A program made the translations under genes and the position numbers. The notes beneath the pieces were generated by a model. The model was given only the letters and a program-made list of their open reading frames with translations, made no database searches and was not told where the DNA came from. Below, in pieces: positions 1 through 64,000 of a DNA stretch of 64,000 nucleotides (its first letter is position 1; each line of letters begins with the position of its first letter). The stretch is from positions 69,256 through 133,255 of the forward strand of contig JABHBL010000056.1 of assembly GCA_018673925.1 (NCBI GenBank), read 5' to 3'. This DNA is from Fidelibacterota bacterium. GTDB taxonomy: Bacteria > Fidelibacterota > UBA8477 > JABMPR01.

Positions 1-74
1 TTCATGATATCAAGTGGAATTAACTTATATTCAAATCGCTTCGCCAAAGTGAGTTTGAATAATTAGGAGGAAAC

Positions 75-653
75 ATGAAGATAGTGAAACTAAGTTTTTT
101 AATTGTACTGACCGCTTTGGTCATGCTCAACTGTTCAGGTGGAAAAGAAGTCATCGACATGCCCAAAGATGCAAATAATCCCAAGGGTCCCGCGGACTTA
201 CCAGATTGGTTTACCAATCCCCCTGAAGAAGATGATATGTATATCTATGCTGTTGGAATGGGCGAATCCAGAAAAATGGATTTAGCCATGGATAAAGCCA
301 AACAAGCTGGTAAGGTTGAGCTATCGGAAAGGCTTTCAGCCAAAGTCCAAAGCCAGGTAAAAAGCTTTACTCAAGAAGCTGGTATGACAGAAAACACCCA
401 GATCGTAGAGTTTTATCAATCCACTTCAAAAACAGTCACAGACAACACCTTGAATGGTGTAACAGTATTAAAGCGCTACCCCTATGAAAAATCGGGTGGC
501 TCCTGGATCGCATATGTACAGCTCGGTCTGAAAAAGGATGCCGTTAGCACTGCTGTGGTGAATGTTATTAAGAATGAAGAAGCGCTCTATGCGGAGTTCA
601 AAGCTTCACAGGCTTTTAAAGAATTAGAAGCTGCAATGGGTGACACTAAGTAG
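75..653 (+). CDS. Secreted lipoprotein, LPP20-like (putative)
   Basis: 192-aa ORF. AGGAGG RBS at 65-70. Signal peptide with lipobox-like LNC (MKIVKLSFLIVLTALVMLNCSG). Mature part resembles the LPP20 lipoprotein family by recollection (YIYAVGMGES...AMDKAKQAGKVELSERLSAKV). Confidence 0.6.
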   Translation: MKIVKLSFLIVLTALVMLNCSGGKEVIDMPKDANNPKGPADLPDWFTNPPEEDDMYIYAVGMGESRKMDLAMDKAKQAGKVELSERLSAKVQSQVKSFTQEAGMTENTQIVEFYQSTSKTVTDNTLNGVTVLKRYPYEKSGGSWIAYVQLGLKKDAVSTAVVNVIKNEEALYAEFKASQAFKELEAAMGDTK

Positions 654-673
654 TATTAGTTCTAGATTATTTT

Positions 674-705
674 AAAAAGGGCTGTCAACTGACAGCCCTT
701 TTTTT
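674..705. terminator. Bidirectional rho-independent terminator
   Basis: AAAAA-GGGCTGTC-aact-GACAGCCC-TTTTTTT: perfect 8-bp GC-rich stem flanked by A- and T-tracts. Lies between convergent genes ending at 653 (+) and 709 (-). Confidence 0.85.
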
Positions 706-708
706 GTA

Positions 709-1428
709 TCAATTCCCAATAAAACTGACCTTATCGAAAAATGCCTGCTTAAAGGAGTCACCGATGGGGATCTCTTTCCCCTCGATCTGAACAAACTGTT
801 TGTGAATTACTTCAATCCTGGGGATAGCCACCAAATAGGAACGGTGGATCTGGATGAATTCATCACTTGGTAATAGCTCAAGCAGTTGAGCAAAGGTCAT
901 CCGTGATAGCAATTCCTTGCCTTCGATCTTGAATATTGTGTAATGTCCATCTTTTTGGATGAGCGAGATCTTGCGGGTATCCACCTGGTGGATCTGTGAA
1001 CCACTCTTGATAAATATCTTATGATTGATTTTTCCTGCCTCAACATCATGACTCGGGGTAAAAGCGTCCCGTTTGGAAAATTTGTTAACCGCCGCCAAAA
1101 ACCGATCAAATGGGATGGGTTTGAGCAGGTAGTCCAGGGCTGGGATCTCATAGCTTTCCACGGCATGCTCGGAATAGGCCGTACAAAATATTACTGCTGT
1201 GCTGTCATCAGGGATCAATCTAGACAATTGAAGACCACTGAGATCCGGCATATTGATATCCATAAAGACTAGATCTACGCTGTTTTGTGAAAGATGGTTT
1301 AAAGCCTCAAGGGGATCGCTGAAGGAGGCGTCCAATTGTAACCAACTCACTTTGGAAACATACTTTTTCAGGACCTCAATGGCACCATGTTCGTCATCAA
1401 CTATGATACATCTAACCAGGCTGGTCAC
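709..1428 (-). CDS. LytR/AlgR-family response regulator (REC + LytTR DNA-binding domain)
   Basis: 239 aa. N-terminal receiver (IIVDDEHGAIEVL..., phospho-acceptor context FMDINMPD). C-terminal LytTR-like region (IFIKSGSQIHQVDTRKISLIQKDGHYT...IHRSYLV). 4-nt overlap with the upstream kinase gene. Confidence 0.9.
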   Translation of the reverse strand: MTSLVRCIIVDDEHGAIEVLKKYVSKVSWLQLDASFSDPLEALNHLSQNSVDLVFMDINMPDLSGLQLSRLIPDDSTAVIFCTAYSEHAVESYEIPALDYLLKPIPFDRFLAAVNKFSKRDAFTPSHDVEAGKINHKIFIKSGSQIHQVDTRKISLIQKDGHYTIFKIEGKELLSRMTFAQLLELLPSDEFIQIHRSYLVAIPRIEVIHKQFVQIEGKEIPIGDSFKQAFFDKVSFIGN

Positions 1429-2495
1429 AACTGAATCTCCAAATTTATGATGTATTCATCCTCTGATTCATTGATAATGAGTTTATGCCTTTCAGCATAA
1501 TGATGTTCCAATCGTCGTTTCACATTCTCAAGACCTATTCCCTTGTGGTCACTGGAAGCATGTCGTCCCAGGAATCGTGAATTCTCAACGGAAAAGCTGA
1601 GATTGTTTAATGAGATGTTCAGTAGGATGTGGATCCACCCCTTCCCCTGATTGTCAATTCCATGTTTGAAGGCATTTTCTACAAATGGTAGAAGTATGAG
1701 TGGTGCCACCTGAATAGCATCTGGAGAACCCTTAACCACCAGCTCAACCTCTGGCAGGTCATCCTTGCTATACTTGAGTAGCATAAGATCCATATAGTTC
1801 TGGAGGTGGTCTATCTCTTTTGGGAGGCCAGTCAAATTTCCTTCACTATCATATAGCATGTATCGCATGAGTCCAGAGAGACGTAATAATGCATCGCTGC
1901 CCTCCTGATCATCATGTCGCTGGGTAATGGCATAGATGTTATTCAAGGTATTAAACAGAAAATGAGGATTGATTTGGGAACGTAGATATTTCACTTCGGC
2001 GGCAAGGTTTTCCAGTTCCAGAAGCTCCTGACGACGCATCTGTTGATTGCGTTCACGCATGAGACCATAAAAGATGCCGGCAACCATCACCAGGATATTT
2101 CCTGAGAAAATGGTCAAATTCATGATCTCTTTGCGGGTGGTAAGCAACATCTTGTCTGATACTTCTCCTGGTGCAGTAGGTAAGTTGAACGCTCTCAGCG
2201 ACAGTTGGTCCCAGGTCCATTCCAAACCTGAACTCAACAGTAACAAACCCACGAATAAGCCGGTAACCTGTAGAAGATTTTTTGTGTCTAATCGTTTGGG
2301 GATAAGGGTGCGAGCCACCACCATGACCAGAACAACAGAAATCAGCATATCAAAGATGCGAACGGCATACAAACTTCCATCCAAATTATTGAATTCACCA
2401 TAGAAAACCGGCCTGGTAGCCGATTGAATCGGAGAAAAATAAACTACCCCGAAGAGCAGTATGAGTAGGACAGGTTCAATCCATTTACGTAACAT
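1425..2495 (-). CDS. Membrane sensor histidine kinase, LytS/YehU-type (His_kinase PF06580-like)
   Basis: 356 aa. Several N-terminal hydrophobic helices. Diagnostic H-box LRSQINPHFLFNTLNNI. HATPase region (FVENAFKHG, KGIGLENVKRRL). Confidence 0.88.
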   Translation of the reverse strand: MLRKWIEPVLLILLFGVVYFSPIQSATRPVFYGEFNNLDGSLYAVRIFDMLISVVLVMVVARTLIPKRLDTKNLLQVTGLFVGLLLLSSGLEWTWDQLSLRAFNLPTAPGEVSDKMLLTTRKEIMNLTIFSGNILVMVAGIFYGLMRERNQQMRRQELLELENLAAEVKYLRSQINPHFLFNTLNNIYAITQRHDDQEGSDALLRLSGLMRYMLYDSEGNLTGLPKEIDHLQNYMDLMLLKYSKDDLPEVELVVKGSPDAIQVAPLILLPFVENAFKHGIDNQGKGWIHILLNISLNNLSFSVENSRFLGRHASSDHKGIGLENVKRRLEHHYAERHKLIINESEDEYIINLEIQL

Positions 2496-2708
2496 AGTGA
2501 GTTAATATATCTTTTTTTTGCACTTCTTCGACCCCTAAGGCGGTCAATCCACCTTACCCTGGCACCAATAGCCCTTTGCATGGCATCAACTAGATATTGT
2601 CTAAATCAAATGATTCAGAGCCAGAATTCGAGGGGTTCATGCCATTAATCTCATTTGCTGTTTTTTTGCTCTATCTTCCCCAACATAAACATTGAAAAGG
2701 AGTCTAAC

Positions 2709-3500
2709 ATGACATCAAAGAAACACATACTACTTATACTACTCATTGGTCTTTTTGCCCTGTCAGCAGTAGCCCAGGAAAAAAAGGTCATTATTCACAA
2801 AAAACCCCACGGGGATGAAATTCACAAGGAAGTCTTTATCACTGAGGATGGCGAGGTGTCTGATTCAGCTTTGACAAAGATTTTTGTACGCAGAATGCCC
2901 AGGCATGAGCAAAAGGTTGCACGGATCGTCATCAAAAAATCAGGGTTCTTTAAAAAGAATAAGATCGTTATCGATTTTGACCCCATGACTAAAAAGATCA
3001 TGAACGTTTTGGATAATGGGAAGGAGATGCCCGAAAAGAAATTCCATAAATATCAGGAATACATGGAGGACGCCACTGAAATGGCTCCACTGGAAGCCCT
3101 CCACCCTGCCATGGAAGAGATGGATCTCAAGATTGAATTGGGAGAACTCCCTTCCCTCGAGGGTTTGGAAGGCCTAGACTCCCTGATTGTTCATCTTGAA
3201 GCTCTTGAGTCAGCACACGCTGTTATTAAGAAGGAACACTACAAATCCATTAAACATGTCATCGAGTTAGATAACCTGGCTGAGACCATTCAAAACATCC
3301 TGGCGGAAAGTGGCGCTACACCTCCTCAAAAAATTGAAACCATCTCGATTAAAAAGGGCATGTTTTATGTCAATGGCGATGAAATAAAAGGTGAGGCTGG
3401 CAAAAAATGTATTCAAGCCTATATGGCCAATTCAGATCTTACTCCTGAAGACATGGAAAAAAAGAGCGAAGAGATCAGCATTAAAATTCGCTTCGACTGA
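2709..3500 (+). CDS. Hypothetical secreted protein
   Basis: The ORF-track ORF starts at 2655. ATG at 2709 is preferred because AAAGGAG sits 6 nt upstream. Signal peptide MTSKKHILLILLIGLFALSAVAQE. Acidic, helical, no recognised domain. Confidence 0.6.
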   Translation: MTSKKHILLILLIGLFALSAVAQEKKVIIHKKPHGDEIHKEVFITEDGEVSDSALTKIFVRRMPRHEQKVARIVIKKSGFFKKNKIVIDFDPMTKKIMNVLDNGKEMPEKKFHKYQEYMEDATEMAPLEALHPAMEEMDLKIELGELPSLEGLEGLDSLIVHLEALESAHAVIKKEHYKSIKHVIELDNLAETIQNILAESGATPPQKIETISIKKGMFYVNGDEIKGEAGKKCIQAYMANSDLTPEDMEKKSEEISIKIRFD

Positions 3501-3556
3501 TCTACTGAATAAATATTCTTCCACTAACGCAGGATCAATTCGGGGTCTGGCGTTTG

Positions 3557-3589
3557 AAAACCGTCCTTGAGGGGCGGTTTTCTATTTTT
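3557..3589. terminator. Bidirectional rho-independent terminator
   Basis: AAAACCGTCC-ttgag-GGGCGGTTTT stem (one G-U pair) followed by a T-rich tract. Sits between convergent genes; its T-tract overlaps the stop codon of the minus-strand ORF at 3582. Confidence 0.65.
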
Positions 3590-3812
3590 GCCTCAGGTCT
3601 TTTTCATTCCCAAATTTATACTGACCCGTGACTCTGGCCATTATCAGCTGAGAGCCGGATTCATCAGCTGATTCAATCTTTGAAAGAAAACGAATTGCTT
3701 CCTTGCCGCGCAACGTGGTAGCGAGTTTGCTTGATCTGAAAATTCTGACCTTACCATCCTTACTCGCCAGATAGGAGAAGGGGTTTTCAGTCAGTGAGTC
3801 ATTTACTGCCAT
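3582..3812 (-). CDS. Small hypothetical protein (76 aa)
   Basis: ORF 15 nt downstream of the 206-aa ORF, on the same strand. No motif recognised. Confidence 0.45.
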   Translation of the reverse strand: MAVNDSLTENPFSYLASKDGKVRIFRSSKLATTLRGKEAIRFLSKIESADESGSQLIMARVTGQYKFGNEKDLRQK

Positions 3813-3827
3813 TTATACCCTAAAATC

Positions 3828-4448
3828 CTATTGGTCCAGACTCATCATTAAGAATCCAGTAAAAGCAGCATTATTGGGTGCCAACCGACTATCAACCTTG
3901 GTTTTCATTTCATTTATGATAGACCTGAATTCTTTATAAAACTCCCAACTGGGACGTGGCTTGTAAACCAGGGTGCCCAGCTCAAACTGCTGGATCACAC
4001 CCTTCGCAGTGGTTGGTTTAACAAAAACCTCATCATAAGGTTTATGATAAACGGGGAGTACGGAAATCAGGGACCACTTTGCCATTTTCCCGCTGATGAG
4101 GACATCCAGCATCATGTTGAATCCCTGTTCCTGATTGCCATGGAGCATTTCTCTTAGTCCATTTGCCAGGATTGTCTCATGCTGATTATGGAGACTATTT
4201 ACAAAATCTCTAAATTTAGGTTTTTCGAAGAGGCTGACCATGGATGACCGACTCACCAGTTTACTCATGGCCTGAACAATTGCTTTTGAATTTCCAAATT
4301 GATCTTCTGAAAACTCCTCTTGAACCGTGGTAATCATCTTATCCATCTTATGTTTTTTACCGATGGCTACCATATCGGGGTGTTCAAATCCGCCTGGATA
4401 CATGTTAAAAAACTTTGCTTCTGCCTGTTCTAATTTGTCAAGATTCAT
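3828..4448 (-). CDS. Hypothetical protein (206 aa)
   Basis: Long uninterrupted ORF, no signal peptide, no motif recognised. Forms a two-gene unit with 3582-3812. Confidence 0.55.
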   Translation of the reverse strand: MNLDKLEQAEAKFFNMYPGGFEHPDMVAIGKKHKMDKMITTVQEEFSEDQFGNSKAIVQAMSKLVSRSSMVSLFEKPKFRDFVNSLHNQHETILANGLREMLHGNQEQGFNMMLDVLISGKMAKWSLISVLPVYHKPYDEVFVKPTTAKGVIQQFELGTLVYKPRPSWEFYKEFRSIINEMKTKVDSRLAPNNAAFTGFLMMSLDQ

Positions 4449-4594
4449 ATTTTCGTTCTCCTAGCATCATATCATTCATCTGAGCAGTCCAAACATTTAA
4501 TTATTTTGAGAAGATAAACCATAAGGAACAAATATTATCACAATTCGTAGGTCATTCATGTATATTCACAAGTCTAAGGTATGAAGGAGCATTA

Positions 4595-5536
4595 ATGAGA
4601 TATAAGTGGTTTCCCAAACAGATATCCAAGTCCATTTCCATCCTTAGTTTAACTTTATTTTTCTTTAACTGCAATCAAGCGCAGGAGCCTATGAAATACA
4701 ATAAACTGACCCCTGAAGAGCAACGGGTGATTCTCAATAAAGGCACTGAAAAACCCTTCAGTGGAAAATTCGAACATCATGAAGAAACAGGGACCTATAC
4801 CTGTAAACAGTGTGACGCCCCTCTCTATCGTTCCGGAGATAAATTTGATGCTCAGTGCGGCTGGCCCAGTTTTGATGATGAAATACCTGGTGCAGTAAAG
4901 CGAGTGACAGACGCCGATGGTCGCAGAACAGAAATTCTTTGTGCCAACTGTGATGGTCATCTCGGTCACGTGTTTTTGGGTGAAGGATTTACATCAAAGA
5001 ATACTCGACATTGTGTCAACTCAATTTCTCTGAATTTTGAACCAGTGGAGATCAACATGGAAAAAGCAATTTTCGCATCGGGGTGCTTCTGGGGTGTAGA
5101 GTATCAACTTCAAAAAGTAGATGGCGTCATTTCAACCAGCGTAGGATATACCGGTGGATTTTTACCCAACCCAACCTATAAACAGGTTTGTACTGGAACC
5201 ACCGGACATGCAGAAGCTGTAGAAGTTGTATTCGACCCGAAAAAAGTAAGCTATGAAACTTTAACCAGATTATTCTTTGAGACCCACGACCCCACCCAGG
5301 TTGATGGCCAGGGACCGGATATTGGTACACAATATCGATCAGAAATTTTTTATCTCTCTGATGATCAGAAAGTCACTGCGGAAAGGCTGGTCAAACTCCT
5401 GGAAGCTAAAGGTTTGGATGTTGCTACAGCATTGTCACCAGCTGTAGAGTTTTTCCATGGTGAAGATTATCATCAAGACTACTATATCAAGTCTGGTGGT
5501 ACACCCTACTGTCACGCCTACACCAAGAGGTTTTGA
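4595..5536 (+). CDS. msrAB: Fused peptide-methionine sulfoxide reductase MsrB-MsrA with signal peptide
   Basis: GAAGGAG RBS. N-terminal half is MsrB/SelR (CKQCDAPLY...CGWPSF...CANCDGHLGHVF...RHCVNS). C-terminal half is MsrA (AIFASGCFWGVEY). Both catalytic residues are Cys, not UGA. Confidence 0.92.
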   Translation: MRYKWFPKQISKSISILSLTLFFFNCNQAQEPMKYNKLTPEEQRVILNKGTEKPFSGKFEHHEETGTYTCKQCDAPLYRSGDKFDAQCGWPSFDDEIPGAVKRVTDADGRRTEILCANCDGHLGHVFLGEGFTSKNTRHCVNSISLNFEPVEINMEKAIFASGCFWGVEYQLQKVDGVISTSVGYTGGFLPNPTYKQVCTGTTGHAEAVEVVFDPKKVSYETLTRLFFETHDPTQVDGQGPDIGTQYRSEIFYLSDDQKVTAERLVKLLEAKGLDVATALSPAVEFFHGEDYHQDYYIKSGGTPYCHAYTKRF

Positions 5537-5552
5537 GTCAATATTCTTTAAA

Positions 5553-7145
5553 CTAGGATTTGTCTATTTCAACATCTCCATAGAGTTTTTGAAGCCTGAC
5601 CAATTCCTGTTTGGTTTCCTGAACGACTTTCGTGTAGGCTGGATCTGAGTATACATTGTTCATCTCGGAGGGGTCTTTCTCCAGATCAAACAGCTCCCAA
5701 AAACCATCTTCCTCATAGTAGTGAATCAACTTATAGCGTTCTGTACGAACACCATAATGTCGTCTCACATCATGCCAACCATGGGGATGCTCATAGTAGT
5801 GATAGTATATGGAATCACGCCAGTTTTCAGGCTCATTACCCCTGACGATACCCCGTAATGAATGCCCCTGCATCTCAGCTGGGATGGCAACCCCAGCAAA
5901 ATCAAGGAAGGTGGATGAAAAATCCAGATTCATAACCATGTTATCCGCAACCTGACCTGGCTGAATCTCCTGGGGATAGCGCATTACCAGAGGCATGCTT
6001 AAGGATTCTTCATACATAAATCGTTTGTCATACCAGCCATGTTCACCAAGATAAAAACCTTGATCTGACGTGTACACCACAAGTGTGTTCTCCGTCAGGT
6101 CATTTTGATCAAGATAGTCAAGAACACGACCAACATTTTCATCAACTGATAAGATGCAACGTAGATAATCTTTGAGATAATGCTGATACTTCCAGTTTAG
6201 TAATTCATCACCTGTCAGTTTGAGACGCTTAAATTCCTCATTTACCTTATCATAATGGGCATCCCAACCAGTCTTCTGCTCATCCGTCATCCTGTCATAG
6301 GTCCGTTTCCAGGTCTCAGTAACTTTTTCTGCAAAAGACCTCTTGCCACCAGATCCTGTCTCTTCTTCAATTGACTCGGAGTGGAGCTTCATATCGAAAG
6401 TGAGATACATATCATCGATGCGCATATCAGCTTCACCGGCTGCGATACGACCGACATATTCATCATGGAAATTTGCCGGTAGCGGAATTTCCTGGTTTTT
6501 ATAGGCATTCAGATGTTTCAGATTCGGCATCCAGTTACGATGAGGTGCCTTGTGGTGAATCAGCATACAAAACGGTTTTGATTTATCCAACTTGTCCAGA
6601 GTCTCAATGGCCTGATCTGTGATAATATCAGTAGTATAACCGATGTGGTTTTTCTTTTCTCCATTTTCTGTAAAATCAGGATTGTAGTATTGCCCCTGAC
6701 CTTTGAGGATATTCCAATAATCAAAACCGGTTGGTTCTGTCTTTAGATGCCATTTTCCTATAATTGATGTGTGATAGCCAGCCTGTTGTAGCAGTTTAGG
6801 AAAGGTGAGCTGACTGCCATCAAAGGTACAGCTATGATCCAACATCCCATTCAGATGTGAATACTTACCTGTGAGCAGGGTGGCTCGGCTGGGACCGCAG
6901 ATAGAATTGGTGACGAAACTGTTTTGGAAGCGGATCCCTTCAGATGCAATACGATCAATGTTGGGGGTGTGTATCAACGTATCATTATAGCAACTGATGG
7001 CCCTCTCTGCGTGGTCATCACTCATAATGAAAATAATGTTGGGGCGATCCTTCTTCATGCATGAATTCAAGAATAAGTTTGGTGCCATCAAGGCTGTGGT
7101 ACCCATACCAACGGATTTTAGAAATTCCCTGCGTGTTGTTTTCAT
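5553..7145 (-). CDS. Sulfatase (Cys-type formylglycine enzyme) with Tat signal
   Basis: Twin-arginine signal RREFLKSVGMG. SDDH metal site. CGPSRATLLTGK matches the C-x-P-x-R formylglycine motif. Confidence 0.9.
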   Translation of the reverse strand: MKTTRREFLKSVGMGTTALMAPNLFLNSCMKKDRPNIIFIMSDDHAERAISCYNDTLIHTPNIDRIASEGIRFQNSFVTNSICGPSRATLLTGKYSHLNGMLDHSCTFDGSQLTFPKLLQQAGYHTSIIGKWHLKTEPTGFDYWNILKGQGQYYNPDFTENGEKKNHIGYTTDIITDQAIETLDKLDKSKPFCMLIHHKAPHRNWMPNLKHLNAYKNQEIPLPANFHDEYVGRIAAGEADMRIDDMYLTFDMKLHSESIEEETGSGGKRSFAEKVTETWKRTYDRMTDEQKTGWDAHYDKVNEEFKRLKLTGDELLNWKYQHYLKDYLRCILSVDENVGRVLDYLDQNDLTENTLVVYTSDQGFYLGEHGWYDKRFMYEESLSMPLVMRYPQEIQPGQVADNMVMNLDFSSTFLDFAGVAIPAEMQGHSLRGIVRGNEPENWRDSIYYHYYEHPHGWHDVRRHYGVRTERYKLIHYYEEDGFWELFDLEKDPSEMNNVYSDPAYTKVVQETKQELVRLQKLYGDVEIDKS

Positions 7146-7217
7146 AGACTCCCCTTTGTCATACTGTCTAAAAAGACAGCTTATCCAATTCTTGAAATCT
7201 TCAAATTTCGATTCAGC

Positions 7218-8432
7218 TTAATTAAGCTTTCCTGCAATAAATGCTGTGGTCCAGGCTGCTTGAAAGTTGTATCCGCCGGTAATACCGTCAATGTCCAGGA
7301 TTTCCCCGGCAAAATATAGATTCTCACACACCTTGCTTTGCATGGTTTTACCATCAATACTGTCAAGACTCACCCCTCCACAGGTCACAAACTCATCCTT
7401 AAAACCTGTTTTTCCAGACACTGAATATGAGTCGTTGGTGAGTGTGGCGACCAACTTATTGAGTCCCTTGTTACCAAGCTCACTCCATCTCTTGGTCTGA
7501 GGAATTCCACTTTTATTAAGCAGATAACGCCACAATCTATCCGGCAGACCAAAGGGTTTTATATTGGGTAAAAGCTTACGAGCATGTTCAATAATCACTT
7601 CGTTTAAATGACTTAAAACGAGTTCATGATTGGTCTGATCCAGCCAATTAACCCTAACATAAAAGTTATAGTCTCTTTCACTGAAGATTCTGGCACCAAA
7701 AGCTGAAAGTTTCAGAATTGCTGGTCCACTAAGGCCCCAGTGCGTAATGAGCAAAGGTCCCCTTGTTTTCAAACTGGTTCCGGGGATACTGATAAGCACA
7801 GGATCAACAGCAACACCTGATAATTCCACAATGGCTTCATTGGGCATATTAAAGGTGAAAAGAGAAGGCACAGGCGCAACGATCTCATGCCCAAGTTTTT
7901 CTATCCACTCAAGGCCTTCGGATCTAGGTGATCCACCACTTGCCAGGATGACCTTATCAAAAATTCTGGGAGGTAAATCCTGTCTGGAAAAACTTAACTC
8001 TAGACGTTTACCCTTTCGAGAAACCGTTTCTATCCCGGACCAATATTCACAAATTATGCCCTGAGCTTCAGCCTGATCTAGAAGACAATTGACAATACTG
8101 GTTGAATCCTGAGATACGGGGAAGACACGCATATCCTCTTGAATAAAAAGTGGTACATCTCTTGATTCAAACCACTCCATGGTATGTTTTGTATTAAATG
8201 TCCTCAAGGCTCGTTTCATGAGAGCCTTTCCGCGTGGATAACCAGCAGCTAAAGTACTGATGGATGTGTTTCCATTGGTGACATTACATCTGCCTCCTCC
8301 GGAAATTTTGACCTTAGCCAGGGAGAACCGTGTCTTTTCAAAAATTATGACATCAGCATCTGGAAAATTTTCTTTGACTGATATGGCCGAAAAGTAGCCT
8401 GCTGCTCCTCCCCCTATGATGGCAACATCCAC
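7218..8432 (-). CDS. HI0933/YhiN (BaiN-like) family NAD(P)/FAD-dependent oxidoreductase
   Basis: N-terminal dinucleotide fold DVAIIGGGAAGYF. Family hallmark SGGGRCNVTN. C-terminal ENLYFAGEILDIDGITGGYNFQ. Confidence 0.85.
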   Translation of the reverse strand: MDVAIIGGGAAGYFSAISVKENFPDADVIIFEKTRFSLAKVKISGGGRCNVTNGNTSISTLAAGYPRGKALMKRALRTFNTKHTMEWFESRDVPLFIQEDMRVFPVSQDSTSIVNCLLDQAEAQGIICEYWSGIETVSRKGKRLELSFSRQDLPPRIFDKVILASGGSPRSEGLEWIEKLGHEIVAPVPSLFTFNMPNEAIVELSGVAVDPVLISIPGTSLKTRGPLLITHWGLSGPAILKLSAFGARIFSERDYNFYVRVNWLDQTNHELVLSHLNEVIIEHARKLLPNIKPFGLPDRLWRYLLNKSGIPQTKRWSELGNKGLNKLVATLTNDSYSVSGKTGFKDEFVTCGGVSLDSIDGKTMQSKVCENLYFAGEILDIDGITGGYNFQAAWTTAFIAGKLN

Positions 8433-8448
8433 GTCAAGACCCTTGCAT

Positions 8449-9159
8449 TTATTTATTTAGGAGGTGTTGGAAATAACTAGGAATCTTGGCTTCAAAGGTC
8501 ATTCTTTGTTTTGTGCCGGGGTGTTTGATATTGATTGAGCCTGCGTGGAGGGTCAACCTCTTGATACCCTTTGCACTATCTCCATAGACCTTGTCGCCAG
8601 CTACGGGGCAGTCAATATCAGCGAATTGAACGCGAATTTGATTTTTTCGACCAGTGATTAAATCAATTTCAACCAGACTGTATCTTTTAGATTCCTGGAG
8701 AACTTTGTAGCCGGTCTTGGCCAGCTTTCCCACTTTTTGATCCTCGGTGGAATACATTTTATGAACCACATTTTCTGCCAGATATGAAGAAAGCACACCC
8801 TCTTTCTCAGCAAGATTTCCATGGATCACAGCATAGTATTTTTTGCTGAAGTTTTTCCATTCATCCTGAAGATAACGCTTATTCTTTTCACTTTTTGCAA
8901 AGACCAAAACACCTGAAGTATCCCTATCTAATCGGTGAACGATATAGATGCGTTTTCGAGATTTTGGATTCCCCTTGCGCACATAATTATTCAACGCAAA
9001 ATATGCTGTTCGATCACGAGTTTTAGCATTACTCATGGACAAAAGACCACTCATCTTATCGACAACTAGAATATCATCGTCTTCAAATAAAATGGTGAGC
9101 CCTCTTGGCTGGTGACGCTTAGAAGGTTTTTTAGTTTTCCTGGTTTCGAAGGGATCCAT
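8449..9159 (-). CDS. RluA-family pseudouridine synthase
   Basis: Catalytic motif HRLDRDTSGVLVFAKS. Conserved GRKNQIRVQ. Confidence 0.85.
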   Translation of the reverse strand: MDPFETRKTKKPSKRHQPRGLTILFEDDDILVVDKMSGLLSMSNAKTRDRTAYFALNNYVRKGNPKSRKRIYIVHRLDRDTSGVLVFAKSEKNKRYLQDEWKNFSKKYYAVIHGNLAEKEGVLSSYLAENVVHKMYSTEDQKVGKLAKTGYKVLQESKRYSLVEIDLITGRKNQIRVQFADIDCPVAGDKVYGDSAKGIKRLTLHAGSINIKHPGTKQRMTFEAKIPSYFQHLLNK

Positions 9160-9186
9160 GGCTTTTGAATTAACCTCAATTATGTT

Positions 9187-9753
9187 TTAAGAATCTGTAG
9201 GTTCCTGGAAATAGTCTCTTTTGAAATAGACGTAGGCCACAAAACCCCACCATGCGATGAGCGTGGCGACGACAGTCAAGGCAGATGCCTGAGCTACAAG
9301 CTCTTCTCCCCCGGCACCCATCAATTCACCATAATCACTTAAGAGACTGGAGGTAGCTTGACCATACATGAGGAAGAGAAGTCTATCAACTGAATAAATC
9401 AGAGTTCCTGTTAACATCATCTGAAAACCCCAGGATTTTGCCGTCCATAAACCTAAACCCATACCCCCATATATACCGCTATACAGGAGATGGTATATCA
9501 GGGCAACAATTCCACTACGCTCAGCACCAAACAAGGCAACTGGGGAAACAATTGATGCGAGCTCTGCCAGAGCGGAAAGACCAAAAAAGAAACCTGCAAA
9601 TCGCATGGTAAAACGTGGTCCAGTAATACCTCCGGTCTCAGAACTTTTTCCTGAAGAAGGTGGTATCCAGAGATCATTTTCTTTCATGGCTGAACAGTAG
9701 CGACAAAATATTGCATCATCCTGGATTTCTTCAGCGCAGTAGGGACATTTCAT
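9187..9753 (-). CDS. Zinc-ribbon membrane protein
   Basis: N-terminal CPYC...CRYC zinc ribbon followed by about 4 hydrophobic helices. Confidence 0.6.
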   Translation of the reverse strand: MKCPYCAEEIQDDAIFCRYCSAMKENDLWIPPSSGKSSETGGITGPRFTMRFAGFFFGLSALAELASIVSPVALFGAERSGIVALIYHLLYSGIYGGMGLGLWTAKSWGFQMMLTGTLIYSVDRLLFLMYGQATSSLLSDYGELMGAGGEELVAQASALTVVATLIAWWGFVAYVYFKRDYFQEPTDS

Positions 9754-9845
9754 TCAACACACCTCGTAATTTGGTGAGAGTATAATATTATTTCCCCCGT
9801 ATTCCTCTATGAAGCTTGGTCTCAGGAAGGAAAAAATAAAAGTTT

Positions 9846-10292
9846 TTAACGACCTTTGAGTTGAACGATCTCGTAAGTATAGAAGAATTCATAAAATTCA
9901 TAATCCATCTTTAGTTCGAAATAAAACTCTGTCGAATAACCCGGTTTAAGTGGTTCACGAACCACAAAATTCTGAGAGAGGAGCAATTTTGCGGGGTCGA
10001 GAGGATCTCTTCCTGTATAGTTAATTACAGAGTTTTTATTCATGAGATTTGTATTTCCAGCAGCCCCAGGATTACCTGTGTAAATTTCAAACTCGAAGAT
10101 GGATGAGGTGATATTATGCTCACCGATATTTTGGATTTTTCCTCTGATATAATCCCTCTGCATATTGACCTCAAAGTCGCTGATCTGGACCTGGTTGAAC
10201 TGATCCACTGGGAGAGAATTATCATCCATGATAGAACAATTCATCAAGAGAATTGCTGGTAGACACATTACTATTGATTTAATTCCCCTCAA
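9846..10292 (-). CDS. Hypothetical lipoprotein
   Basis: TTG start. Signal peptide with LLMNC lipobox-like cysteine. No recognised domain. Confidence 0.5.
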   Translation of the reverse strand: MRGIKSIVMCLPAILLMNCSIMDDNSLPVDQFNQVQISDFEVNMQRDYIRGKIQNIGEHNITSSIFEFEIYTGNPGAAGNTNLMNKNSVINYTGRDPLDPAKLLLSQNFVVREPLKPGYSTEFYFELKMDYEFYEFFYTYEIVQLKGR

Positions 10293-10301
10293 AGATCAGC
10301 C

Positions 10302-11312
10302 TCAGGAATCCTTGATTTCTTCGGTTCCATCAGAGTATCTGGAAAATCTACCCTGAGCCACAGGGTTTACAGGGTCATGTCTATCCCATGGCCAGCCTCC
10401 GAATTCTGTTGCTCTGAAATCATCAAAGGCTTTCTGGATTTCAGCCTGTGTGTTCATCACAAAGGGACCATAACGCACGACAGGTTCTCCGATGGGCTTG
10501 CCTTGCAGGAGAAGTAGTCTGGATTGTGTCGAACCATTTTTTATATGGATCTTATCAGAAGTAGAAATCTCAAGAGCATGATATTCTTGGATACTCTGCT
10601 CTGCGATTATTAGCGATTCGCCTTCATAAAAATAGAGGTCTCTATTTACACCTGCCTCACATGCTGGAAGATCAAATTCTGCATCTGCATCCAGGGTGAT
10701 CACCCAGATAACTACCTGGTTGGCGTCTTGGGCAGCCCAGGAATCTGGTGCTGGATCAGGAGCTGAAGTATCTCCAAAGCTTCCGGCAATAATCCGAGAT
10801 TCAATTTTTCTACCTGCTTTATCTTTTGTTTTGAGGATTGGGATTGACTCAGACCAGAGCATTTTGTAGGAAGGCTTAGCCATTTTGGATTTCCCGGGCA
10901 GATTGAGCCAGATTTGAAACAGTTCCATGGGGTTTGGCTGGTCTTCTTTCACCAATGGGAACATCTCAGAATGCTGAAGACCGCTGCCAGCAGTCATCCA
11001 TTGCACATCTCCATCTCCATAGCGACCTGTGGCACCTGCTGAATCATGGTGATCCACAAGTCCTTCAAGTACAACTGTGACGGTTTCAAACCCTCTGTGG
11101 GGGTGGGCTGGGAATCCTGGTATCGAACGACCATGATACATATTCCAACCATCCTTTTGGTCAAAATCCTGACCCATGTTACGACCAGACAGGGATGCTG
11201 CAGGACCCATTTTTCCATCGCCGACAGGATATGCATCATGGTGATGAACACAGAAGAGAAAGGGGTCTCTGGTTTCCCACATAAACCCCAGGGGTTTTAT
11301 ATTTTTAATCAT
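10302..11312 (-). CDS. Pirin-family protein (bicupin)
   Basis: HPHRGFETVTVVLEG...D matches the pirin metal-binding cupin signature. Start moved to the internal ATG (MIKNIKPLGF...), which is preceded by AAGGAAG. Confidence 0.85.
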   Translation of the reverse strand: MIKNIKPLGFMWETRDPFLFCVHHHDAYPVGDGKMGPAASLSGRNMGQDFDQKDGWNMYHGRSIPGFPAHPHRGFETVTVVLEGLVDHHDSAGATGRYGDGDVQWMTAGSGLQHSEMFPLVKEDQPNPMELFQIWLNLPGKSKMAKPSYKMLWSESIPILKTKDKAGRKIESRIIAGSFGDTSAPDPAPDSWAAQDANQVVIWVITLDADAEFDLPACEAGVNRDLYFYEGESLIIAEQSIQEYHALEISTSDKIHIKNGSTQSRLLLLQGKPIGEPVVRYGPFVMNTQAEIQKAFDDFRATEFGGWPWDRHDPVNPVAQGRFSRYSDGTEEIKDS

Positions 11313-11434
11313 TTCAATGTCTTCCTTATATCCCCCGAGATACAAGCCTAGCGGTCTTCAACAATAAACGTTGAAGGTTGAGCAGAAAACTATTCCTGAA
11401 CCCGCCCGAGACAAGCTGGATTTAGGTATGGAAT

Positions 11435-11815
11435 TTATCCATCCTGCTCAGGTTCAGCCCAAACCGCGAATTCGTTTCCATTGGGATCAGAAAAGTGAAA
11501 ACGTCTCCCTCCTGGAAACGAAAATATTGGTTTCATTATCTTACCCTTGGCCTGTTCAACTTTCGCAAGTGTTTCCTCGAGTGTCTCACTAAAAAAGACA
11601 ATCAGGACACTTCCTGAATTCGTTTCGGCTGTCAGGTCTGATTTAAAAAAGCCAACATCGATGCCAGCGTTGGAACAGGCGACGTAATCAGGACCATAAT
11701 CAACAAATGACCATTCAAACACTTCTCCGAAGAATGCTTTGGTTTGCTCCATATCTTTTGCTGGAAATTCCAGATAATTGATTTTTTCATGATTACTCAT
11801 TTGATATCCCTCCAA
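11435..11815 (-). CDS. VOC/glyoxalase-family protein
   Basis: 126 aa. Layout typical of glyoxalase/bleomycin-resistance fold proteins (INYLEFPAKDMEQTKAFF...GGRRFHFSDPNGNEFAVW). Its 5' end overlaps the upstream gene by 23 nt. Confidence 0.75.
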   Translation of the reverse strand: MEGYQMSNHEKINYLEFPAKDMEQTKAFFGEVFEWSFVDYGPDYVACSNAGIDVGFFKSDLTAETNSGSVLIVFFSETLEETLAKVEQAKGKIMKPIFSFPGGRRFHFSDPNGNEFAVWAEPEQDG

Positions 11816-13412
11816 AAGCGACCCCGCTGAGATCAGCCATATCCCGTTTCCAGGTAGTGAGATCTTCTTGATTAAACTGATCTAAGTGGGTATGCCCGCA
11901 GGCTCTGGCCATGACTTGCATCAATTCGGTAGACGCTCTGAAAAAGTTGTTCAGTTGTTGAGCTCCCTTTTCAATTTTGATACGCGCCCTCAACTCAGGC
12001 TTCTGAGTGGCAATACCTACAGGGCAATTGTTGGTATGGCAGGCACGCATCCCGAGACACCCAATAGCCTGGATGGCAGAATTTGAAACTGCAATGGCAT
12101 CGGCACCCAATGCCAGGGCTTTGATAAAATCTGCAGGGAGACGTAAACCACCGGTGATTACCAATGATATGTCCTGGCGTCCTTGCTGATCCAGATAACG
12201 GCGTGCCCGAGAAAGAGCCGGTATGGTCGGCACGGATATATTGTCTCTGAATATCAGCGGTGCTGCACCTGTTCCCCCGCCTCTTCCATCCAGGATGATG
12301 TAATCCACACCAATATCCAGAGCTGCCTTAATATCCTTTTCGATATGCTGAGCAGAGAGCTTTACACCAATTGGTATTCCACCTGTCGCCTCTCTAACCT
12401 CCTCAGCGAACCGTTTATAATCTTCTATGTTTTCCCAGTCTGGGAAACGAGGTGGTGAAATGGCTGGTTCTCCTTCAGCCAGGCCACGAACTTCTGCAAT
12501 CTTGCCCAGTACTTTATTTCCAGGCAGATGACCGCCCGTTCCAGTTTTTGCCCCCTGTCCACACTTAAAGTGAAAGGCCTGACATTTCTGGACCTTATCC
12601 ATGGTGAAGCCAAATCGAGCTGAGGCTAATTCATAAAGATAACGACTATTTGATGCCTGCTCATCTGGAAGCATACCGCCTTCACCTGAGCAAATTCCAG
12701 TCCCAGCCAGCTCTGCCCCTTTTGCCAATGATACCTTAGCCTCTTCAGAGAGAGCGCCAAAACTCATATCGGAGACAAAAAGAGGACGCTCCAGCACCAG
12801 CGGTTTCTCAGCATTGGGACCAATAACTACCTCTGTACCGACCTCAGCATCATCAAGGAGTGGTACTTTATGCAATTGAGCAGTAAGTAATTGTATGTCT
12901 TCCCAATTGGGTAAATCCTGCCTGGGAACCCCCATGGCATCTACACGCCCGTGATGCCCTGTTTCACTAAGTCCCTTTTCGGCCAAATGTTGAATGTATT
13001 GTGCATGCGGTTCTTCAGGAGCACCGTGAACGTCTTGATAGAGCCCTTGATAGGCATCTCGATTATAGGGCTGAGGATTCTGATTCTCCCAGTCTTTAAT
13101 TTCGTCTTCATCAACTAAAACCTGATCATCATCAATCCAGACTGAAAATTTTTGGAGTTTCTCCTCATTATTGTATGCACTCACGCCTGATTTGTAATTG
13201 TAATCCCAATTATGCAAGCCACAGATAAGGTCATTCCCTTGAATATGTCCATCCGATAGGAGTGCACCCCGATGGTGACAGCGGCCATAAAGGACAGAAA
13301 CTTCTTCTCTTTCTGAAAACCGCGTGATGACTAGATCCACATTCCCCACCAATGCATAGGTGGGTTCCAGTGGTTTTAATTCTGAGAAATTAGCAATTGA
13401 AATTTTATGCAT
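11793..13412 (-). CDS. Rieske [2Fe-2S] domain fused to a glutamate-synthase-like FMN domain (GltB domain-2 family)
   Basis: N-terminus carries CHHRG...CGLHNWDY (CxH...CxxH Rieske ligands). Remainder matches the GltS FMN domain (CSGEGGMLPDE, GQGAKTGTGGHLPG, DGRGGGTGAAP). Confidence 0.85.
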   Translation of the reverse strand: MHKISIANFSELKPLEPTYALVGNVDLVITRFSEREEVSVLYGRCHHRGALLSDGHIQGNDLICGLHNWDYNYKSGVSAYNNEEKLQKFSVWIDDDQVLVDEDEIKDWENQNPQPYNRDAYQGLYQDVHGAPEEPHAQYIQHLAEKGLSETGHHGRVDAMGVPRQDLPNWEDIQLLTAQLHKVPLLDDAEVGTEVVIGPNAEKPLVLERPLFVSDMSFGALSEEAKVSLAKGAELAGTGICSGEGGMLPDEQASNSRYLYELASARFGFTMDKVQKCQAFHFKCGQGAKTGTGGHLPGNKVLGKIAEVRGLAEGEPAISPPRFPDWENIEDYKRFAEEVREATGGIPIGVKLSAQHIEKDIKAALDIGVDYIILDGRGGGTGAAPLIFRDNISVPTIPALSRARRYLDQQGRQDISLVITGGLRLPADFIKALALGADAIAVSNSAIQAIGCLGMRACHTNNCPVGIATQKPELRARIKIEKGAQQLNNFFRASTELMQVMARACGHTHLDQFNQEDLTTWKRDMADLSGVAFGGISNE

Positions 13413-13549
13413 ATATCATCCTATTGATTTTGACTACGATTTAAATTGAGACAACTTGTACCAGAAATTACTGGGTCAAGCCTGGTCTGAAACATAAACC
13501 TTAACATACACCAGACCAGTCTGTTTCATGCTCAAAAGCCAGCTCTCCA

Positions 13550-14086
13550 TCATTCCCCATTCTCATTAATTTTTATCATATCGATCCAAGCACTCTTTTT
13601 TAGATTCATTCTCAGAAGGGTCCACTTCTCATCTTCACGGTTTGGGATCGTCTTGTAAATTTTGAAGCCAAACTGCTGGTAACATTGAATCGCCGATTTA
13701 TTAAAAGCGAATACACCCAAATCTAGCTTCGTCAATCCTAATTCGTTGAACGCGAAATGGAGGACCAGCCCTATCATCATTTTGCCACAGCCCTGCCCTC
13801 TATATTGTTTTGGACCAATGAGAACTCTGGCAAGTACTGCACTTTTCTCAACATAATTCACAGCCATGAGTTCGATATGACCAATAGTGGTCCCATCCAA
13901 GAGGGCTTTGAACATAAACTGAGTGGGAGGGTCCGTCCTGGTCATTTCCAGATTGGTCGTGAGTTGCTTTTCATCCAGGGGAAACACGTATTTAGAACCT
14001 GACCACTGTAACAAAAAGTCAGCATCCGCTACCCAGTTGATCAGTCTTTGGATATCTTCTGCTTCAAATTTTTCCAGGGTGATCAT
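13550..14086 (-). CDS. GNAT-family N-acetyltransferase
   Basis: 178 aa. Acetyl-CoA site-like YRGQGCGKMM. C-terminal QQFGFK motif. Confidence 0.8.
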   Translation of the reverse strand: MITLEKFEAEDIQRLINWVADADFLLQWSGSKYVFPLDEKQLTTNLEMTRTDPPTQFMFKALLDGTTIGHIELMAVNYVEKSAVLARVLIGPKQYRGQGCGKMMIGLVLHFAFNELGLTKLDLGVFAFNKSAIQCYQQFGFKIYKTIPNREDEKWTLLRMNLKKSAWIDMIKINENGE

Positions 14087-14244
14087 TTATTATTGTCCTC
14101 AACCTTCAATTATATGAAAATATCTAATCCCAAAATGTTCCCACGCTTACAATCGACGCTAAAACATTCTTTCAGGTTAAACAATAATATATTTTTTGAA
14201 CTTAGGTGTCTTAGAGCTTACAGAAAGCAGGAACGTGAGATCTT

Positions 14245-15414
14245 CTAGAATCCCATTAAGCCGCAACAGCGGCTGCATTGGGGTAAAGTGCCACCCTCTT
14301 TATTCAGGAGGGTTCTGAATTCACGAAAACGGTCATTGTTCCACAATTCAAGTAAGGGGGTTTCCTGAATATTGCCCACTTTGACATCGATATAGTCGCG
14401 ACAGGTCACAACATCACCATTGGGCATGATGTCGATCATCATATAAGGAGCAACACAGGGTCCGAACCCTAGAAAATCCTCGGGCTGTTCATAGTAGGGA
14501 ACGATCTTTTCGGTATCCATAAAAGGAACTGGAAACCAGCCAAAGGGATATTTCTTTTTTGATATCTTTTCAATGGTTTGCTTTACTTGTTCGGCTTTGA
14601 TTGTGGTGTTTTGACCGATATAGGATTTCCAGGTCTCTGCATCCACACCCATTTCTCTCTTAAGAATATCGGCATGTTGTTCACCGATTTCCTGGGTAGT
14701 GAACCAGGATAGATACAGGATAAGACCATCAGGACCCAATTCGGCCACGGTATCAAACATACTCTCGAGATGATCCTGATTGGTATCTGATACTGTTGCA
14801 GAGATCAAGAAATAGGGATCGGGTTTTTTACCACGCTCTTCAAGCAACAATTTGATTCCTCTGGAGGTCTTTTTGAATGTTCCGGGAACGCCTCGGGCTT
14901 GATCATGAATTTCCTCAGGTCCATCCAGCGAACATGTCAGCATATCCCATTTTTGTTCCACTATCTGTTTAGCATTACGCTCCAGTGCCGCTCCATTTGT
15001 GATGACATATACATAGCAGCCCTTCTCTTTCATATATGCAGTTAGTTTAAATAGGTCCTTGTATAGAAGAGCTTCACCACCTGTGATGTAGAAAATTGGT
15101 TTATAATGAGCGGTTTCGTCTACAATTTTTTTGTAGTCCTCAAAGGTCAATTCTGTCAGAAGATGATCACCTCCGCCTTCGTTCATGTAGCCATTGTCAC
15201 CAAACTGTCCACAGATGGCGCAGCGTTGATTGCAACGATTGGTTATTCGTAGACTGATTTGATAAGGAGGACGTCTGGCGACACCTTTGCCTGCTTTTAA
15301 ATCACCATTAACATGAAGATGCTTACGCCAGGCGGCACGGGTGACGACAGGCAAATATTTTAACCTGGGAGCCAGAGCTTTGGCGAACATACCTACAGGG
15401 AGACGACTTAGCAT
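14245..15414 (-). CDS. Radical SAM protein with C-terminal SPASM/Twitch-like Cys cluster
   Basis: CNQRCAICGQ is the CX3CX2C radical SAM cluster, after a ~55-aa N-terminal extension. C-terminus has C-x17-C with G-x4-C (NGDVVTC) and CSRCCG. Confidence 0.85.
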   Translation of the reverse strand: MLSRLPVGMFAKALAPRLKYLPVVTRAAWRKHLHVNGDLKAGKGVARRPPYQISLRITNRCNQRCAICGQFGDNGYMNEGGGDHLLTELTFEDYKKIVDETAHYKPIFYITGGEALLYKDLFKLTAYMKEKGCYVYVITNGAALERNAKQIVEQKWDMLTCSLDGPEEIHDQARGVPGTFKKTSRGIKLLLEERGKKPDPYFLISATVSDTNQDHLESMFDTVAELGPDGLILYLSWFTTQEIGEQHADILKREMGVDAETWKSYIGQNTTIKAEQVKQTIEKISKKKYPFGWFPVPFMDTEKIVPYYEQPEDFLGFGPCVAPYMMIDIMPNGDVVTCRDYIDVKVGNIQETPLLELWNNDRFREFRTLLNKEGGTLPQCSRCCGLMGF

Positions 15415-15657
15415 ATAATGATTCCTAGTCTAAAGCTTTTCAGATTCGTGACAAGAGCCTCCTATATTAGTATTTATCTCAAAAAATCAGATAGTGAGTT
15501 TCATCTTTTTTTAGATTCAAGTCAAAAACTGTAATTGACTGCGTTCAACATTTGCCAAGATTTCTTTCTAATTCTTCATGAATAATACTAGATTACAGAC
15601 CGGCTCAAAAAGAAACCGACTCGAATTGATCATATTTATGTACTTGAGAAATAGACC

Positions 15658-17307
15658 ATGACATATAACTCCTTTTCCCTCTCTGGAAGCATTGTTGATG
15701 TTTTAAATCAACGCATTTTCCCTGGAACCATTCATGTTGAAAATGGCAGAATCACGTCTGTCGCAGAAGAATCAGTTTCAGAAACACATCTTATACTTCC
15801 AGGACTCATCGATGCCCATATTCATATTGAAAGCTCCATGCTGGTGCCCACCGAATTTGCTCGTGCAGCAGTTGTTCATGGCACCGTGGCCACAGTTTCT
15901 GATCCACACGAAATAGCCAATGTTCTCGGGATGCGTGGAGTTGATTTCATGTTGTCCAATGCAGAGCAATCACCTTTTAAATTTCATTTCAGCGCACCTT
16001 CCTGCGTCCCAGCGACTCCCTTTGAAACGGCAGGTGCAGAGTTGTCCGCACCTGAAATAGAAACTCTCTTGCAACGACCAGATATTGTCAGTCTATCAGA
16101 AATGATGAATGTACCTGGAGTTTTGAATGACGCTGAGGATGTGAATGAGAAATTAAGACTCGCCCGCATTGCTGGAAAAGTCGTTGATGGACACGCACCG
16201 GGATTACGAGGTGAAGCGGTTAAGAAGTATGTTGAGGCCGGCATTACAACCGATCATGAATGTTTCAGCCTGGCGGAAGCTTTGGAAAAATTGTCCCTGG
16301 GTATGCAAGTGCAGATTCGGGAAGGATCCGCAGCTCGCAACCTGGATGATCTCATTCCCTTGCTTGATGAGCATTATAAGAATTGTATGCTTTGCAGCGA
16401 TGACAAGCATCCTGATGATCTGGCTGAAGGGCACATAAATGAGATGGTAAAACGAGCCATCGCCGCAGGAATTGATCCACTCAAGGTCTTATGGAGCGCT
16501 TCGGTTACACCGGTAAAAACATATAAACTGGATATTGGTCTCATGCAAACGGGTGATCCGGCAGACCTGATTCTTGTTGACGATTTTGATAATTTTCAGG
16601 TCAAAGCGACTTATATCAATGGTGAACTCATGGCTGAAAATGGCACAACAAAACTGAGTTCTCAGGTCGTTGAGCCAATAAATAAGTTTGAAGCAGCTCT
16701 CCAGACACCCCAGCTCTTTGGAATTAAATCAAGCCAGGACCAAGTACCTGTTATAGATGTTATTGATGGGCAATTGGTCACTAAGAAATATTCGTGGCAC
16801 CCAACATTAAACTCTGATGGCTTCATTGAGCCAAATATTGAGGAAGATATCCTTAAAATCGCCGTTTTAAATCGCTACTCCCTCTCGAAACCCGCTGTTG
16901 CCTTAATTCGAAATTTTGGATTAAAGGAGGGTGCCATTGCCTCATCCGTTGCCCATGATTCCCACAATATTGTTGCTGTAGGAACCTCGAATGAAGATCT
17001 GGCGAAAGCTATGAATCTTATTATCCAGAACCAGGGTGGTATCTCAGCGGTAACCAAGAAGACTGAACATGTCCTCCCCCTACCAGTCGCTGGGATTATG
17101 TCAGATGATGATGCTTTCAGGGTAGGTGTAAGCTATGGTGAAATGGATGACCTTGCCAAGGAGATGGGATCCCAATTGGGTGCTCCCTACATGACACTGT
17201 CCTTTATGGCACTTCTGGTGATTCCTGACATCAAACTCAGTGACAAGGGTCTTTTTGATGGCACAACATTCCAATTCATAGATGCATTTGAATCGAGTGT
17301 GGGATGA
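15658..17307 (+). CDS. ade: Adenine deaminase
   Basis: 549 aa. Amidohydrolase metal site LPGLIDAHIHIESSM. Length and architecture match Ade-type adenine deaminases. Confidence 0.9.
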   Translation: MTYNSFSLSGSIVDVLNQRIFPGTIHVENGRITSVAEESVSETHLILPGLIDAHIHIESSMLVPTEFARAAVVHGTVATVSDPHEIANVLGMRGVDFMLSNAEQSPFKFHFSAPSCVPATPFETAGAELSAPEIETLLQRPDIVSLSEMMNVPGVLNDAEDVNEKLRLARIAGKVVDGHAPGLRGEAVKKYVEAGITTDHECFSLAEALEKLSLGMQVQIREGSAARNLDDLIPLLDEHYKNCMLCSDDKHPDDLAEGHINEMVKRAIAAGIDPLKVLWSASVTPVKTYKLDIGLMQTGDPADLILVDDFDNFQVKATYINGELMAENGTTKLSSQVVEPINKFEAALQTPQLFGIKSSQDQVPVIDVIDGQLVTKKYSWHPTLNSDGFIEPNIEEDILKIAVLNRYSLSKPAVALIRNFGLKEGAIASSVAHDSHNIVAVGTSNEDLAKAMNLIIQNQGGISAVTKKTEHVLPLPVAGIMSDDDAFRVGVSYGEMDDLAKEMGSQLGAPYMTLSFMALLVIPDIKLSDKGLFDGTTFQFIDAFESSVG

Positions 17308-17317
17308 TAGATATGAT

Positions 17318-17350
17318 CTTTTTACAACGAATTTTACGAATGAGACGAAC
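17318..17350. repeat. Left inverted repeat flanking GxxExxY cassette 1 (three ACGAA pentamers at 9-nt period)
   Basis: CTTTTTACAACGAATTTTACGAATGAGACGAAC. Its reverse complement matches 17786-17819 at about 25 of 33 positions, including a perfect 13-mer TTTTACAACGAAT. Confidence 0.8.
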
Positions 17351-17379
17351 TGGGTTTTATAGATAACAGCCCAACTAAC

Positions 17380-17775
17380 ATGAAACCCATCTTATACAAA
17401 GAGCTAACAGATACCATCATCAAGATTGCTATTGAGGTTCAAAAGGAACTTGGCCTCGGCTTTTTCGAACGTGTCTATGAGAATGCCCTGATTATTGCCC
17501 TTCAAGAAGAAGGCTTGGTGGTCGATCAACAGAAACAATTTGATGTCTATTTCCGGGGTCACAACGTCGGTGTTTATATTGCGGATTTATTGGTAGAAGA
17601 GAAAATCATTCTTGAAATTAAGGCAGTTGATAATATTTCCAGGTCACACTATGCTCAACTGATTAATTACCTAAAAGCATCTGACAAAGAAGTTGGCTAT
17701 GTCATTAACTTTGGACGAATTCCACTCCAGTTCAAGCGCCTTGCCAAAACAAACCAAGCTGGTGAGGAGACTTAA
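17380..17775 (+). CDS. GxxExxY-family protein (PD-(D/E)XK nuclease-like fold)
   Basis: 131 aa. Name-giving motif GLGFFERVYENAL. D...E-x-K core (ADLLVEEKIILEIKA). Confidence 0.85.
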   Translation: MKPILYKELTDTIIKIAIEVQKELGLGFFERVYENALIIALQEEGLVVDQQKQFDVYFRGHNVGVYIADLLVEEKIILEIKAVDNISRSHYAQLINYLKASDKEVGYVINFGRIPLQFKRLAKTNQAGEET

Positions 17776-17785
17776 GCAATCATGT

Positions 17786-17819
17786 CTTTCGTTATTTTCG
17801 TCAGATTCGTTGTAAAAGA
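17786..17819. repeat. Right inverted repeat flanking GxxExxY cassette 1 (three TTCGT pentamers at 9-nt period)
   Basis: CTTTCGTTATTTTCGTCAGATTCGTTGTAAAAGA, the inverted partner of 17318-17350. Confidence 0.8.
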
Positions 17820-17864
17820 GAACGCTTTTCTTAAACTCAATTCGGAAAATGATAAATAAATAAT

Positions 17865-20129
17865 ATGTCGAAATCCACTCAGATAATTGGTGCCAGACTT
17901 AAACGCGATGATGCTCGTGGTAAGACCACAGGTGAAACCAAGTTTCTTACTGATATCAAAGTAGATAACATGCTGCATGCTGCCCCCGTATTTTCACAGG
18001 TAGCTTATGGCAAGCTCCTTGGGATTGATACTCGTGTCGCTGAAAATGACCCCGATTATATAGCTTTTTTCTCAGCAAAGGATATTCCTGGTGAAAATCA
18101 AGTCGGGGTGATTCTGGAAGACCAACCGCTAATGGCTGCTGATGTTGTTCGCTATGTTGGTGACAGTGTGGGCATTCTCATTGCCGAAACGGCTGAAGCA
18201 GCTCAACGACTGGCCAGGCTTGTCAGTGTAAACATTGATCCCTTTGATCCGGTTTTTTCCATTGATGAGAGTCGTAATGCTAAAGTAAACCTGCTCCATG
18301 AAACCAATTTGGCCTGCCAGCATCAAGTCAAGCGTGGAGACCCTGATAAAGCATTCGCTGAAGCAGACCATGTTATTGAAGCGAGATTTGAAACCCCCTT
18401 TCAAGAACACTATTATCTTGAGCCGCAAGCTTGCATTGCTCAGTGCAGCCCTGATGGTAGTATTGATATTTTGGGATCAATTCAGTGTCCCTTCTATGTT
18501 CAAAAAGCAGTTTCGAAAGCGTTGGCTATCCCCTTTTCAAAAATCCGGGTAGAGCAATCTCCTACAGGTGGTGCCTTCGGGGGTAAAGAAGATATTCCCT
18601 CAGAGACCTGCACTCGAGTAGCATTAGCAGCTCTGCTTCTCAAGCGATCCATTAAAATGGTATATGATCGAACCACTGATGTTCAACTTACCAGCAAGCG
18701 CCACCCCTTTCAAATGTACTACAAGGTGGGTGTATCAAAATCCGGAAAGTTACTGGCTGCAGAAATCAAGCTGGAAGAAAATGCAGGAGCCTACGCCACA
18801 TTGTCATCTGTGGTCTCTTATCGCTCGGCCATGCAGGCTATGGGGCCGTATGTTATAGACAACATCTCTGTAGAGTCTAAATCCTATTATACCAATCTGC
18901 CCCCTACTGGAGCTTTCCGGGGATTCGGCTCCCCCCAGGCTGCGTTTGGCCATGAACGTATGATGGATGTCATTGCCGAGAAGCTGAATATGGACCCCAT
19001 AGAGATACGTTTACAAAACATCTTGAAAGTCGACACATCAACGCTCACAGGTCATCACCTAAAAAGCAGTGTTGGGGCTGAAGAAACCCTGGTAACAGCG
19101 GCCAGTGCCTGTGATTGGTCAAATCGAAAATCAAACGATGATTCTCGTTGGAAAACTGGCTATGGGGTTTCTCTCATACATTATGGGAATTGTCTGGGTG
19201 CTGCTGGCTGGTTTATGGATGGCAGCGGCGTCAAGATCAAGATCCACCGTGATGGTTCCATCTCAGTCGCATTTGGTCTCATCGAAATGGGACAAGGAGC
19301 GCTCAGCGTCGTCCAGCAAATGACTGCGGAAGCCCTGGGAGTGGAGCCTTCGAGAATTACTGTTTTACCCACAGATACTGAACAGGTACCTGATAGTGGT
19401 CCTTCAGTCGCCAGCAGAAATGTAGTCATGACGGGAAACGCAATTCGGGATGCGGCGAGCAAATTACTACCCATCCTGAAAGAAGCTGCCGCTGAACTCA
19501 TGCAGTGCGATCTGAATGAAATCAATATCGAGTATGGGGCAGTAAGTAATATTCGGAATGGTGAAACGCTGAGTTTTGCGGAGCTCAGTAATTATCTCTA
19601 CTTGTCCAACCGCCCCATGGATGTCTTGGGCTGGTGGCATGTGCCAGAACTTGATTATGATGCAGTAAATGGAGTTGGTGAGGCCTACTTCACCTATTCT
19701 TATGCTACTCATATCGCTCGAGTCAATGTTGATACGCTCACTGGTCAGGTCAAGGTGGATAAAATTTGGGCTTCCCATGATGTGGGAAGAGCCATTAACC
19801 CTGCTGGCCTGGAGGCTCAAATTGAAGGAGGAACTGCCCAGGGAATTGGCTGGGCTTTAACAGAGCATTTCAAAGTTGAGGGAGGTAAAGTCTTAACTGA
19901 CAATCTCACTACCTATCTTTTACCAACAGCTCTTGATGTTGGTGCAATCGAATCAATCCTAGTGGAAGATCCTGAACCTGAGGGTCCCTGGGGTGCTAAA
20001 GGTATCGGTGAGCCAGCCATCATTCCAACAGCTGCAGCTATAACCAATGCTGTGAGTAATGCCTTGGGGATATCAGTTGCTCATATTCCCATAACGCCTG
20101 AATACATTTTAGAAATGGTAGGTGAATGA
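17865..20129 (+). CDS. Xanthine dehydrogenase/aldehyde oxidase family molybdopterin-binding large subunit
   Basis: 754 aa. Family motifs GGAFGGKE, FRGFGSPQ, GEPAIIPTAAAITNA. Its stop overlaps the start region of ssnA. Confidence 0.9.
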   Translation: MSKSTQIIGARLKRDDARGKTTGETKFLTDIKVDNMLHAAPVFSQVAYGKLLGIDTRVAENDPDYIAFFSAKDIPGENQVGVILEDQPLMAADVVRYVGDSVGILIAETAEAAQRLARLVSVNIDPFDPVFSIDESRNAKVNLLHETNLACQHQVKRGDPDKAFAEADHVIEARFETPFQEHYYLEPQACIAQCSPDGSIDILGSIQCPFYVQKAVSKALAIPFSKIRVEQSPTGGAFGGKEDIPSETCTRVALAALLLKRSIKMVYDRTTDVQLTSKRHPFQMYYKVGVSKSGKLLAAEIKLEENAGAYATLSSVVSYRSAMQAMGPYVIDNISVESKSYYTNLPPTGAFRGFGSPQAAFGHERMMDVIAEKLNMDPIEIRLQNILKVDTSTLTGHHLKSSVGAEETLVTAASACDWSNRKSNDDSRWKTGYGVSLIHYGNCLGAAGWFMDGSGVKIKIHRDGSISVAFGLIEMGQGALSVVQQMTAEALGVEPSRITVLPTDTEQVPDSGPSVASRNVVMTGNAIRDAASKLLPILKEAAAELMQCDLNEINIEYGAVSNIRNGETLSFAELSNYLYLSNRPMDVLGWWHVPELDYDAVNGVGEAYFTYSYATHIARVNVDTLTGQVKVDKIWASHDVGRAINPAGLEAQIEGGTAQGIGWALTEHFKVEGGKVLTDNLTTYLLPTALDVGAIESILVEDPEPEGPWGAKGIGEPAIIPTAAAITNAVSNALGISVAHIPITPEYILEMVGE

Positions 20130-20130
20130 G

Positions 20131-21441
20131 ATGGAACAGCTTTTATTACACAATTTGCACATCATTGATCCTTTTGGCGAACGAGAATTTCTGGAACATG
20201 CTTCCATTCTCATTGAAGATGAAGTCATCAAGTTTGTCGGTCGAGGTTTCTCACATGTTGGCTTTGAGGGACAAATATTGGACATGGAGGGTAAAATAGT
20301 TTTACCTGGAATTATCAATGCCCACACTCACCTATACTCAACACTGGCCATGGGAATGCACCCACCTCAAAAATCACCAAAAAATTTCGTTGAACATCTC
20401 GAAGAGGTCTGGTGGAAATTAGATCGTGGACTGGATAAGGCATCTGTGCTGGCCTCCTTTGAAGCCGGGCTCATGGATTGCATTCAGAATGGTACCACAA
20501 CCATTATTGATCATCACGCCAGTCCAAACCTTGTTGAGGGTTCTTTAGATCTACTGGCAAAGGTAGCGGAATCGTTCGGCATGAATATCAGTCTTTGTTT
20601 TGAGAGCTCAGACAGAAACGGTGAGGCGAACTTTAAGGATGAACTCTCAGAAAATATACGCGCCATAAGAAAATACACCTCAAATCCTTACATCTCACCC
20701 CGCCTCGGACTGCACGCTTCTTTTACGCTTTCAGATGAATCTTTAGAAAGAGTGAGCAAAGCTCTGAAGGATTTCCCTGATTGCGGTATTCATATCCATG
20801 TTGCTGAGGACCTTGCTGACGAAAAGGATGCCCAGGCCAGAGGATATCGTTCAGTAATTCAGCGGTTGGATGATTTTAATCTACTCTCCAATCAATCTCT
20901 GATTATTCATGGCATCTTTATGACACGCGAGGATCGACATATCTTGCTAAAACATGGCTGCAAGCTGGTTCATAATCCGACATCAAATGCAAATAATCAG
21001 GTTGGCGTACTGGAGACTGAGATTATCGAATCCATGGGTCCAGGTTTGGGAACCGATGGCATGCAGAACAACATGCTCAAAGAAGCCAAAGAAGGTACAC
21101 TGGTACGAGCCGCCACAGAAAGTCCATCAGTTGACTATCTGGAGCTCCTCTTTCAGAATAATCCCGATATTGCTGTAAAAATATTCGGAAAATTAATAGG
21201 ACACATTGAGGAAGAAGCCCAGGCTGATCTGGTATTTTATGATTATGATTCTCGAACAGAGTTAAATGCAGACAATTATGGTGCTCACCTGCTCTTTGGA
21301 CTGGGGAAACCTTCAGATGTCATGACTCGGGGAAGATTTCGTCTGCGTAACCAACAACTGGTAGGAATGGATGAGTCCCGTATTCGTGAGAATGCTCGCA
21401 AGCAAAGCAAACGACTTTGGGCGGCAATGAAAGTACTCTAA
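20131..21441 (+). CDS. ssnA: SsnA-type putative aminohydrolase (selenium-metabolism-linked amidohydrolase family)
   Basis: Amidohydrolase HxH (NAHTHLYS). Blocks VWWKLDRGLD and TTIIDHHASP match E. coli SsnA as I recall it. ATG at 20131 is preferred (AGGTGA RBS) over the track's GTG at 20122. Confidence 0.85.
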   Translation: MEQLLLHNLHIIDPFGEREFLEHASILIEDEVIKFVGRGFSHVGFEGQILDMEGKIVLPGIINAHTHLYSTLAMGMHPPQKSPKNFVEHLEEVWWKLDRGLDKASVLASFEAGLMDCIQNGTTTIIDHHASPNLVEGSLDLLAKVAESFGMNISLCFESSDRNGEANFKDELSENIRAIRKYTSNPYISPRLGLHASFTLSDESLERVSKALKDFPDCGIHIHVAEDLADEKDAQARGYRSVIQRLDDFNLLSNQSLIIHGIFMTREDRHILLKHGCKLVHNPTSNANNQVGVLETEIIESMGPGLGTDGMQNNMLKEAKEGTLVRAATESPSVDYLELLFQNNPDIAVKIFGKLIGHIEEEAQADLVFYDYDSRTELNADNYGAHLLFGLGKPSDVMTRGRFRLRNQQLVGMDESRIRENARKQSKRLWAAMKVL

Positions 21442-21480
21442 GTCGATACCTAAGTAATTGAATAGAAAGACACAGACAGA

Positions 21481-22713
21481 ATGAAGATTGATTTTGCACA
21501 AATACTCAACCAGGCAGAAAAATATCGACCAGAGATTTCCAGGTTTTTGAGAGACATGATTGCCATCCCCAGCGAAAGCACCCAGGAAGAACAGGTCATC
21601 TTGCGTATCAAGGAAGAGATGGAAAAAGTTGGATTCGATAAGATTGAGATTGATGAGATGGGTAATATATATGGCACCATCGGTCATGGCTCCCATGTCA
21701 TCGCCATGGATGCACATATTGACACGGTAGGTGTGGGTAATCTAGAAAACTGGGATGTGGATCCCTATGAAGGTTTTGAGGATGATGAAATCATCATGGG
21801 TCGGGGAGCCTCCGATCAAGAAGGTGGTATGGCCAGTATGGTTTACGCTGGAAAAATTATCAAGGATCTTGATCTTGAAGCTGACTACACGCTGGTGATT
21901 ACCGGTACTGTTCAGGAAGAGGATTGTGATGGGTTGTGCTGGCAGTACATCATGGATAATAAGAAGATTCAACCTGAATTTGTGGTTAGCACGGAGCCAA
22001 CCTCATGCAGAATTTATCGTGGTCAACGTGGACGCATGGAAATCAAGGTCACTACCTCGGGGATCAGCGCACATGGTTCAGCACCGGAACGGGGTGATAA
22101 TGCTATCTACAAGATGGCCCCAATTCTCCTGGAGCTTCAAGAGTTAAATACACGCCTGGCAGACCATGACTTTCTCGGGAAAGGTTCTTTGACAGTATCC
22201 GAGGTGTTTTTTACCTCCCCTTCTCGTTGCGCAGTAGCTGATGGTTGTTCAATTTCTGTGGATCGTCGTCTAACAGTTGGCGAAACTGCAGAGTCGGCAT
22301 TGGATGAAATCAAGAATCTACCCTCGGTAAAGGCCGGGAAAGCAATAGTGGAGATGTATGACTACGAGCGACCGAGTTATACAGGTTTCAGCTATCGTAC
22401 AGAGGCCTATTTCCCAACCTGGCTGATAGAAGAAGATCATGTGGCAACCACATCCCTGGTTGATTCCTACAAAGGGTTGTTCAAAGAGGAACCCGTGGTT
22501 GATAAGTGGACTTTTTCGACCAATGGTGTGGCTATTATGGGAAAATATGGTGTGCCCTGTATTGGTTTTGGTCCTGGAGCCGAAGAAGAAGCACATGCCC
22601 CCAATGAAAAAACCTGGAAAGATCATCTGGTAAAGGCTGCAGCGATGTATGCTACAATACCACTGGCATATTTGAACCAATTGGACAACAATGCAATGAG
22701 ATCAAGAAATTAA
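21481..22713 (+). CDS. ygeY: YgeY-family M20 peptidase/hydrolase (selenium-metabolism-linked)
   Basis: Long collinear similarity to E. coli YgeY as recalled ([67 protein letters not shown]). Confidence 0.9.
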
Positions 22714-22722
22714 GGGATTGTC

Positions 22723-22792
22723 TTCACCCTTCGAGAACCTCAGGGAGCCAATCCGTGTGTGTCTTGCTGAGCCTGTCGAAGTATGCGCACAC
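22723..22792. repeat. Intergenic palindromic repeat cluster R1 (unit A, a partial inverted unit B, and a full unit B)
   Basis: Unit A TTCACCCTTCGAGAAC (22723-22738). Partial inverted unit B CTTCGAGAACCTCAG (22729-22743). Unit B GTGTCTTGCTGAGCCTGTCGAAG (22759-22781). Related copies lie at 23978-24000, 25545-25567 and 25606-25628. Confidence 0.75.
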
Positions 22793-22806
22793 TTATTAGG
22801 AGCAAC

Positions 22807-23961
22807 ATGAAAGAAAACATCGACAAAATTAAATCCCTGAATCTAGAAAACTATGGTCACGATTTTCTGCTGACATGGAACAAAACCCCAGATGAACTAG
22901 AAGCAACCTTGCTCATGGCAGAACTCTTGAAAGAGCGACACCGACAGGGAAAACCGAACCTGGTTTTTGACTCGGGCCTCGCAGTTTCAATCTTCAGAGA
23001 CAACTCCACAAGGACTCGCTTCAGCTTTGCCTCGGCAGCCAATGCACTGGGACTGGCTGTCTCTGATATGGATGAGGAGAAATCCCAAGTTTCTCACGGC
23101 GAAACAGTTCGAGAAACAGCCAATATGATTTCATTTATGACACGTGTGATTGGTATACGAGATGACATGTATCTTGGAGAAGGTCATAGCTATATGAAAG
23201 AAGTATCCGCAGCTGTACAGGCTGGATTTGAGGAAGGCGTTTTACACAACAGGCCGGGTCTTATCAATCTTCAATGCGATATTGACCATCCTACCCAAAG
23301 CATGTCGGACCTGGCCATGTTAAAAAACTATTTTGGATCGCTGGACAACCTGAAAGGAAAGAAGATTGCTATGTCATGGGCTTATTCACCCAGCTATGGT
23401 AAACCCCTTTCTGTCCCCCAGGGTATTATTGGATTACTCACACGTTATGGAATGGATGTTACTCTGGCGCACCCTGAAGGCTACAGCCTCATTCCAGAGG
23501 TAGTTAAATTAGCAGATAAACAGGCGCAGGTCTCAAGTGGATCCTTTCAGATCACCAATAGCATGGATGAGGCTTTTTCTGGTGCCGATATCGTTTACCC
23601 AAAATCCTGGGCACCTTTCGACGTCATGGAAGAAAGAACGACCTTGCTAAAGCAGGGTGATCAAGCAGGACTAAAAGGGTTAGAGAAGAGCTGTCTCACC
23701 AACAATGCAAAATTCACCGACTGGGAATGTACTGAAGACAAAATGAAACTCACAAAAGGTGGTGAGGCCTTGTACATGCATTGTCTGCCCGCGGATATCA
23801 CCGGAGTGAGTTGCGAGCAGGGAGAGGTGAGTGCATCAGTTTTCGACAAGTACCGCAGAGATACCTATCTGGAGGCCAGTTATAAACCATTTATCATTGC
23901 GGCTATGATGTTTTTGACAAGTCAAAAACATCCGCTTTCGGCTTTGGACAAATTGGCCTAG
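22807..23961 (+). CDS. ygeW: Knotted carbamoyltransferase YgeW
   Basis: Near-collinear match to E. coli YgeW as recalled (DFLLTW..TPDEL, FRDNSTRTRFS, HGETVRETANMISF, NLQCDIDHPTQSM, WAYSPSYGKPLSVPQGIIGL, YMHCLPADI.GVSC). ATG at 22807 follows AGGAG. The track's ATG at 22783 lies inside repeat R1. Confidence 0.92.
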   Translation: MKENIDKIKSLNLENYGHDFLLTWNKTPDELEATLLMAELLKERHRQGKPNLVFDSGLAVSIFRDNSTRTRFSFASAANALGLAVSDMDEEKSQVSHGETVRETANMISFMTRVIGIRDDMYLGEGHSYMKEVSAAVQAGFEEGVLHNRPGLINLQCDIDHPTQSMSDLAMLKNYFGSLDNLKGKKIAMSWAYSPSYGKPLSVPQGIIGLLTRYGMDVTLAHPEGYSLIPEVVKLADKQAQVSSGSFQITNSMDEAFSGADIVYPKSWAPFDVMEERTTLLKQGDQAGLKGLEKSCLTNNAKFTDWECTEDKMKLTKGGEALYMHCLPADITGVSCEQGEVSASVFDKYRRDTYLEASYKPFIIAAMMFLTSQKHPLSALDKLA

Positions 23962-24006
23962 TGTGATGTGTCTGATACTTCGAGAGCCTCAGCATGACAC
24001 ATCCAC
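23961..24006. repeat. Intergenic palindromic repeat R2 (inverted unit B inside an 8-bp-stem hairpin)
   Basis: GATGTGTC (23965-23972) pairs with GACACATC (23996-24003). The loop contains CTTCGAGAGCCTCAGCATGACAC (23978-24000), which is the reverse complement of unit B with 1 mismatch to the 25545 copy. Confidence 0.75.
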
Positions 24007-24065
24007 TTAATGCTTTTAAGACAAACAAATCCGCATAGATCGCGGCTTCTGAAAGAAAGTAAAAA

Positions 24066-25529
24066 ATGAACACTGCACAAATTCTTAAAAACACGATTCA
24101 ACGCTGCAAAGACAATAACATTATACTACCTACTTATAAGCAGATGGCTGACCCAGATTTGATTCCTGAAGGCATCAAGGTAGAACTATCCAATATTGGT
24201 TTGTGGGATCTGAATCCCCGGAATCTTTTCCGTTTGACCTGGCAAAACGAGCCAGTCAGCAAAGGCGGTGGTTTTGGTGAGGTCAACTATATCGAACTAC
24301 CATCAGAATTGACTGGGGTAAAGGCCAGAATCATTGTTCTTGTTGGAAAATTCTTCCCAACGGGTGCCCACAAAGTTGGTGCAACCTTTGGTCCTCTTGT
24401 TGAAAAATTGATCACCGGTCAATTTGATCCAACACGTCAAAAAGCCCTTTGGCCATCCACTGGAAACTATTGTCGTGGTGGTGCCTACGATGGATATCTC
24501 CTGGGTTGCCCCTCTATCGCTGTGCTTCCCGAAGAAATGTCCCGTGAGCGATACGACTGGCTTGAAAAAGTAGGTGCCGAGATCATCCGTACTGAGGGTG
24601 GAGAAGCCAATGTAAAAGAAATCTATGACAAGGTGAAAGAGCTTGAAGCAGAGCGAGGCGACGAGATTGTTACCTTGAATCAGTTTGGTGAGATAGGAAA
24701 TCCCTTGTGGCATTATGCAGTTACTGGAAGAGCCATGGAGAAGGTCTTTAATAATCTGAATTCTGGTGAGCAACGTTTTAGCGGAATGTTTTTGACCCAG
24801 GGTTCTGCTGGCACGCTGGGATCAGCTGATTATTTAAGAACCAAATTTCCAAAAATTAAAGTGGGTGCAGGTGAGGCGCTTCAAGTGCCTACACTGCTTC
24901 AAAATGGATACGGAGCCCACCGTATAGAGGGTATTGGCGACAAACATGTCCCCTGGATTCACAACATGAAAAATATGGATATGGTTATCGGTGTTGATGA
25001 CAATATTTCCATGAACTTGATACGTCTTTTTAATGAGACTGAGGGGCATGCATTACTGAAATCTCAAGGAATCGATCCGGATCTTGTGGATAAACTGGAT
25101 TATCTAGGCATTTCAAGCATAGCCAATATTGCTGGTGCCATCAAAATGGCCAAGTATTACGAGTACAATGAAAATGATGTGGTCTTCACAGTGGCTACAG
25201 ATTCAATGGAAATGTATCAGTCCCGGCTCACAGAGTTAAATCAAGAGCAAGGCGACTATACTGAAATTCGTGCTCATGTTGATTTCGAGCGATACTTGCT
25301 GGGATTGGATGATGAGGGAGTGATGGAGTTGAGCTATCGTGATAAAAAGCGCATGCACAATCTGAAATACTTTACCTGGGTGGAGCAACAGGGGAAAACA
25401 GTAGATGAACTGGATGCCCAATGGTATGATGACCATTATTGGTCTTCAAAATTTGCTCTAGCAGATGAATGGGATGAGAAGATTGAAGCGTTTAATGAGG
25501 AGACAGGGTTATTAAAGAAATATACTTAA
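24066..25529 (+). CDS. Fold-type-II PLP-dependent enzyme, long (487 aa) cysteine-synthase/TrpB-like family; specific function unknown
   Basis: Candidate PLP-lysine context FFPTGAHKVGATFGP. Glycine-rich phosphate loop-like GSAGTLG. Long C-terminal extension. Assignment is at superfamily level only. Confidence 0.65.
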   Translation: MNTAQILKNTIQRCKDNNIILPTYKQMADPDLIPEGIKVELSNIGLWDLNPRNLFRLTWQNEPVSKGGGFGEVNYIELPSELTGVKARIIVLVGKFFPTGAHKVGATFGPLVEKLITGQFDPTRQKALWPSTGNYCRGGAYDGYLLGCPSIAVLPEEMSRERYDWLEKVGAEIIRTEGGEANVKEIYDKVKELEAERGDEIVTLNQFGEIGNPLWHYAVTGRAMEKVFNNLNSGEQRFSGMFLTQGSAGTLGSADYLRTKFPKIKVGAGEALQVPTLLQNGYGAHRIEGIGDKHVPWIHNMKNMDMVIGVDDNISMNLIRLFNETEGHALLKSQGIDPDLVDKLDYLGISSIANIAGAIKMAKYYEYNENDVVFTVATDSMEMYQSRLTELNQEQGDYTEIRAHVDFERYLLGLDDEGVMELSYRDKKRMHNLKYFTWVEQQGKTVDELDAQWYDDHYWSSKFALADEWDEKIEAFNEETGLLKKYT

Positions 25530-25540
25530 TTCAGGATTGT

Positions 25541-25630
25541 GATTGTGTCTTGCTGAGGCTCTCGAAGCAAAAGACACAAGCGCTTCTGTTCACCCCTCGA
25601 GAACACTTCGACAGGCTCAGTGTGACACGC
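25541..25630. repeat. Intergenic palindromic repeat cluster R3 (unit B, unit A, inverted unit B)
   Basis: GTGTCTTGCTGAGGCTCTCGAAG (25545-25567). TTCACCCCTCGAGAAC (25589-25604), 15/16 identical to 22723-22738. CTTCGACAGGCTCAGTGTGACAC (25606-25628). The two B units can pair into a long imperfect hairpin. Confidence 0.75.
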
Positions 25631-25667
25631 TTCACCGATGGGCAAATGGTAATAGAAGGAGACTCTA

Positions 25668-26909
25668 TTGATTCCTGAAGCGATTCTTGGATTACGATGT
25701 GACAACTGCAGTTGGGAAGGACCAGCTGAGCCGTTTTCATACTTATGCCCCACCTGCGGGAAAAATCTAGACTTCATCTACGATTATGATCGTATAGCTT
25801 CGTTCTGTGGTCCCCTATCACTAAATAAGGATCATGATGCCTCTATGTGGCGATATCTCCCACTACTTCCCGTGAAGGCAGCTCCTGAAAACAAGTCTCT
25901 CCGTGTAGGTGGAACTCCCTTGGTGGATTTTCCAAAAATCGCAAGAGAGCACAACATTGGTCAACTACAGATCAAAGACGATACGCGCAACCCGTCGGGG
26001 TCTTTAAAGGATCGGGCCAGTGAGTTGGCCATTCAACACGCCAGAGAACTGGGCAAAAATACCATTGTTGCCGCTTCTACAGGTAATGCTGGCTCCTCGC
26101 TTGCTTCACTTTCCGCTTACCATGGAATGAAGAGTATTATTCTGGCACCAGCCACAGCCCCTATTGCCAAACTGACACAAATTCTTCAGCATGGTGCTCA
26201 ACTGGTTCCAGTAGATGCAAATTATGATACAGCATTTGACCTGGCCTTTGAGTGGGCTCAAAAGCATGAGAGTTATTGTCGCAACACAGGGATAAACCCC
26301 ATCCTGGCGGAAGGCAAAAAGACGGTTGCGCTAGAGATTGCTGAGCAAAACGACTGGAAGGTTCCAGATCATTTATTCGTACCGGTTGGTGATGGCTGTA
26401 TCATATCAGGGGTTTATAAAGGATTCTTCGATCTGCTCTCACTCAAATGGATTGATTCTATGCCAGCCATACATGCTGTGCAGGCAGAAGGTTCAGCGGC
26501 CATTGTTGATAGTCTTGCCCAAGAGGGCGACATTCAGTCGGTTTCAGCGGATACCATAGCCGACAGCATCAGTGTGGATCAACCTCGCGATGGTGACAAA
26601 GCGCGACGGGCAATCACCAGAAGTGGTGGCAAAGGCTTTATGGTGAGTGATGATGATATTCTGAGAGCTCAAAAACGACTCTCAGAAACCACAGGAATAT
26701 TTGCAGAACCTGCAGCAGCAGCAGCCTACGCAGGGTTTTTACAAGCAACTCACGCTGGCATTTTTAAAGCTGGGGACCATGTGGTTGTACTCCTCACAGG
26801 ATCAGGACTAAAAGACACAGCAAGCGCTCAAAAATTGCTCAAACCTGTTGAAGCCGTTAAATCGACACTTGTTGATGTTGAAAATTATCTGGAAAAACTC
26901 CAGGGCTAA
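25668..26909 (+). CDS. Threonine-synthase-like PLP enzyme with N-terminal zinc ribbon
   Basis: TTG start 7 nt after AAGGAG. CDNC...CPTC ribbon. PLP-lysine motif NPSGSLKDRAS. STGNAGSS loop. Fold type II. Confidence 0.75.
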   Translation: MIPEAILGLRCDNCSWEGPAEPFSYLCPTCGKNLDFIYDYDRIASFCGPLSLNKDHDASMWRYLPLLPVKAAPENKSLRVGGTPLVDFPKIAREHNIGQLQIKDDTRNPSGSLKDRASELAIQHARELGKNTIVAASTGNAGSSLASLSAYHGMKSIILAPATAPIAKLTQILQHGAQLVPVDANYDTAFDLAFEWAQKHESYCRNTGINPILAEGKKTVALEIAEQNDWKVPDHLFVPVGDGCIISGVYKGFFDLLSLKWIDSMPAIHAVQAEGSAAIVDSLAQEGDIQSVSADTIADSISVDQPRDGDKARRAITRSGGKGFMVSDDDILRAQKRLSETTGIFAEPAAAAAYAGFLQATHAGIFKAGDHVVVLLTGSGLKDTASAQKLLKPVEAVKSTLVDVENYLEKLQG

Positions 26910-26911
26910 GT

Positions 26912-27406
26912 ATGTTATATCATCCCAAACCCCATAACTTTCATCTGGAAGTCACCATCAATGGTGAGCTGGTTCAACGCGAAATTCCAACCCATTTAAG
27001 ACTATTAGATTTTTTAAGAGAGGACCTGGGTCTCACGGGGAGCAAAGAGGGTTGTGGTGAGGGCGAGTGCGGTGCGTGCACAATCATTCTAAACGGACAA
27101 ACTGTAAATTCATGTCTCATCCTGGCTGTGGAAGTCCATGGAGCTTTCATCATAACTATTGAGGGTTTGGCTGATACCCGAGAACTCACTGAGATGCAAA
27201 AGTCTTTTGAAGACCATCATGCCGTCCAGTGTGGATATTGTATCCCTGGCATGGTCCTCACTGGAGAAAAACTCTTGGAACGAAACCCTCATCCCACCAG
27301 AGATGAAATCAAATATGAATTATCCGGTAATATTTGTCGCTGCACTGGTTATCACAAAATTGTGGACGCAATTGAAAAATCCGGGAATGAAGGGGGTGAA
27401 GCGTGA
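26912..27406 (+). CDS. (2Fe-2S)-binding small subunit of an XDH-family molybdoenzyme
   Basis: GCGEGECGACT and QCGYCIPG...CRCTGY cluster motifs. 4-nt GTGA overlap with the next gene. Confidence 0.92.
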   Translation: MLYHPKPHNFHLEVTINGELVQREIPTHLRLLDFLREDLGLTGSKEGCGEGECGACTIILNGQTVNSCLILAVEVHGAFIITIEGLADTRELTEMQKSFEDHHAVQCGYCIPGMVLTGEKLLERNPHPTRDEIKYELSGNICRCTGYHKIVDAIEKSGNEGGEA

Positions 27407-28236
27407 TATTCCACCAACCCACTTCTATTCGCGAATTTATTGAGCTGAGCTCTAGACTTTCAGATCAGTTCATAACGCTTCTAGCAGGCGGAACTGATTT
27501 ATTGCCTCGTTATGAACGTGGTCAAGCCATGCCCGATCATCTCATCGATCTAAAAAAACTGTCTGATCTTTACCATATCAACATCAAAGATGATACAATC
27601 CAGATTGGCGCCTTAACCAGTATCCAGACTATTCAGGACAATCAACTGATCCAATCTGAATTTTCGGCCTTGTATACGGCAGCTGTTGATTTTGCTGGCG
27701 CGCAAATCCGTCATAGAGGAACGATTGGGGGTAACATTGTTAATGCTTCTCCAGCTGGAGATTTGTTGCCGGCACTCTATGCTTTTGAATCCATACTCAC
27801 GCTCATCGGACCAGAGGGCGAGCGACAACTACCAATTCAAAATTTTATCCTGGGTCCTGGAAAAACAGCCTTGAAGCAGAGTGAAATTCTAGTGTCAATC
27901 ACCCTAAAACGAAACGGTTATAAATCAACTTTCCAAAAAGTGGGTCTCAGACAATCTATGGCAATTTCTGTGGCGAATGTGGCCTTTGTTTATTCAGGAA
28001 AAGCCGGTGCTTTTGACCATTTGGAAATAGCCTGCGGATCGGTGGCCCCCACCGTAGCCATCCTGAATAAATTGACCAGTACAATTCTCGATAAAACCAG
28101 CAAACCAGAAGATTGGCCCAAACTGATTGAGGCAGATATTTCGCCCATTGATGATATCAGGGCCACAGCAAAATATCGAAAACAGGTCGTGATCAAATTG
28201 GTACAGGCATTTTTGAAGGGACAACTCGATGTTTAA
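27403..28236 (+). CDS. FAD-binding (CO dehydrogenase flavoprotein-like) medium subunit of an XDH-family enzyme
   Basis: 277 aa. LLAGGTDLLP and RHRGTIGGNIVNASPAGD motifs. C-terminal KYRKQV. Confidence 0.88.
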   Translation: MIFHQPTSIREFIELSSRLSDQFITLLAGGTDLLPRYERGQAMPDHLIDLKKLSDLYHINIKDDTIQIGALTSIQTIQDNQLIQSEFSALYTAAVDFAGAQIRHRGTIGGNIVNASPAGDLLPALYAFESILTLIGPEGERQLPIQNFILGPGKTALKQSEILVSITLKRNGYKSTFQKVGLRQSMAISVANVAFVYSGKAGAFDHLEIACGSVAPTVAILNKLTSTILDKTSKPEDWPKLIEADISPIDDIRATAKYRKQVVIKLVQAFLKGQLDV

Positions 28237-28507
28237 GACGACTAACCGGAAAAAATGGTCTGAAATCAGAGAAAAGGGAAAGTGGAATTATATACTCAAT
28301 TATGGAGTCCTCAGGTTTGGTATATCAACCTGGACCATAATGATGGTATACTTTTGGGTTTTTCAACCCATCGAAGAACGCCTGATATTCACTGTTGTAT
28401 CGCTCATAACTTTCCCCCTGGCAGGCTTAGCATGGGGAAGATGGATGTGGTTTTATCTGGAAAAACTTTACTCAAAATTACCCGACTCCAATGAGGATCA
28501 GAAATAA
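28229..28507 (+). CDS. Small two-helix membrane protein (92 aa), function unknown
   Basis: ATG overlaps the FAD-subunit stop by 8 nt, and its stop is 3 nt before the ygfK ATG. Two hydrophobic helices (ILNYGVLRFGISTWTIMMVYFWVF; LIFTVVSLITFPLAGLAWGRWMWFYL). Confidence 0.55.
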   Translation: MFKTTNRKKWSEIREKGKWNYILNYGVLRFGISTWTIMMVYFWVFQPIEERLIFTVVSLITFPLAGLAWGRWMWFYLEKLYSKLPDSNEDQK

Positions 28508-28510
28508 TTT

Positions 28511-31500
28511 ATGAATGATAAACTCTACCCTGTTTCCATTCAACATCTGGTCAAGTGGATGTTATCAGAGCTCAATGGTGACCAGCTGTTTGGTATCCAA
28601 AAAGACCTTTTCTTCACGCCTGACGAAAGCGACCCTTTCCGCATGCAACGTTATGGACAGATGCTGGAAACCCCTATCGGTGTGGCTGCAGGACCACATA
28701 CTCAGCTTTCCCAAAACATCATTGCTGCTTGGTTGTGTGGAGCCCGCTATATGGAGCTCAAGACAGTTCAGACTCTAGATGAGCTGGAGGTCAGCAAGCC
28801 CTGTATTGACATGCAGGATGAAGGTTATAACTGTGAGTGGTCCCAGGAACTAAAGCTAAAACAATCCCTGGATGAGTATCTCAATGCCTGGATAGCCGTT
28901 CATATCCTGAAGGATTATCTCGGGTGGAATTCTAATCAGGGAGTCGGTGTCATATTTAACATGAGTGTTGGTTATGATCTCGCTGGCATCATGAGACCCA
29001 ATGTCCAACAGTTCATGGACCGCATGGAAAACAGCCAGGATTTACTGAATGAGAAGTTGAATCTCATCGAATCCATTTACCCAAACATTAAAAACCTGAA
29101 TATCCCTGCGCGCATGACGGACAATATCACCCTATCCACCATGCACGGCTGTCCCCCTGATGAGATTGAGCGTATTGCCACCTATCTCATCAAAGAACGA
29201 AAATATCATACAGCAGTAAAATTGAACCCAACATTACTGGGTCCAGAACACCTGCGACAAATATTGAACCACGATCTGGGCTATGAAGCTTCCGTTGTAC
29301 CAGACGAGGCTTTTGAGCACGATTTAAAATATCCAGACGCTCTGAATCTCATTAATAATCTTCAAACTCATGCTGATAAAACAGGTGTAGAATTTGGACT
29401 AAAGTTGACCAATACTCTAGAAGTTCAAAATCACCGACCTGTTTTTCCTGAAAATGAAACCATGATGTATCTCAGTGGTCGGGCGCTGCATCCCATCAGT
29501 ATTAATCTCGCAGCAAAACTGCAGAAAGACTTTAATGGAAAATTAGATCTATCCTTTTCTGCTGGCGCAGATGCATTCAATGTAGCTGATATTCTGGAAT
29601 GCAATCTTCGTCCAGTTACAACCTGTACTGATGTTTTAAAGCCAGGCGGTTATACACGACTGGGTCAGTATCTGGACAATTTGCAACAAGCCATGCAGGA
29701 TGCAGAAGCCGAGAACCTGGGTAAGTTCATACTGGGAAGTGATGATGAGTCTCAAGACATCAATAAGTCCGGCTTAAACAAGCTGATGGAATATGCTAAA
29801 CGAGTGATTCACAATCCACACTATCACAAACATAGCCACCATTTTGATTCTATTAAAACCGCACGTCATTTAGGGACTTTCGACTGTATTTCGGCTCCAT
29901 GTGTTGATGCCTGTGCTGCAGATCAAAATATCCCCGAATATCTCTACCATACTTCACAGGGTGATTTTGACAAAGCTTTCGAAGCAATTCAAGATACCAA
30001 CCCACTTCCTGGCGTCACAGGAAATGTCTGTGACCATTTGTGTCAATTGAAATGTACCAGAAACAATTATGATTCACCCCTCTTGATCCGTGAGATCAAA
30101 CGCTTCGTAACAGAACATGAAATCACAAAAATTAATACTCCCAATGTCTCAGGACATGGACACGAGGTGACAGTGATTGGAGCAGGACCAGCTGGATTAT
30201 CCTGTGCCTATTTCTTGGCCAAACAAGGTATCCATGTTGATGTCTACGAGAGCAAATCATTCGTAGGGGGCATGGTCTCGGGTGCTATTCCAGAATTCAG
30301 GTTAAGTGATGAAACCATTAATCTTGATATTGATGTTCTAAAGAATTTAGGGGTTAATTTTCATTTTGATTGCCCTGTAGGTCCTGATCTTTATAAGCAA
30401 ATTCAAGAATCGAGTGATGATGTATTTATAGGTGTTGGTGCTCAACGCGCCTTGACGCTTGGAGTTGAAGGGGAGAACCTCTCTGGCGTCCTGAACCCTC
30501 TGGAATTTCTCGCTGAAGTCAGGTTGGGAGCTCGTCCTGACCTGGGTCAGAACATTGCTATCATAGGTGGTGGCAACACTGCTATGGATGCAGCCCGCAC
30601 ATCGCTTCGATTGGCAGGTGAATCTGCTACCGTCAGCGTTATCTATCGGCGAACCATGTCAGAGATGCCAGCTGATATTGATGAAATCGAAGCTGCGCTG
30701 GCGGAAGGCATCACCTTCCATGAACTCATTGCACCCTTAAGTTTTGAAGGGGATGGCCAGGTCAAACAGATTCATTGCCAGAAAATGGAATTGGGTGAGC
30801 CAGATGCCAGCGGTCGCCGCCGTCCCGTACCTCTGGATGGTGAATTCCTAAAATTTCCTGTTGATACTGTGATTCCGGCAATTGGACAGGCCATTAGTGT
30901 GGATTTTATTGGTGAAGATGATCTTCAGGTGAACTATGCAACCTGTACAACCGCTATCCCCCATGTTTATGCCGGCGGCGATGCTGTGCGGGGTGCCTCC
31001 AGCGTCATCAATGCTATTGGAGATGGGCAAATCGCAGCCCGACACATACTCCACAGTATTGAAGCATCTCCAGCACGACCTAAAAATGCTCCTCGTCTTA
31101 TATCCATAGATGATTTAAAGAAAAAAGCTGCGAACAGAGAGTATGGAATTACGCCCCCTCTGGCAGATCACGACAAGTCCAAAGAGTTTCCTGAGGTTCA
31201 TCGCACCCTCACCAGGGCAGAAGCCATTGAAGAAGCCAGTCGCTGTCTATTGTGTGATGACTATTGCAGCGTCTGTGTTGGAGTCTGTCCCAATCTCGCT
31301 AATCTCACCTATATGGTGGAACCTGTGAAATACGATGTTCATGAAATAGAAGTCATTGGGAAAGAACAAATCACCAAAAACACCGGATATCTTGAGCTCA
31401 ATCAGGAACCACAGATCTTGAACATTGGTGATTTCTGCAATGAGTGCGGTAATTGCACCACCTTTTGCCCAACTGCCGGGGATCCCTATCTTGATAAACC

Positions 31501-31795
31501 GCGCTTACATCTGTCCAAACAAAGCTACCATGAATCAAACACAGGTTACCTGATTTCTGATAACTCCATTCTAATGAAAAACGAAAACTATGAGGCTTCA
31601 GTTATCCACCAAAATGGAGACTACCTTTTCTCGTCTCCCCTGGTTCAGGTCAGTTTTGATGGCGCGTCAAAAAAGCTTAACTTCTTCAAATCAGAAAATG
31701 GAAAAGTAAGTACCCGAGAGCCTCTTGAAATGATTGTACTCTATGAAAATCTTAAAGACCACCCTATACTAGTTGGACACGAATCTCACGAATGA
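28511..31795 (+). CDS. ygfK: YgfK-type large Fe-S flavoprotein ('putative selenate reductase subunit YgfK' family)
   Basis: 1094 aa, collinear with E. coli YgfK as recalled (GPHTQL.QNI, ELKTVQ, STMHGCPP.EIE, VKLNPTLLG, DIPEY, VIGAGPAGL, GGGNTAMD, C-terminal CxxCxxxCxxCxxxCP ferredoxin motifs). Confidence 0.92.
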   Translation: MNDKLYPVSIQHLVKWMLSELNGDQLFGIQKDLFFTPDESDPFRMQRYGQMLETPIGVAAGPHTQLSQNIIAAWLCGARYMELKTVQTLDELEVSKPCIDMQDEGYNCEWSQELKLKQSLDEYLNAWIAVHILKDYLGWNSNQGVGVIFNMSVGYDLAGIMRPNVQQFMDRMENSQDLLNEKLNLIESIYPNIKNLNIPARMTDNITLSTMHGCPPDEIERIATYLIKERKYHTAVKLNPTLLGPEHLRQILNHDLGYEASVVPDEAFEHDLKYPDALNLINNLQTHADKTGVEFGLKLTNTLEVQNHRPVFPENETMMYLSGRALHPISINLAAKLQKDFNGKLDLSFSAGADAFNVADILECNLRPVTTCTDVLKPGGYTRLGQYLDNLQQAMQDAEAENLGKFILGSDDESQDINKSGLNKLMEYAKRVIHNPHYHKHSHHFDSIKTARHLGTFDCISAPCVDACAADQNIPEYLYHTSQGDFDKAFEAIQDTNPLPGVTGNVCDHLCQLKCTRNNYDSPLLIREIKRFVTEHEITKINTPNVSGHGHEVTVIGAGPAGLSCAYFLAKQGIHVDVYESKSFVGGMVSGAIPEFRLSDETINLDIDVLKNLGVNFHFDCPVGPDLYKQIQESSDDVFIGVGAQRALTLGVEGENLSGVLNPLEFLAEVRLGARPDLGQNIAIIGGGNTAMDAARTSLRLAGESATVSVIYRRTMSEMPADIDEIEAALAEGITFHELIAPLSFEGDGQVKQIHCQKMELGEPDASGRRRPVPLDGEFLKFPVDTVIPAIGQAISVDFIGEDDLQVNYATCTTAIPHVYAGGDAVRGASSVINAIGDGQIAARHILHSIEASPARPKNAPRLISIDDLKKKAANREYGITPPLADHDKSKEFPEVHRTLTRAEAIEEASRCLLCDDYCSVCVGVCPNLANLTYMVEPVKYDVHEIEVIGKEQITKNTGYLELNQEPQILNIGDFCNECGNCTTFCPTAGDPYLDKPRLHLSKQSYHESNTGYLISDNSILMKNENYEASVIHQNGDYLFSSPLVQVSFDGASKKLNFFKSENGKVSTREPLEMIVLYENLKDHPILVGHESHE
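31777..31794. repeat. Left inverted repeat of GxxExxY cassette 2 (overlaps the last codons of ygfK)
   Basis: ACACGAATCTCACGAATG with ACGAA pentamers 9 nt apart. Pairs imperfectly with 32247-32265. It encodes the C-terminal HESHE of the YgfK ORF. Confidence 0.65.
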
Positions 31796-31847
31796 ACACA
31801 AATAGTCACAAAAAATACGAAATGTATAGAAAGAATCTGACTGGTGA

Positions 31848-32219
31848 ATGACTGAGATAATATATAAGGAATTATCATTTCAAATTGCGGGCTTAGCAAT
31901 GGAAGTCCATAAACAATTGGGATATGGTTTTCTGGAGAAGGTCAATGAAAATGCACTTCGAATCTTACTTTGTAAAAATGGAATACGAGTCAAAACTCAA
32001 CATCCAATAACTGTACGGTTTGAAGGTGAAATTGTTGGACAATATTACGCTGACATGCTTGTTGATGATAAAATAATTTTAGAGTTGAAAGTTGCTGAAA
32101 GAATTAGTGCTGCCCATAAAGCACAGGCGCTAAATTACCTGAAAGGTACTGGTCTAAAACTAGCAATAATACTCAATTTTGGTCCAAAGAAACTGGAAAG
32201 CCACCGTGTGGTCAACTGA
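31848..32219 (+). CDS. GxxExxY-family protein, second copy (motif variant GxxExxN)
   Basis: 123 aa, aligns along its length with the 17380 copy (roughly 35-40% identical by eye). GYGFLEKVNENAL. ADMLVDDKIILELKV. Confidence 0.8.
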   Translation: MTEIIYKELSFQIAGLAMEVHKQLGYGFLEKVNENALRILLCKNGIRVKTQHPITVRFEGEIVGQYYADMLVDDKIILELKVAERISAAHKAQALNYLKGTGLKLAIILNFGPKKLESHRVVN

Positions 32220-32246
32220 AACCCCAATGATTAAAAACCTAAGAAG

Positions 32247-32265
32247 CACTCGTGTAAATTCGTGT
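32247..32265. repeat. Right inverted repeat of GxxExxY cassette 2
   Basis: CACTCGTGTAAATTCGTGT. Its reverse complement ACACGAATTTACACGAGTG matches 31777-31794 with one indel. Confidence 0.65.
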
Positions 32266-32293
32266 GTTATTTTTGCAATTGGTGTCTATTAAA

Positions 32294-33688
32294 ATGTCTA
32301 CAATTCTTATTAAAAATGCTCTCGCTGTTGCCACCATGAATGATTCTCAAGAAGAATTTTCTGGAGGGCATATCCTAATCGAAAATGGTGTGATAAAATC
32401 ATTGGGACCGGATACCCCTGACATTCTAGCTGATAAAACAATCGATGCCACGGGGATGGTGATTACACCTGGTTTCATAAACACCCATCACCACCTCTAT
32501 CAAACCCTTACTCGTAACATTCCTTTAATGCAGGATCAGCCGCTCTTCTCATGGTTATCCAATCACTATGAAGTCTGGCGAGAACTTACCACTGAGGCTG
32601 TTGCGGTGAGCACCAAAACCGGGCTGTTGGAGCTGATGAAAACTGGTGTGACTACCAGCTCAGATCATCTATATCTATTTCCATCTAAAGCCAGCCCGGA
32701 ATTGATCGACACAGAGATCGAAGCTGCAAAAGAACTGGGGATTCGATTTCAACCCACCCGGGGCTCCATGTCCCTTGGTAAATCAAAGGGTGGACTACCA
32801 CCTGATGATGTGGTTCAGACAGAAGATGCCATTCAAAAAGATACAGAAAGATTGCTGGCAAAATATCATGAGGACTCGGAAGGTGCCATGACCCGCATTT
32901 CTCTGGCTCCATGTTCTCCTTTTTCTGTGACAACAAAATTGATGAAACAAACGGCTGCTTTTGCCAGGGGCAACAACCTTCAAATTCATACTCATCTTGC
33001 TGAAACTTTGGATGAAGAGACTTTTTGTCTGGAGAGTTTTGGATTACGACCAGTCGGTCTCATGCAGGAGCTAAATTGGCTTACCTCAAATTCATGGTAT
33101 GCTCATTCCGTGCATTTGAATGATGATGAAATCAGGCTGATGGGTGAAAATCAAGTGGGGATTTCCCATTGTCCATCGTCTAACATGCGCCTGGGCTCGG
33201 GTATTGCCAGGATTCATGAACTTCTGGAGGCTGGAGTCAATGTAAGTCTGGGTGTCGATGGTAGCGCTTCAAACGATTCTGGCGACATGCTGCTGGAAAT
33301 GCGCAACGCCATGCTCATTTCACGGTTGAGAGAGCAAGAGTTATGGCTAACCGCTCGAGATGTTCTTCGTATGGCTACGCGGGGAGGTGCTGCCGCTTTA
33401 GGTCGCAATGATATCGGAGAACTCACGGTAGGGAAGCAGGCTGATCTGGCATTATTCAGCATGGATAACATCGGGCAGGCTGGTAGCCAGTCAGACCCCC
33501 TCGCTGCACTGGTCTTTACCACACGTCAACGTCCAGTGGATTATCTTATCATTGATGGTAAAATCGTCATCAAGCGGGGTACTTCTGAAACAGATGAATC
33601 CACGCTCGTATCAAAACATAATAAGCTTGCCGCTGAGATGCTCCATCGAGCCGAACAGCGTGTCAAAATAGATTTTTCAAGTCATTAA
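32294..33688 (+). CDS. 8-oxoguanine deaminase-like amidohydrolase (guanine/8-oxoguanine/isoxanthopterin deaminase group)
   Basis: Blocks NTHHHLYQTLTR, RGSMSLG...GGLPPD, LAPCSPFSV, HTHLAETLDEE.FC, HCPSSNMRLGSGI, GVDGSASND match 8-oxoguanine deaminase as I recall it. ATG at 32294 is preferred because the track's GTG at 32264 lies inside the repeat. Confidence 0.8.
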   Translation: MSTILIKNALAVATMNDSQEEFSGGHILIENGVIKSLGPDTPDILADKTIDATGMVITPGFINTHHHLYQTLTRNIPLMQDQPLFSWLSNHYEVWRELTTEAVAVSTKTGLLELMKTGVTTSSDHLYLFPSKASPELIDTEIEAAKELGIRFQPTRGSMSLGKSKGGLPPDDVVQTEDAIQKDTERLLAKYHEDSEGAMTRISLAPCSPFSVTTKLMKQTAAFARGNNLQIHTHLAETLDEETFCLESFGLRPVGLMQELNWLTSNSWYAHSVHLNDDEIRLMGENQVGISHCPSSNMRLGSGIARIHELLEAGVNVSLGVDGSASNDSGDMLLEMRNAMLISRLREQELWLTARDVLRMATRGGAAALGRNDIGELTVGKQADLALFSMDNIGQAGSQSDPLAALVFTTRQRPVDYLIIDGKIVIKRGTSETDESTLVSKHNKLAAEMLHRAEQRVKIDFSSH

Positions 33689-33703
33689 CTAGTAGGTCAA
33701 ATC

Positions 33704-34438
33704 ATGTGGTCTTCAATTGAACAAATAATCAAACCGGATTCTCTTAGTGAAGCTTCTGTGTTGCTCAAGGAATCCGGCTCAGTCCTTTTTGCTGGGGGTA
33801 CTTATCTCGTCTCTCAAAAAGACACCGATATAAACACCCTCCTTGACATTAATCATTTGTTAAGCAATCAGATCACAAGGCATGGAGATGAATTTCACTT
33901 AGATGCAGGGTGTACGCTTCAGGAAATTGCCAATTTTGATGATGCGCATCTCAAGAGCGCTATTCTTTCAGCCTGTCCTTCAAAAAACATCCGCAATCAG
34001 CGAACCATTGGTGGTGAAATTGCCAGATCAAGAACCGACTCCGATCTCCTGGTTTTCTTATTCGCTTCCAGGACACAATTATTTCTAAACGAGTCTGAGG
34101 CACCAGTTGAATTGTCTCACTGGAATGGTGAAGGTATTATTGAGAAGATGATCATTCCTGCTCTTGATGTAAAACTTGAACGGGTTGCGCTCTTAGATTC
34201 TGCACCTGCCTTTGTCATAGTTGGTATGAATGAGCAAGCTGATTCCACCGCTATTTGCATTGGAGGTAAATCATCTAAAATCTTGTTCATAGAAACTCGC
34301 TCTGAACCTGATGAGACTGAGATTCGGAAATTTATGGATGATGTGGAATCCTGCTTCAGTGAAGATCATCTAGGGACTCCAGCCTACAAAAGACATCTGG
34401 TTTCTTCATTGCTCCAGGAAATGGCGGTGGTGAAATGA
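33704..34438 (+). CDS. ygfM: YgfM-like FAD-binding subunit
   Basis: 244 aa. FAGGTYL and RNQRTIGGEIA motifs. ATGA overlap with the next gene. Confidence 0.8.
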   Translation: MWSSIEQIIKPDSLSEASVLLKESGSVLFAGGTYLVSQKDTDINTLLDINHLLSNQITRHGDEFHLDAGCTLQEIANFDDAHLKSAILSACPSKNIRNQRTIGGEIARSRTDSDLLVFLFASRTQLFLNESEAPVELSHWNGEGIIEKMIIPALDVKLERVALLDSAPAFVIVGMNEQADSTAICIGGKSSKILFIETRSEPDETEIRKFMDDVESCFSEDHLGTPAYKRHLVSSLLQEMAVVK

Positions 34439-34911
34439 GAGTACAATTCGAGCTGAATGGTCATCTCATTGAGGCAGACCCAGCACCTGGATCCACATTG
34501 ATGGAATATTTGAGGCATGAAGAGCTTCACAGTGTAAAACATGGTTGCGACCATGGAGAATGCGGTGCGTGTACGGTTCTCGTGGACAATAGAAGTATGA
34601 ATGCCTGTCTGATTCTCATGCATACGGTGAATGGACTAAAAATAGAAACCCTTGAAAGCTTTTCAACTCATGAGGAGTTGCATCCACTTCAAAATGATTT
34701 CCTGCATGAGGGTGCTGCACAATGCGGCTTTTGTACACCAGGAATGATTCTCTCCCTGGAAGCTCTGGATCGTGAAGGTGGTGAGATAGAGGAAACCAAT
34801 GTTCGTGATGCCCTCAATGGAAATCTATGTCGATGTACTGGCTATGTTAAGCCTGTAAAGGCTGCACTCACTACCTTACAAAAGTCCAGTAGGTCTGGAG
34901 GTGAGTCATGA
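34435..34911 (+). CDS. (2Fe-2S)-binding small subunit (second set)
   Basis: GCDHGECGACT and QCGFCTPG...CRCTGY motifs. ATGA overlaps on both sides. Confidence 0.92.
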   Translation: MRVQFELNGHLIEADPAPGSTLMEYLRHEELHSVKHGCDHGECGACTVLVDNRSMNACLILMHTVNGLKIETLESFSTHEELHPLQNDFLHEGAAQCGFCTPGMILSLEALDREGGEIEETNVRDALNGNLCRCTGYVKPVKAALTTLQKSSRSGGES

Positions 34912-37196
34912 AAGTGATTGGCAAAGATACTCAGCGTGTCGATGGTCAGGCTCTGGTCAAAGGGAATCCAGTTTTTGCAGATGATATCAAGCTCAACAAT
35001 CTACTTCATGTTAAAATTTTGCACAGTCCTGTCGCCCACGCAAAAATTATCAGCATTGATGTATCGAAAGCCCAGACTTTGGAAGGTGTTGAATCCGTTT
35101 TCACGCATAAGGATTTCAATCCTCACTACTACACAACTGCTGGCCAGGGCTATCCTGAACCAGGTCCACGCGATATGCGCATTCTTGACTCAAAGGTGCG
35201 TTTTGTAGGTGATCGTGTAGCTTTTGTGGCCGCAGAGACACTGGAAATTGCTGAACAGGCTCTAAGTCTTATAGAAGTAGAGTATGAAGAGCTACCCTGT
35301 CTGTTTGATATGGAAGAGGCTATGACCTCTGATGTTATAATTCACTCAAATCCTGATAAGACCGGACTCCATGATGCCGCACATAATGTGGCTGCTCATC
35401 TGGATGCTGAAATTGGAGATGTAGATAAAACTTTGGAGTCATCAAAGTTTGTTTTCGAAGGCACTTACAGCACACCCTTTGTTCAAATGGCGTCTATTGA
35501 ACCGCATATTTCTCTTACCTGGCTGGATGAGAACAATCGTCTAGTGATCAGAACCTCCACCCAGGTTCCTTTTCATGTCCGTCGCATTGTTGCAGAAGTA
35601 ATGGGCATTCCAGTCAGTAAAATTCGTGTCATCAAGCCACGTCTTGGTGGCGGATTTGGCGGAAAGCAGGAAATTCTCAATGAAGAGTTGGTAGCTGCGG
35701 TCACATTAAAGACTGGCAGACCTGCCCGTATTGAATACACCAGAGCAGAGGAATTATTTGCAGCTCGATTGAGACACCCCGAACTGGTTTCCTTCCGGCT
35801 AGGATTCGATGAAAATCAAATGTTGACCGCCATAGATCTAAACATTCTTGAAAACTGCGGGGCTTATGGACCCCATGCGCTGACCGTCATGTCCGTGACT
35901 GCTCAAAAGGCATTAAGCATGTATAAGGCGCCCAGCATTAGGGTCAATGGAGATGGTGTATATACAAACCTCCCCATTGGTGGAGCCTACCGTGGATATG
36001 GGGCTCCCCAGGCTTTTTTCCCTTTGGAAAGTCTCATGGATGAAGCTGCTGAAACCATGGGAATCGATCCCATTGAATTACGCCTGAAGAATGTTTTTAA
36101 GGTCGGTGATGATATTCCAATTGCCAAAATCCTGGGTGAGGGTCGTGAAGGCTTTCCCATGGTGCTCTATAGTACAGAGATCGAAGCTTGCCTGGAAGAG
36201 GGCCGCATTCTCAGCGATTGGGAGCGTCTCAGATCCGAACCTGGAAATGGTCGTTATCGACGTGGTATTGGTGTGGCCGTAGCAGGCCAGGGATCTGGAA
36301 TTCCAGGAATTGATATGGGTGCTGCCTTTATCAAGATGAATGAAGATGCCAGTTTTAACCTCCAGGTTGGCGCTACGGATCTGGGGACGGGTTCTGATAC
36401 CGCCTTGGCTCAAATAGCAGCCGAAGTCCTGGGCGTTTCAGTCGATAAAATTATTGTCTATTCCTCTGATACGGATATGACTCCCTTTGATACCGGTGCC
36501 TATGCTTCCAGCACAACATATATCTCAGGATCAGCCGTTAAAAAAGCTGCAGAAAATTGCAAAACGATGATTCTTGAACAGGGCAGGTTGCTGTTAGGGA
36601 ATGAAACCGCGGAAATAGATGGGACCTTTGTAAAAGATGGGAATGGGCAGAGCATTTCATTTGAAGATATTTGTATCAAGAGCTTCTATACCGAAGAGCA
36701 AAAGCAAATCATGGGAACGGCGTCCCATCTGAGCTATGACTCACCACCACCTTTCAATGCTACCTTCGCTGAAGTTGAGGTTGATACGCTCACCGGGACT
36801 GTTCGAGTTATAAAAATTGTGTCGGTGACAGATGCTGGTCAGATTATCAATCCCAAGATGGCCGAGGGTCAGATTGAAGGGGGTATTCCTCAGGCCCTGG
36901 GTATGGCTCTGTCAGAATTTATGCCTTTTGATGATAAGGGTGGTCCAATCAATCTGGACTTCAATAGCTATCACATTTACACTGCCAGGGATATGCCTGA
37001 GCTGATTGTTCGTTTCGCCGATTCTCATGAACCAACAGGTCCCTATGGCGCTAAGGCAGTAGCTGAAATTCCAATAAATGCGCCAGCACCTGCGGTAACG
37101 AATGCTGTCTATAATGCAGTCGGAGTTCGAATAAAACATCTACCAATCAGACCAGAGGAAATTTTGGGGGCTATAAGCAGAAATCGGGCTAATTGA
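34908..37196 (+). CDS. XdhD-like molybdopterin-binding large subunit (second XDH-family enzyme)
   Basis: 762 aa. GGGFGGKQE, YRGYGAPQ, GAKAVAEIPINAPAPAVTNA. Adjacent to YgfM-like and Fe-S subunits, as in the E. coli ygfM-xdhD arrangement. Confidence 0.9.
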   Translation: MKVIGKDTQRVDGQALVKGNPVFADDIKLNNLLHVKILHSPVAHAKIISIDVSKAQTLEGVESVFTHKDFNPHYYTTAGQGYPEPGPRDMRILDSKVRFVGDRVAFVAAETLEIAEQALSLIEVEYEELPCLFDMEEAMTSDVIIHSNPDKTGLHDAAHNVAAHLDAEIGDVDKTLESSKFVFEGTYSTPFVQMASIEPHISLTWLDENNRLVIRTSTQVPFHVRRIVAEVMGIPVSKIRVIKPRLGGGFGGKQEILNEELVAAVTLKTGRPARIEYTRAEELFAARLRHPELVSFRLGFDENQMLTAIDLNILENCGAYGPHALTVMSVTAQKALSMYKAPSIRVNGDGVYTNLPIGGAYRGYGAPQAFFPLESLMDEAAETMGIDPIELRLKNVFKVGDDIPIAKILGEGREGFPMVLYSTEIEACLEEGRILSDWERLRSEPGNGRYRRGIGVAVAGQGSGIPGIDMGAAFIKMNEDASFNLQVGATDLGTGSDTALAQIAAEVLGVSVDKIIVYSSDTDMTPFDTGAYASSTTYISGSAVKKAAENCKTMILEQGRLLLGNETAEIDGTFVKDGNGQSISFEDICIKSFYTEEQKQIMGTASHLSYDSPPPFNATFAEVEVDTLTGTVRVIKIVSVTDAGQIINPKMAEGQIEGGIPQALGMALSEFMPFDDKGGPINLDFNSYHIYTARDMPELIVRFADSHEPTGPYGAKAVAEIPINAPAPAVTNAVYNAVGVRIKHLPIRPEEILGAISRNRAN

Positions 37197-37333
37197 TCTA
37201 TAAGCCGCACTAAACATGTTCAACCCACCCTCTAATGGGGGTTTATTTGACCCTAACAGTTGATTTTTAGCGTATAATCTTTTTCTGTAAACCTGTGACA
37301 GTGTATTAATTACTTGGCGAGGAGATATAAATA

Positions 37334-37903
37334 ATGACTGATAGAATTCGTTGTGGTTGGGTACCACTCAATAAACCAACCTATGTTAAATATCATGATG
37401 AAGAATGGGGTGTTCCTGTTCTTGATGACCAAAAAATGTTTGAGTTCCTCGTATTGGAATCATTTCAGGCTGGTCTCAGTTGGGAGATTGTGCTCAATAA
37501 ACGGGATAATTTTCGAAAAGCTTTTAACAATTTCGATTTTAAAAAGGTGGCACTATTCGGTGAGGACAAGGTTCAGGAGCTGCTCCAGGATAAAGGGATT
37601 GTCAGGAATCAGCTAAAAATCAGAGCGGCTATAAACAATGCCCAACGCTATCTTGAAATTATTGAAGAATTCGGGAGCTTCTGCAAGTATTTCTGGGGGT
37701 TCTCAAATGGGAAACCACTTGTCAATCAGTTCAAGATTCTAGATGAAATTCCTGCCAGCACGGAGCTATCCAATACCATTGCTAAGGATTTAAAGATGCG
37801 TGGATTCAAATTTATGGGGACAACAGTAGTGTATGCACACATGCAAGCGGTGGGTATGGTGAATGATCACCTCGAGGAATGTTTCAGGTATTCACAAGTT
37901 TAA
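37334..37903 (+). CDS. tag: DNA-3-methyladenine glycosylase I
   Basis: YHDEEWGVP...LESFQAGLSW and C-terminal HxxxC zinc-snap context are typical of Tag. Confidence 0.9.
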   Translation: MTDRIRCGWVPLNKPTYVKYHDEEWGVPVLDDQKMFEFLVLESFQAGLSWEIVLNKRDNFRKAFNNFDFKKVALFGEDKVQELLQDKGIVRNQLKIRAAINNAQRYLEIIEEFGSFCKYFWGFSNGKPLVNQFKILDEIPASTELSNTIAKDLKMRGFKFMGTTVVYAHMQAVGMVNDHLEECFRYSQV

Positions 37904-37917
37904 ATTGATCATTCCAG

Positions 37918-37937
37918 GCGAGGATTCGAATCCTCGC
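37918..37937. terminator. Perfect 20-nt palindrome between convergent tag and dinB (possible terminator hairpin)
   Basis: GCGAGGATTCGAATCCTCGC is fully self-complementary. There is no clear U-tract on either strand, so terminator function is uncertain. Confidence 0.45.
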
Positions 37938-37943
37938 TTGGGG

Positions 37944-39035
37944 TTATACATCCAACCCCAATGATAATTGTCCGTGCGGTTCACTGAAGTGTGAACCACC
38001 AACCCCCAACAGTCGAACTGGTTCACCGGGCATCCAATTCTTAACCAGTAATTTCCGGGCAATTCTGTAAATCTCAAGACCTTCATCCAAAGGCTCCATA
38101 ACGGTGTGCTGGCGAGTAAATGTTGTGAAATCAGCATAGCGCAGCTTAAGTGTAATGGTGGCCGCCATAAATTTTTTCTTTTTGAGCTGTTCACCAACTT
38201 TGAAACTCAACTTTTCTACAATTTCTAACAGTTCGGTTTGATCTTCAATATTTTTGGAGAAAGTTCTTTCTGTGCTGATGGACTTGGTTTCGTGATCTTC
38301 ATGGACAGGTCGGTCATCAATACCTTTTGACCAGCGACTCATTGCCTCTCCCAGTTTACCAAATCTCTGCTTGAGGACATCTTCCTTGATGACTGACATG
38401 TCTGAAATCGTGTATATGCCATATTTTGCAAGACGTTCATTGGCTTTGGGGCCGATACCGGGAATTTTCTTCACAGGGAGAGAACCCAAAAAGTCGATTT
38501 CAGTACCTGGTGGAACCACGGTAAGTCCATTGGGTTTTTGAAAATCAGAGGCAATTTTGGCAATCATCTTGTTAGTGGCAACCCCTACTGAAGCAGATAA
38601 ACCGATGTCCCTGGAAATTCTCATCTGAATCTTACGGGCTATGTCAGTAACTTCGATCCATTGGTTGACCTCGTCACTCAAATCCAGATAGGCCTCATCG
38701 ATGCTAACCTGCTGGATAATAGGAGATTCAGCCCTCAGGATACCCATGATTACTTTTGAATACATACGATATAGACCATGCTGGGATGAAATTACAACGA
38801 GATCTTTACACCTACGGCTGGCTTCAATCATTGGCATGGCGGAATGGATACCATATTTCCTGGCTGGATAGGATGCTGCTGCTACGACTCCCCTATTTTC
38901 ACTACGACCCCCGACAACCACAGGCTTTCCTTCAAGAGAAGGATCTCTCAAAACCTCAACAGAACAGAAGAATGCATCGAGATCCAGATGGATGATAGCA
39001 CGTGGTTTATTGGTATAGGGTTGGGGATTAAGCAT
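37944..39035 (-). CDS. dinB: DNA polymerase IV (Y-family)
   Basis: IHLDLDAFFCSVE, SIDEAYLD, and the GIGPK helix-hairpin-helix region. Confidence 0.92.
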   Translation of the reverse strand: MLNPQPYTNKPRAIIHLDLDAFFCSVEVLRDPSLEGKPVVVGGRSENRGVVAAASYPARKYGIHSAMPMIEASRRCKDLVVISSQHGLYRMYSKVIMGILRAESPIIQQVSIDEAYLDLSDEVNQWIEVTDIARKIQMRISRDIGLSASVGVATNKMIAKIASDFQKPNGLTVVPPGTEIDFLGSLPVKKIPGIGPKANERLAKYGIYTISDMSVIKEDVLKQRFGKLGEAMSRWSKGIDDRPVHEDHETKSISTERTFSKNIEDQTELLEIVEKLSFKVGEQLKKKKFMAATITLKLRYADFTTFTRQHTVMEPLDEGLEIYRIARKLLVKNWMPGEPVRLLGVGGSHFSEPHGQLSLGLDV

Positions 39036-39289
39036 CCCTCAATTTAGGATGAACCGGTGCACCTATATATGGGAATATCTATCTGAAGGTGATGGGAAGA
39101 TAAAACGTAGATTCCTCATTTAGCAAAAGGATGGTGAAAATGTCATAATCCTTCAGGACAATCAACAATCCCAAAATATATCACTATATTCCCAAATATT
39201 TGTAGACCAATCCTTGTAATGGGTGAACGCAGGGTTTAATTAGCAGAGCTCGCAATTATTGCGTTTTATGAAAGGAAAGTTTGTAACCC

Positions 39290-41386
39290 TTGTCTACCCC
39301 TTTGAATACAGAACGGATCGGGAAACTTCGCAAACGTCTGAATCACCGTCGGGCCAGATACGTCCTTCTACAGAACGCACTTTTTAAAATAAAATCATTT
39401 GACCAGCTGTTTGTGATCATTGTGGCTATGCTTATTGGTGTTTTTGCTGGTGTGATATCAGCAGGGTTCAGAACACTCATCGACTTTTTTCGTCATTCCC
39501 TATGGGGAGAGGGCGCCCTGATTCATGTTGTCATGGATGCACCGATCTATCTGAAAATTGGTATCCCAGCTGCCGGTGGAGCTTTAGTAGCCTGGTTTGT
39601 ACAGCATTTTGCTCCTGAAGCAAAGGGCCATGGGGTTCCTGAAGTCATGAATGCTGTGGCTACTCAAAATGGATTTATTCGCATGCGTGTTGTTATCATC
39701 AAGGCATTCTCATCAGCTATGTCCATTGCAACTGGCGCTTCTGTGGGTCGTGAGGGTCCTATTGTTCAAATTGGATCGGCTTTTGGTTCCACCATTGGTC
39801 AACTATTTCAAGTCTCTGTTCGCAGAATGAAAACATTTATTGGCTGTGGAGCAGCTGCTGGAATTGCGGCAACTTTTAATGCCCCTATTGCTGGTGCCAT
39901 TTTCGCTTCTGAAGTCATTCTCGGTGATTTTAGTGCAGCAGCTATAGGTCCTATCATCATCGCGTCAGTCTTTGGGACCGTCATCAGTCGAGCGCTTTAT
40001 GGTGATTTTCCAGCCTTTGTACCACCGACCTACACCTTGCACTCGCCTATGGAAATCGCTTTTTACATTGTCCTTGGTATTGTTACAGGTGTAGTTGCCT
40101 GGCTGTTTGTACGCACCCTCTATAAATCTGAAGATCTTTTTGATGCCTGGAAAGCTCCCGTTGCCTTGAAAGGTCTGCTGGGAGGTGCTTTGTTGGGAGG
40201 CGTTGCTGTCTATTTCCCTCAGATTTTGGGTGTGGGTTATGAAACCATGGAATCTGTCCTAAGTGGAAACATCGGTTTTACGATTGCTGCAGGTTTGGTG
40301 TTAGCGAAAATTTTTGCCACAAGTTTATCCATGGGCTTTGGAGCCTCTGGGGGTGTCTTTGCACCTTCCCTGTTTATAGGATCCATGCTGGGTGGAGCCA
40401 TGGGAAGTATTATTCATGGCCTCTTTCCCGAGATCACTGCCAGCAGTGGTGCTTATGCTTTGGTAGGAATGGCAGCCATGGTTGCGGCTACAACACATGC
40501 ACCCGTTATGGCAGTACTTATTATTTTTGAAATGACTACAGAGTATACTGTTATCCTGCCCCTGATGATCACCAGTATCATCGCCATGGTGATTTCCTCC
40601 CGATTGCTGGATGGTTCCAATATATACACCTTGAAACTTTTACGTCGAGGGATTGATATTTTTGCAGGTAAGGATATCAATGTGCTTGATCAAATCAGCG
40701 TGAAGGATTTAAAGCGTAAAATCATCGACACCATCCCAGACAGCCTGACTCTGCAGGAGCTACTCGAAAAAATGTCCACCAGTTCTGCCTTGAATTTTTA
40801 TGTGAAGGATGAGACCGGTATACTCAATGGTATCATCACCCATTCCGCCATGCGCCGATATTTGAATCATCATGAAGAAGTCCCCTCCGATGCAACGGTG
40901 AGAGACATGATGAACCGGAAGTTCGAGGTGATTACTGACCAGACGCCTATCCATGAGGTGCTGAGGAAAATGATTGAAATGGATTTGGAAGCCCTGCCAG
41001 TGGTTGATGAGAATCAGGCACTGCAAGGAGAGGTAGTTCGAACTGCCATAGTCCATCAATATCAAGAATTATTGATTCACGCTGAATCTGCCAAAGCCAT
41101 GGCCAGCTCCATGAAGTTTATTCAGAAGCAGTATCATGAGAAATCAGAAGTGATGCCTGGTTTTGTTCTGGCACGTATCAATGCTCCGTCGGCTTTTGTC
41201 AATCAGTCACTACGTTCGTTGAATGTCCGTCAATCATATGGCGTAGATATTTTGTTAATTCGGCGTACTGAGGGAACCACAGAGACGGATATCATTCCAG
41301 ATGTGAATGACAAGCTTCAATCCTCGGATCAGTTGCTCATTTTTGGTGAGCAGGACAGGGTTGAGTTCTTGTGTGACGCCCACTAG
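39290..41386 (+). CDS. ClC-family voltage-gated chloride channel with C-terminal CBS pair and RCK_C/TrkA_C domain
   Basis: TTG start. Selectivity motifs GREGP and GGVFAPS. CBS-like region at ~aa 470-590. C-terminal TrkA_C-like region (VLARINAPS...LLIFGEQD). Confidence 0.85.
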   Translation: MSTPLNTERIGKLRKRLNHRRARYVLLQNALFKIKSFDQLFVIIVAMLIGVFAGVISAGFRTLIDFFRHSLWGEGALIHVVMDAPIYLKIGIPAAGGALVAWFVQHFAPEAKGHGVPEVMNAVATQNGFIRMRVVIIKAFSSAMSIATGASVGREGPIVQIGSAFGSTIGQLFQVSVRRMKTFIGCGAAAGIAATFNAPIAGAIFASEVILGDFSAAAIGPIIIASVFGTVISRALYGDFPAFVPPTYTLHSPMEIAFYIVLGIVTGVVAWLFVRTLYKSEDLFDAWKAPVALKGLLGGALLGGVAVYFPQILGVGYETMESVLSGNIGFTIAAGLVLAKIFATSLSMGFGASGGVFAPSLFIGSMLGGAMGSIIHGLFPEITASSGAYALVGMAAMVAATTHAPVMAVLIIFEMTTEYTVILPLMITSIIAMVISSRLLDGSNIYTLKLLRRGIDIFAGKDINVLDQISVKDLKRKIIDTIPDSLTLQELLEKMSTSSALNFYVKDETGILNGIITHSAMRRYLNHHEEVPSDATVRDMMNRKFEVITDQTPIHEVLRKMIEMDLEALPVVDENQALQGEVVRTAIVHQYQELLIHAESAKAMASSMKFIQKQYHEKSEVMPGFVLARINAPSAFVNQSLRSLNVRQSYGVDILLIRRTEGTTETDIIPDVNDKLQSSDQLLIFGEQDRVEFLCDAH

Positions 41387-41538
41387 TTAAAAACATACTG
41401 CTCAACACAATCATAGAAAAATAAAGAACAACTCCTCTACCACTTATTCAACATTAGCTGGAAAAAATGTTTTGCAATTGAGACTTATTCGCATATATCT
41501 TGATGCGTGTTAATAACAATTAAACCAAAAGGACTAAA

Positions 41539-42237
41539 ATGAATATAAAATCTCTAATACTGCTAGCTCTCCTGCTGCCGCTCTTCAATCTTCAGGCTGA
41601 TGGAAGACGTTATGTCTGGACCTATGAATACCAAACCCTCCATCGCGGAGAAGCTGAGCTGGAATCTTATACGGAGTTCTCCCATCTTGATACAGATTCA
41701 GGTCGTCAGGCCACAACAACTTTACAATACGAATATGAAATCGGTATGAATGATCGTTTTGATGTGGGGATTTATCAAAAGTTCAAACAAACCCACAATT
41801 CACCAATTGCCTATGATGGATTCAAGCTCAGAATGAGATTCAGGTTAGGTGAAAAGGGTCGCTGGCCACTTGACCCTCTGATCTATCTGGAATACAAGGA
41901 CAATGCAGCTTTTGATCATTCCGCTCTGGAAACCAAACTCATTCTAGCTAGAGATTTTGAAAAGCTCAATATTTCACTCAATCCAGTTCTTGAATTTGAG
42001 TTTGACGACGACGAAACCGAGATTGAATTTGAATATACAGCCGGCTTGAGCTATGTGGCTCACCCACTCCTAAGTCTTGGTATGGAAACCAAGGGAAATG
42101 CTGATCAATTCTACTGGGGTCCCACGCTTTCTCATGGCAAAAAGGATTTATGGTTTGCCCTTGGATTGCTATTTCCCGGTGGTGGAGATACAAGCGCAGA
42201 TCGAATGATGCGCTTTATCATCGGTGTTGGTCTATAG
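41539..42237 (+). CDS. Hypothetical secreted protein, possibly an outer-membrane beta-barrel
   Basis: Signal peptide MNIKSLILLALLLPLFNLQA. Alternating amphipathic strands (YVWTYEYQT, LQYEYEIGM, IEFEYTAGLSY). No family recognised. Confidence 0.5.
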   Translation: MNIKSLILLALLLPLFNLQADGRRYVWTYEYQTLHRGEAELESYTEFSHLDTDSGRQATTTLQYEYEIGMNDRFDVGIYQKFKQTHNSPIAYDGFKLRMRFRLGEKGRWPLDPLIYLEYKDNAAFDHSALETKLILARDFEKLNISLNPVLEFEFDDDETEIEFEYTAGLSYVAHPLLSLGMETKGNADQFYWGPTLSHGKKDLWFALGLLFPGGGDTSADRMMRFIIGVGL

Positions 42238-42271
42238 GCGTACTTCGATAATCCTCAAAGTCTCAGTATTT

Positions 42272-42739
42272 CTATGATTTTTTCCAATAATTTTTTAGAA
42301 GTTCTGAGACCCATTGAGGCTGTTCTGTACTCTCAGGCATAAACTCTTGAAAAACGGGTTTGATATCCAGAACGGGGGAACCATCTACAGCGTCCAAGCC
42401 CTGAACCGTCAGGACTCCAGCGTCAACATTTAAAATCTTTGCTGTAGACAATCCAATCGGATTGGGATGATAAGAGGACCGCTGAGCTAACAAACCCAGT
42501 TTGGGCCAATCCTGATTATTGCGGGGATGCCGAGAAGCAGGTATTTTTTTGTCAGCTGGAATTCGGTGAAAAACAAAAATGATTTCCACGTGGGAAAAAG
42601 TATCAAGCCCTCTTAATAACTCAACGGAGAGGTCATCCCTGAGACGAATTTCTGAGACTACATCACCCCAATTATCGTCTCCCAGATGATCACGATTATT
42701 TGAGACAAATGCGATGGGGGTGAGTTCGATTGCTTCCAT
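42272..42739 (-). CDS. trmO: TsaA/YaeB-family SAM-dependent methyltransferase (TrmO-like)
   Basis: 155 aa. HPNPIGLS and GSPVLDIKP motifs characteristic of the YaeB/TrmO family. Confidence 0.85.
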   Translation of the reverse strand: MEAIELTPIAFVSNNRDHLGDDNWGDVVSEIRLRDDLSVELLRGLDTFSHVEIIFVFHRIPADKKIPASRHPRNNQDWPKLGLLAQRSSYHPNPIGLSTAKILNVDAGVLTVQGLDAVDGSPVLDIKPVFQEFMPESTEQPQWVSELLKNYWKKS

Positions 42740-42748
42740 ATCTCAGTA

Positions 42749-44731
42749 TTATCTCACAAGGAGTAACTTTGTGATAGCTGTCCGTGTTTCCGTCTCAAGA
42801 CGACACAGATAGACACCCGCTTCCACTGGATTACCATCCATATCCCTACCATTCCAGGTGACCTGATATCGACCACCGTCTTGAGAGGAATTCAATAATT
42901 GAATCACTTCTCGGCCCTGGAGATTAAGAATGCTCATCTTGACTGCTGTCTGCTCATCAAGAGTATAGGGTATGGTTGTTGTTGGATTGAACGGATTGGG
43001 GTAATTTTGTTCTAATTCAAACGCCAGAGGTATGGCCATTTCATCCTCTGCTAGCCCTACGACGTAATCAGTTGATTTTAAAATCCAACCATCTGGATCC
43101 ATGACCAGACCTGTTACTATTTCTCCTTCAGGAATATCAAAATTAAAGGTCATGAACTGTTGATCAATTCTTAAAACAGTATCAATCACTGAACCTGTTG
43201 TAGTGATGCGAAAATCAACGGGAAGATCAAAAGACAAACCTGATTGGATGGTCTGCACCAGGAGATCCGTACCCGTTTGGGCACGGTAAGCGCGATAATG
43301 TGGAAAACCCTGACCATAAATCCACTGTTGGAAAAAATTTGTGAAATCGAGACCACTTACTTCTTCACAAACCATTTGAAATTCTTCAGTAGTAGCGGTC
43401 CCATATTTGAATTGTGGGTCATCGGAGTAGGTTTGGAGTATCTCAAAGAAAGTTTCATCACCAACGATATGTCTCAGCATATGCAAGACCCAGGCTGGCT
43501 TATTGTACGATAGATTTGAACCAAATATGGATTCTGTTTCTGGATCCTCTACATAAATAGTACCACCACCATAATACTCAAGTTCAGCCATTTTACTTCG
43601 ATATCCACTGGGACCGTAGTGCTCTTCCCACCACAACGCTTCAGCATAACGTGCAAAACCTTCATTGAGCCAGATGTGATGATAACTAAAGCAAGTGATC
43701 ATGTCTCCATACCACATGTGAGCCAATTCATGAGCCACCCGTCTCTCAGTGGGGTTACCCATGGATGTTAAAGTTTGATGTTCCAGACCCCAATTCTCAC
43801 CCCATTCAGCATGACCGTACTTCTCATCCATAAAGGGATAAGGTCCAAACTTGTCTGCAAACAGAGTGAGCATATCTGGAAGCATTCCATAATTGGTTGT
43901 CATATAAGATGGATTGGGATTATCTGGATGGCTATAAGTGTAGAATTCAATGGGCAGCGTATCGTTATTTGCATCTACATAGATGTCACCCCAGACATAG
44001 AAATCATATATGGAGAGTGATACCAGATAGGTGGCGATGGGGTAGCCAACATGGTAATGCCAGGTTCTGGTACCATCAGCATTATCAATATTGGATATGA
44101 GACGTCCATTTGAGGCGACTGTCATATTATCGGCAATGGTTACCACAATATCCAAGGAATCTGCCTTATCCCTGGGATAGTCTATGCAGGGCCACCATTT
44201 TCTAGCGTCGTAAGGTTGTGATTTGGTCCAGATGGAACGTTGACCTGATTCATAATCCCAGTTAAAACCATAGTTGTCTTGATTGCTCGCCGGACCAGCC
44301 TGCGAAAAAATCTCCAAGGTCATGAGTTGACCCAGACTGGGCGTAGTTTCAAGAGGTATTGACAGCATTTCATTGAGATGTGTAAAAGCGACAGTATCAC
44401 CCTCTAGAATAACCGTATTAACTGATATATTTCCAGTTCCAAGGTTGTTCGTGGAATAGTCAAGTTCAATGGTTTCCACCGTGGTATCCAACACAACAAA
44501 CCTTACCAAAAATTCTTTTACCATTGATGTTGTAGCAATATCCATATCAAAGTTCAAACCATAATAGCGAATATCGATTTTCTCTTGTTCAGAGGTAGGC
44601 TGCATGTCACGAAGAAACTGACTCTCATGGGCGTGGCCACAGGGTTTCTCTTCATCAATAAATGCATTTCCGCCTATGGAAATGATCATTCCTAGTAGGA
44701 ATAATAACTGTCTGGTCCAAATCTGCTTCAT
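42749..44731 (-). CDS. M1-family zinc aminopeptidase with T9SS-type C-terminal sorting domain
   Basis: HELAHMWYGD...WLNEGFA (HExxH-x18-E). Signal peptide. Last ~92 aa (42752-43027) carry NYPNPFNP...GVYLCRL...KLLLVR, typical of T9SS/FlgD-Ig-like CTDs. Confidence 0.85.
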   Translation of the reverse strand: MKQIWTRQLLFLLGMIISIGGNAFIDEEKPCGHAHESQFLRDMQPTSEQEKIDIRYYGLNFDMDIATTSMVKEFLVRFVVLDTTVETIELDYSTNNLGTGNISVNTVILEGDTVAFTHLNEMLSIPLETTPSLGQLMTLEIFSQAGPASNQDNYGFNWDYESGQRSIWTKSQPYDARKWWPCIDYPRDKADSLDIVVTIADNMTVASNGRLISNIDNADGTRTWHYHVGYPIATYLVSLSIYDFYVWGDIYVDANNDTLPIEFYTYSHPDNPNPSYMTTNYGMLPDMLTLFADKFGPYPFMDEKYGHAEWGENWGLEHQTLTSMGNPTERRVAHELAHMWYGDMITCFSYHHIWLNEGFARYAEALWWEEHYGPSGYRSKMAELEYYGGGTIYVEDPETESIFGSNLSYNKPAWVLHMLRHIVGDETFFEILQTYSDDPQFKYGTATTEEFQMVCEEVSGLDFTNFFQQWIYGQGFPHYRAYRAQTGTDLLVQTIQSGLSFDLPVDFRITTTGSVIDTVLRIDQQFMTFNFDIPEGEIVTGLVMDPDGWILKSTDYVVGLAEDEMAIPLAFELEQNYPNPFNPTTTIPYTLDEQTAVKMSILNLQGREVIQLLNSSQDGGRYQVTWNGRDMDGNPVEAGVYLCRLETETRTAITKLLLVR

Positions 44732-44733
44732 GT

Positions 44734-45456
44734 CTATATATCCCCTTTTAAATATGCCTGGCGTCGTGCTTCTGGAAATTTTTCGATGGCGTATCTCAGC
44801 ATGGTTCGTGGCATGGTCTTGTAGTGTTCTACTAAAAACAATTCTTCAGTGGATTGACTTCGATTCCCCACTTCCCTCAGCATCCAACCCACTGCCTTAT
44901 GGATGAGGTCTTCCTGGTCGTGGAGGAGGATTTTCGAGAGGTTAAGAGTATCTTGAAATTCATATTGTCGAATAAAGTAGTAGCTTGATATAATGGCAAT
45001 TCTGCGTTCCCACAGATCTTCAGATTTGGCCAACACCTCAAGATGTGATCGATCCATATCGAACAGATAGTGCCCGACGATTTGCAGCGCAGAGCTATCA
45101 ACCAAATCCCAATTATTGATGTAGGCAACATTGCTGAGGTACGCTTTGTAGATCTGATGTTTTTCCGAATCGTTTGCACGGGCGAAAAGATTGACCAGCA
45201 GAATGAGTGCAGTGAGTCGTACCTCATGATATTTTGAATGGAGTAAATCCAGGGCATCCTGTCTGGTAGCATCCCGATTCCTTTTGGCAACTGCCCGTAT
45301 TTGTGGAACCCGGATACCAATGAAAACATCCCCTTCTCCATATTCCCCGATTCCTGTCTTGAAAAATCGCTGGGAATGACTGGCTCGAGCTGGATCACCC
45401 ATTTGTAGTAATTCGTTGAGAATTTGATCTGAAAGTTTAGACATAGGTGATATCAA
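44734..45456 (-). CDS. DNA alkylation repair protein (AlkD-like HEAT-repeat family)
   Basis: 240 aa. N-terminal ...QRFFKTG.GEYGEGD.F.GIRVPQIR... and internal NNWDLVD motifs fit the DNA_alkylation family. Confidence 0.8.
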   Translation of the reverse strand: MISPMSKLSDQILNELLQMGDPARASHSQRFFKTGIGEYGEGDVFIGIRVPQIRAVAKRNRDATRQDALDLLHSKYHEVRLTALILLVNLFARANDSEKHQIYKAYLSNVAYINNWDLVDSSALQIVGHYLFDMDRSHLEVLAKSEDLWERRIAIISSYYFIRQYEFQDTLNLSKILLHDQEDLIHKAVGWMLREVGNRSQSTEELFLVEHYKTMPRTMLRYAIEKFPEARRQAYLKGDI

Positions 45457-45483
45457 TCCTCAATTGACTGATCGACATATCCA

Positions 45484-46149
45484 TTATAGGCTTGGCCAGT
45501 TGTTTTGTTTAGCAACCTGTGCCAATCCTCTTGTTGGGTTGACGATAACAGGATTAGCAACATGCTTTAAAATGGGTATATCATTCTCTGAATTACCATA
45601 AGCGTAGGATTGGGAAAAATCAATACCGTGCTGTTTCGCGAGATCATTTGCCAGCGTTACCTTCGCCTCTCCAACACATACCTGCCCCTTGGGTCTCCCT
45701 GTAAGGATGCCATGCTCATCCACCTCAAGGTGAGTGCATAGCAAATGATCTATACTGAGAGCTTCCATCACCGGCTTGAGATAGTAATCAATTGAACCGG
45801 TCACCAACACAGTTTGATGTCCCTGCTCCTGGTGCCAGCGTAACTTTTGGGTCACTTCTGCTGATAAATTAGGCGCAAGATGCTCGTCATAAAAAGGTTG
45901 GGCAGAGTCTACAAAGAGTTGGAATTCACGACCCTTGTAAAAACTTAGAAATGTTCGCGCCATGTATTGTTCATCAACAAGCCCTAGCTTTTTGAGAAGT
46001 ACACCGAGTAACAATTTCAGAATGAATGTCTTGGAAAGAAAGCCTTGATCCTTGAGAACCTTGAACCCTATAGTAGCACTATCAACTGCCAGAAGGGTTT
46101 CATCAAAATCAAAAAATGCGGCTATAGGTGAGTCAAAATTTTGCTTCAT
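45484..46149 (-). CDS. HAD-IB family hydrolase (SerB-like)
   Basis: FDFDETL (DxDxT) motif I, VTGS motif II, GNSENDIP motif IV. Confidence 0.8.
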   Translation of the reverse strand: MKQNFDSPIAAFFDFDETLLAVDSATIGFKVLKDQGFLSKTFILKLLLGVLLKKLGLVDEQYMARTFLSFYKGREFQLFVDSAQPFYDEHLAPNLSAEVTQKLRWHQEQGHQTVLVTGSIDYYLKPVMEALSIDHLLCTHLEVDEHGILTGRPKGQVCVGEAKVTLANDLAKQHGIDFSQSYAYGNSENDIPILKHVANPVIVNPTRGLAQVAKQNNWPSL

Positions 46150-46285
46150 GTCAACTCTTCAGATTTGAATATTTCCCTTTTCAACAGGCATCTCATTTTT
46201 GTGATTCTGAGTATTTACTTTATAAGCACTTTTTAACAGAATATTGTGTGATAAACAAGGACTTTAGAGGTGATATACGGTCTTA

Positions 46286-46343
46286 ATTAGTTTGTAATAT
46301 TTACTAACTAATGCTTGCAGCACTTGTCTAGACATGTTATCAT
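46286..46343 (+). promoter_or_regulatory. Candidate operator palindrome plus sigma-70-like promoter upstream of pta
   Basis: ATTAGTT-N13-AACTAAT inverted repeat (46286-46312), then TTGCAG (46315-46320), 17 nt, TATCAT (46338-46343). Pattern match only. Confidence 0.3.
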
Positions 46344-46373
46344 ATTCTCACAAATTGAACATTGAGGTTTTTC

Positions 46374-47360
46374 ATGAGTGTTGTTGATAAATTCATTGCC
46401 AGAGCAAAGGATAACCCAGCTCGCATTGTCTATCCCGAAGCCACTGATCCACGGATACTACAAGCTGTTGTACAGGTGAAAGAACAAGGTATAGCTACCC
46501 CCATCCTGATTGGTAGCCCTGGTCAAGTTCAAGAAATAGCTCGGGATCATAATTGCTCAATTAGTGGGATCGAAATTATCGATAGTAAGACAGATGCTCG
46601 ACTTGATGACTATGCTCAAGCCTATGCAACCAATCGCGATCTAAGAGAGGCCATTGCCAAAAAACTGGTTCGCAAGCCACTGTCTTTTGGTGGGATGATG
46701 GTTAACCAGGGCGCTGCTGATGGCATGGTAGCAGGTGTGGCTACAGCAACCAGTATCGTTATTCAAACTGCGACACTTACTGTGGGGTTTCAAGAAGGAC
46801 TCTCGACTCCCAGCAGTTTCTTTATAATGATTATTCCAGAATTTCAAGAGAAGCGGGATAAGATTTTTCTCTTTGCTGACTCCGCAGTAAACATTCAACC
46901 CAGTGCTCAACAATTGGCTGAGATTGCCATCGCATCTGGGACAAATGCCAGAGCTCTATTGGGCATTGACCCAAAAATAGCCTTTCTATCATTTTCGACC
47001 AAAGGTTCTGCCGGGCATGCAGATGCAGACAAAGTCATTGAGGCACTCGCCATAGCACGGAATATTAATCCTGAATTTGATATGGATGGTGAACTCCAGC
47101 TAGATGCCTCCATCATCCCCAGTGTTGCATCTAAAAAGGTGCAGGAAAGCTCCGTTGCAGGAGAAGCCAACGTATTGGTATTTCCTGATCTTGATGCGGG
47201 AAATATTGGCTACAAACTGGTCCAGTATATGGCCAACGCCAAGGCCATCGGGCCTATTCTCCAGGGTTTTGCAAAACCGGTGAATGATATGAGCCGCGGC
47301 GCCAGTGTAGACGATTTGATCGCCGTGTCCGCCATTACCTCAGTCCAGGCCAAAGGATAG
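46374..47360 (+). CDS. pta: Phosphate acetyltransferase (short form)
   Basis: PTA_PTB family blocks (IVYPEATDPRIL, ADSAVNIQP, LVFPDLDAGNIGYK). ATG at 46374 is preferred over the track's TTG at 46362. Confidence 0.9.
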   Translation: MSVVDKFIARAKDNPARIVYPEATDPRILQAVVQVKEQGIATPILIGSPGQVQEIARDHNCSISGIEIIDSKTDARLDDYAQAYATNRDLREAIAKKLVRKPLSFGGMMVNQGAADGMVAGVATATSIVIQTATLTVGFQEGLSTPSSFFIMIIPEFQEKRDKIFLFADSAVNIQPSAQQLAEIAIASGTNARALLGIDPKIAFLSFSTKGSAGHADADKVIEALAIARNINPEFDMDGELQLDASIIPSVASKKVQESSVAGEANVLVFPDLDAGNIGYKLVQYMANAKAIGPILQGFAKPVNDMSRGASVDDLIAVSAITSVQAKG

Positions 47361-47366
47361 AGCAAC

Positions 47367-48566
47367 ATGAAAATCCTGGTCTTTAATTGTGGTAGTTCAT
47401 CGATAAAATTCAAACTATTTCATATGCCACTGGAGGATGTGCTAGCGGAAGGTCTTTTGGAAAGGGTCGGTTCAGAAGACGCATATGCTTCACTAAAAAC
47501 ACCCCGGGGGAAAATGGAGAAAAACCGGGCGATTCCTGACTACCCCTCAGGATTTGAAGTCATCAAAAAAATGCTTCTCGATCCTGACAATGGTGCTATT
47601 AGTACTCTATCTGAAGTTAATGCCTGTGGCCATCGTGTGGTTCATGGAGGCGAAAGCTTTGGTGGATCCATGCCTATAGACGATGAGCTGGAGGAAGGTA
47701 TTGAGGCTGTCTTTGAGCTCGCCCCCCTCCATAATCCTCCCAATTTGACTGGAATACAACAAGCCAGACTCATGTTTGGTAAACTTCCTCAGGTGGCCTG
47801 TTTTGATACGGCATTTCACCAGAGTATTCCTGAAGTGGCCTACCGCTACGCCCTGCCTGAGAAATTGTACACTGAACACCAGATTCGACGCTATGGTTTC
47901 CATGGTATGTCACATCAATATGTAGCTCGACAGGCTGCGCAGATGATGGGAATGCATAAATATTCTGTAAATCTGATTACCTGCCATCTTGGAAATGGAT
48001 CTTCTGTGGCAGCCATCAGAGATGGCCACTCAGTTGATACCAGCATGGGACTCACTCCGTTGGAAGGTCTTGTCATGGGAACACGTAGCGGTGATCTGGA
48101 CCCGGGCATCCTTTTCTATCTAAACCGGAAAGGTTACGACACGGACAGCCTGGATACACTGCTTAACAAACAGTCTGGTCTTCTTGGAATCTCAGGAAGC
48201 TCCAATGATGTTCGTGATCTCGAATTGAAAGCTGATGACGGCGATGATAGAGCTGAGTTAGCTCTTAACATCTTTGCCTATCGCATTAAAAAATACATCG
48301 GGGCATATATGGCTGTGCTAAACCGGGTTGATGCCATTGTTTTTACTGGAGGCATTGGTGAAAATGGTGCTGCTATGCGTCATCGGATTCTGTCTGATAT
48401 GGATCAACAGGGCATCGTCATTGATAACATGAGAAACGAAATTCATGCTGGAGTGGCAGGTGAAATTCAAGGAGCAACATCCAGAATTAAGGTCATGATC
48501 ATCCCAACTAATGAGGAGTTGGCCATTGCTCGTGATACTTTCAAACTAACCACAATGAAACACTGA
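47367..48566 (+). CDS. ackA: Acetate kinase
   Basis: MKILVFNCGSSSIKF, HRVVHGG, FDTAFHQ, FHGMSH, FTGGIGEN. Confidence 0.93.
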   Translation: MKILVFNCGSSSIKFKLFHMPLEDVLAEGLLERVGSEDAYASLKTPRGKMEKNRAIPDYPSGFEVIKKMLLDPDNGAISTLSEVNACGHRVVHGGESFGGSMPIDDELEEGIEAVFELAPLHNPPNLTGIQQARLMFGKLPQVACFDTAFHQSIPEVAYRYALPEKLYTEHQIRRYGFHGMSHQYVARQAAQMMGMHKYSVNLITCHLGNGSSVAAIRDGHSVDTSMGLTPLEGLVMGTRSGDLDPGILFYLNRKGYDTDSLDTLLNKQSGLLGISGSSNDVRDLELKADDGDDRAELALNIFAYRIKKYIGAYMAVLNRVDAIVFTGGIGENGAAMRHRILSDMDQQGIVIDNMRNEIHAGVAGEIQGATSRIKVMIIPTNEELAIARDTFKLTTMKH

Positions 48567-48584
48567 TAAATCAGGAGAGAAAAG

Positions 48585-48824
48585 ATGTCAACCATAGATC
48601 GAATTAAGAATGTAGCTGCTGAATTGTTAAAGGTTGAGGCCTCACGTGTCCAGGAATCTTCCCGATTCGTAGAGGATCTTGGTGCTGACTCCATGCAATC
48701 TATCGAACTGGTTGCTGCCTTTGAAGAAGAGTTCGATATCGAGATGGATGAAGATGCTGCGTTGGGCGTAAAAACAGTTGGGGATGCAGTTGGTTTTATT
48801 GACCGTGTTATCGCCGAAGGTTGA
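48585..48824 (+). CDS. Acyl carrier protein paralogue
   Basis: 79 aa. DLGADSMQSIELV matches the ACP phosphopantetheine-Ser motif (DS[LM]). Sits between ackA and a GntR gene rather than among fab genes. Confidence 0.8.
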   Translation: MSTIDRIKNVAAELLKVEASRVQESSRFVEDLGADSMQSIELVAAFEEEFDIEMDEDAALGVKTVGDAVGFIDRVIAEG

Positions 48825-48830
48825 TCTCTT

Positions 48831-49598
48831 ATGAGTAACGAGAGACTTCTATATAATACCCATCTGGACAAGAGCAGTTACATCCCGCTCTATATTCAGG
48901 TCAGGGATATTCTAAAAGAACTCATCAATTCAGGGAAACTTCAACCTGGCGACCAGATTCCCAGCGAGAATGAGTTATCCTCGGAATACAATATCAGCCG
49001 TATGACTGTACGACAGGCCAGTCAGGAGCTTATCCGCGAAGGATACATTATTATCAGGCGTGGCGAAGGAACCTTTGTCAACGCGGCCTCCCATACCCAA
49101 ATGCTTCTCAAGCTGGAAGGATTTTCTTCTGAGATGGCCAAACTTGGCTACCGGAATCACTCCCGAGTCTTGAACATTGAAATGGTTGAGGCATTCGACT
49201 CCTTCGGTATGGCTTACACAGGTTTGGGGAAGGAACCTGGTGAAGCCCTGGTCAGGATTCAGAGAATCCGATATGTAGAAGAAACACCCTTCGCCATCGA
49301 AACTTCCTTCCTGCCCCTGGATGTGGGTCAGGGTCTCCTGAATCCACGTATGGCTGACGACGCCTCCATCTATAATTACATTGAAAAAGATCTACACATC
49401 AGGCTTTCCCGAGCTGACCATGTTATCCAACCTGGCCTCGCCGATCAAGAGCAGGCGGAACTCCTGGAAATTGCCAAAGGAAGCCCCGTTTTAAATCTCC
49501 ATGGGACCACGTTTTCTATGAATAATCAACCTGTGGAATATCTCGAGGGTATTTACAGGGGTGACAAATATGAATTGAAAGTTGTGATCACTAAATAG
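48831..49598 (+). CDS. GntR/HutC-family transcriptional regulator (wHTH + UTRA), NagR-like
   Basis: PSENELSSEYNISRMTVRQA wHTH. C-terminal UTRA-type effector domain. Confidence 0.85.
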   Translation: MSNERLLYNTHLDKSSYIPLYIQVRDILKELINSGKLQPGDQIPSENELSSEYNISRMTVRQASQELIREGYIIIRRGEGTFVNAASHTQMLLKLEGFSSEMAKLGYRNHSRVLNIEMVEAFDSFGMAYTGLGKEPGEALVRIQRIRYVEETPFAIETSFLPLDVGQGLLNPRMADDASIYNYIEKDLHIRLSRADHVIQPGLADQEQAELLEIAKGSPVLNLHGTTFSMNNQPVEYLEGIYRGDKYELKVVITK

Positions 49599-49609
49599 GA
49601 AATCATAAT

Positions 49610-51583
49610 ATGAATTCTGAACAATATTTAGCCCTGACACCGGAAGCCATCAAGATTCTCAAAAGTAATGGCTGTTGGTCAAGGAGTTGGTCAAAAGTAA
49701 AAGTAACCAGGGGCTTTGACCCAACGCGGATCGCAGGAACCATTTTCAGAGGTCAGGTCCGCATTGGACGTCTTGAGGGTGAGTTTCTACCCAAAGATGG
49801 TATTCGACGATATGCTGGAATATTTGATGCCAATCTTCACAATGTCCATATTGGGGACAATTGCCATATTTCGAATATCAATGGCTGGCTTTCCAACCTG
49901 GTGATTGAAGACAATGTGTTGATAGAAAACGCAGGCTCAATTGTTTGCCAAGGTGAAACCAGTTTTGGAAATGGCCATTCAATTGAAGTTCTCAATGAGG
50001 CTGGCGGTAGGGAGTTAAAAATTACTGAGATGACCAGCGCTCAGACTGCTTATTTATCAACCATGTATCGACATGATACCGAGTTGATCAAGGCTTTGGA
50101 TGAGATAGCAGAGAAGTATGCCAGGAGTGTTCGTTCTGATAGAGCTACTATTGGTGAGGGAGCCAAATTATTTCACTGCCAGAATATTGTGAATGTAAAT
50201 ATTGGAAAAGGAGCCATTCTAAGGGGAATCCAGAACCTGAAAGAAGGAACTATTGCTTCATCCCCAGAGGCTTCCACATTTGTTGGTGATGGTGTCATCG
50301 CCAAGGATTTCATCATTCAGAAGGGAGCTTATGTATCGGATGGTGCCCTATTGGCATCAACCCTGATCGGTGAGGCTTCAAAAATTGGCAAACAATTCTC
50401 TGCAGAAAACTCGGTCTTGTTCTGCAACTCAGAAGGTTTCCATAGTGAGGTCTGCTCCATTTTTGCGGGACCCTATACTGTCACACATCATCGCTCAACA
50501 CTGCTCATCGCCGGCATGTTTTCCTTTTTCAATGCAGGTAGTGGTACCAACCAGTCCAATCACATGTACAAATTGGGACCATTACACCAGGGGATCATTG
50601 AACGTGGTGGTAAAACTGGGTCTTCCTCCTATCTGCTCTGGCCATCCCGAGTGGGTGCCTTTTCTGCCATTATGGGTAAGCATTACTCCAATTTTGACAG
50701 CTCCGACTTCCCCTTCTCCTATGTCAATGAGGACAGTGGTCAATCTACGCTGGTACCTGGTATGAACTTTTTTACTGTTGGCACCATGCGTGATGGATTG
50801 AAGTGGCCAACCCGTGATGGTCGCAAGAATACCGACAAGCTGGATCAACTCAACTTTGAGGTTTTATCCCCCTATACCGGTCAAAAAATGATGCAGGGAC
50901 AGTCCATTCTCTTGGATCTGTATGCTGGAGCGGAAAGGGGTCAGGAGTATGTGAGCCATAAGGGTATACTCATCAAGCGTCTGCTTTTAAAAACCTGTAG
51001 CCGCTATTATAGAATGGCACTTGAGAAATATCTGGGTGACGCTCTCATCGCACGACTCACCGCAAGTCCAGTTACAGATATTAATGAGCTGGTGAGTCAA
51101 TCTGATAGCGCTGATGATGGTGATAGTCCTTGGGTTGATGTCTCAGGTCTATTGTGCTCACAATCCCGGATCGAAGACTTATTAAACAGGATAAAAACTG
51201 GTGAGGTAATTGACCTGCATACACTTCAGGTCGAACTCCAGAAGATCCACAAGAGTTATACCCAGGATGAGTGGTCATGGGTTGTAAAAGCCATGCCTCA
51301 AGTTTGTGGATTTGAAAGTATCAACACAGAAAACCTGTTAACCGTACTGGAAAAATGGAAGGTATCCACCACGAAGCTGCTCAATATGGTGGAAATGGAT
51401 GCTTCTAAAGAATTCGAAGGTAATGTGCGAACCGGTTTTGGGATAGATGGGTACCAGGATGATGATTTTGATGAAGTTCGTGGAAAATTTGAGTCCAACT
51501 CATTTAAAAAGCAATTAGATGATATGAGACAAGCGGTTGAAAGCAATTATGACCATGCGCTCGCCATCTTGAACAATTTATAA
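49610..51583 (+). CDS. Large hexapeptide-repeat (left-handed beta-helix-like) protein, DUF4954-like; function unknown
   Basis: 657 aa. N-terminal half rich in [LIV]-G-x-x-x-x type turns (NVHIGDNCHISNINGWLSNLVIEDNVLIENAGSIV). The family name is from recollection and is unverified. Confidence 0.6.
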   Translation: MNSEQYLALTPEAIKILKSNGCWSRSWSKVKVTRGFDPTRIAGTIFRGQVRIGRLEGEFLPKDGIRRYAGIFDANLHNVHIGDNCHISNINGWLSNLVIEDNVLIENAGSIVCQGETSFGNGHSIEVLNEAGGRELKITEMTSAQTAYLSTMYRHDTELIKALDEIAEKYARSVRSDRATIGEGAKLFHCQNIVNVNIGKGAILRGIQNLKEGTIASSPEASTFVGDGVIAKDFIIQKGAYVSDGALLASTLIGEASKIGKQFSAENSVLFCNSEGFHSEVCSIFAGPYTVTHHRSTLLIAGMFSFFNAGSGTNQSNHMYKLGPLHQGIIERGGKTGSSSYLLWPSRVGAFSAIMGKHYSNFDSSDFPFSYVNEDSGQSTLVPGMNFFTVGTMRDGLKWPTRDGRKNTDKLDQLNFEVLSPYTGQKMMQGQSILLDLYAGAERGQEYVSHKGILIKRLLLKTCSRYYRMALEKYLGDALIARLTASPVTDINELVSQSDSADDGDSPWVDVSGLLCSQSRIEDLLNRIKTGEVIDLHTLQVELQKIHKSYTQDEWSWVVKAMPQVCGFESINTENLLTVLEKWKVSTTKLLNMVEMDASKEFEGNVRTGFGIDGYQDDDFDEVRGKFESNSFKKQLDDMRQAVESNYDHALAILNNL

Positions 51584-51595
51584 TACGGAGAAAAA

Positions 51596-52402
51596 ATGAG
51601 ACTTATTATTCAAACCAACTATGATCGATTAAGCAAGTGGACCGCACATTATATTGCGAAAAGCATTAATGATTTTGCTCCCACAAAGGACAATCCTTAT
51701 GTCTTAGGACTGCCTACCGGATCTTCACCAGTTGGGACCTACAAGGAGATAGTAAATCTGGTAAAGGAAGGACGCGTCTCGTTTGAAAATGTCATCACTT
51801 TCAATATGGATGAATATGTCAAGATTCGAGAAGGTCATCCAGAAAGCTATCATTCATTTATGCGACAAAATCTTTTTAACCACATCGGTATTCCTGAAGA
51901 AAACATCAACATTCTAGATGGGAATGCAAAGGACCTGGTTGCAGAGTGTGATGCCTTCGAAGCCAAGATAAAATCAGTCGGTGGTATCCGTCTTTTTCTG
52001 GGTGGAATTGGTCCTGATGGACATATCGCCTTTAATGAACCCGGGTCCTCACTTCACTCTAGGACACGTGTAAAAACATTAACTTATGACACTCGAATTG
52101 CTAATTCCCGATTTTTTGGGAATGATATTGAGTCCGTTCCAAAGCTGGCTTTGACTGTTGGTGTCGGTACGGTTACCGATTCTAAGGAGGTCGTTTTGAT
52201 TGTCAATGGTCACTCTAAAGCCAGGGCACTTTATAAGATGATTGAAGAGGGTGTCAACCATATGTGGACTTCCTCTGCGCTACAGCTTCATCCAAAGTCC
52301 ATGGTGGTTTGTGACGAGGATGCCACTTACGAACTCAAACATGGAACCTATCGATACTTCCGGGATATTGAGAAGGAAAATCTTCAGCCCTATGCCATAT
52401 AG
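51596..52402 (+). CDS. nagB: Glucosamine-6-phosphate deaminase
   Basis: [36 protein letters not shown]. Confidence 0.92.
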
Positions 52403-52433
52403 ATATACGTTTAACGTACACATACCTCCACAA

Positions 52434-52461
52434 AAGAAGCCCCTGAAATCAGGGGCTTCTT
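52434..52461. terminator. Bidirectional terminator hairpin
   Basis: AAGAAGCCCCTGA-aa-TCAGGGGCTTCTT, an 11-13-bp stem between convergent nagB and the selenoprotein gene. Confidence 0.75.
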
Positions 52462-52490
52462 GGTTGATGGATAGATCTTTGGAAAAAATG

Positions 52491-53357
52491 CTATTTCAGC
52501 AAAAGAATTTTCCTCGTATCGCGACCGCCATCATGAAACAGTGTAGCCAGATACACACCGCTAGGCAGATCTGCACCTGAATCATCCCTTGTGTTCCAGG
52601 TTAACTGGTGTGAGCCTGCCGAAAGATCAACATTCAGCAGCTGTCGGACTGCCCTACCCTGATTATCATAAATTGAAAGTCTCACAAAGCCTGAATGAGG
52701 GAGCTCAAATTGGATTTGAGCTTCTGCATTAAAAGGGTTGGGATAGACTGAGAGCAAGGTGTGTGTCTCTGGTGTCTCAATCTCGTCACCCACTTCCGAA
52801 ACGATGAGCAGTTCGTCCAGTAAATTTGTAATGACTGATTCATTATATCCAATCGAGTTATACTGAACGACTCCATTCATATCAATGATGGTATTACGTG
52901 GGATAGCTCCAGTACCAAAGTCACTCCAGATATTTGACCCGCGATCATCAGCGATTGGATATGAAGCCCCTAGACTAGCCCAGGCCTGACAATTCAACGA
53001 GTTAAAATCACTACCAAGGGAAACAACCAGGAGACCTTCATCGGCTCGTGATTGGTGAAACTCCTCCAAGTGCGGAACCTCCGCACGGCAATTGCCTCAC
53101 CAGGATGCAAAAAAATTAAGCCAGACAACTCGCGTGTCCATCCCCTGATCAGGTTCTAGTAAACTTCCCAGTGTCACATCCCCAGCGTCATTAGCGCAAA
53201 AGCTCACAACCCTGTCTCGGGTGGCCTGACTAATTGTTTGCCCCACACTGTATTGGCCATAGGCCTCTGTTCCCAACAAGTATATACTTAAGACCAGGGC
53301 TATGGAAGTAAGCCTGGTTACTTTTTTGAAATTCATATAAGCTCCATTAATAATCAT
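52491..53357 (-). CDS. Predicted selenocysteine-containing thioredoxin-fold (TlpA/ResA/redoxin-like) protein with signal peptide and T9SS C-terminal domain; in-frame UGA at 53097-53099
   Basis: Track ORFs 53097-53357 and 52491-53069 are in one frame, separated by a single TGA. Read-through gives VVWLNFFASW-U-GNC-RAEVPHLEEF (the WCxxC motif) and a cis-Pro block GAIPRNTIID. A SECIS-like hairpin starts 10 nt after the UGA. The start may be ATG 53357 or ATG 53336 (MNFKKVTRL...). Confidence 0.8.
53070..53099 (-). promoter_or_regulatory. UGA recoding site plus bacterial SECIS-like stem-loop
   Basis: mRNA: UGA-GGCAAUUGCC-GUGCGGA-GGU-UCCGCAC. A perfect 7-bp stem with a GGU apical loop (17 nt, 53070-53086) begins 10 nt after the UGA. 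Confidence 0.7.
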
Positions 53358-53527
53358 TAATCCTCGAATCCAATTTAGGATGGACTGTATAAATTAGTGT
53401 CAGAGGAACGACACTTATTCTAAAGGTACATATAAAAATATTTAAACTAATTTTCAAGTATCTCCTCTTAATTCGATAATATTTTAAGCTATATTGCCCA
53501 GCACTTAAAATTTTTCAGGAGTTAGAG

Positions 53528-53998
53528 ATGATTGATGATCGTGATATCCAGATATTGGAATTACTACAGGAAAACGGACGCGCTACTGCCAGCGAAATAG
53601 CCAAAGTTGTACAACTCTCCATACCGGCAGTTGGGGAGAGAATGAAAAAACTCACAGAGAATGGATTGATTAAAGGCTATTCAACCGTAGTAGATCACAA
53701 AAAAGCAGGTTTAGATCTTACCGCCTTTGTTTTCATCGTCAGCGAGCATTCAGATCATTATGATAAGTTTATTGAGCAAGCTTCTGAATCGAGCTCAGTT
53801 CTGGAATGCCACTCCATCATCGGTGGAGGCTCTCATATTCTGAAGGTCCGAGCTAGAAACTCACAAGCCCTGGAAGACCTGCTGTATGAAATTCAAAATT
53901 GGCCTGGGGTGAATAGGACCCAATCGAACCTGGTATTATCCACCTACAAGGAAACCACATCGATCGATTTGCATGCCTTGATGCCCGCAAACAGTTAG
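53528..53998 (+). CDS. Lrp/AsnC-family transcriptional regulator
   Basis: AsnC-type HTH (DDRDIQILELLQENGRATASEIAKVVQLSIPAVGERMKKL) plus a C-terminal RAM/AsnC_trans_reg domain. Confidence 0.9.
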   Translation: MIDDRDIQILELLQENGRATASEIAKVVQLSIPAVGERMKKLTENGLIKGYSTVVDHKKAGLDLTAFVFIVSEHSDHYDKFIEQASESSSVLECHSIIGGGSHILKVRARNSQALEDLLYEIQNWPGVNRTQSNLVLSTYKETTSIDLHALMPANS

Positions 53999-54075
53999 CC
54001 AGGATAATTTTTTCGCTAATAATTCATAAATACCTTATATTTTTAAAGTATGTTTAATTATCTCTTAAATTATTA

Positions 54076-54104
54076 TTGACATGTAACAAGATCGCTTGTT
54101 AATT
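54076..54104 (+). promoter_or_regulatory. Candidate promoter with overlapping perfect palindrome upstream of the glutamine synthetase gene
   Basis: TTGACA (54076-54081). TAACAAG-ATCG-CTTGTTA perfect 7-bp inverted repeat (54084-54101) fills the spacer. Weak -10 TTAATT (54099-54104). Confidence 0.3.
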
Positions 54105-54162
54105 GTATGTCATGAAAATTAAGCAAATAGTCATTAAGCAATTCGACTAAGGAGAACACGCC

Positions 54163-55173
54163 GTGGCAAAAATTAAAGCTGAATATATCTGGATTGATGG
54201 TCACCAACCTACATCCAAGCTCCGTTCAAAGACAAAAATTATTGATGGGCCTGTCACTTCACTGGATCAAATACCTGAATGGGGTTTTGATGGTTCCAGT
54301 ACCATGCAGGCTGTAGGACACGACAGTGATCGCTCTCTTCATCCCGTTTCATTTTATCCAGATCCTATTCGAGGTGGGGAAAACATCCTTGTCATGAATG
54401 CTGTTTGTTATCCTGATGGCAAATCCCACGAATCAAACAAGAGGGATCATCTTGTTGAAGTGACAAAGCAGTTTGAATCAGAAGAATCCTGGTTTGGTAT
54501 CGAGCAGGAATACACCTTTTTCCAGGGTCGCGCCCCTTTGGGTTGGCCTGATGGTGGATATCCAGCTCCTCAGGGTCCTTTCTACTGCGGTGTAGGTGCT
54601 GATGAGGTCTTTGGTCGCGATATCGTAGAAGATCACATGGAGGCCTGTTTACGGGCTGGTATTGGCATCTCCGGCGTGAATGCTGAAGTCATGCCTGGTC
54701 AGTGGGAATTTCAGATTGGACCTCTAGGACCTCTGGAAAGTGGTGATCAATTATGGATGGCACGCTGGTTATTGTACAGAATTGCTGAAGAATATGGTGT
54801 CAATGCCAGTATTCACCCCAAACCTGTTAAGGGTGATTGGAATGGAGCGGGAGCTCATACCAATTTCAGCACCAAAGCCATGCGTGAAGCAGGTGGTTAT
54901 GATGTGGTTGAAGCTGCCTGCAAAAAACTGGGTGAGAAACATGAGGAACATATCGCTGTTTATGGTGCTCATAATGAAGAACGCCTCACGGGTCTTCACG
55001 AGACCTGTTCGATTCATGAATTCCGCTATGGTGTCAGCGACCGCGGGGCTTCAGTTCGCATTCCTCTTCAAACTGTGAAAGATGGTAAAGGTTATCTGGA
55101 GGATAGGCGTCCTTCAGCCAATATGGATCCGTATGAAGTTTGTGCCATTTTGTTGGAGACAATCTGCTCCTAA
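54163..55173 (+). CDS. glnII: Type II (eukaryote-like) glutamine synthetase
   Basis: GTG start after AAGGAG. N-terminus KAEYIWIDG..PT.KLRSKTKI is typical of GlnII. 336 aa. GxNGAGAHTNFS motif. Confidence 0.88.
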   Translation: MAKIKAEYIWIDGHQPTSKLRSKTKIIDGPVTSLDQIPEWGFDGSSTMQAVGHDSDRSLHPVSFYPDPIRGGENILVMNAVCYPDGKSHESNKRDHLVEVTKQFESEESWFGIEQEYTFFQGRAPLGWPDGGYPAPQGPFYCGVGADEVFGRDIVEDHMEACLRAGIGISGVNAEVMPGQWEFQIGPLGPLESGDQLWMARWLLYRIAEEYGVNASIHPKPVKGDWNGAGAHTNFSTKAMREAGGYDVVEAACKKLGEKHEEHIAVYGAHNEERLTGLHETCSIHEFRYGVSDRGASVRIPLQTVKDGKGYLEDRRPSANMDPYEVCAILLETICS

Positions 55174-55200
55174 AGATATCTCCCCTTCATGAGGATTTAC

Positions 55201-55236
55201 AAAGCCACCCCCGTCAATAAGGGGTGGCTTTTTTTA
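55201..55236. terminator. Rho-independent terminator
   Basis: AAAGCCACCCC-N9-GGGGTGGCTTT followed by TTTTT. Lies between convergent glnII and the ABC gene. Confidence 0.85.
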
Positions 55237-55272
55237 CTGGTTTCGCTAAACCACCTGCCTGAGAATTTTCAA

Positions 55273-56988
55273 CTAATCTTGGGCAAACAGTGAGCGGTAC
55301 TCGGGGTGGAGGCGCAACAAGTCGGCATGCTGACCTTCATGATAAATCTGTCCATCTTTGATCCAGATTACCCTATCCATTTCTGAGGCTGTTGCTTCCC
55401 GGTGGGTGGCAACCAGGAAGAGCGCCTCTGAGTAAGCTGTATTAATATTCTGCCACAGAATTTTTTCGGTGTTGAGATCAAGGGCTGAGGTGACATCATC
55501 AAAGATATAAATTGGCGTATTCCCATAAAAGGCACGAGCTAGAGCCACTCGAGCCCTTTGCCCACCACTTAGCCCAACACCACCCTGCTCAAGGATCTTG
55601 TCCAGATCGAGCTCTCCCCCAATAACAGCTGACTCAGTAATTGACTCCAAACTTTGAGAGGATTCACGACCCATACTGATATTGTCAGTTACCGTACCAC
55701 TGAATAATTCGATATCCTGGGGTACATAGCCGATAATTTGAGCCCTCGAAGCATCGCTGAGGTCATCAATACGTAGATCATCAACTTCTACACTGCCACC
55801 TGAGGGTACAAACCAGCCAGAGATCAACTTCAACAGGACTGTTTTCCCGGAACCAACCTCTCCCACTACCCCAATTTTCTGGCCTGGATTGGCGGAGAAG
55901 TCAAGAGCTTTGATAATGTCAACCTCTTCGCCAGGAAATCGAAAATGCAGGTTTTTGATTCTGAGCTGATTGATGGGGAGGTCAACCACGTTGTCATGCA
56001 CTGGCTTGTTTTCAAATTTTTCAATCTCTTCCAGACGATCTACAGAAGATTCAGCCATCTTCAGGGACACGAAAAACCAGGAAATGGTCCAAATGGGCTC
56101 TGTAATACCTGTCATATATGCAATAAAGGCATAAAAAGTACCCAGGGTGATTTCTCCATGAATGACATAGTACCCACCAAGAAATAGGATGACAACCAGT
56201 CCGACCTGATTAATCAAACTTCCCAGGCTTTCTAGGAAGGAGCGTATATATACCACGCGTTCCTCTGCGTTTTTGCGGTCTATCATATTGGATTGGAAAA
56301 GACGTTCCTGGGCTTGCTCCATAACAAAACCTATGACGATCCTAATACCGGAGAAAGCGCTTTCCAGAATATTATTCGTTTGAGAGATGGTCTGTTGACG
56401 CTTTTTATATGCTTCATGCTGCAGATGCTCCGTCTTACTCATGGCCCAGACAATGAGAGGTAGTGGTGAAACAGCCAGGAGGGTTAATTTCCAATGTAAG
56501 GTCATCATCACCCCAATGGAAAACAGAAGGGTGAATCCGGCTTCTACAGGACGCATAATACCTGAATTCGCAAACCAGCCTAATTTGATATCCCCGTCGA
56601 TATCATCGGAGAAGCGCGTGATCAGATCCCCTGATCGATATTCATTAAAAAAGGCTGGATCTATTCGCAGCAGATTTTCAAAATGAAACAGCTTGATGTC
56701 CATCCCCAAAACCAGATTCATGATATATCGCGACGAAGGCAATATCCAGCGGGTGAGAGTCCGGGCAAGTCCGACCAGCAAAATTATCCATACATAGAAC
56801 TGGACATCCCCTGTCTCGCTCCCTGCAGACAATGAGTCAATGACATACTTAAAAATAATGGGATAGGCTGTGCTTAGAGCAATACTCACAACCGTGATGA
56901 GCATAACCCAGCTAATACCTTTCCAGCGCTGCCTCCAGTAAGGAGCAAACCAGCCCAGGACGTGTTTGGTGGCGCCAAGCAAAGCCAT
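55273..56988 (-). CDS. ABC exporter half-transporter (TMD-NBD), degenerate-site partner
   Basis: Six TM helices. Walker A GEVGSGKT. Signature LSGGQ. Walker B IYIFDDVTSALD, with Asp in place of the catalytic Glu. Confidence 0.9.
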   Translation of the reverse strand: MALLGATKHVLGWFAPYWRQRWKGISWVMLITVVSIALSTAYPIIFKYVIDSLSAGSETGDVQFYVWIILLVGLARTLTRWILPSSRYIMNLVLGMDIKLFHFENLLRIDPAFFNEYRSGDLITRFSDDIDGDIKLGWFANSGIMRPVEAGFTLLFSIGVMMTLHWKLTLLAVSPLPLIVWAMSKTEHLQHEAYKKRQQTISQTNNILESAFSGIRIVIGFVMEQAQERLFQSNMIDRKNAEERVVYIRSFLESLGSLINQVGLVVILFLGGYYVIHGEITLGTFYAFIAYMTGITEPIWTISWFFVSLKMAESSVDRLEEIEKFENKPVHDNVVDLPINQLRIKNLHFRFPGEEVDIIKALDFSANPGQKIGVVGEVGSGKTVLLKLISGWFVPSGGSVEVDDLRIDDLSDASRAQIIGYVPQDIELFSGTVTDNISMGRESSQSLESITESAVIGGELDLDKILEQGGVGLSGGQRARVALARAFYGNTPIYIFDDVTSALDLNTEKILWQNINTAYSEALFLVATHREATASEMDRVIWIKDGQIYHEGQHADLLRLHPEYRSLFAQD

Positions 56989-58778
56989 TATAACATTTCC
57001 TTCTCTGGATCCACATGAGACAGCAGGTCGAAATAGGAGCCTTTTTGACGTATCAACTCATCATGATTTCCAGATTCAGTTATCTCTCCAGCTTTGACAA
57101 AAATGATTGATGTTGCTCGACGAATAGTACTCAGTCTGTGAGCTACGATAAAGGACGTACGACCTTCAGTGAGCTTTTTCATGGTGGCTTGAATACGTAG
57201 CTCCGTTCCTGGATCAACAGAGGAAGTTGCTTCATCCAGAACCAGGACCTGGGGTTTCACCGCCAGGGCTCTGGCAAAGGCAATCAGTTGTCTCTGACCA
57301 TATGAGAAGCCCTCTCCACTCTCCTTGAGAACCGTGGCATAACCATCTGATCTGTTGAGAATGCTGGTGTGTATGTCTGTGAGATTGGCAGCTTCCTCTA
57401 GATCTTGCTGGGTCACTTCAGAGCGGAAAGCCCTCAAGTTTTCGGCAATGGGGGCAGGAAAGAGGAAAAGGTCCTGAAGTACCAGACCAAAGCGTCGTCG
57501 ATAATCCGCCACATCAAATTCACGGATATCAATTCCATTCAACAGAATGCGACCTGTTTGGGGATCCCTGAAGCGACAGATCAAGTTGATAATGGTTGAT
57601 TTGCCACCACCGGTTGGACCCACAAAAGCAACTTGATCGCCACCCTTTATTTCAAAACTCATATTCTTGATAATCAAGTTATCATCAGAGTATCCAAAAC
57701 TGACATTCTCAAAAACAATGCTCTCGACTTCTTGGGGTAAATCAACTGGTTTTGACTGAGTCTCGATATAGGGTTTGTCTTCAAGAGTGGAAAAAATCCT
57801 ATCTGCAGCACCACCAGCTGACTGGAGTTGCGAAATCTGCTCAGTGAACATAAAAATGGGCCAGTAAATCTGGGCAATGTATTGAGCAAACAAGACCAAC
57901 GCACCAATGGTCAGGCTCCCATCATTGACCCATTTTACACCCAGCATAAGCACAATCACAGTGGCACCAACTTCCATAAATCCAAGTCCCTGGAAAATAC
58001 CGTAATTGATAAAATTCATCTTGATGCTAAATCGATTGAAATCTTCAGTCGATCTCCGGACCCGGCCAATAGCCCAATCGGTTCGATCAAAGACCTGGAG
58101 AATGCTGGCTGAACGTACAAACTCGCTGAGCACACCAATCATTTTTGAAAAATTTGCTCTATCCTTGCGAAAGAATGGTCGGAAATAGCGAAAGGAAAAC
58201 CAGGCGATAAAGATCACTAGTGGGAAAATGGCCAGTGTGATGAGCATAAACCGCATATCGACTGTGGCCAGGATGATGAAGGCTCCGATGATCATTCCAA
58301 ATGACATAAGCAGGCGCTGGGCCATAGTAGAGGTGACAGCGATAATTCGTTGTGGATCGGATTCTATCCTGCTCACCAATTGTCCCGTCGAGGTTGATTC
58401 AGCAAAGGGTAAGCCCAATTTCAGAGCATGGGAAAAAAGCGAAACCTTCAAATCATTTACGGCGAAGATGCCTGCCTTCTGGGCCATCCAATTGCTATAA
58501 AATCCCACAACAGCTGAAAGTACCATGGTGAGGAGGTAGAGTCCTGCTGAACAGGCGAGAGCAGTAAAATTTTTGCTGGGGATGTCTGAATCAATAATAT
58601 GTTTCAGAATAATGGGTTGAAATAAAACCAGGATGACACCCACAAAGGCCCAGACCAGGGCAAAAAAGAAAGTCCTGTTGTAGGGTCTTATAAAAGGATA
58701 AACGCCCCTGACCATCTCCTTAAAGGAGTAGGTTTTGGCATTGTCATCATCCAGGCTAAAGTCATCGTCCCACCACAT
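56988..58778 (-). CDS. ABC exporter half-transporter (TMD-NBD), consensus-site partner
   Basis: Walker A GPTGGGKST. Non-canonical signature FSYGQ. Walker B VLVLDEATSSVD. 1-nt overlap with the downstream partner gene. Confidence 0.9.
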   Translation of the reverse strand: MWWDDDFSLDDDNAKTYSFKEMVRGVYPFIRPYNRTFFFALVWAFVGVILVLFQPIILKHIIDSDIPSKNFTALACSAGLYLLTMVLSAVVGFYSNWMAQKAGIFAVNDLKVSLFSHALKLGLPFAESTSTGQLVSRIESDPQRIIAVTSTMAQRLLMSFGMIIGAFIILATVDMRFMLITLAIFPLVIFIAWFSFRYFRPFFRKDRANFSKMIGVLSEFVRSASILQVFDRTDWAIGRVRRSTEDFNRFSIKMNFINYGIFQGLGFMEVGATVIVLMLGVKWVNDGSLTIGALVLFAQYIAQIYWPIFMFTEQISQLQSAGGAADRIFSTLEDKPYIETQSKPVDLPQEVESIVFENVSFGYSDDNLIIKNMSFEIKGGDQVAFVGPTGGGKSTIINLICRFRDPQTGRILLNGIDIREFDVADYRRRFGLVLQDLFLFPAPIAENLRAFRSEVTQQDLEEAANLTDIHTSILNRSDGYATVLKESGEGFSYGQRQLIAFARALAVKPQVLVLDEATSSVDPGTELRIQATMKKLTEGRTSFIVAHRLSTIRRATSIIFVKAGEITESGNHDELIRQKGSYFDLLSHVDPEKEML

Positions 58779-58928
58779 CCTGCTAGGTAAAGCAAAAACA
58801 GCAGAGATGGAAGTATTTACTTAACCTTCAATCTACTCAAGCCTTATAGATCATTCTTATAACCAGGATTGAGAAGATATCTTCAACTTTTCCCTGGAGC
58901 TAGGCTGGTTAACTGATTGTGGGTGAGT

Positions 58929-61253
58929 TTAGTTCTTGTATGCTTCGAAACGAATGGTCTTACTCATCCCATCCTCATCCATGATGGTCAGATAATGCTC
59001 ACCCGCTGAAAGATCAACCGGCAGGGTGTGCAATGAATCTGTTTCTCCAATAATATCCTGATCAAGAAGCCAGAACAGATGAGCATCGCTCTTGGGGTGG
59101 ATGGCTTCAAGAACTATGGATTCATAGCTCCCGTCAAAATTTCGTGGGACAAAGACACGCACATTATGAATAGGGTAGATAATTCTCAAATCTTCTACAG
59201 ATCGAATCGCTTCACAGTCAGCCTTGTGTGCAGGTCGTACGATAAAGCTATGTCCAATATTGCGCAATACTTGTTGAACGGCCGGAGGTTCTATGTACAA
59301 TACTTGTTTCATCCGTTTTAAGCCAGACCAGCATTGTGAGCACAACTCCCTACCTGTTTTTTCATCAACAATGAAGGATTTATGATAGGGACACACACCG
59401 CTTTGGTGACTCCCCATGGGCACTTCAGTCATGACACGATCAGGGCAATCTGAATTTGGTGGGTATCCACTTTGCTTGCAGGTTTCAATAAACCGAAGAT
59501 CCATTTCCGGTTTTTCAAAGGGGGCTACACCTGAAGGATCTGATATGGCATTAATTACATCAAAAAGGATGGGACCGGCTGACTTGGCTCCTCCCAATTC
59601 AACATTCCCCGCACCATCAAAATTGCCCACCCACACGCCAACTGTGTACTCGGATGTCGTTCCAATTGCCCAGGCATCTTTTTGTCCATAACTAGTACCT
59701 GTCTTCCAACTGACGGGAGTTTGATAGCTGAAATTTTTCCAGTAATAATCACTTCCTGGTCGCTTCAGATTCTGTAATGTCATAAGCACCTGATAACAAG
59801 CACCACCACTGAAGGATCTTTCCCGAATAGATTCACGTTCTTTTTGCTGAATAAATAGATCAACCGGTTTTCCCAGGTTACCAAGATCAACATAGGCCTG
59901 GACCAGCTCGTACAATGAAGCTTCAGCCCCACCCAGGATCAAGGCCAGACCATATCCATCTGCACTTCGAAAAAGACCCCTTAAGCCCATATCCTTAAAT
60001 ATTTCATACATATCCGAGGTACCTATGGTATTCAATAATCTCACTGAAGGAATATTCAACGAGCGAATCAACGTCTCATCCAGGGTGACCATTCCTGAAA
60101 AAGTCTTGGAAGCATTTTGGGGGCTAAAGGTTCCAAAAAAGGTGGGGACATCTTGTATTTGTGATCGCATTGTGAAGGGTCCCCGATCCAGTGCTTTGGC
60201 AACCAGAAATGGCTTGAGCAAACTTCCTGTACTCCGTGATGCCTGAATACCATCGACCTGCCCAGAATAGGCATCATCAAAAAAGTTCTGTGAGCCAACA
60301 TATGCACGAATAGCACCGGTGGATGTCTCTGCCACCAGAATGGACAGATTATGAATCCCTCTCGTATTGAGATTGTGATGGTGAATACTTGAGATTGCAT
60401 CCACCATATTTTGCATAGACATATCCAGAGTCGTCGGCTGCATATTGCCAGAATTAAGCTTTAGTGCTTGCTCAGAAAAATGAGGTGCTTTAAATGGCAA
60501 CCTGATTTGAGTATCAGGTAAGGGTTCTGCCTGAGCTAACTCTAGAGTAGCTCTATCCATATGACCCTGGTCAAATAAACGCTGTAGCAGCCTATTGCGT
60601 TTTTTTAGAAGCAGGGGTCGTTGCCTACTCAGATTTAGCATGGATGGGGCATTGGGAAGTATGGCAAAGAGACAGGCTTCAGACCATGTCAATTCGCTGG
60701 AAGGTTTTTCGAAATAGCAATACGCTGCTGTACTTAAGCCTACAATATTCCCACCCATGGGAACCTGGGAGGCGTATAGCTGAAGCACTTCAGCCTTGCT
60801 ATAATGAAGGGTAACCTTGAGCGCGCTAAAGAGCTCTTGAAATTTGTGGAAGTAAGTTCTGGACTTCGGGGCGGACAAACGAGCCACCTGCATGGGTATT
60901 GTGCTACCACCACTTACTCGACGTCCAGATGTCAAGTTTGAGAGAAAAGCCCTGCCCATGGCTATTGGATCGATACCGGGATGCCAGAAATATCGTTTGT
61001 CTTCCCAGGTCACCAGAGCTTGTATGTACTTCTCAGGAAGCGCCTTGTCTATATATGGCGCTCGATATTGGTCATCCTCCGCCAGAGTAAATCGCAATAA
61101 CTCATCATTTTTATCAAAGATGAGGGTGGAATAATTATCTGGAAATAATTCACCGGGGGGGATTAAAAACCAGATCAGAAGAAGTATGCCCGTCAGGCTG
61201 ACCAGACGGGCAATACTAAATGGTTTAACACCCAAAAGCCGTAATACGACCAT
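58929..61253 (-). CDS. pbpC: Penicillin-binding protein 1C
   Basis: GT51 motifs (WEDKRYFWHPGIDP, GGSTIPMQVAR). Transpeptidase SxxK (STGSLLKP). C-terminal PBP1C-specific beta-domain. Directly downstream of the alpha-2-macroglobulin gene. Confidence 0.9.
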   Translation of the reverse strand: MVVLRLLGVKPFSIARLVSLTGILLLIWFLIPPGELFPDNYSTLIFDKNDELLRFTLAEDDQYRAPYIDKALPEKYIQALVTWEDKRYFWHPGIDPIAMGRAFLSNLTSGRRVSGGSTIPMQVARLSAPKSRTYFHKFQELFSALKVTLHYSKAEVLQLYASQVPMGGNIVGLSTAAYCYFEKPSSELTWSEACLFAILPNAPSMLNLSRQRPLLLKKRNRLLQRLFDQGHMDRATLELAQAEPLPDTQIRLPFKAPHFSEQALKLNSGNMQPTTLDMSMQNMVDAISSIHHHNLNTRGIHNLSILVAETSTGAIRAYVGSQNFFDDAYSGQVDGIQASRSTGSLLKPFLVAKALDRGPFTMRSQIQDVPTFFGTFSPQNASKTFSGMVTLDETLIRSLNIPSVRLLNTIGTSDMYEIFKDMGLRGLFRSADGYGLALILGGAEASLYELVQAYVDLGNLGKPVDLFIQQKERESIRERSFSGGACYQVLMTLQNLKRPGSDYYWKNFSYQTPVSWKTGTSYGQKDAWAIGTTSEYTVGVWVGNFDGAGNVELGGAKSAGPILFDVINAISDPSGVAPFEKPEMDLRFIETCKQSGYPPNSDCPDRVMTEVPMGSHQSGVCPYHKSFIVDEKTGRELCSQCWSGLKRMKQVLYIEPPAVQQVLRNIGHSFIVRPAHKADCEAIRSVEDLRIIYPIHNVRVFVPRNFDGSYESIVLEAIHPKSDAHLFWLLDQDIIGETDSLHTLPVDLSAGEHYLTIMDEDGMSKTIRFEAYKN

Positions 61254-61281
61254 CGGTTTATCAGTTATCAGTTTGAAAATC

Positions 61282-64000
61282 CTATCTTACTTGAACCTCA
61301 TCACCCTTGATGCGGGCATAATATTCGGGGGAATACATGGTTTCGACTGATACTGGAGGCAACCAGAACTCTCCTATAAAGGTAGGGTTGATTTTGACAC
61401 CAAAACGTTGCTCTCTGCGACCGTTGAGATCAAAGAACCAATTGATACGATCATCACGAATATCCATATACTCGCCTTCGGACAAATTCATCCTGTTTAT
61501 CCACTGAGGTGGTTGTTCGCCAGTCAATCTGAGATTAACAATTTCCCAACCAGATGGTATGATGGAAGTCAATGCCACCTCTTCAAGTGATTTGGAGTCA
61601 CGACTATTTACCTTGTAAACAACCCAGAACGCTTGTCCCTGACGGACTGTTTTCACTTGCTTGGGATTACCCTTCTCATCATAAAATTGTCTCGAAAGAT
61701 TTATTCCGGAATAACTCGTTTCGATGCGGTTATCCATTGGAATCCCTTCCGTAAAAAGCGTCAGGAAGAGCAGGTTGTCTGACTCAGATTTGATGGTAAC
61801 CTTCTTACCCCAATGCTCATCCAGGGACAGAATTGTCTGGGATGTATTCAGCGTCATTTTCTCTGGTTCAGCATCGCCATATTGGACAGAGAAATTGACA
61901 TTCGAGGCATTCAGATTGTTCACTTTATAGAGTGAACCATATGCCAGCAGGGAAATGGCCGTTTCCTGGGTGGAGTACCATCCTCGATTGTCAAATTTTT
62001 CCACGACATCTTTAACGAGTTTTGCCGCCGTATTCAAATCTTCCATCTTAATCGCCAGATAGGCTGAAAATGCCATATCTCTCAGCGGAGAGCCGTAGCT
62101 GTATCCTGTTTCCCGGACACTGGTAAAACGATACGTTGCCTGGTCGACTTCCCTGGCAATGGCCTTTTGTCCAGCTAAATGATAGGCAGTTGCCAAGAGT
62201 TTCCTGGATAGATCGTCCAAATCCTTACTGTAGTTTTCTCTCAAGAGATTCATACCACCATCATTGGCTTCACCTGCCAAGGCTAGCAGGAAGAGCCTGT
62301 AGGCGGCTACCCGTAGATTCTTTTTACTAATATCTCGGGCATTTTTCTTGGCTGTTTTTATCCAGTGTTTGTATAAATGATCTGGAACATGATAACCCAG
62401 AGCCTTGGCCTCGATCAGAAAATGTCCTGCGTAATTGGTGCCCCAGTCAGATCTTCTTGATCCACCGGGCCAATATGAGAACCCACCTCTATTTTTAAAC
62501 ATGGCCAGCCGTTCTATTCCTGCGTTAATGGCCCTTGACACCTTCTGTTCACGTTGTGATCCTAAATCCAAAAGGAAGGGGAGAAAGAGTTGGGGGAAAA
62601 CGGAGGATGTTGTTTGCTCAATACAACCATAAGGATACCTGATCAGGTAATTCAACCTGCGATCCAACTGAATATCAGGAATTCGTGTGATTCCAAGTCG
62701 AGCATGATTACTACCAGCCAATCCAAATTTCTCGGCTGTGAATGTGATTTTTGCCCCTCCCTCCAACGTTCTCTCATCCACCTCTGTGATAAACGGATTC
62801 GGCGTCGTTACCGGCATGTAAGTCACGCTATGAGCAGTAAAATCACCTGCAACTCCATAGACATAGATCGTATCTGTGCCAATACCCTGATCGACTTTCA
62901 AGTTGAAGGTCACATCCTTTTCTCCAGGTCGCTTGAAGCTCACTGACTTCTCTGCCAAGCCCTGGACTTTGATATTACTTGAGGTTTTTACAGAGATTGT
63001 TGCGTCCTTGATCGCTTTGTCATTTGCAAAAACAGAGACAGGGAGTGTAAAACTATCGTTAGGTCTTAGAACCCGAGGTAGCGTACTCAGAATCATAAGG
63101 GGTTGCTTGACCTTTACCCATTCTTCTATATGATTATAGCTATTACCAGAGGCTCCAATCACCATGATGCGCACCTCACCCACATAATTGGGCATATCGA
63201 ATTTTAATTCCTGTGTGGCTCCTGGAGCGATTTCGATGGGTCCTTTAAACATAGTGACTGGTTTAAAACGTTCACTGTCTTTATCATCTGCCCGCTTCTT
63301 CATCATTGACTCTTCCAAACCGCCACCGATGGAGAAGTATTTATCGATATCTGGAAACAGGGCTCCTATGATCTGATTCAGGTTATCCGTGGTCTTTACT
63401 GACAAGCCCAGCTTTTCAAAAAAATGATCCCAGGGTTTCGGTGTTTTGAAATTTGTGAGACTGAGGAGTCCCTCATCTACAATGGCAATGGTATAACTTG
63501 CTGGACCCTCGGCGTGTGATGTGATTTGCACTGAAAAGCTTTCTTGAGGCTTGAGCTCATCAGGGGCAGATAGTTCCAGCGCAAGATGCGAACTGGCTTG
63601 CTCAACCTTGACCGGGACAACACCAAACATGCGCAGCGGTAAATCGTTTCCAGTATAACCATGTGGCTGAATCATACTGACACTGGCATACACGTTGGGC
63701 AACATGGCTTCTGTCGCTTCAATAGTGAAGGTCGTCCGTGAAGATTCTAGGAGTTTCCATTCACGATGAAGAATTTGATTTCCCTGCTCAACACTGAGTA
63801 GAGCCATTCCCTGTTCAGGAGATTCGAAAGAGACTTCGATGTCATCACCTGGTTGGAAGACCTCACGATTTAGATTCAAGGTGAGATGGTTTTCAAAGTT
63901 GCCCTCTTCACCAGAACCTCTAGAACCATAAGAGGAGGCGTAGAAGAAAAATCCTGAGCTATGACCGCTATTAAGATCGGTTACTTCAAAGTAATGACGG
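61282..64000 (-). CDS. Bacterial alpha-2-macroglobulin (YfhM-like), 5'-truncated by the window edge
   Basis: Thioester motif GCIEQ (CIEQ codons at 62614-62625). The frame stays open upstream of the track's TTG at 63879 through to 64000, so the N-terminus lies outside the window. Confidence 0.9.
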   Translation of the reverse strand, partial: RHYFEVTDLNSGHSSGFFFYASSYGSRGSGEEGNFENHLTLNLNREVFQPGDDIEVSFESPEQGMALLSVEQGNQILHREWKLLESSRTTFTIEATEAMLPNVYASVSMIQPHGYTGNDLPLRMFGVVPVKVEQASSHLALELSAPDELKPQESFSVQITSHAEGPASYTIAIVDEGLLSLTNFKTPKPWDHFFEKLGLSVKTTDNLNQIIGALFPDIDKYFSIGGGLEESMMKKRADDKDSERFKPVTMFKGPIEIAPGATQELKFDMPNYVGEVRIMVIGASGNSYNHIEEWVKVKQPLMILSTLPRVLRPNDSFTLPVSVFANDKAIKDATISVKTSSNIKVQGLAEKSVSFKRPGEKDVTFNLKVDQGIGTDTIYVYGVAGDFTAHSVTYMPVTTPNPFITEVDERTLEGGAKITFTAEKFGLAGSNHARLGITRIPDIQLDRRLNYLIRYPYGCIEQTTSSVFPQLFLPFLLDLGSQREQKVSRAINAGIERLAMFKNRGGFSYWPGGSRRSDWGTNYAGHFLIEAKALGYHVPDHLYKHWIKTAKKNARDISKKNLRVAAYRLFLLALAGEANDGGMNLLRENYSKDLDDLSRKLLATAYHLAGQKAIAREVDQATYRFTSVRETGYSYGSPLRDMAFSAYLAIKMEDLNTAAKLVKDVVEKFDNRGWYSTQETAISLLAYGSLYKVNNLNASNVNFSVQYGDAEPEKMTLNTSQTILSLDEHWGKKVTIKSESDNLLFLTLFTEGIPMDNRIETSYSGINLSRQFYDEKGNPKQVKTVRQGQAFWVVYKVNSRDSKSLEEVALTSIIPSGWEIVNLRLTGEQPPQWINRMNLSEGEYMDIRDDRINWFFDLNGRREQRFGVKINPTFIGEFWLPPVSVETMYSPEYYARIKGDEVQVR

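Follow-up and report, generated by a model that had tools for sequence, protein, structure and literature searches.

The 21.5-kb gene cluster at 15658-37196 of the 64,000-nucleotide stretch analysed here (the window) probably encodes a variant of an already known pathway, in which urate is broken down anaerobically and reductively by way of 2,8-dioxopurine. We treat the island as such a variant because the 2,8-dioxopurine route, which takes purines to pyruvate anaerobically, was solved in 2025 (Liu et al. 2025, Liu/Dodd; Li et al. 2025, Li/Zhang). Its enzyme functions were transferred here from these two papers. The original prediction was a cluster for purine catabolism that carries two xanthine dehydrogenase (XDH)-family enzymes and is homologous to the ygeW-xdhD neighbourhood of E. 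coli, itself tied to anaerobic urate degradation; HMM cut-offs, reciprocal BLAST and the 2025 biochemical papers support it. The accompanying statement that several steps were still biochemically unassigned is outdated, as enzymes have since been assigned to all steps of the canonical route.

Cluster layout and family assignments

The cluster is an operon-like run of 17 co-directional ORFs on the + strand (Table 1), with neighbours overlapping by 4-8 nt or separated by 2-138 nt (maximum gap 138 nt). Every gene previously listed is present where predicted, on that strand and in that order; two small GxxExxY / PD-(D/E)XK_3 ORFs had been left out. The SsnA-like ORF had been started at a GTG at 20122, overlapping the end of Mo1 (20129), but the ATG at 20131 is probably the right start. 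The same gene order was found again in at least 10 independent contigs, most labelled Marinimicrobia; its recurrence at 51-94% amino-acid identity in the syntenic loci L001-L005, L013, L015, L017, L020, L022, L024, L027, L029 and L031 argues against chance. The host is a marine bacterium, and its relatives include MAGs that carry the label Candidatus Marinimicrobia/Neomarinimicrobiota (NCBI phylum Fidelibacterota, FCB group).

Table 1 Features of the cluster and the evidence for their assignment
Feature	Coordinates	Strand	Assignment	Evidence
Upstream region	15573..15657	+	Candidate promoter or operator, conserved, ~85 nt	Directly 5' of first gene
Ade	15658..17307	+	Adenine deaminase, predicted entry step	TIGR01178 619 > 472
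Small ORF 1	17380..17775	+	GxxExxY / PD-(D/E)XK_3	TIGR04256 133 > 35; PF13366 match
Mo1	17865..20129	+	Molybdopterin subunit, probable XDH catalytic subunit	Below all HMM cut-offs
SsnA-like	20131..21441	+	Amidohydrolase, predicted to open pyrimidine ring of reduced 2,8-dioxopurine	NF005540 409 < 444; TIGR03314 391 < 455
YgeY	21481..22713	+	M20 hydrolase, predicted to hydrolyse one ureido group	TIGR03526 687 > 321
YgeW	22783..23961	+	Knotted carbamoyltransferase	NF005538 654 > 453
PLP1	24066..25529	+	Fold-type-II PLP enzyme, 487 aa	Only PF00291 matches
PLP2	25668..26909	+	Threonine-synthase-like fold-type-II PLP enzyme with N-terminal Cys-rich ribbon	TIGR00260 200 > 167
FeS1	26912..27406	+	[2Fe-2S] subunit, predicted Mo1 partner	XdhC_XDHase 180 < 217
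FAD1	27403..28236	+	XdhB-type FAD subunit, predicted Mo1 partner	PF00941 + PF03450 match; XdhB_XDHase 180 < 310
Hydrophobic ORF	28229..28507	+	92 aa	No family match
YgfK	28511..31795	+	Predicted 2,8-dioxopurine reductase (DOPOR)	TIGR03315 944 > 835
Small ORF 2	31848..32219	+	GxxExxY / PD-(D/E)XK_3, inserted cassette	TIGR04256 125 > 35
OxoGD	32264..33688	+	8-oxoguanine-deaminase family amidohydrolase	NF006055 609 > 532
FAD2	33704..34438	+	Short YgfM-like FAD subunit, predicted Mo2 partner	Only N-terminal PF00941 domain matches
FeS2	34435..34911	+	[2Fe-2S] subunit	Aligns with XdhD residues 1-138 and XdhC
Mo2	34908..37196	+	XdhD-like molybdopterin subunit, probable urate/2,8-dioxopurine oxidoreductase (DOPDH)	E. 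coli comparison

Families were assigned with curated NCBIfam HMM cut-offs and reciprocal BLAST against E. coli. Adenine deaminase, YgeY, YgeW, YgfK and 8-oxoguanine deaminase exceeded their cut-offs, whereas SsnA, Mo1, Mo2, FAD2, FeS1, FeS2 and FAD1 fell below the equivalog cut-offs. By the original prediction's own standard, scores below trusted cut-off for SsnA, YgeY, YgeW and YgfK would speak against it; this applies to SsnA, with the other three above. Nevertheless, SsnA, both Mo subunits and the YgfM-like subunit are each the best reciprocal or architectural match, and reciprocal best matches to the E. coli cluster were obtained for SsnA (34% identity, 229 bits), YgeY (70%), YgeW (64%), YgfK (38% over 1065 aa), YgfM and XdhD.

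Entry deaminases for both adenine and guanine/8-oxoguanine appear to be built in, as predicted. Along its whole length OxoGD shares about 50% identity with the solved 8-oxoguanine deaminase of P. aeruginosa, and it matches the solved 8-oxoguanine deaminase 7ww2 full-length at 434 bits with metal and catalytic motifs kept. The slot held by Ade is filled in L027 by an unrelated adenosine/adenine deaminase (PF00962).

Small ORF 1 is bracketed by a 30-nt inverted repeat (17320-17349 / 17788-17817) and its slot varies between relatives; it is an inserted cassette and not a pathway enzyme. In L013, a 23S_rRNA_IVP gene occupies the slot of small ORF 2. The hydrophobic ORF begins before the FAD1 stop codon and stops 3 nt short of ygfK, with homologues only in L001 and L004 among L001-L005. 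The upstream region is kept in the window, L002, L004, L005 and L015, with divergence farther upstream; neither consensus RNA structure nor covariation was detected in it, and an Rfam search gave no match.

Two molybdenum enzymes

Mo1, FeS1 and FAD1 likely form a xanthine dehydrogenase. In favour of this reading, Mo1 keeps the equivalents of Glu232, Arg310 and Glu730, R. capsulatus XdhB (329 bits) is the single solved protein that matches it best, and its partners are of the XdhB/XdhC type; FeS1 and E. coli XdhC share 41% identity. Bovine Phe914 also has an equivalent in Mo1.

Mo2, FeS2 and FAD2 are likely a split XdhD-YgfM acting as a urate 6-dehydroxylase. Mo2 matched E. coli XdhD (495 bits) better than XdhA (458 bits), and only these two proteins, Mo2 and XdhD, share an LGEG insertion with Glu606, the deletion pattern SGIPx-ID, a Tyr that aligns with bovine position 1078 and the residues A/S-E-I at the catalytic Glu. 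The insertion, the deletion and Tyr1078, together with the short YgfM-like FAD partner and the FAD-FeS-Mo gene order, which is the ygfM-xdhD order of E. coli, suggest an XdhD-like enzyme. FAD2 shares 33% identity with E. coli YgfM across 133 aa (TIGR03312 53 < 241). Mo2 is not a fusion of the XdhD type: its Fe-S domain sits in a separate gene, FeS2, the counterpart of the domain at the N terminus of E. coli XdhD.

Several observations count against dividing XDH and DOPDH functions between Mo1 and Mo2 in this way. Canonical XDHs have Phe1009, whereas Mo1 has Gly or Ala at this position; Mo1 outscored Mo2 (434 versus 335) on TIGR03311, the Firmicute DOPDH-type model; and the top HMM for Mo2 was XdhA (706 < 780). 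The probable assignment of XDH to Mo1 and DOPDH to Mo2 is set without a characterised close relative as anchor.

A PLP enzyme pair proposed to replace YgeX

We propose that PLP1 and PLP2 replace YgeX and act in the last step or steps of the pathway. The pair adjoins ygeY-ygeW in this cluster, and in L042, whose set is otherwise canonical and includes a HyuA-like gene, SsnA, YgfK, YgeY and YgeW, it lies exactly at the ygeX position. Pathway genes lie alongside PLP1 homologues (66-91% identity) in 55 of 80 metagenome loci, while a YgeX orthologue occurs in none of the 80; PLP2 adjoins PLP1 in 45. Consistent with such a role, PLP1 has a fold of the beta-substituted-alanine-lyase/synthase type, with a cysteine-synthase/CBS-like core carrying N- and C-terminal extensions. 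Its top Foldseek matches were CBS and O-acetylserine sulfhydrylases, and it scored far under the CysK and CBS HMM cut-offs. PLP2 differs from solved threonine synthases (ThrCs) at four positions invariant among them (T. thermophilus T88, S155, R160 and N188, replaced by A, G, L and D), which we take to be phosphate-binding residues; the changes at T88, R160 and N188 were found again across 47 homologues. Against the proposal, PLP2 passes the generic threonine-synthase cut-off, and the PLP1 homologues of two closed genomes (L009 and L012) sit outside any purine cluster. Once regarded as incidental, the conserved pair is the most distinctive feature of the cluster.

Absent genes, selenium and the proposed flow

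As predicted, ygeX, hyuA, yqeA (carbamate kinase), yqeB, yqeC and selD are absent from the window. With E. coli queries, tblastn found no orthologues of HyuA, YgeX, YqeA, YqeB, YqeC, MocA, XanQ, GhxQ or UacT in the whole window, and HMM and Pfam scans found no SelD among the 50 main ORFs (at least 110 aa and not contained in a longer one). Within 15-27 kb of the cluster there is no cyclic amidohydrolase of the hyuA type. As the window encodes neither a hyuA-type hydantoinase nor a dihydropyrimidinase, it holds an incomplete pathway. The absence of yqeB, yqeC, selD and carbamate kinase from the window is a point against our reading.

The predicted Sec-decoding signal lies some 15.9 kb beyond the end of the island: on the - strand, the W-U-G-N-C motif of a redoxin contains an in-frame TGA (53099-53097), and a 7-bp hairpin comes 13 nt downstream. 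YqeB (247 > 220) and YqeC (133 > 73; 117 > 73) flank the syntenic islands L027 and L013. The original description of the island as selenium-dependent has indirect backing, from YqeB and YqeC beside relatives' islands and from the Sec codon in the window; for this genome the dependence is inferred.

In the proposed flow, each step of which is modelled on homology, Ade would convert adenine to hypoxanthine, and the three-subunit Mo1/FeS1/FAD1 enzyme would oxidize hypoxanthine and xanthine to urate. Deamination by OxoGD would admit 8-oxoguanine (or possibly guanine too), yielding urate (or xanthine). Mo2/FeS2/FAD2 would then take the 6-oxo group off urate to give 2,8-dioxopurine, which YgfK would reduce before SsnA opens the pyrimidine ring. 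The second ring would be opened by a cyclic amidohydrolase encoded outside the window, giving 2,3-diureidopropionate. One ureido group would be removed by YgeW as carbamoyl phosphate through phosphorolysis and the other hydrolysed by YgeY. Finally, PLP1/PLP2 would turn the resulting 2,3-diaminopropionate, or a precursor still bearing one ureido group, into pyruvate and ammonia. Elsewhere in the genome would lie the genes for carbamate kinase and purine transporters, together with mocA and the selenium-cofactor genes yqeB and yqeC. The cluster would thus encode most of the 2,8-dioxopurine route, differing in its absent hydantoinase and at the last enzyme, where two PLP enzymes may serve instead.

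Gene content and surroundings of the cluster

The purine-catabolism cluster consists of 17 consecutive ORFs on the + strand at 15658-37196, with either an overlap of 4-8 nt or a gap of 2-138 nt between neighbours. Families were called with NCBIfam models at their curated cut-offs and with Pfam. Besides the pathway enzymes, the cluster encodes two three-subunit enzymes of the XDH family (molybdopterin, [2Fe-2S] and FAD subunits; Mo1/FeS1/FAD1 and Mo2/FeS2/FAD2) and two adjacent fold-type-II PLP enzymes (PLP1 and PLP2). The GC content of 0.43-0.47 is no different from that of the flanks, and because there is no compositional break and the flanks are unrelated, 'island' can mean a gene cluster but not a demonstrable horizontal transfer.

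ORFs of the purine-catabolism cluster, with HMM scores in bits against model cut-offs
ORF	Position	Strand	Family evidence
Ade (adenine deaminase)	15658-17307	+	TIGR01178, 619 > 472
GxxExxY / PD-(D/E)XK_3 ORF, first	17380-17775	+	missing from the original list
Mo1	17865-20129	+	best HMM pucD, 483 < 784
SsnA-like	20131-21441	+	409 < 444; TIGR03314 391 < 455 (455.5)
YgeY	21481-22713	+	687 > 321
YgeW	22783-23961	+	654 > 453
PLP1	24066-25529	+	PF00291 only
PLP2	25668-26909	+	threonine-synthase-like
FeS1	26912-27406	+	XdhC-like, under cut-off
FAD1	27403-28236	+	PF00941 + PF03450
92-aa hydrophobic ORF	28229-28507	+	matches no family
YgfK	28511-31795	+	TIGR03315, 944 > 835
GxxExxY ORF, second	31848-32219	+	missing from the original list
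OxoGD (8-oxoguanine-deaminase-family amidohydrolase)	32264-33688	+	8-oxoguanine deaminase NF006055, 609 > 532
FAD2	33704-34438	+	PF00941 at N-terminus only; YgfM model 53 < 241
FeS2	34435-34911	+	XdhC-like, under cut-off
Mo2	34908-37196	+	XdhA model (XdhA_XDHase) 706 < 780, top HMM; XdhD model TIGR03313 585 < 1102

Apart from the two small GxxExxY ORFs, the gene list of the original prediction was right. It had made its reading depend on HMM scores for four proteins, three of which (YgeY, YgeW and YgfK) lie above cut-off; the SsnA-like protein lies under its trusted cut-off, though no family fits it better than SsnA, and it and E. coli SsnA are each other's best hits (34% identity, 229 bits). 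YgfK, YgeW and YgeY are 38%, 64% and 70% identical to their E. coli counterparts. The entry deaminases said to be built in, for adenine and for guanine or 8-oxoguanine, both score above cut-off, OxoGD with its motifs kept.

Small GxxExxY / PD-(D/E)XK_3 genes occupy varying slots (Ade-Mo1, FeS1-FAD1, YgfK-OxoGD or YgfK-PLP1) in the window and in the related loci L001-L005, L010, L013, L015, L038 and L051, whose operons are otherwise syntenic. A 30-nt inverted repeat (17320-17349 and 17788-17817, 80% complementary) surrounds the first of the window's two copies, and in L013 the YgfK-OxoGD slot holds a 23S_rRNA_IVP gene. These small genes look like mobile, intervening-sequence-like cassettes within an mRNA. 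The 92-aa hydrophobic ORF is translationally coupled between FAD1 and ygfK; among L001-L005 it has homologues only in the closest relatives, L001 and L004, and the 26-nt FAD1-ygfK gap of L003 leaves no room for it.

No Rfam family, riboswitches included, was found in the whole window. Scans for promoter-like and terminator-like sequences returned counts close to those of shuffled sequence (37 versus 36.5 and 25 versus 16.6, respectively), so no internal transcription signals can be claimed. The ~85 nt directly upstream of the Ade start (15573-15657) are conserved in five relatives, and the more distal sequence diverges. A structured RNA leader in this segment was rejected for want of a consensus fold and of covariation; given that no RNA fold is conserved, the segment probably serves as promoter or operator.

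Products of the flanking genes include a radical-SAM protein, GNAT, a Rieske-GltB-like protein, pirin, Tag, DinB, a ClC channel, pta-ackA, GlnII, PBP1c and ABC exporters, and HMM and Pfam searches of the window's 50 main ORFs (at least 110 aa, not nested inside a longer ORF) detected no purine-related gene in the flanks. Tag (DNA-3-methyladenine glycosylase I) follows Mo2 after 137 nt and has the same orientation, with DinB and a DNA-alkylation-repair protein nearby (37334-39035, 44734-45456), a loose grouping of base-damage genes adjoining a cluster with an 8-oxoguanine deaminase. On the - strand, opposite to the cluster, 10302-13412 encodes a 539-aa fusion of a Rieske [2Fe-2S] domain with a glutamate-synthase FMN domain, followed by a glyoxalase-fold protein and pirin. 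The pta-ackA pair, 9 kb downstream at 46362-48566 (phosphotransacetylase 351 > 310, acetate kinase 481 > 293), is unlinked to the cluster and consistent with a fermentative fate of pyruvate.

The published urate pathway and relatives of the cluster

The original prediction described several steps as biochemically unassigned. This is out of date, as the pathway was solved in 2025 from E. coli and Clostridium homologues (Li et al., 10.1101/2025.05.19.654654; Liu et al., 10.1101/2025.04.24.650524, later Nat Microbiol), and the cluster is therefore to be read as a variant of a known system. Urate made by XDH loses its 6-oxo group to XdhD-YgfM in E. coli, or to XdhAC ('DOPDH') in C. sporogenes, yielding 2,8-dioxopurine, which is reduced by YgfK ('DOPOR'). 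SsnA then opens the pyrimidine ring to give ureidomethylhydantoin with some 5-ureidodihydrouracil, and HyuA opens the second ring to give 2,3-diureidopropionate. YgeW uses phosphate to release carbamoyl phosphate, with ATP formed via YqeA, YgeY hydrolyses the other ureido group, and YgeX converts 2,3-diaminopropionate to pyruvate and ammonia (Li et al.; Liu et al. 2025).

The window has in common with the E. coli ygeW-xdhD cluster YgfK, an SsnA-like amidohydrolase, YgeW, YgeY, an XdhD-like Mo enzyme and its YgfM-like FAD subunit, a second, XdhABC-like XDH, and the local order ygfK-amidohydrolase-FAD-(FeS)Mo. It differs in lacking HyuA, YgeX, YqeA, YqeB, YqeC, MocA, YgeV and a purine permease, in having XdhD split into FeS and Mo genes, OxoGD for GuaD, Ade built in and PLP1/PLP2 present, and in carrying all genes on one strand as one apparent operon. 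When each E. coli K-12 protein of the region xdhA to uacT was run by tblastn against the window, no orthologue of HyuA, YgeX, YqeA, YqeB, YqeC, MocA, XanQ, GhxQ or UacT was found anywhere in the 64 kb, and HMM and Pfam searches of the 50 main ORFs gave no SelD; the original prediction had listed ygeX, hyuA, yqeA, yqeB, yqeC and selD as not in the window, and this holds.

With the 2,8-dioxopurine pathway of C. sporogenes the window shares a predicted succession of XDH, a candidate DOPDH, DOPOR (YgfK), an SsnA-like enzyme, ureido cleavage by YgeW and YgeY and the pyruvate end, and a carbamate kinase that is unlinked, as it also is in Collinsella. YgeX and HyuA are present in C. sporogenes but not in the window, and the C. 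sporogenes DOPDH is an FeS-Mo fusion without FAD subunit and not NAD(P)H-linked, whereas the window's candidate is XdhD-type with an FAD subunit. From its length of ~840 aa and the F1009V / A1078T signature in L033, another PLP1-containing locus, we infer that the C. sporogenes DOPDH is of the TIGR03311 type. Non-orthologous replacement of pathway steps is common, as in the Clostridioides difficile UacX/UacY variant, where the PydA-like UacX takes the place of YgfK and the D-aminoacylase-like UacY that of YgeW/YqeA (Li et al. 2025); in the window the replacement would be of YgeX by PLP1/PLP2, and HyuA is missing.

When one genome per species was scanned with PLP2, five contigs carrying these genes in unchanged order came up (78-94% identity), of which three bear the label Candidatus Neomarinimicrobiota and two Lentisphaeria. 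Look-ups of the exact SsnA and YgeW sequences of the window matched no record, and the taxonomic placement relies on these relatives. The closest named PLP1 homologues are mostly from Candidatus Marinimicrobia, a group now filed by NCBI as phylum Fidelibacterota of the FCB group. More distant syntenic copies (L013, L015, L017, L020, L022, L024, L027, L029 and L031) are 51-89% identical, and the retention of gene order across relatives shows the cluster to be a conserved unit of the lineage, not a chance juxtaposition.

L013 (GCA_964454335.1) and L027/L029 have the window's order, Mo1-SsnA-...-YgeW-PLP1-PLP2-FeS1-FAD1-YgfK-OxoGD-FAD2-FeS2-Mo2, but differ from it as follows. In place of YgeY they carry a carbamate kinase (TIGR00746, 360 > 358 in L013, with 42% BLAST identity between the L013 and L027 genes), accompanied in L013 by an ATCase-like transferase, so the second ureido group would be hydrolysed in some relatives and, in others, phosphorolysed to gain ATP. 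They also have divergently upstream genes, for YqeC (117 > 73) and a MocA-like protein in L013 and for an XdhC-like protein, YqeB (TIGR03309, 247 > 220) and YqeC (TIGR03172, 133 > 73) in L027/L029. In L027, a PF00962 deaminase stands where the window has Ade.

Proposed roles of the two molybdoenzymes and probable use of selenium

Mo2 aligns with E. coli XdhD at 495 bits and with XdhA at 458 bits, and four features that it has in common with XdhD are absent from XdhA and Mo1: an LGEG insertion with a residue aligned to XdhD Glu606, an SGIP(G/D)-ID segment shortened by the same 4 residues, Tyr at bovine position 1078, and A/S-E-I instead of G-E-P around the catalytic Glu. Glu606 of XdhD has been proposed to orient urate (Li et al. 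2025, 10.1101/2025.05.19.654654). FAD2 is short and YgfM-like, not XdhB-like, and FAD2-FeS2-Mo2 is colinear with ygfM-xdhD, XdhD being an FeS+Mo fusion. Curated models place the complex outside XdhD-YgfM, with FeS2 and Mo2 as separate genes and scores under cut-off for both TIGR03313 and TIGR03312, though it probably works like XdhD-YgfM. The best single solved match of Mo1 is R. capsulatus XDH (329 bits), and Mo1 keeps the equivalents of Glu232/802, Arg310/880, Phe914 and Glu730/1261 (R. capsulatus / bovine XDH), with Gly/Ala at the Phe1009 position; its best equivalog HMM, pucD, is under cut-off. The XdhC- and XdhB-type subunits of Mo1 lie five genes downstream, a separation already described in the original prediction and present in every relative examined. 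The XdhD-like signatures and gene order of Mo2, with the XDH-like residues and partners of Mo1, point to Mo2/FeS2/FAD2 as the putative urate/2,8-dioxopurine enzyme and Mo1/FeS1/FAD1 as the xanthine dehydrogenase, a joint assignment that we regard as likely.

If the roles were swapped, Mo1 would be the urate/2,8-dioxopurine enzyme and Mo2/FeS2/FAD2 a xanthine dehydrogenase of the E. coli XdhA type. This would accord with the translational coupling of Mo1 to ssnA, whose start is overlapped by the Mo1 stop, with the best match to Mo1 of the Mo subunits that adjoin ssnA in HyuA-type clusters, and with XdhA_XDHase as the top HMM of Mo2. Mo1 also lacks the Phe1009 equivalent, as does the C. sporogenes DOPDH (F1009V, Liu et al.), and TIGR03311 favours Mo1 over Mo2 (434 versus 335); a bona fide TIGR03311 protein in L033 (883 > 830) has the published DOPDH signature of Val and Thr. 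However, Mo1 is only 31% identical to this protein and has Val, not Thr/Ser, at position 1078, and the swap would leave unexplained the indel and residue signatures linking Mo2, but not XdhA, to XdhD (Glu606 included), the YgfM-like character of FAD2, and an order ygfK-(amidohydrolase)-FAD-FeS-Mo that mirrors E. coli ygfK-ssnA-ygfM-xdhD. We consider a swap unlikely and keep Mo2 as the candidate urate enzyme. In L042, another PLP1-containing cluster, the second Mo subunit (16134-19376) is fused to an XdhB-type FAD domain, giving a protein of 1081 aa.

A Sec-decoding signal reported 15 kb away from the cluster in the original prediction was recovered: upstream of the redoxin ORF at 52491-53069 (- strand), the reading frame extends through an in-frame TGA at 53099-53097, within a W-U-G-N-C motif, and a 7-bp hairpin starts 13 nt after this TGA. 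The resulting protein (52491-53300, - strand) has a T9SS sorting domain (Por_Secre_tail) at its C-terminus. We regard it as a probable thioredoxin-fold selenoprotein, secreted or exposed on the outer surface, and the window's organism appears to decode Sec. Sec decoding requires selenophosphate synthetase, and a Sec-type redoxin in the window hence implies selenophosphate synthesis.

Both DOPDH and XDH of C. sporogenes need SelD, and in a strain library YqeBC and SelD accompanied the gene cluster in all strains that had it (Liu et al., 10.1101/2025.04.24.650524). Sec decoding by the organism, together with YqeB and YqeC beside the syntenic clusters, makes it likely that the molybdoenzymes here are selenium-dependent. 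That they instead use the ordinary sulfido-Mo cofactor has a smaller though appreciable probability: yqeB, yqeC and selD were not found in the 64 kb, some related clusters (L010, L027) have plain XdhC-type chaperones, and according to Liu et al. no sequence signature separates Se- from S-dependent enzymes. Against a sulfido-Mo cofactor stand the above-cut-off YqeB and YqeC directly adjoining the clusters of L027/L029 and L013, the co-occurrence across the strain library of Liu et al., and the selenophosphate synthesis implied by the redoxin.

The PLP enzymes, the ring-opening step and wider meaning

PLP1 (487 aa) matches no family other than the generic PALP domain and is far under the CysK and CBS cut-offs. 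Its AlphaFold model (pLDDT 78.6) has helical, family-specific N- and C-terminal extensions, and Foldseek places it closest to cystathionine beta-synthase, O-acetylserine sulfhydrylases, beta-cyanoalanine synthase and O-ureidoserine synthase, all of which act at C-beta of 3-substituted alanines. An exhaustive search at E <= 1e-30 retrieved 289 representative clusters, whose full-length members reach as low as ~32% identity, and PLP1 thus represents a discrete family. Neither the DAP ammonia-lyase model nor YgeX matched PLP1; PLP2 reached 63 against a cut-off of 276 (NF006058), with 27% identity to YgeX over 203 aa.

PLP2 scores above the cut-off of the generic thrC model TIGR00260 (200 > 167). 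Alignment with four solved threonine synthases showed that the invariant T88, S155, R160 and N188 (T. thermophilus), which we take to be the residues binding the phosphate of O-phosphohomoserine, are Ala, Gly, Leu and Asp in PLP2. The changes at T88, R160 and N188 recur across 47 PLP2 homologues (STGNA in 45 of 47; Arg at the R160 position in none of the 46, and PVGDG in 33 of the 34, in which the respective motif was found). With ThrC-invariant positions changed, three of them family-wide, PLP2 is very unlikely to be a threonine synthase.

When metagenomes were scanned with the PLP1 alignment, 80 loci (66-91% identity) came out. PLP1 is accompanied by one or more other pathway genes in 55 of these, and in 36 of the 46 that span 8 kb or more; PLP2 is adjacent in 45 of the 80, and a YgeX orthologue occurs in none. 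The pair recurs in several (at least four) cluster architectures, always beside ygeW, ygeY, ygfK or Mo genes. In L042 the order is HyuA-like, SsnA, YgfK, YgeY, YgeW, PLP1, PLP2, two Mo enzymes and a YqeB-like gene, so that the pair occupies the ygeX position. The pair in L033 is followed by the TIGR03311 DOPDH-type enzyme, SsnA and a bona fide D-hydantoinase (566 > 393), and L062, L079 and L082 hold minimal modules of ygeW-like, ygeY-like and PLP1 genes. Context and fold suggest that PLP1, mostly together with PLP2, takes the place of YgeX as a non-orthologous enzyme in many environmental clusters. PLP1 homologues outside purine clusters in two closed genomes (L009 and L012) count against this reading. 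The neighbourhood analysis of Li et al. 2025 coloured 'YgeX' by PF00291 (10.1101/2025.05.19.654654), which PLP1 and PLP2 both carry, and would not tell them from YgeX. In L009, a retron-type reverse transcriptase (RVT_1, 5647-6708) lies between an XdhC_CoxI gene and an OTCase-RmuC-PLP1 group.

We consider it improbable that PLP1 (as a cysteine-synthase-like enzyme) and PLP2 (as threonine synthase) are ordinary amino-acid biosynthesis genes inside the operon, with YgeX encoded elsewhere. The thrC score of PLP2, the two closed genomes and the 10 of 46 longer loci (at least 8 kb) without a pathway neighbour would fit such a role; the four altered ThrC positions with three recurrent changes, the low CysK/CBS scores and distinctive extensions of PLP1, the constant company of pathway genes in at least four architectures and the lack of YgeX at all 80 loci would not. 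Replacement of YgeX remains our preferred reading of the pair.

The only HyuA tblastn match in the window is a 65-aa N-terminal similarity to OxoGD. No scanned ORF of the window matched a D-hydantoinase or allantoinase family, and no cyclic amidohydrolase was found in the 15 kb before the cluster or the 27 kb after it, or is visible in window-type relatives. The simplest explanation for the missing ring opening is an unlinked hydantoinase or dihydropyrimidinase elsewhere in the genome. Ade was rejected as a substitute, since it passes its equivalog cut-off and an unrelated PF00962 deaminase sits in the same slot of L027. OxoGD is an unlikely substitute; its full-length alignment with the solved P. 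aeruginosa 8-oxoguanine deaminase (7ww2) gives ~50% identity and keeps the metal and catalytic motifs HHH, HTHLAE and DGSASND. Its subfamily catalyses amidine deamination, not amide ring opening, and we accordingly keep OxoGD as an entry deaminase, except within the low-probability hydantoinase-free reading.

The lower half of the pathway may alternatively be chemically unlike the published one, with no hydantoinase and with an OxoGD-type amidohydrolase and/or PLP1/PLP2 taking other intermediates, for example with urea lost from 3-ureidoalanine by a PLP-dependent beta-elimination, in which case YgeY would no longer be needed. Of the 80 PLP1 loci, 9 have a HyuA-like gene and 6 have OxoGD, and no locus has both; OxoGD takes the ssnA position of the E. 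coli order ygfK-ssnA-ygfM-xdhD, L027 and L013 have PLP1 and PLP2 without YgeY, and O-ureidoserine synthase is among the Foldseek matches of PLP1. We nevertheless hold this to be quite unlikely: the identity and intact motifs of OxoGD fit amidine deamination, PLP1 and PLP2 also occur in clusters having HyuA-like genes and YgeY (L042, L033), and E. coli pathway genes are likewise spread over several operons. The mutual exclusivity of OxoGD and HyuA tracks lineage and may reflect shared ancestry only. We also give a low probability to a distinct lower branch without hydantoinase in which PLP1/PLP2 perform chemistry unseen in the E. coli or Clostridium pathway, such as a PLP-dependent reaction that eliminates urea or ammonia directly from a beta-ureido or beta-amino alanine of defined stereochemistry, or the action of a racemase-plus-lyase pair. 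Were it true, PLP1 and PLP2 would be two new enzyme families in the recycling of purine nitrogen in oxygen-poor ocean water. An unlinked hydantoinase is the explanation that we retain.

The evidence supports the view that the cluster encodes a variant of the known anaerobic urate pathway in a lineage and habitat outside the published surveys. Neither survey lists the Fidelibacterota/Marinimicrobia phylum (Li et al.; Liu et al. 2025), and we found no literature on this pathway in Marinimicrobia/SAR406 or on marine variants. Li et al. used SsnA (TIGR03314 / IPR017700) as the cluster marker (10.1101/2025.05.19.654654), and Liu et al. required at least 4 of 7 proteins over identity cut-offs to C. 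sporogenes proteins (10.1101/2025.04.24.650524), a threshold under which the cluster could fall, judging from identities to the E. coli proteins. With SsnA under the IPR017700/TIGR03314 cut-off and no HyuA or YgeX, both surveys would probably miss it.

The cluster nominates two uncharacterised PLP enzyme families as terminal pathway enzymes in many environmental clusters, which are concrete and cheap targets for biochemistry. Some MAG names suggest an origin in the Black Sea and Saanich Inlet water columns, and a pathway conserved in Marinimicrobia-type MAGs would extend anaerobic urate/purine fermentation to pelagic, probably low-oxygen, marine bacteria.

What the first reader, a model, noticed from the sequence alone, without database searches (positions are those of the whole stretch)
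17318..17819. GxxExxY (PD-(D/E)XK-like) ORF inserted between ade and the XDH large subunit, bracketed by ~33-nt inverted repeats of periodic ACGAA pentamers
The 131-aa ORF is unrelated to purine metabolism and interrupts an otherwise functionally coherent operon. It is flanked by CTTTTTACAACGAATTTTACGAATGAGACGAAC (17318-17350) and the inverted copy CTTTCGTTATTTTCGTCAGATTCGTTGTAAAAGA (17786-17819). About 25 of 33 positions are complementary, including a perfect 13-mer. Each arm contains three ACGAA (or TTCGT) pentamers spaced exactly 9 nt apart (17327, 17336, 17345; 17788, 17797, 17806). In a polycistronic transcript the arms could pair and loop out the whole ORF, an architecture reminiscent of rRNA intervening sequences excised by RNase III. 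At the DNA level they resemble terminal inverted repeats or iterated protein-binding sites of a small mobile cassette that encodes only a nuclease-fold protein.
Basis: seen in the sequence. Interest (0 to 1): 0.6.

Follow-up and report, generated by a model that had tools for sequence, protein, structure and literature searches.

The report
Repeat-armed GxxExxY nuclease gene cassette
A small, well-conserved nuclease gene of unknown function sits between two purine-breakdown genes of a marine bacterium, boxed in by mirror-image arrays of a 5-base motif spaced every 9 bases; the same arrays occur without any gene throughout the genus, pointing to a widespread nuclease-plus-repeat element that I could not find described in print.

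Summary
ORF 17380-17775 is a GxxExxY / PF13366 PD-(D/E)XK protein. It is bracketed by 30-nt inverted arms, each TTTACA followed by three ACGAA pentamers 9 nt apart.

Comparison with 22 congeners (Neomarinimicrobiota) shows the ade|xdh junction is a hot spot:
- intact cassette in 4 genomes
- gutted cassette in 2
- arm remnants in 3
- a 23S-IVS-type four-helix-bundle cassette with GGTATAAGG arrays in 5-6
- empty in 3

This needs at least 8 state changes on the xdh tree.

The gene is old and under purifying selection (dN/dS 0.04-0.16), with its catalytic residues invariant. Pentamers are 98% conserved. Spacers are not conserved and are not complementary, which argues for phased recognition sites rather than a continuous stem.

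ACGAA arms are a genus-wide repeat (2-59 per genome), mostly ORF-less, in operon spacers. They are most abundant in genomes lacking the cognate gene.

Best reading: a resident nuclease-plus-repeat cassette, closest in design to RAYT/REPIN and Ssn/NTS. RNase III-type excision is neither shown nor excluded.

This scan has reported the same cassette type many times on other DNA. I found no published description.

The parts
17318..17350 (.). Left arm: T-rich run, TTTACA cap, then three ACGAA pentamers starting at 17327, 17336 and 17345 (9-nt phase)
   Evidence: pentamers 98% identical across the 8 arms of 4 orthologous cassettes, spacers 43%
17380..17775 (+). GxxExxY / PDDEXK_3 gene, 131 aa. Motif G27-F-F-E30-R-V-Y33; catalytic D69 and E79-x-K81; Q93
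   Evidence: PF13366 E 4.6e-38, TIGR04256 E 8.1e-39; invariant columns; AF2 pLDDT 91.7; nearest solved folds Cas4, lambda exonuclease, AddAB nuclease, Hjc; dN/dS 0.04-0.16
17786..17819 (.). Right arm: three TTCGT pentamers starting at 17788, 17797 and 17806, then TGTAAA cap and an A-rich run; inverted copy of the left arm
17318..17819 (+). The whole cassette (arms plus gene), co-oriented with the operon, with no promoter or terminator signal of its own
   Evidence: Same cassette at the same junction in G014, G005, G021; no terminator-like site and no promoter excess; no Rfam match; RNA-library contigs bridge ade-Gx-xdh
15658..17307 (+). Upstream host gene: adenine deaminase (ade); stop codon 13 nt before the left arm
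   Evidence: TIGR01178 at 618.9 bits
17865..20129 (+). Downstream host gene: xanthine dehydrogenase-type molybdopterin-binding subunit; start 46 nt after the right arm
   Evidence: PF02738, PF20256, PF01315
31848..32219 (+). Second GxxExxY gene of the genome (45% identical), in the same gene cluster
   Evidence: PF13366 E 1.7e-35
31775..31830 (.). Left arm of the second cassette: CACGAAT-type units every 9-10 nt; overlaps the stop of the upstream YgfK-like gene
   Evidence: orthologue in G021 has three clean TTCGTG units on the right
32240..32290 (.). Right arm of the second cassette (inverted CACGAAT/CACCAAT-type units); overlaps the start of the downstream amidohydrolase ORF

Best explanation
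This is a resident 'nuclease-plus-repeat' cassette. A minimal Cas4/RecB-like PD-(D/E)XK nuclease gene (GxxExxY family) lies between two inverted arrays of three 9-nt-phased ACGAA pentamers capped by TTTACA, and the whole unit is wedged between two co-transcribed purine-catabolism genes.

Shown:
- It is an insertion relative to empty junctions in congeners.
- It has been kept at this site through speciation, under purifying selection on both the protein and the pentamers.
- Gene and arms travel together: the same protein clade with the same arm type occurs at a second site.
- The arms belong to a genus-wide family of mostly gene-less doublets that sit in operon spacers, nest in one another and vary in presence between species.
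- The same junction alternately holds a 23S-IVS-type four-helix-bundle cassette of the same design.

Inferred:
- The nuclease recognises the phased pentamers as DNA (double- or single-stranded) rather than needing a long RNA stem.
- Cutting or binding at such arms underlies the spread, replacement and maintenance of cassettes and doublets.
- The gene is expressed by read-through from the host operon.

In design it works like RAYT/REPIN or Ssn/NTS partnerships, but with a different enzyme fold and a looser present-day link between gene and repeats.
For: - Identity and active site.
- Insertion polymorphism at ade|xdh: intact in 4 genomes, gutted in 2 (37-aa and 9-aa coding remnants), arm remnants in 3, PF05635 cassette in 5-6, empty in 3.
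- At least 8 state changes on the xdh tree. AU tests reject one clade for Gx carriers (p 1e-5), 4HB carriers (p 1.5e-65) and empty sites (p 0.014).
- Old and selected: dN/dS 0.04-0.16 at dS 0.75-1.75, similar to ade and xdh.
- Pentamers 98% identical, cap 84%, spacers 43%; left/right spacer complementarity 8/32.
- Unit behaviour: ACGAA-clade gene with ACGAA arms upstream of htpG in G004 and G020, while the window's own genome has no cassette there.
- Arm-unit type tracks protein clade: 11 changes against a shuffled mean of 20.
- Dispersed doublets. Those with both neighbours known lie between co-directional genes. They are polymorphic and nested at orthologous junctions.
- Generality: 49 of 76 PF13366 loci from many phyla lie between inverted repeats, against 8 of 311 control ORFs.
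- Precedent for nuclease genes framed by the repeats they cut: Ssn (PMC11893778). For RAYT/REPIN: PMC3116915, PMC3733652.
Against: - No biochemical link between this protein and the arms exists.
- ACGAA arms are most numerous in genomes where no ACGAA-clade gene was found (G003 59, G009 44, G011 35, G016 28, against 6-26 in the six carriers). They also occur in G022 and G012, where no PF13366 gene was found at all. These assemblies are 82-95% complete.
- An unrelated four-helix-bundle gene sits in cassettes of the same design, so the arms might be served by something other than the cargo protein.
- No target-site duplication, no excision joint in DNA or RNA contigs, and no near-identical copies that would show recent movement.
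- Alternation at one site could come from homologous recombination between alleles rather than from element-driven insertion.
- Clade-to-arm tracking would also follow from simple co-inheritance.
Confidence: 0.45

Rival explanations
1. RNA-level, IVS-like element. In the polycistronic ade-Gx-xdh transcript the arms pair, and RNase III (or another dsRNA nuclease) cuts the stem. This releases the Gx message and uncouples the flanking cistrons, as for 23S rRNA intervening sequences. The gene-less doublets would then be intercistronic RNA stem-loops that tune mRNA stability.
For: - The arms pair in the minimum-energy and centroid folds of 17300-17835.
- Arm-arm duplex energy is -21.7 to -30.6 kcal/mol in four species, against -6.6 to -9.5 for shuffled arms.
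- Cassettes and doublets lie between co-directional genes.
- The same junction holds the PF05635 IVS-protein cassette in congeners.
- IVS stems are RNase III substrates (PMC4990558).
Against: - Only 9-14 bp at the cap are continuously paired.
- Spacer complementarity is at chance (8/32) and shows no compensatory change, while the pentamers never vary.
- There is no strand asymmetry from G-U pairs.
- The Coxiella IVS stem is 28 bp and near perfect.
- RNA-library contigs bridge both arms with no joint, though contigs cannot show ends.
- The fold z-score of the whole region is -0.21.
Confidence: 0.15
2. The arms are an independent host repeat family: REP-like operon-spacer palindromes or phased binding sites for a host protein. 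The GxxExxY gene (like the four-helix-bundle gene) merely lands in or is captured by such hairpins, and its function is unrelated to the arms, for example defence or repair.
For: - Arms occur in all 23 genomes, far outnumber the genes, are richest where the cognate gene is not found, and are present where no PF13366 gene was found.
- Two unrelated gene families occupy the same kind of hairpin.
- Different arm families stack within one spacer.
Against: - Arm-unit type follows protein clade.
- The same clade carries the same arms at two different sites.
- 64% of PF13366 loci across phyla are framed by inverted repeats of many different unit sequences, against 2.6% of control ORFs. That is hard to obtain by passive landing in host-specific repeats.
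- Gutted cassettes at the orthologous site show that at least some doublets derive from gene-bearing cassettes.
Confidence: 0.2
3. A classical autonomous transposon (a very small IS). The arms are terminal inverted repeats with multiple transposase-binding sites, the GxxExxY protein is the transposase, and the doublets are its MITEs.
For: - Terminal inverted repeats with iterated subterminal sites.
- Insertion polymorphism.
- Gutted derivatives in situ.
- Gene-less doublets in several genomes.
Against: - At most one copy of the ACGAA-clade gene per genome.
- Orthologous copies are as diverged as the host genes and under purifying selection, unlike active IS copies.
- No target duplication was seen.
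- Doublet copies share pentamers but not spacers or loops.
- To my knowledge no transposase consists of a 130-aa PD-(D/E)XK domain alone (TnsA needs TnsB).
Confidence: 0.1

Closest known systems
REPIN / RAYT systems (REP doublets with their REP-associated tyrosine transposase; PMC3116915, PMC3337134, PMC3733652)
   Same: - A gene, at most one copy of its clade per genome, that is vertically kept and under purifying selection.
- It is flanked by inverted copies of a short repeat.
- That repeat is also dispersed in the genome as gene-less inverted doublets, mostly between genes.
   Different: - The enzyme is a PD-(D/E)XK nuclease, not a Y1/HUH transposase.
- The arms are arrays of 9-nt-phased pentamers with non-complementary spacers, not a compact REP hairpin with a GTAG or CGTC tag.
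- In this genus repeat abundance does not follow presence of the cognate gene.
Ssn family: GIY-YIG site-specific ssDNA nucleases framed by NTS/SRM repeats (PMC11893778)
   Same: - A small stand-alone nuclease gene framed on both sides by its own dispersed repeat.
- Different homologues go with different repeat variants.
   Different: - Different fold (GIY-YIG against PD-(D/E)XK).
- Different repeat build (a hairpin against phased pentamer arrays).
- Ssn cleavage of its repeat is demonstrated and 81% of repeat-rich genomes carry the gene. Here cleavage is untested and co-occurrence fails.
ORF-bearing intervening sequences of 23S rRNA (Coxiella burnetii, Leptospira; S23p / PF05635; PMC4990558)
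   Same: - A small ORF in the loop of terminal inverted repeats, inserted in a transcribed unit in the sense orientation.
- Sporadic distribution.
- In congeners the very same junction holds a PF05635 gene in a cassette of the same design.
   Different: - The host is a protein-coding operon, not 23S rRNA.
- The cargo here is PF13366, not PF05635.
- The stem is interrupted (9-14 bp continuous) instead of about 28 bp near perfect.
- RNase III excision is not shown.
TIR transposons with multiple subterminal binding sites and their MITEs (Mu, Tn7 ends; from general knowledge)
   Same: - Inverted ends built from several phased copies of a short site.
- Gene-less derivatives.
- Internal-deletion derivatives in situ.
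   Different: - No recognised transposase.
- No target duplication.
- No multicopy near-identical elements.
- Long vertical residence.

Membership tests
GxxExxY protein family (PF13366 PDDEXK_3 / TIGR04256) | Profile score above the curated cut-off | tested here: met
   PF13366 130.6 bits (cut-off 22); TIGR04256 132.6 bits (cut-off 35)
GxxExxY protein family (PF13366 PDDEXK_3 / TIGR04256) | GxxExxY motif, and PD-(D/E)XK catalytic residues (E, D, ExK) | tested here: met
   G27-F-F-E30-R-V-Y33. E30, D69, E79, K81 and Q93 are invariant in 28 genus paralogues
GxxExxY protein family (PF13366 PDDEXK_3 / TIGR04256) | Restriction-endonuclease-like fold | tested here: met
   AF2 model pLDDT 91.7. Best Foldseek matches are Cas4 SSO0001, lambda exonuclease, AddAB and Hjc, but weak (E about 1e-3, TM 0.42-0.54)
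GxxExxY protein family (PF13366 PDDEXK_3 / TIGR04256) | Nuclease activity | not testable with these tools
   No member has been characterised in the papers I could search
23S rRNA intervening sequence (ORF-bearing IVS) | Inserted in a 23S rRNA helix | tested here: not met
   Lies between ade and xdh coding genes
23S rRNA intervening sequence (ORF-bearing IVS) | Long, near-perfect terminal stem (28 bp in Coxiella) | tested here: not met
   13 bp perfect here, 9-14 bp in orthologues; spacer complementarity 8/32 (PMC4990558)
23S rRNA intervening sequence (ORF-bearing IVS) | Excised from the transcript by RNase III | not testable with these tools
   Only contigs of RNA libraries were available. 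They bridge the cassette and cannot show RNA ends
23S rRNA intervening sequence (ORF-bearing IVS) | Cargo is a PF05635 (S23p) four-helix-bundle ORF | tested here: not met
   Cargo is PF13366. PF05635 occupies this junction in other species: L008 ORF, E 8.9e-28
REPIN / RAYT | Gene encodes a Y1 (HUH) transposase | tested here: not met
   Only PF13366 matched
REPIN / RAYT | Gene flanked by inverted copies of a repeat that is dispersed as gene-less doublets | tested here: met
REPIN / RAYT | Repeat population depends on presence of the cognate gene | tested here: not met
   ACGAA-clade gene found in 6 of 23 genomes. The arm-richest genomes lack it, and arms are present where no PF13366 gene was found. 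Caveat: assemblies are 63-95% complete
REPIN / RAYT | Single copy, vertical inheritance, purifying selection | tested here: met
   At most one ACGAA-clade copy per genome; same site in 4 species; dN/dS 0.04-0.16
Ssn / NTS | GIY-YIG nuclease | tested here: not met
   PF13366 only
Ssn / NTS | Protein cleaves its flanking repeat as ssDNA | not testable with these tools
   Needs biochemistry
Insertion sequence / MITE | Terminal inverted repeats | tested here: met
Insertion sequence / MITE | Target-site duplication | tested here: inconclusive
   No direct repeat is visible outside the arms. Empty sites in congeners are too diverged in the spacer to fix the boundaries
Insertion sequence / MITE | Several near-identical copies per genome | tested here: not met
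   One gene copy per genome; doublets share pentamers but not spacers or loops

The most novel reading that the evidence does not exclude
GxxExxY and four-helix-bundle (IVS-protein) cassettes are two cargo versions of one undescribed class of mobile 'operon-spacer' elements. Their phased-repeat arms are recognised and cut by the element's own small protein. Cassettes home into, replace and nest within one another at intercistronic junctions. Their gutted remains are the gene-less phased-repeat hairpins (and possibly the heptamer tandem repeats) that fill bacterial operon spacers. The classical 23S rRNA intervening sequences would be the subset that landed in rRNA.
Probability: 0.2. Interest if true: 0.8.

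Novelty: new variant of a known kind. Interest (0 to 1): 0.6.

Why it matters
PF13366 is a very common protein family of unknown function, found across many bacterial phyla. The searchable literature holds only passing mentions of it. Its regular packaging between phased inverted repeats gives a concrete, testable hypothesis for its substrate.

This locus adds three things:
- A natural series at one junction within one genus: intact, gutted, replaced and empty.
- Evidence that the pentamers, not base pairing, are what selection keeps.
- A direct genomic link between GxxExxY cassettes and the 23S-IVS protein family.

If the nuclease proves specific for phased short motifs, it would explain a class of unexplained operon-spacer repeats. 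As with Ssn, it might also yield new sequence-specific nucleases.

Tried and rejected
- Whole-region RNA fold: z-score -0.21, uninformative for a 536-nt coding stretch.
- Rfam at E up to 1: nothing.
- Promoter and terminator scan: no terminator, promoters not above shuffles.
- PDB sequence search: nothing relevant.
- Conserved start-codon hairpin (17351-17360 / 17380-17389): not conserved in the orthologues by eye, so dropped.
- Target-site duplication: none seen.
- Coding remnants of Gx in gene-less doublets: found only in the two in-situ gutted copies; all other hits were E >= 0.09. The origin of most doublets from cassettes is therefore not shown.
- G-U strand asymmetry of arm pairing: none.
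- Laying public runs: only contigs were available. There were no joints and no ends. The loose ends at 17787 and 17819 are other copies of the arm elsewhere. A part without processing signal here says nothing either way.
- Gx tree against xdh tree congruence among the four carriers: unresolved.
- Literature searches for GxxExxY, PF13366, TIGR04256, PF05635 and IVS plus nuclease plus inverted repeats gave no description of this architecture.

Full report
**1.

- The sequence at 17318-17819 is as described.
- The repeat finder gives arms 17320-17349 / 17788-17817: 30 nt, 80% complementary, with a perfect 13-mer. At stringent settings this is one of only two inverted repeats in the 64-kb window.
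- ACGAA-N4-ACGAA-N4-ACGAA occurs exactly twice, once per arm in opposite orientation, against 0.00 expected.
- The enclosed ORF (17380-17775, 131 aa) is a GxxExxY / PDDEXK_3 protein: PF13366 E 4.6e-38, TIGR04256 E 8.1e-39.
- It lies between adenine deaminase and a xanthine-dehydrogenase-type molybdopterin subunit, within a large same-strand cluster of purine and selenium-dependent hydroxylase genes (SsnA, YgfK-like, a second XDH set).

**2. The protein**

- In an alignment of 28 paralogues from the genus, G25, G27, E30, E34, Q51, D69, E79, K81, Q93, Y97, N110 and R120 are invariant. This covers the GxxExxY motif plus a complete PD-(D/E)XK site.
- The AlphaFold model is confident (pLDDT 91.7).
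- Its nearest solved folds are Cas4 (SSO0001, Pcal_0546), lambda exonuclease, the AddAB nuclease domain, MGME1 and Hjc. All are weak matches (TM 0.42-0.54).
- So this is a minimal RecB/Cas4-like core. No member has been characterised in the papers I could search.

**3. What sits at the same junction in relatives**

The window is contig C87 of a 3.4-Mb marine MAG. A congener (G004) is 100% identical over 3351 nt to a MAG titled Candidatus Neomarinimicrobiota, so the genus lies in that phylum.

The ade|xdh junction in 19 genomes of the genus:

| State | Loci |
|---|---|
| Intact Gx cassette with ACGAA arms | own genome, G014, G005, G021 |
| Gutted cassette that keeps both arms | L020 (37-aa C-terminal remnant), L014 (9-aa N-terminal remnant) |
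| Arm remnants only | L011, L017, L019 |
| Different cassette: PF05635 '23S rRNA IVS protein' gene (E 8.9e-28) between inverted GGTATAAGG 9-mer arrays | L008, L010, L016, L018, L022; a remnant in L015; L018 also keeps ACGAA remnants |
| Empty (0-24 nt) | L007, L009, L012; two of them with an ATGA stop/start overlap |
| Different 237-nt spacer, not assigned to any of these | L013 |

- On a tree of the adjacent xdh gene these states are interleaved. For example, the 4HB-bearing L008 is sister to the empty L009 (93/92).
- At least 8 state changes are needed.
- AU tests reject a single clade for Gx carriers (p 1e-5), 4HB carriers (p 1.5e-65) and empty sites (p 0.014). These groups were named after the tree was seen.
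- The root is unknown, so gains and losses cannot be told apart. Allele exchange by homologous recombination through the flanks would give the same pattern.

**4. Age and selection**

- Among the four intact orthologous cassettes, dN/dS is 0.04-0.16 at dS 0.75-1.75. This is in the range of ade and xdh themselves.
- The cassette is therefore an old resident whose protein is kept functional, not a recent hop.
- Across the eight arms, the pentamers are 98% identical, the 9-nt cap 84% and the spacers 43%.
- Within each cassette the spacers of the two arms are complementary at 8 of 32 positions, which is chance.
- Selection therefore keeps the pentamers and their 9-nt phase, not a continuous helix.
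- The arms can still pair as RNA (-21.7 to -30.6 kcal/mol against about -8 for shuffles), but with internal loops and no strand asymmetry.

**5. The arms are a dispersed family**

- In the window's own genome, TTTACA-ACGAA-N4-ACGAA-N4-ACGAA arms also form gene-less doublets at C10:82475-82557, C90:5418-5530, C90:5583-5730 and C26:about 23575-23644. There are single or degenerate arms at C42 and C34.
- Every doublet with both neighbours known lies between co-directional genes.
- All 23 genomes of the genus carry such arms: 2-59 per genome, against 0-2 for the reversed control pattern.
- Twenty sampled doublets have the same build with 10-70-nt loops, variable spacers and non-complementary spacers.
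- Genes of the ACGAA clade (>=66% identity) were found in only 6 of 23 genomes.
- The arm-richest genomes lack such a gene (G003 59, G009 44, G011 35, G016 28). G022 and G012 have arms but no detectable PF13366 gene. These assemblies are incomplete (82-95% for those named here).
- Orthologous junctions of two own-genome doublets range from 3-38 nt (empty) to about 670 nt among congeners. They hold several arm families nested in one another.

**6. Gene and arms behave as a unit**

- A 67%-identical ACGAA-clade gene with ACGAA arms lies upstream of htpG in G004 and G020. The window's own genome has no cassette there.
- Across 34 Gx genes of the genus, the arm-unit type follows protein clade: 11 changes against a shuffled mean of 20. 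The types are ACGAA, CGCAGAG, CACGGAT and CGCGAAT, nearly all with a period of about 9 nt.
- The window's second paralogue (31848-32219) has CACGAAT-type arms.
- At another junction, cassettes of three clades replace one another and leave solo arms of earlier occupants beside them.
- In 76 testable PF13366 loci from many phyla, 49 (64%) lie between inverted repeats with score >=12, against 8 of 311 (2.6%) control ORFs in the same loci.
- That agrees with an earlier check in this scan: 62% against about 1%.

**7. Expression**

- There is no terminator-like site, no promoter excess and no Rfam family.
- Contigs from metatranscriptome libraries of three studies run from ade through the cassette into xdh without joints. 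A DNA run shows no excised form.
- Contigs cannot show RNA ends, and DNA carry-over cannot be excluded.

**8. Interpretation**

The best-supported reading is a resident nuclease-plus-repeat cassette whose protein most likely recognises the phased pentamers. In design it is closest to RAYT/REPIN and to the recently described Ssn/NTS pairs, where 42% of ssn homologues are flanked on both sides by their motif.

It fails membership of both families: the fold differs, and the co-occurrence of gene and repeats fails here. It also fails the defining features of a 23S IVS (host site, stem quality, cargo), even though it shares the overall design and the junction with a true IVS-protein cassette.

The steps from 'nuclease' to 'acts on the arms' and from there to 'spread or replacement of cassettes' are inference.

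Rivals that remain open:
- an IVS-like RNA processing role
- arms as an independent host repeat into which small genes land
- a classical mini-transposon

**9. Novelty**

I found no paper describing this architecture. This scan has noted the same cassette type on many other genomes. Later checks there upheld the observation and rated the 'new selfish mobile element' reading at 12-28%.

My own data fit that caution. Turnover is clear at the level of species. Active movement, and a role of the nuclease in it, are not shown.

Noticed in passing
window 31775-32290: Second GxxExxY cassette (ORF 31848-32219, 45% identical) with arms of CACGAAT-type units every 9-10 nt. It lies between a YgfK-like Fe-S/FAD oxidoreductase and an amidohydrolase; the arms overlap the neighbours' stop and start.
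   Followed up: partly
L008:870-1500, and L010, L016, L018, L022 (ade|xdh junction of congeners): A PF05635 '23S rRNA IVS protein' (four-helix-bundle) gene framed by up to ten tandem GGTATAAGG-type 9-mers and their inverted copies occupies exactly the junction that holds the GxxExxY cassette in the window. In L016 the repeat supplies the ade stop codon.
   Followed up: partly
own genome C34:318117-318846 (L023:1300-2500, minus strand): Two tandem PF05635 genes. The second is framed by AATTAGG x3 on one side and inverted ATTCGTA-type heptamers on the other.
   Followed up: no
own genome C10:82475-82557, C26:23575-23644, C90:5418-5730 (outside the window): Gene-less ACGAA doublets in intercistronic spacers of minus-strand gene pairs. 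The orthologous C10 and C26 junctions in congeners vary from 3-38 nt to about 670 nt. The C10 junction, which I inspected, stacks ACGAA, CGCAGAG, GAAATTT and TTCAATT-type repeat arms inside each other.
   Followed up: partly
L119, L035, L040, L047, L039, L045, L028 (one junction in seven genomes): GxxExxY cassettes of three different clades and arm types sit at one and the same junction. Solo arms of other types are left beside them, which looks like serial replacement.
   Followed up: partly
own genome C90:5590-5625; L078 (G005:C108): A small hairpin (TCTGTCTACACC...GGTTTCGAAAGACAG) is nested right after the first pentamer of an ACGAA doublet, at apparently orthologous tandem doublets in two genomes.
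   Followed up: no
own genome C26:23650-23675 and C42:7880-7935: Heptamer tandem repeats lie next to ACGAA arms: CTTCTAA x3 in C26; CTCCTGG and CTTCTGA x8 in C42.
   Followed up: no
window 17121-17198: In two of the four laid runs (one DNA, one RNA library) the assembly graph breaks here into a 78-nt unitig of higher depth (650 against about 450 in the DNA run). In a third run two contigs overlap at 17121-17150. This suggests strain variation or a shared segment in the 3' part of ade.
   Followed up: no
window 17865-37196: The cluster holds two XDH-type large subunits (17865-20129 and 34908-37196), SsnA (20122-21441), an M20 peptidase, a YgeW-like carbamoyltransferase, a YgfK-like protein and FAD/2Fe-2S subunits. 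This is a selenium-dependent purine-catabolism type cluster in a Neomarinimicrobiota MAG.
   Followed up: no

Follow-up and report, generated by a model that had tools for sequence, protein, structure and literature searches.

Reading frame, start and annotation of the locus

Within the 64,000-nucleotide stretch of DNA analyzed here (the window), the open reading frame (ORF) track lists an ORF of 86 amino acids (53097..53357) and one of 192 amino acids (52491..53069) that lie in the same minus-strand frame and are separated by one TGA and nine sense codons. This arrangement raises the question of whether the locus holds two small genes, a broken gene or a single gene whose UGA is translated as selenocysteine (Sec). 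The last of these had been proposed in an earlier, sequence-only reading, and direct reading of the frame bore out the split across a single TGA: positions 53336..52491 of the minus strand form one 281-codon frame, whose sole TGA, at 53097-53099, lies in the context W-U-G-N-C (read-through ...RVVWLNFFASW-*-GNCRAEVPHLEEFHQ...). From the evidence given below, we consider it very likely that the locus is one gene encoding a 281-residue, extracytoplasmic TlpA/ResA-like thiol:disulfide oxidoreductase with Sec as the attacking residue, probably an exported protein. The complete coding sequence (52491..53336, minus strand) comprises 281 codons, including the one predicted Sec-UGA, and ends with a TAG stop codon at 52491-52493.

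Because related sequences carry stop codons upstream of a conserved Met, the start of the gene is the conserved ATG at 53336 (MNFKK...) and not the ATG at 53357 used in the ORF track, which was ruled out. A GGAG motif read from the sequence (53342..53345, minus strand) lies 5 nucleotides (nt) before the ATG (53336-53334) and may act as a Shine-Dalgarno sequence. The start Met and the full length are kept in 11 species-level genomes. Past the stop codon, where the selenoprotein gene and nagB converge, a GC-rich, terminator-like hairpin can be read (AAGAAGCCCCTGA-TT-TCAGGGGCTTCTT, 52434..52461, no strand assigned); it might be a terminator, for which the evidence is weak, and it is not listed in the consensus promoter/terminator scan of the locus because its T-run is short. 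The counts in that scan were not above those of shuffled sequences.

Public annotation shows two genes or one fragment at this locus, as the sequence-only reading had expected of gene callers. The JGI annotation calls an 86-amino-acid and a 192-amino-acid gene, and all 26 database clusters (26/26), which occur on hundreds of contigs, hold C-terminal fragments only, under the name "T9SS type A sorting domain-containing protein," with called starts that vary and are not conserved (lengths of 154 to 197 amino acids). Such annotation would suit a pseudogene, a faulty assembly or a pair of independent short genes (86 and 192 amino acids), but the conservation of the locus speaks against all three. 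The TGA is kept in all of the related sequences fetched (29/29, of which 23 are distinct, with 49 to 81% amino acid identity), across independent assemblies and samples, and the identical gene is present on independent Saanich Inlet assemblies, which excludes an error in the assembled sequence. A Tara Oceans lineage that is only 28% identical, with 30% GC (L048/L049), also has TGA at the Sec position. Conservation is of the coding type on either side of the TGA, with an about 2.5-fold excess at third codon positions in both halves (6883 versus 2865/2636 upstream and 10817 versus 4463/3290 downstream), pointing to purifying selection in the same frame on both sides. The nine codons between the two fragments are among the best conserved, the downstream fragment has no conserved start, the TGA divides a thioredoxin fold, and the halves were never found as genuinely separate genes among the relatives. 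A genuinely decayed paralogue, found in L011, looks quite different: neither the TGA nor the hairpin described below survives in it. For practical purposes, a pseudogene, an assembly error and two separate genes are refuted.

The UGA lies at the position of the attacking cysteine of a thioredoxin fold

Pfam was searched with the read-through protein after replacement of U by C. The Redoxin model PF08534 matched residues 64 to 166 (52839..53147, minus strand; E value of 3.1e-16, 59.9 bits versus a cutoff of 26.6), a TlpA/ResA-like thioredoxin-fold domain, and the match crosses the TGA at residue 80, in agreement with the earlier suggestion that neither fragment would be a complete fold. The models AhpC-TSA (40.8 bits versus 26) and Thioredoxin_8 (33.5 versus 27) were also matched, and the best match with a solved structure was ResA (PDB 4nmu, 1.5e-13). 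In the alignment with ResA, W-U-G-N-C corresponds to W-C-K-P-C, and the cis-Pro loop G-A-I-P-R-N (Pro146, 52893..52910, minus strand) corresponds to G-P-L-P-T-S within GVGPLPTS; the P-R-N of this block is invariant within the family. The predicted Sec codon (residue 80, 53097..53099, minus strand) occupies the nucleophilic position, at which ResA, DipZ and DsbE have the first Cys of their WCxxC motif in the alignment, and the resolving Cys83 of the UxxC motif (TGC, 53088..53090, minus strand) is an invariant Cys in all relatives, encoded by TGC or TGT.

Homologues with Cys at the position of the UGA were found as well. Full-length homologues of the same architecture (E values of 1e-44 to 1e-56) read WCISC, WCTTC, WCTNC or WCNPC. 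Four of them (P0183, P0205, P0207 and P0226) align over the full length at 31 to 37% identity and share the putative signal peptide, the N-terminal Cys, the redoxin domain and the YPNPFN...LLK tail; they have an active-site Cys and no in-frame stop and are annotated whole. More distantly, 17 genes (L029-L045) carry WCPPC or WCGPC. Thus, the claim that UGA replaces the redox Cys of a thioredoxin-fold motif holds for both the ResA/DipZ/DsbE alignment and the homologues of the same architecture.

The protein has the thioredoxin fold, the position of the W-C-x-x-C motif, the cis-Pro loop and the predicted export in common with TlpA, ResA and CcmG (DsbE). It differs from these proteins, which use an attacking Cys, by the predicted Sec, a conserved Cys in an additional N-terminal segment and a C-terminal sorting domain. 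Since its scores are far below the curated cutoffs (51 versus 170 bits for ResA, NF002854; 46.2 versus 123.15 bits for DsbE [CcmG], TIGR00385), it is related to ResA and DsbE but not an orthologue of either. Unlike in the TlpA, ResA and CcmG systems, no cytochrome c maturation or ccdA/dsbD gene adjoins the gene. Other TlpA/ResA-like selenoproteins from environmental bacteria (NF041054, "ResA-like WAxxUGC motif-containing protein," and the "UGC-containing TlpA" selenoproteins) have the motif U-G-C (UxC), whereas the motif here is U-G-N-C (UxxC), and the protein scored 26.4 bits against the NF041054 cutoff of 300, which places it outside that family.

The gene is a member of the marine Prx-like 3 selenoprotein family

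A UxxC selenoprotein family, "Prx-like 3," was reported from the Global Ocean Sampling (GOS) in 2008 (Zhang and Gladyshev, PMC2398784) and is entered as "Redoxin family protein, PF08534, UxxC" in a 2026 review (PMC13188914). The gene studied here matches its members with 34 to 40% identity (blastp, E values of 1e-21 to 1e-30). Common to both are the fold, the Sec position in W-U-x-x-C, the marine origin, a putative signal peptide at the N terminus with a Y-x-V-G-D/Q start after it, and the YPIxDD, IP[HR]N and SGYNE blocks. They also share an extra Cys pair (C-x-N-G/D and S/N-C-x-x-W-A). In the protein studied here, this pair consists of Cys47 (F-C-A-N-D, 53196..53198, minus strand), which is kept in the Sec forms, the Cys forms and GOS Prx-like 3, and Cys116 (L-N-C-Q-A-W, 52989..52991, minus strand), which is at least 90% conserved in alignment A1 and has its counterpart in the S-C-x-x-W-A motif of GOS Prx-like 3 and the Cys forms. 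The two residues probably form a structural disulfide.

Judged by these similarities, the gene belongs to the Prx-like 3 family and is a well-supported addition to it. It differs from the GOS members in three respects. Its T9SS tail takes the place of the TSP3/dockerin-like modules, the basic tail or the bare end of those members shown; it can be assigned to Marinimicrobia genomes, in which its synteny is conserved, whereas they were unassigned reads; and its SECIS sequence is one of its own and nearly invariant. According to the GOS supplement, thioredoxin-fold selenoproteins with the same YPNPFN-type C-terminal tail were already present in that data set, and extracytoplasmic bacterial selenoproteins had been catalogued in earlier literature. 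The sequence-only reading had called an exported selenoprotein unusual, which was overstated in view of these reports.

An RNA hairpin downstream of the UGA is conserved in the Sec-type genes

Ten nucleotides past the TGA lies the sequence GTGCGGA-GGT-TCCGCAC (53086..53070, minus strand), the position at which a SECIS-like hairpin had been suggested. The corresponding RNA hairpin (GUGCGGA-GGU-UCCGCAC) has a 7-bp stem and a 3-nt loop starting with G and forms the apical part of a predicted bacterial SECIS-type element of 50 nt (53053..53102, minus strand), identified from the RNAalifold consensus, pairing, fold energy and a covariance model. In this element, a lower stem (UGGUGA:UCACCA) that holds the UGA is followed by a CC:GG pair step and then by the apical hairpin. 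The published bSECIS model requires a loop of 3 to 9 nt, an upper stem of 4 to 16 bp, a G within the first two nucleotides of the loop, a UGA-to-loop distance of 16 to 37 nt and a minimum free energy of −7.5 kcal/mol or lower (PMC13188914), and the apical hairpin agrees with all of these constraints (GGU loop, 7-bp stem, 17-nt spacing and −9.9 kcal/mol). Across the relatives, its folding energy is −7.9 to −9.9 kcal/mol, and that of the 50-nt element is −17 to −23.5 kcal/mol (RNAalifold consensus, −19.55 kcal/mol).

Folded alone, the hairpin of the window is not statistically unusual (z = −1.33 for the single sequence), and its significance comes from the comparative data. Across the relatives, 99.1% of the cells are paired, versus at most 53% when the partners are slid, and the synonymous-codon entropy of the gene is lowest at the hairpin (codons +4 to +9; 0.07 bits, compared with 1.14 on average), pointing to selection at the RNA level. 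Compensatory changes from C-G to U-A were found in L006/L016 and in L025/L026 and a G-U wobble in L008, a thin covariation that amounts to a single compensatory pair, present in two sequence types. The lineage sampled is fairly narrow, with neighboring genes 83 to 97% identical. Covariance model R1 recovers the element of the divergent L048 copy. The hairpin is missing from the 17 distant Cys-type genes, a control group of tail-less genes distinct from P0183, P0205, P0207 and P0226; Cys-type genes that encode C-R-A-E-L-P, nearly the peptide of the Sec forms, have 3.2 of the 7 pairs, with −1.9 kcal/mol, versus 6.96 of 7 and −9.6 kcal/mol for the Sec-type genes. Part of the nucleotide conservation in the hairpin is driven by the protein, since the E-x-P encoded within it is also conserved in the Cys forms.

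As in the E. coli fdhF SECIS and the bSECISearch model, the hairpin lies directly 3′ of the UGA within the coding region, with the UGA in the lower helix. The E. coli element and the one described here have no sequence similarity, and the upper stem here is without the bulged U that is important in the E. coli SECIS. Rfam was scanned with the whole window at gathering thresholds and with 52900-53250 by E value; neither scan returned anything relevant, and the only match, to a snoRNA at an E value of 6.5, is attributable to chance. To our knowledge, Rfam does not include a general model of bacterial SECIS elements, and we regard this empty result as uninformative and not as a rejection of the hairpin.

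Decoding of the UGA

The frame could also be read through if the code of the organism assigned UGA to an amino acid (Trp or Gly), and the database entry of one distant relative, P0249, is translated with TGA as Trp. Stop codon usage in the window refutes this explanation: TGA serves as an ordinary stop in 17 of the 55 ORFs, gene spacing is normal, and the L048 copy of the gene itself ends with TGA after ...LLK. The internal in-frame TGA is unique to the selenoprotein gene; a search of the window for other TGA-interrupted genes gave only off-frame shadows.

Genes for Sec synthesis and insertion were searched for in the window and in related DNA. ARAGORN found no tRNA, and hence no tRNA-Sec, in the window or in 23 loci; tblastn with E. 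coli SelA, SelB and SelD gave no matches in 444 kb of related DNA; and no selA, selB, selD or yqeB/C was found by NCBIfam/Pfam annotation among the 55 ORFs of the window. The 444 kb represent one syntenic neighborhood, and the missing sel genes are therefore weak negative evidence. When E. coli SelA was searched against a collection of 5.8 billion proteins, the best 8,000 matches listed were filled by Enterobacterales, which makes the search uninformative on Marinimicrobia. Pointing to selenium use in this lineage, a selenium-dependent molybdenum-hydroxylase-type cluster is present in the window, and two SAR406 genomes have been described as Sec utilizing on the basis of SelD, SelA and SelB (Peng et al. 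2016, Table S2). An earlier survey assigned three further single-cell genomes of SAR406 to the "orphan SelD" class.

The UGA might instead be read through without Sec, for example by a near-cognate Trp-tRNA or a Cys-tRNA with stimulation by the hairpin, giving a product that contains Trp or Cys or is made at a low level. Downstream hairpins can promote read-through in other systems, and this explanation would agree with the empty sel gene and tRNA-Sec searches and with the orphan SelD class of some SAR406 genomes. We nevertheless regard it as highly improbable. The UGA lies precisely at the catalytic Cys of UxxC/CxxC, a typical site for Sec, and the hairpin fits the geometry of SelB-type bSECIS elements. 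A single mutation would convert the TGA to TGC or TGT, yet this is the case in none of the 23 distinct sequences. Moreover, the GOS study scored the same family as selenoproteins, and the Sec trait is present in other SAR406 genomes. Insertion of Sec at the UGA is thus the reading we adopt. The UGA (53097-53099) would be decoded as Sec during translation, with the mRNA downstream folding into the lower stem that contains the UGA and the 7-bp apical hairpin with its GGU loop. SelB carrying Sec-tRNA(Sec) is predicted to bind the SECIS element; if selenium or the SelB complex were limiting, the ribosome would stop and release a fragment of 79 residues.

Export and the C-terminal sorting domain

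The N-terminal segment resembles a signal peptide (residues 1 to 27, MNFKKVTRLTSIALVLSIYLLGTEAYG, followed by QYSVG; 53256..53336, minus strand). It has a basic n-region, a hydrophobic core and an A-x-G/A-x-A site, and the Q-Y-x-V-G that follows is conserved in all relatives. At the C terminus, residues 197 to 281 (52494..52748, minus strand; YPNPFN...ILLLK) form a T9SS type A sorting domain, recognized earlier from its YPNPFN motif and here matched above the cutoff by both TIGR04183 (NCBIfam Por_Secre_tail; 8.5e-12, 44.9 bits versus 23) and Pfam PF18962 (31.6 versus 27). The C-terminal end, ...KILLLK, resembles that of other T9SS cargo. Based on the putative signal peptide, the probable Cys47-Cys116 disulfide and the sorting domain, the protein is probably exported to the surface or the medium. 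Homology of the domain is what suggests a cell surface or secreted location.

A true selenoprotein could also remain in the periplasm or at the inner face of the outer membrane, as a TlpA/ResA-type reductant fed by a CcdA/DsbD-type protein, with a C-terminal domain that does not work as a T9SS signal. TlpA, ResA and CcmG relatives are periplasmic reductases, and a reductase on the surface would have no obvious source of electrons. In addition, the NCBIfam/Pfam annotation of the 55 ORFs of the window showed no T9SS machinery gene, and FlgD_ig, the model of a generic Ig-like fold, is matched by the C-terminal region as well. Against this location, the score of the type A sorting domain is well over the curated cutoff, the curated ResA and DsbE cutoffs were missed, and the GOS relatives bear extracellular-type modules (TSP3/dockerin-like) at the same position. 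The window also encodes a second protein with such a C-terminal domain, a hydrolase typical of secreted cargo. On balance, we judge periplasmic retention to be unlikely, although it deserves serious consideration.

As an exported selenoprotein, the product would leave the cytoplasm via the Sec translocon and fold in the periplasm before it reaches the cell surface or the medium. There, selenenylsulfide and disulfide bonds would be exchanged between the U80/C83 pair and substrates. A more specific proposal, which we put forward as speculative and doubtful, is that T9SS delivers the protein to the outer surface or into the seawater and that it acts there as a selenium redox catalyst on external substrates, with no need for a known reductant. 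Candidate substrates would be, for example, disulfide-rich dissolved proteins ahead of secreted peptidases, polysulfide, and metal(loid) species in oxygen-minimum waters. Our literature search for a link of selenoproteins to T9SS or Por_Secre_tail, or of Marinimicrobia to T9SS, found nothing relevant.

Implications for the family and its annotation

The known principles of Sec decoding are left unchanged by this gene. If T9SS delivery were true, the protein would be the first T9SS-secreted selenoenzyme and a tractable example of such an enzyme outside the bacterial cell, and it would define a class of extracellular selenoproteins in bacteria whose only difference is the anchoring module (T9SS here, TSP3/dockerin-like in the GOS relatives). 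NCBIfam has no selenoprotein model for the family, so that the putative signal peptide, the first strand and the active site will go on being overlooked by annotation pipelines. A model built for this family, in which the Sec position is marked, would mend the annotation for a widespread ocean lineage. For the organisms, the gene would tie Sec decoding to Marinimicrobia of oxygen-minimum zones, in a phylum from which both Sec-utilizing and orphan SelD genomes have been reported, and it would represent an exported redoxin family that alternates between Sec and Cys and between surface-anchoring modules.

One gene interrupted by a conserved UGA codon

The minus-strand frame that opens at the ATG at 53336 and closes with the TAG at 52491-52493 has a single internal stop codon, a TGA at 53097-53099 (...RVVWLNFFASW, the TGA, then GNCRAEVPHLEEFHQ...), and comparison with related sequences makes it very probable that this is a single gene in which the codon is decoded as selenocysteine (Sec). 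The open reading frame (ORF) list divides the frame into pieces of 86 amino acids (aa) (53097..53357, minus strand) and 192 aa (52491..53069, minus strand), both in one frame and split by the TGA, as the sequence-only reading had stated; the rest of its observation of the locus stood, except for the start codon, which encodes the first residue of MNFKK (53336), follows a GGAG motif, and is conserved in relatives that carry stops upstream of it. The fragmentary annotation that it had predicted exists, in that JGI called 86-aa and 192-aa genes on Saanich Inlet assemblies. Independent Saanich Inlet assemblies hold the window's gene, identical including the TGA, which rules out an assembly error or a pseudogene. 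Among 5.8 billion protein clusters searched, 26 close relatives were found (54 to 80% identity), and all 26 are 154 to 197 aa long and span only the C-terminal 55 to 70% of the query, the pattern to be expected when gene callers halt at a common stop codon.

DNA of relatives came from 11 species-representative genomes (mostly Candidatus Neomarinimicrobiota) and 17 metagenome contigs of the same type. The TGA lies at exactly W-stop-[GS]-x-C in 29/29 sequences (23 distinct), and the protein is strongly conserved on either side. Nucleotide differences among relatives are ∼2.5 times commoner at the third codon position than at the first or second: 6883 against 2865 and 2636 on the 5′ side of the TGA, and 10817 against 4463 and 3290 on its 3′ side. 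Both halves are therefore translated in one frame. A recoded genome, with UGA as a sense codon, was rejected because 17 of the 55 ordinary ORFs of the window terminate in TGA with normal spacing; a scan of the window for other TGA-interrupted frames gave only off-frame shadows of real genes.

Two metagenome-assembled genomes with the same syntenic locus, L005 (CAZDVD010000005.1) and L009 (CAZVSF010000028.1), are titled "uncultured Lentisphaeria bacterium"; their neighbor proteins are 79 to 95% identical to the Marinimicrobia window, and the bins have probably been given the wrong taxonomic label.

Domains, export signals, and Cys-containing homologues

A Pfam search with the TGA translated as Cys yielded the domains expected of the read-through protein, Redoxin (3.1e-16, residues 64-166, straddling residue 80), AhpC-TSA, and Thioredoxin_8, and also Thioredoxin. 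The protein is a thiol:disulfide oxidoreductase of the extracytoplasmic, TlpA/ResA-like fold, in which U80-x-x-C83 is accompanied by the cis-Pro loop G-A-I-P-R-N. It scores far under the curated cutoffs for ResA and DsbE and is therefore not an orthologue of either; the WAxxUGC selenoprotein model does not fit it either (26 bits versus 300).

The claim that UGA replaces the redox Cys was borne out by alignment with solved structures (ResA, DipZ, and DsbE/CcmG), in which the UGA falls on the first, attacking Cys of W-C-x-x-C, and with homologues of the same architecture, obtained when the C-terminal fragment encoded in the window was used as the query of an exhaustive HMMER search. These full-length homologues (269 to 280 aa) have a signal peptide, an N-terminal C-A-N-G/D cysteine, a redoxin domain, and a YPNPFN...LLK tail; their active sites are WCISC, WCTTC, WCTNC, and WCNPC, and they align across all 281 residues (31 to 37% identity, E values of 1e-44 to 1e-56). 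Seventeen remoter relatives without the tail have WCPPC or WCGPC. Cys47 and Cys116 are kept in Sec forms, Cys forms, and relatives from the Global Ocean Sampling (GOS), which suggests a candidate structural disulfide. An apparent exception, P0249, is a Tara Oceans homologue (L048 944-1807/L049 787-1650) whose protein entry reads SW-W-PNC...LLK-W-YRTL because it was translated with TGA as Trp; the DNA has TGA at both sites, and the gene's own stop codon is TGA. P0249 is thus a second Sec form, and a highly divergent one (28% identity, 30% GC), and code-4 calls on low-GC contigs can disguise selenoproteins as seeming Trp variants.

The N terminus resembles a signal peptide, and the C terminus is a type A sorting domain of type IX secretion (T9SS), matching Por_Secre_tail and FlgD_ig in Pfam and TIGR04183 in NCBIfam (44.9 bits versus a cutoff of 23), in agreement with the YPNPFN-type tail first noted. 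A second protein of the window with such a tail, an M1 aminopeptidase-like protein (42749-44731, minus strand; TIGR04183, 5e-10), indicates that the genome puts it on ordinary secreted hydrolases. The selenoprotein gene (52491-53336) is 49 to 81% identical among relatives and evolves much faster than its syntenic neighbors (Lrp, GlnII, NagB, AckA, Pta, and ABC transporters; 46362-58778), which are mostly 83 to 97% identical; this fits an exposed protein. A surface or secreted location is plausible, and any account of surface export, substrate, and electron source would be inferential.

A conserved 657-aa DUF4954/DUF6819 protein (49610-51583, plus strand), flanked by gntR and nagB, is encoded syntenically across nearly all related loci. 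At 58929-63879 (minus strand), a bacterial alpha-2-macroglobulin-like protein, cut at the window end, lies beside a PBP1C-type transglycosylase/transpeptidase, a pairing known as a periplasmic defense pair.

A putative SECIS element downstream of the UGA

The hairpin proposed from the sequence (GTGCGGA-GGT-TCCGCAC, 53086..53070) starts 10 nucleotides (nt) past the TGA. The bacterial SECIS model has an apical loop of 3 to 9 nt with a G within the first two loop positions, an upper stem of 4 to 16 bp, a UGA-to-loop distance of 16 to 37 nt, and a minimum free energy of ≤−7.5 kcal/mol (PMC13188914); the hairpin agrees with it, having a GGU loop (GAU in three sequence types), a 7-bp stem, a spacing of 17 nt, and, by itself, −7.9 to −9.9 kcal/mol. 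RNAalifold enlarged the structure to 50 nt (53102..53053), with UGGUGA, including the UGA, paired to UCACCA. Standard pairs make up 99.1% of pair cells in the 23 distinct sequences, falling to 33 to 53% in a control with the 3′ partners slid by 1 to 3 columns. Covariation is thin, since there is one compensatory pair (C-G to U-A, in loci L006/L016 and in L025/L026, the latter being the most divergent clade) and wobble-neutral changes at three other pairs.

The argument for a SECIS function is carried by the synonymous-variation minimum and the Cys-type control, which together point to selection on the RNA. Codons +4 to +9 (R-A-E-V-P-H), which make up the hairpin, are the gene's window of lowest synonymous variation (0.07 bits, where the 193 informative codons average 1.14). 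In Cys-type homologues with nearly the same peptide (C-R-A-E-L-P), these sites vary freely and the hairpin is missing (3.2/7 pairs and −1.9 kcal/mol, versus 6.96/7 and −9.6 kcal/mol in Sec forms). A covariance model (R1) built from the close clade only correctly located the element of P0249 (19.5 bits, E value of about 0.01), which has a different sequence (AAUCGG-AGGCU-CCGGUU) at an equal 10-nt spacing. Model R1 also matched (37.9 bits) a decayed tandem paralogue fragment at 9400-9700 of locus L011 (JABMPR010000112.1), between lrp and the intact gene, in which AGA stands in place of the Sec codon, the hairpin has eroded, and the reading frame is broken or shifted (...QLVWLTFFGSW-R-SSCW..., then a stop); this is how the selenoprotein sequence appears once selection is gone. 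An Rfam search gave no match to the hairpin, and a single-sequence fold of its region was not unusual taken alone; neither weighs against the comparative evidence.

Selenium use

No tRNA, selA, selB, or selD was found in the window and 444 kb of related DNA, all of one syntenic neighborhood. The Sec trait is defined by SelD/SelA/SelB; two SAR406 (Marinimicrobia) single-cell genomes are listed as Sec utilizing, and three other, incomplete SAR406 genomes were classed as "orphan SelD" (Peng et al. 2016). The window contains a 21-kb purine catabolism cluster of the "selenium-dependent molybdenum hydroxylase" type (15658-37196, plus strand), encoding adenine deaminase, XdhA/PucD-like, SsnA, YgeY (5e-207), YgeW, two PLP enzymes, XdhC, XdhB, YgfK (9e-284), 8-oxoguanine deaminase, and a second FAD/FeS/Mo set, with two XdhABC-like sets in all; yqeB and yqeC were not seen in the window. 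A cluster of this type implies selenophosphate use and a second selenium-using trait of the same genome. Together with the Sec-utilizing SAR406 genomes, it is favorable, if indirect, support for Sec machinery.

Two small GxxExxY-family (TIGR04256) proteins are encoded amid the cluster (17380-17775 and 31848-32219, plus strand). A fused MsrB/MsrA methionine sulfoxide reductase (4595-5536, plus strand; 4.7e-133) gave, in its MsrA part, a weak partial match to a VPGUxxT thioredoxin-like selenoprotein model; no in-frame TGA occurs in this gene.

Known relatives and novelty

An exported selenoprotein had been regarded as unusual, a view that the record does not sustain. Prx-like 3, a pfam08534-like UxxC family of 68 sequences from the GOS analysis (Zhang & Gladyshev 2008, PMC2398784), shares its whole layout with the window protein (34 to 40% identity, E values of 1e-21 to 1e-30), and other GOS thioredoxin-fold selenoproteins already had a YPNPFN-type tail (Zhang & Gladyshev 2008, PMC2398784). 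A 2026 review has an entry for "Redoxin family protein, PF08534, UxxC" and also catalogues several further exported or outer-membrane selenoproteins (PMC13188914). This kind of protein is therefore already known. A literature search found nothing linking selenoproteins to T9SS. New here are the placement of the gene in Marinimicrobia genomes with conserved synteny, the identification of the C-terminal tail as a sorting domain for T9SS, a SECIS element with good support, and the exposure of systematic misannotation of the gene. The value of the finding lies chiefly in annotation and in a possible T9SS-secreted selenoenzyme.
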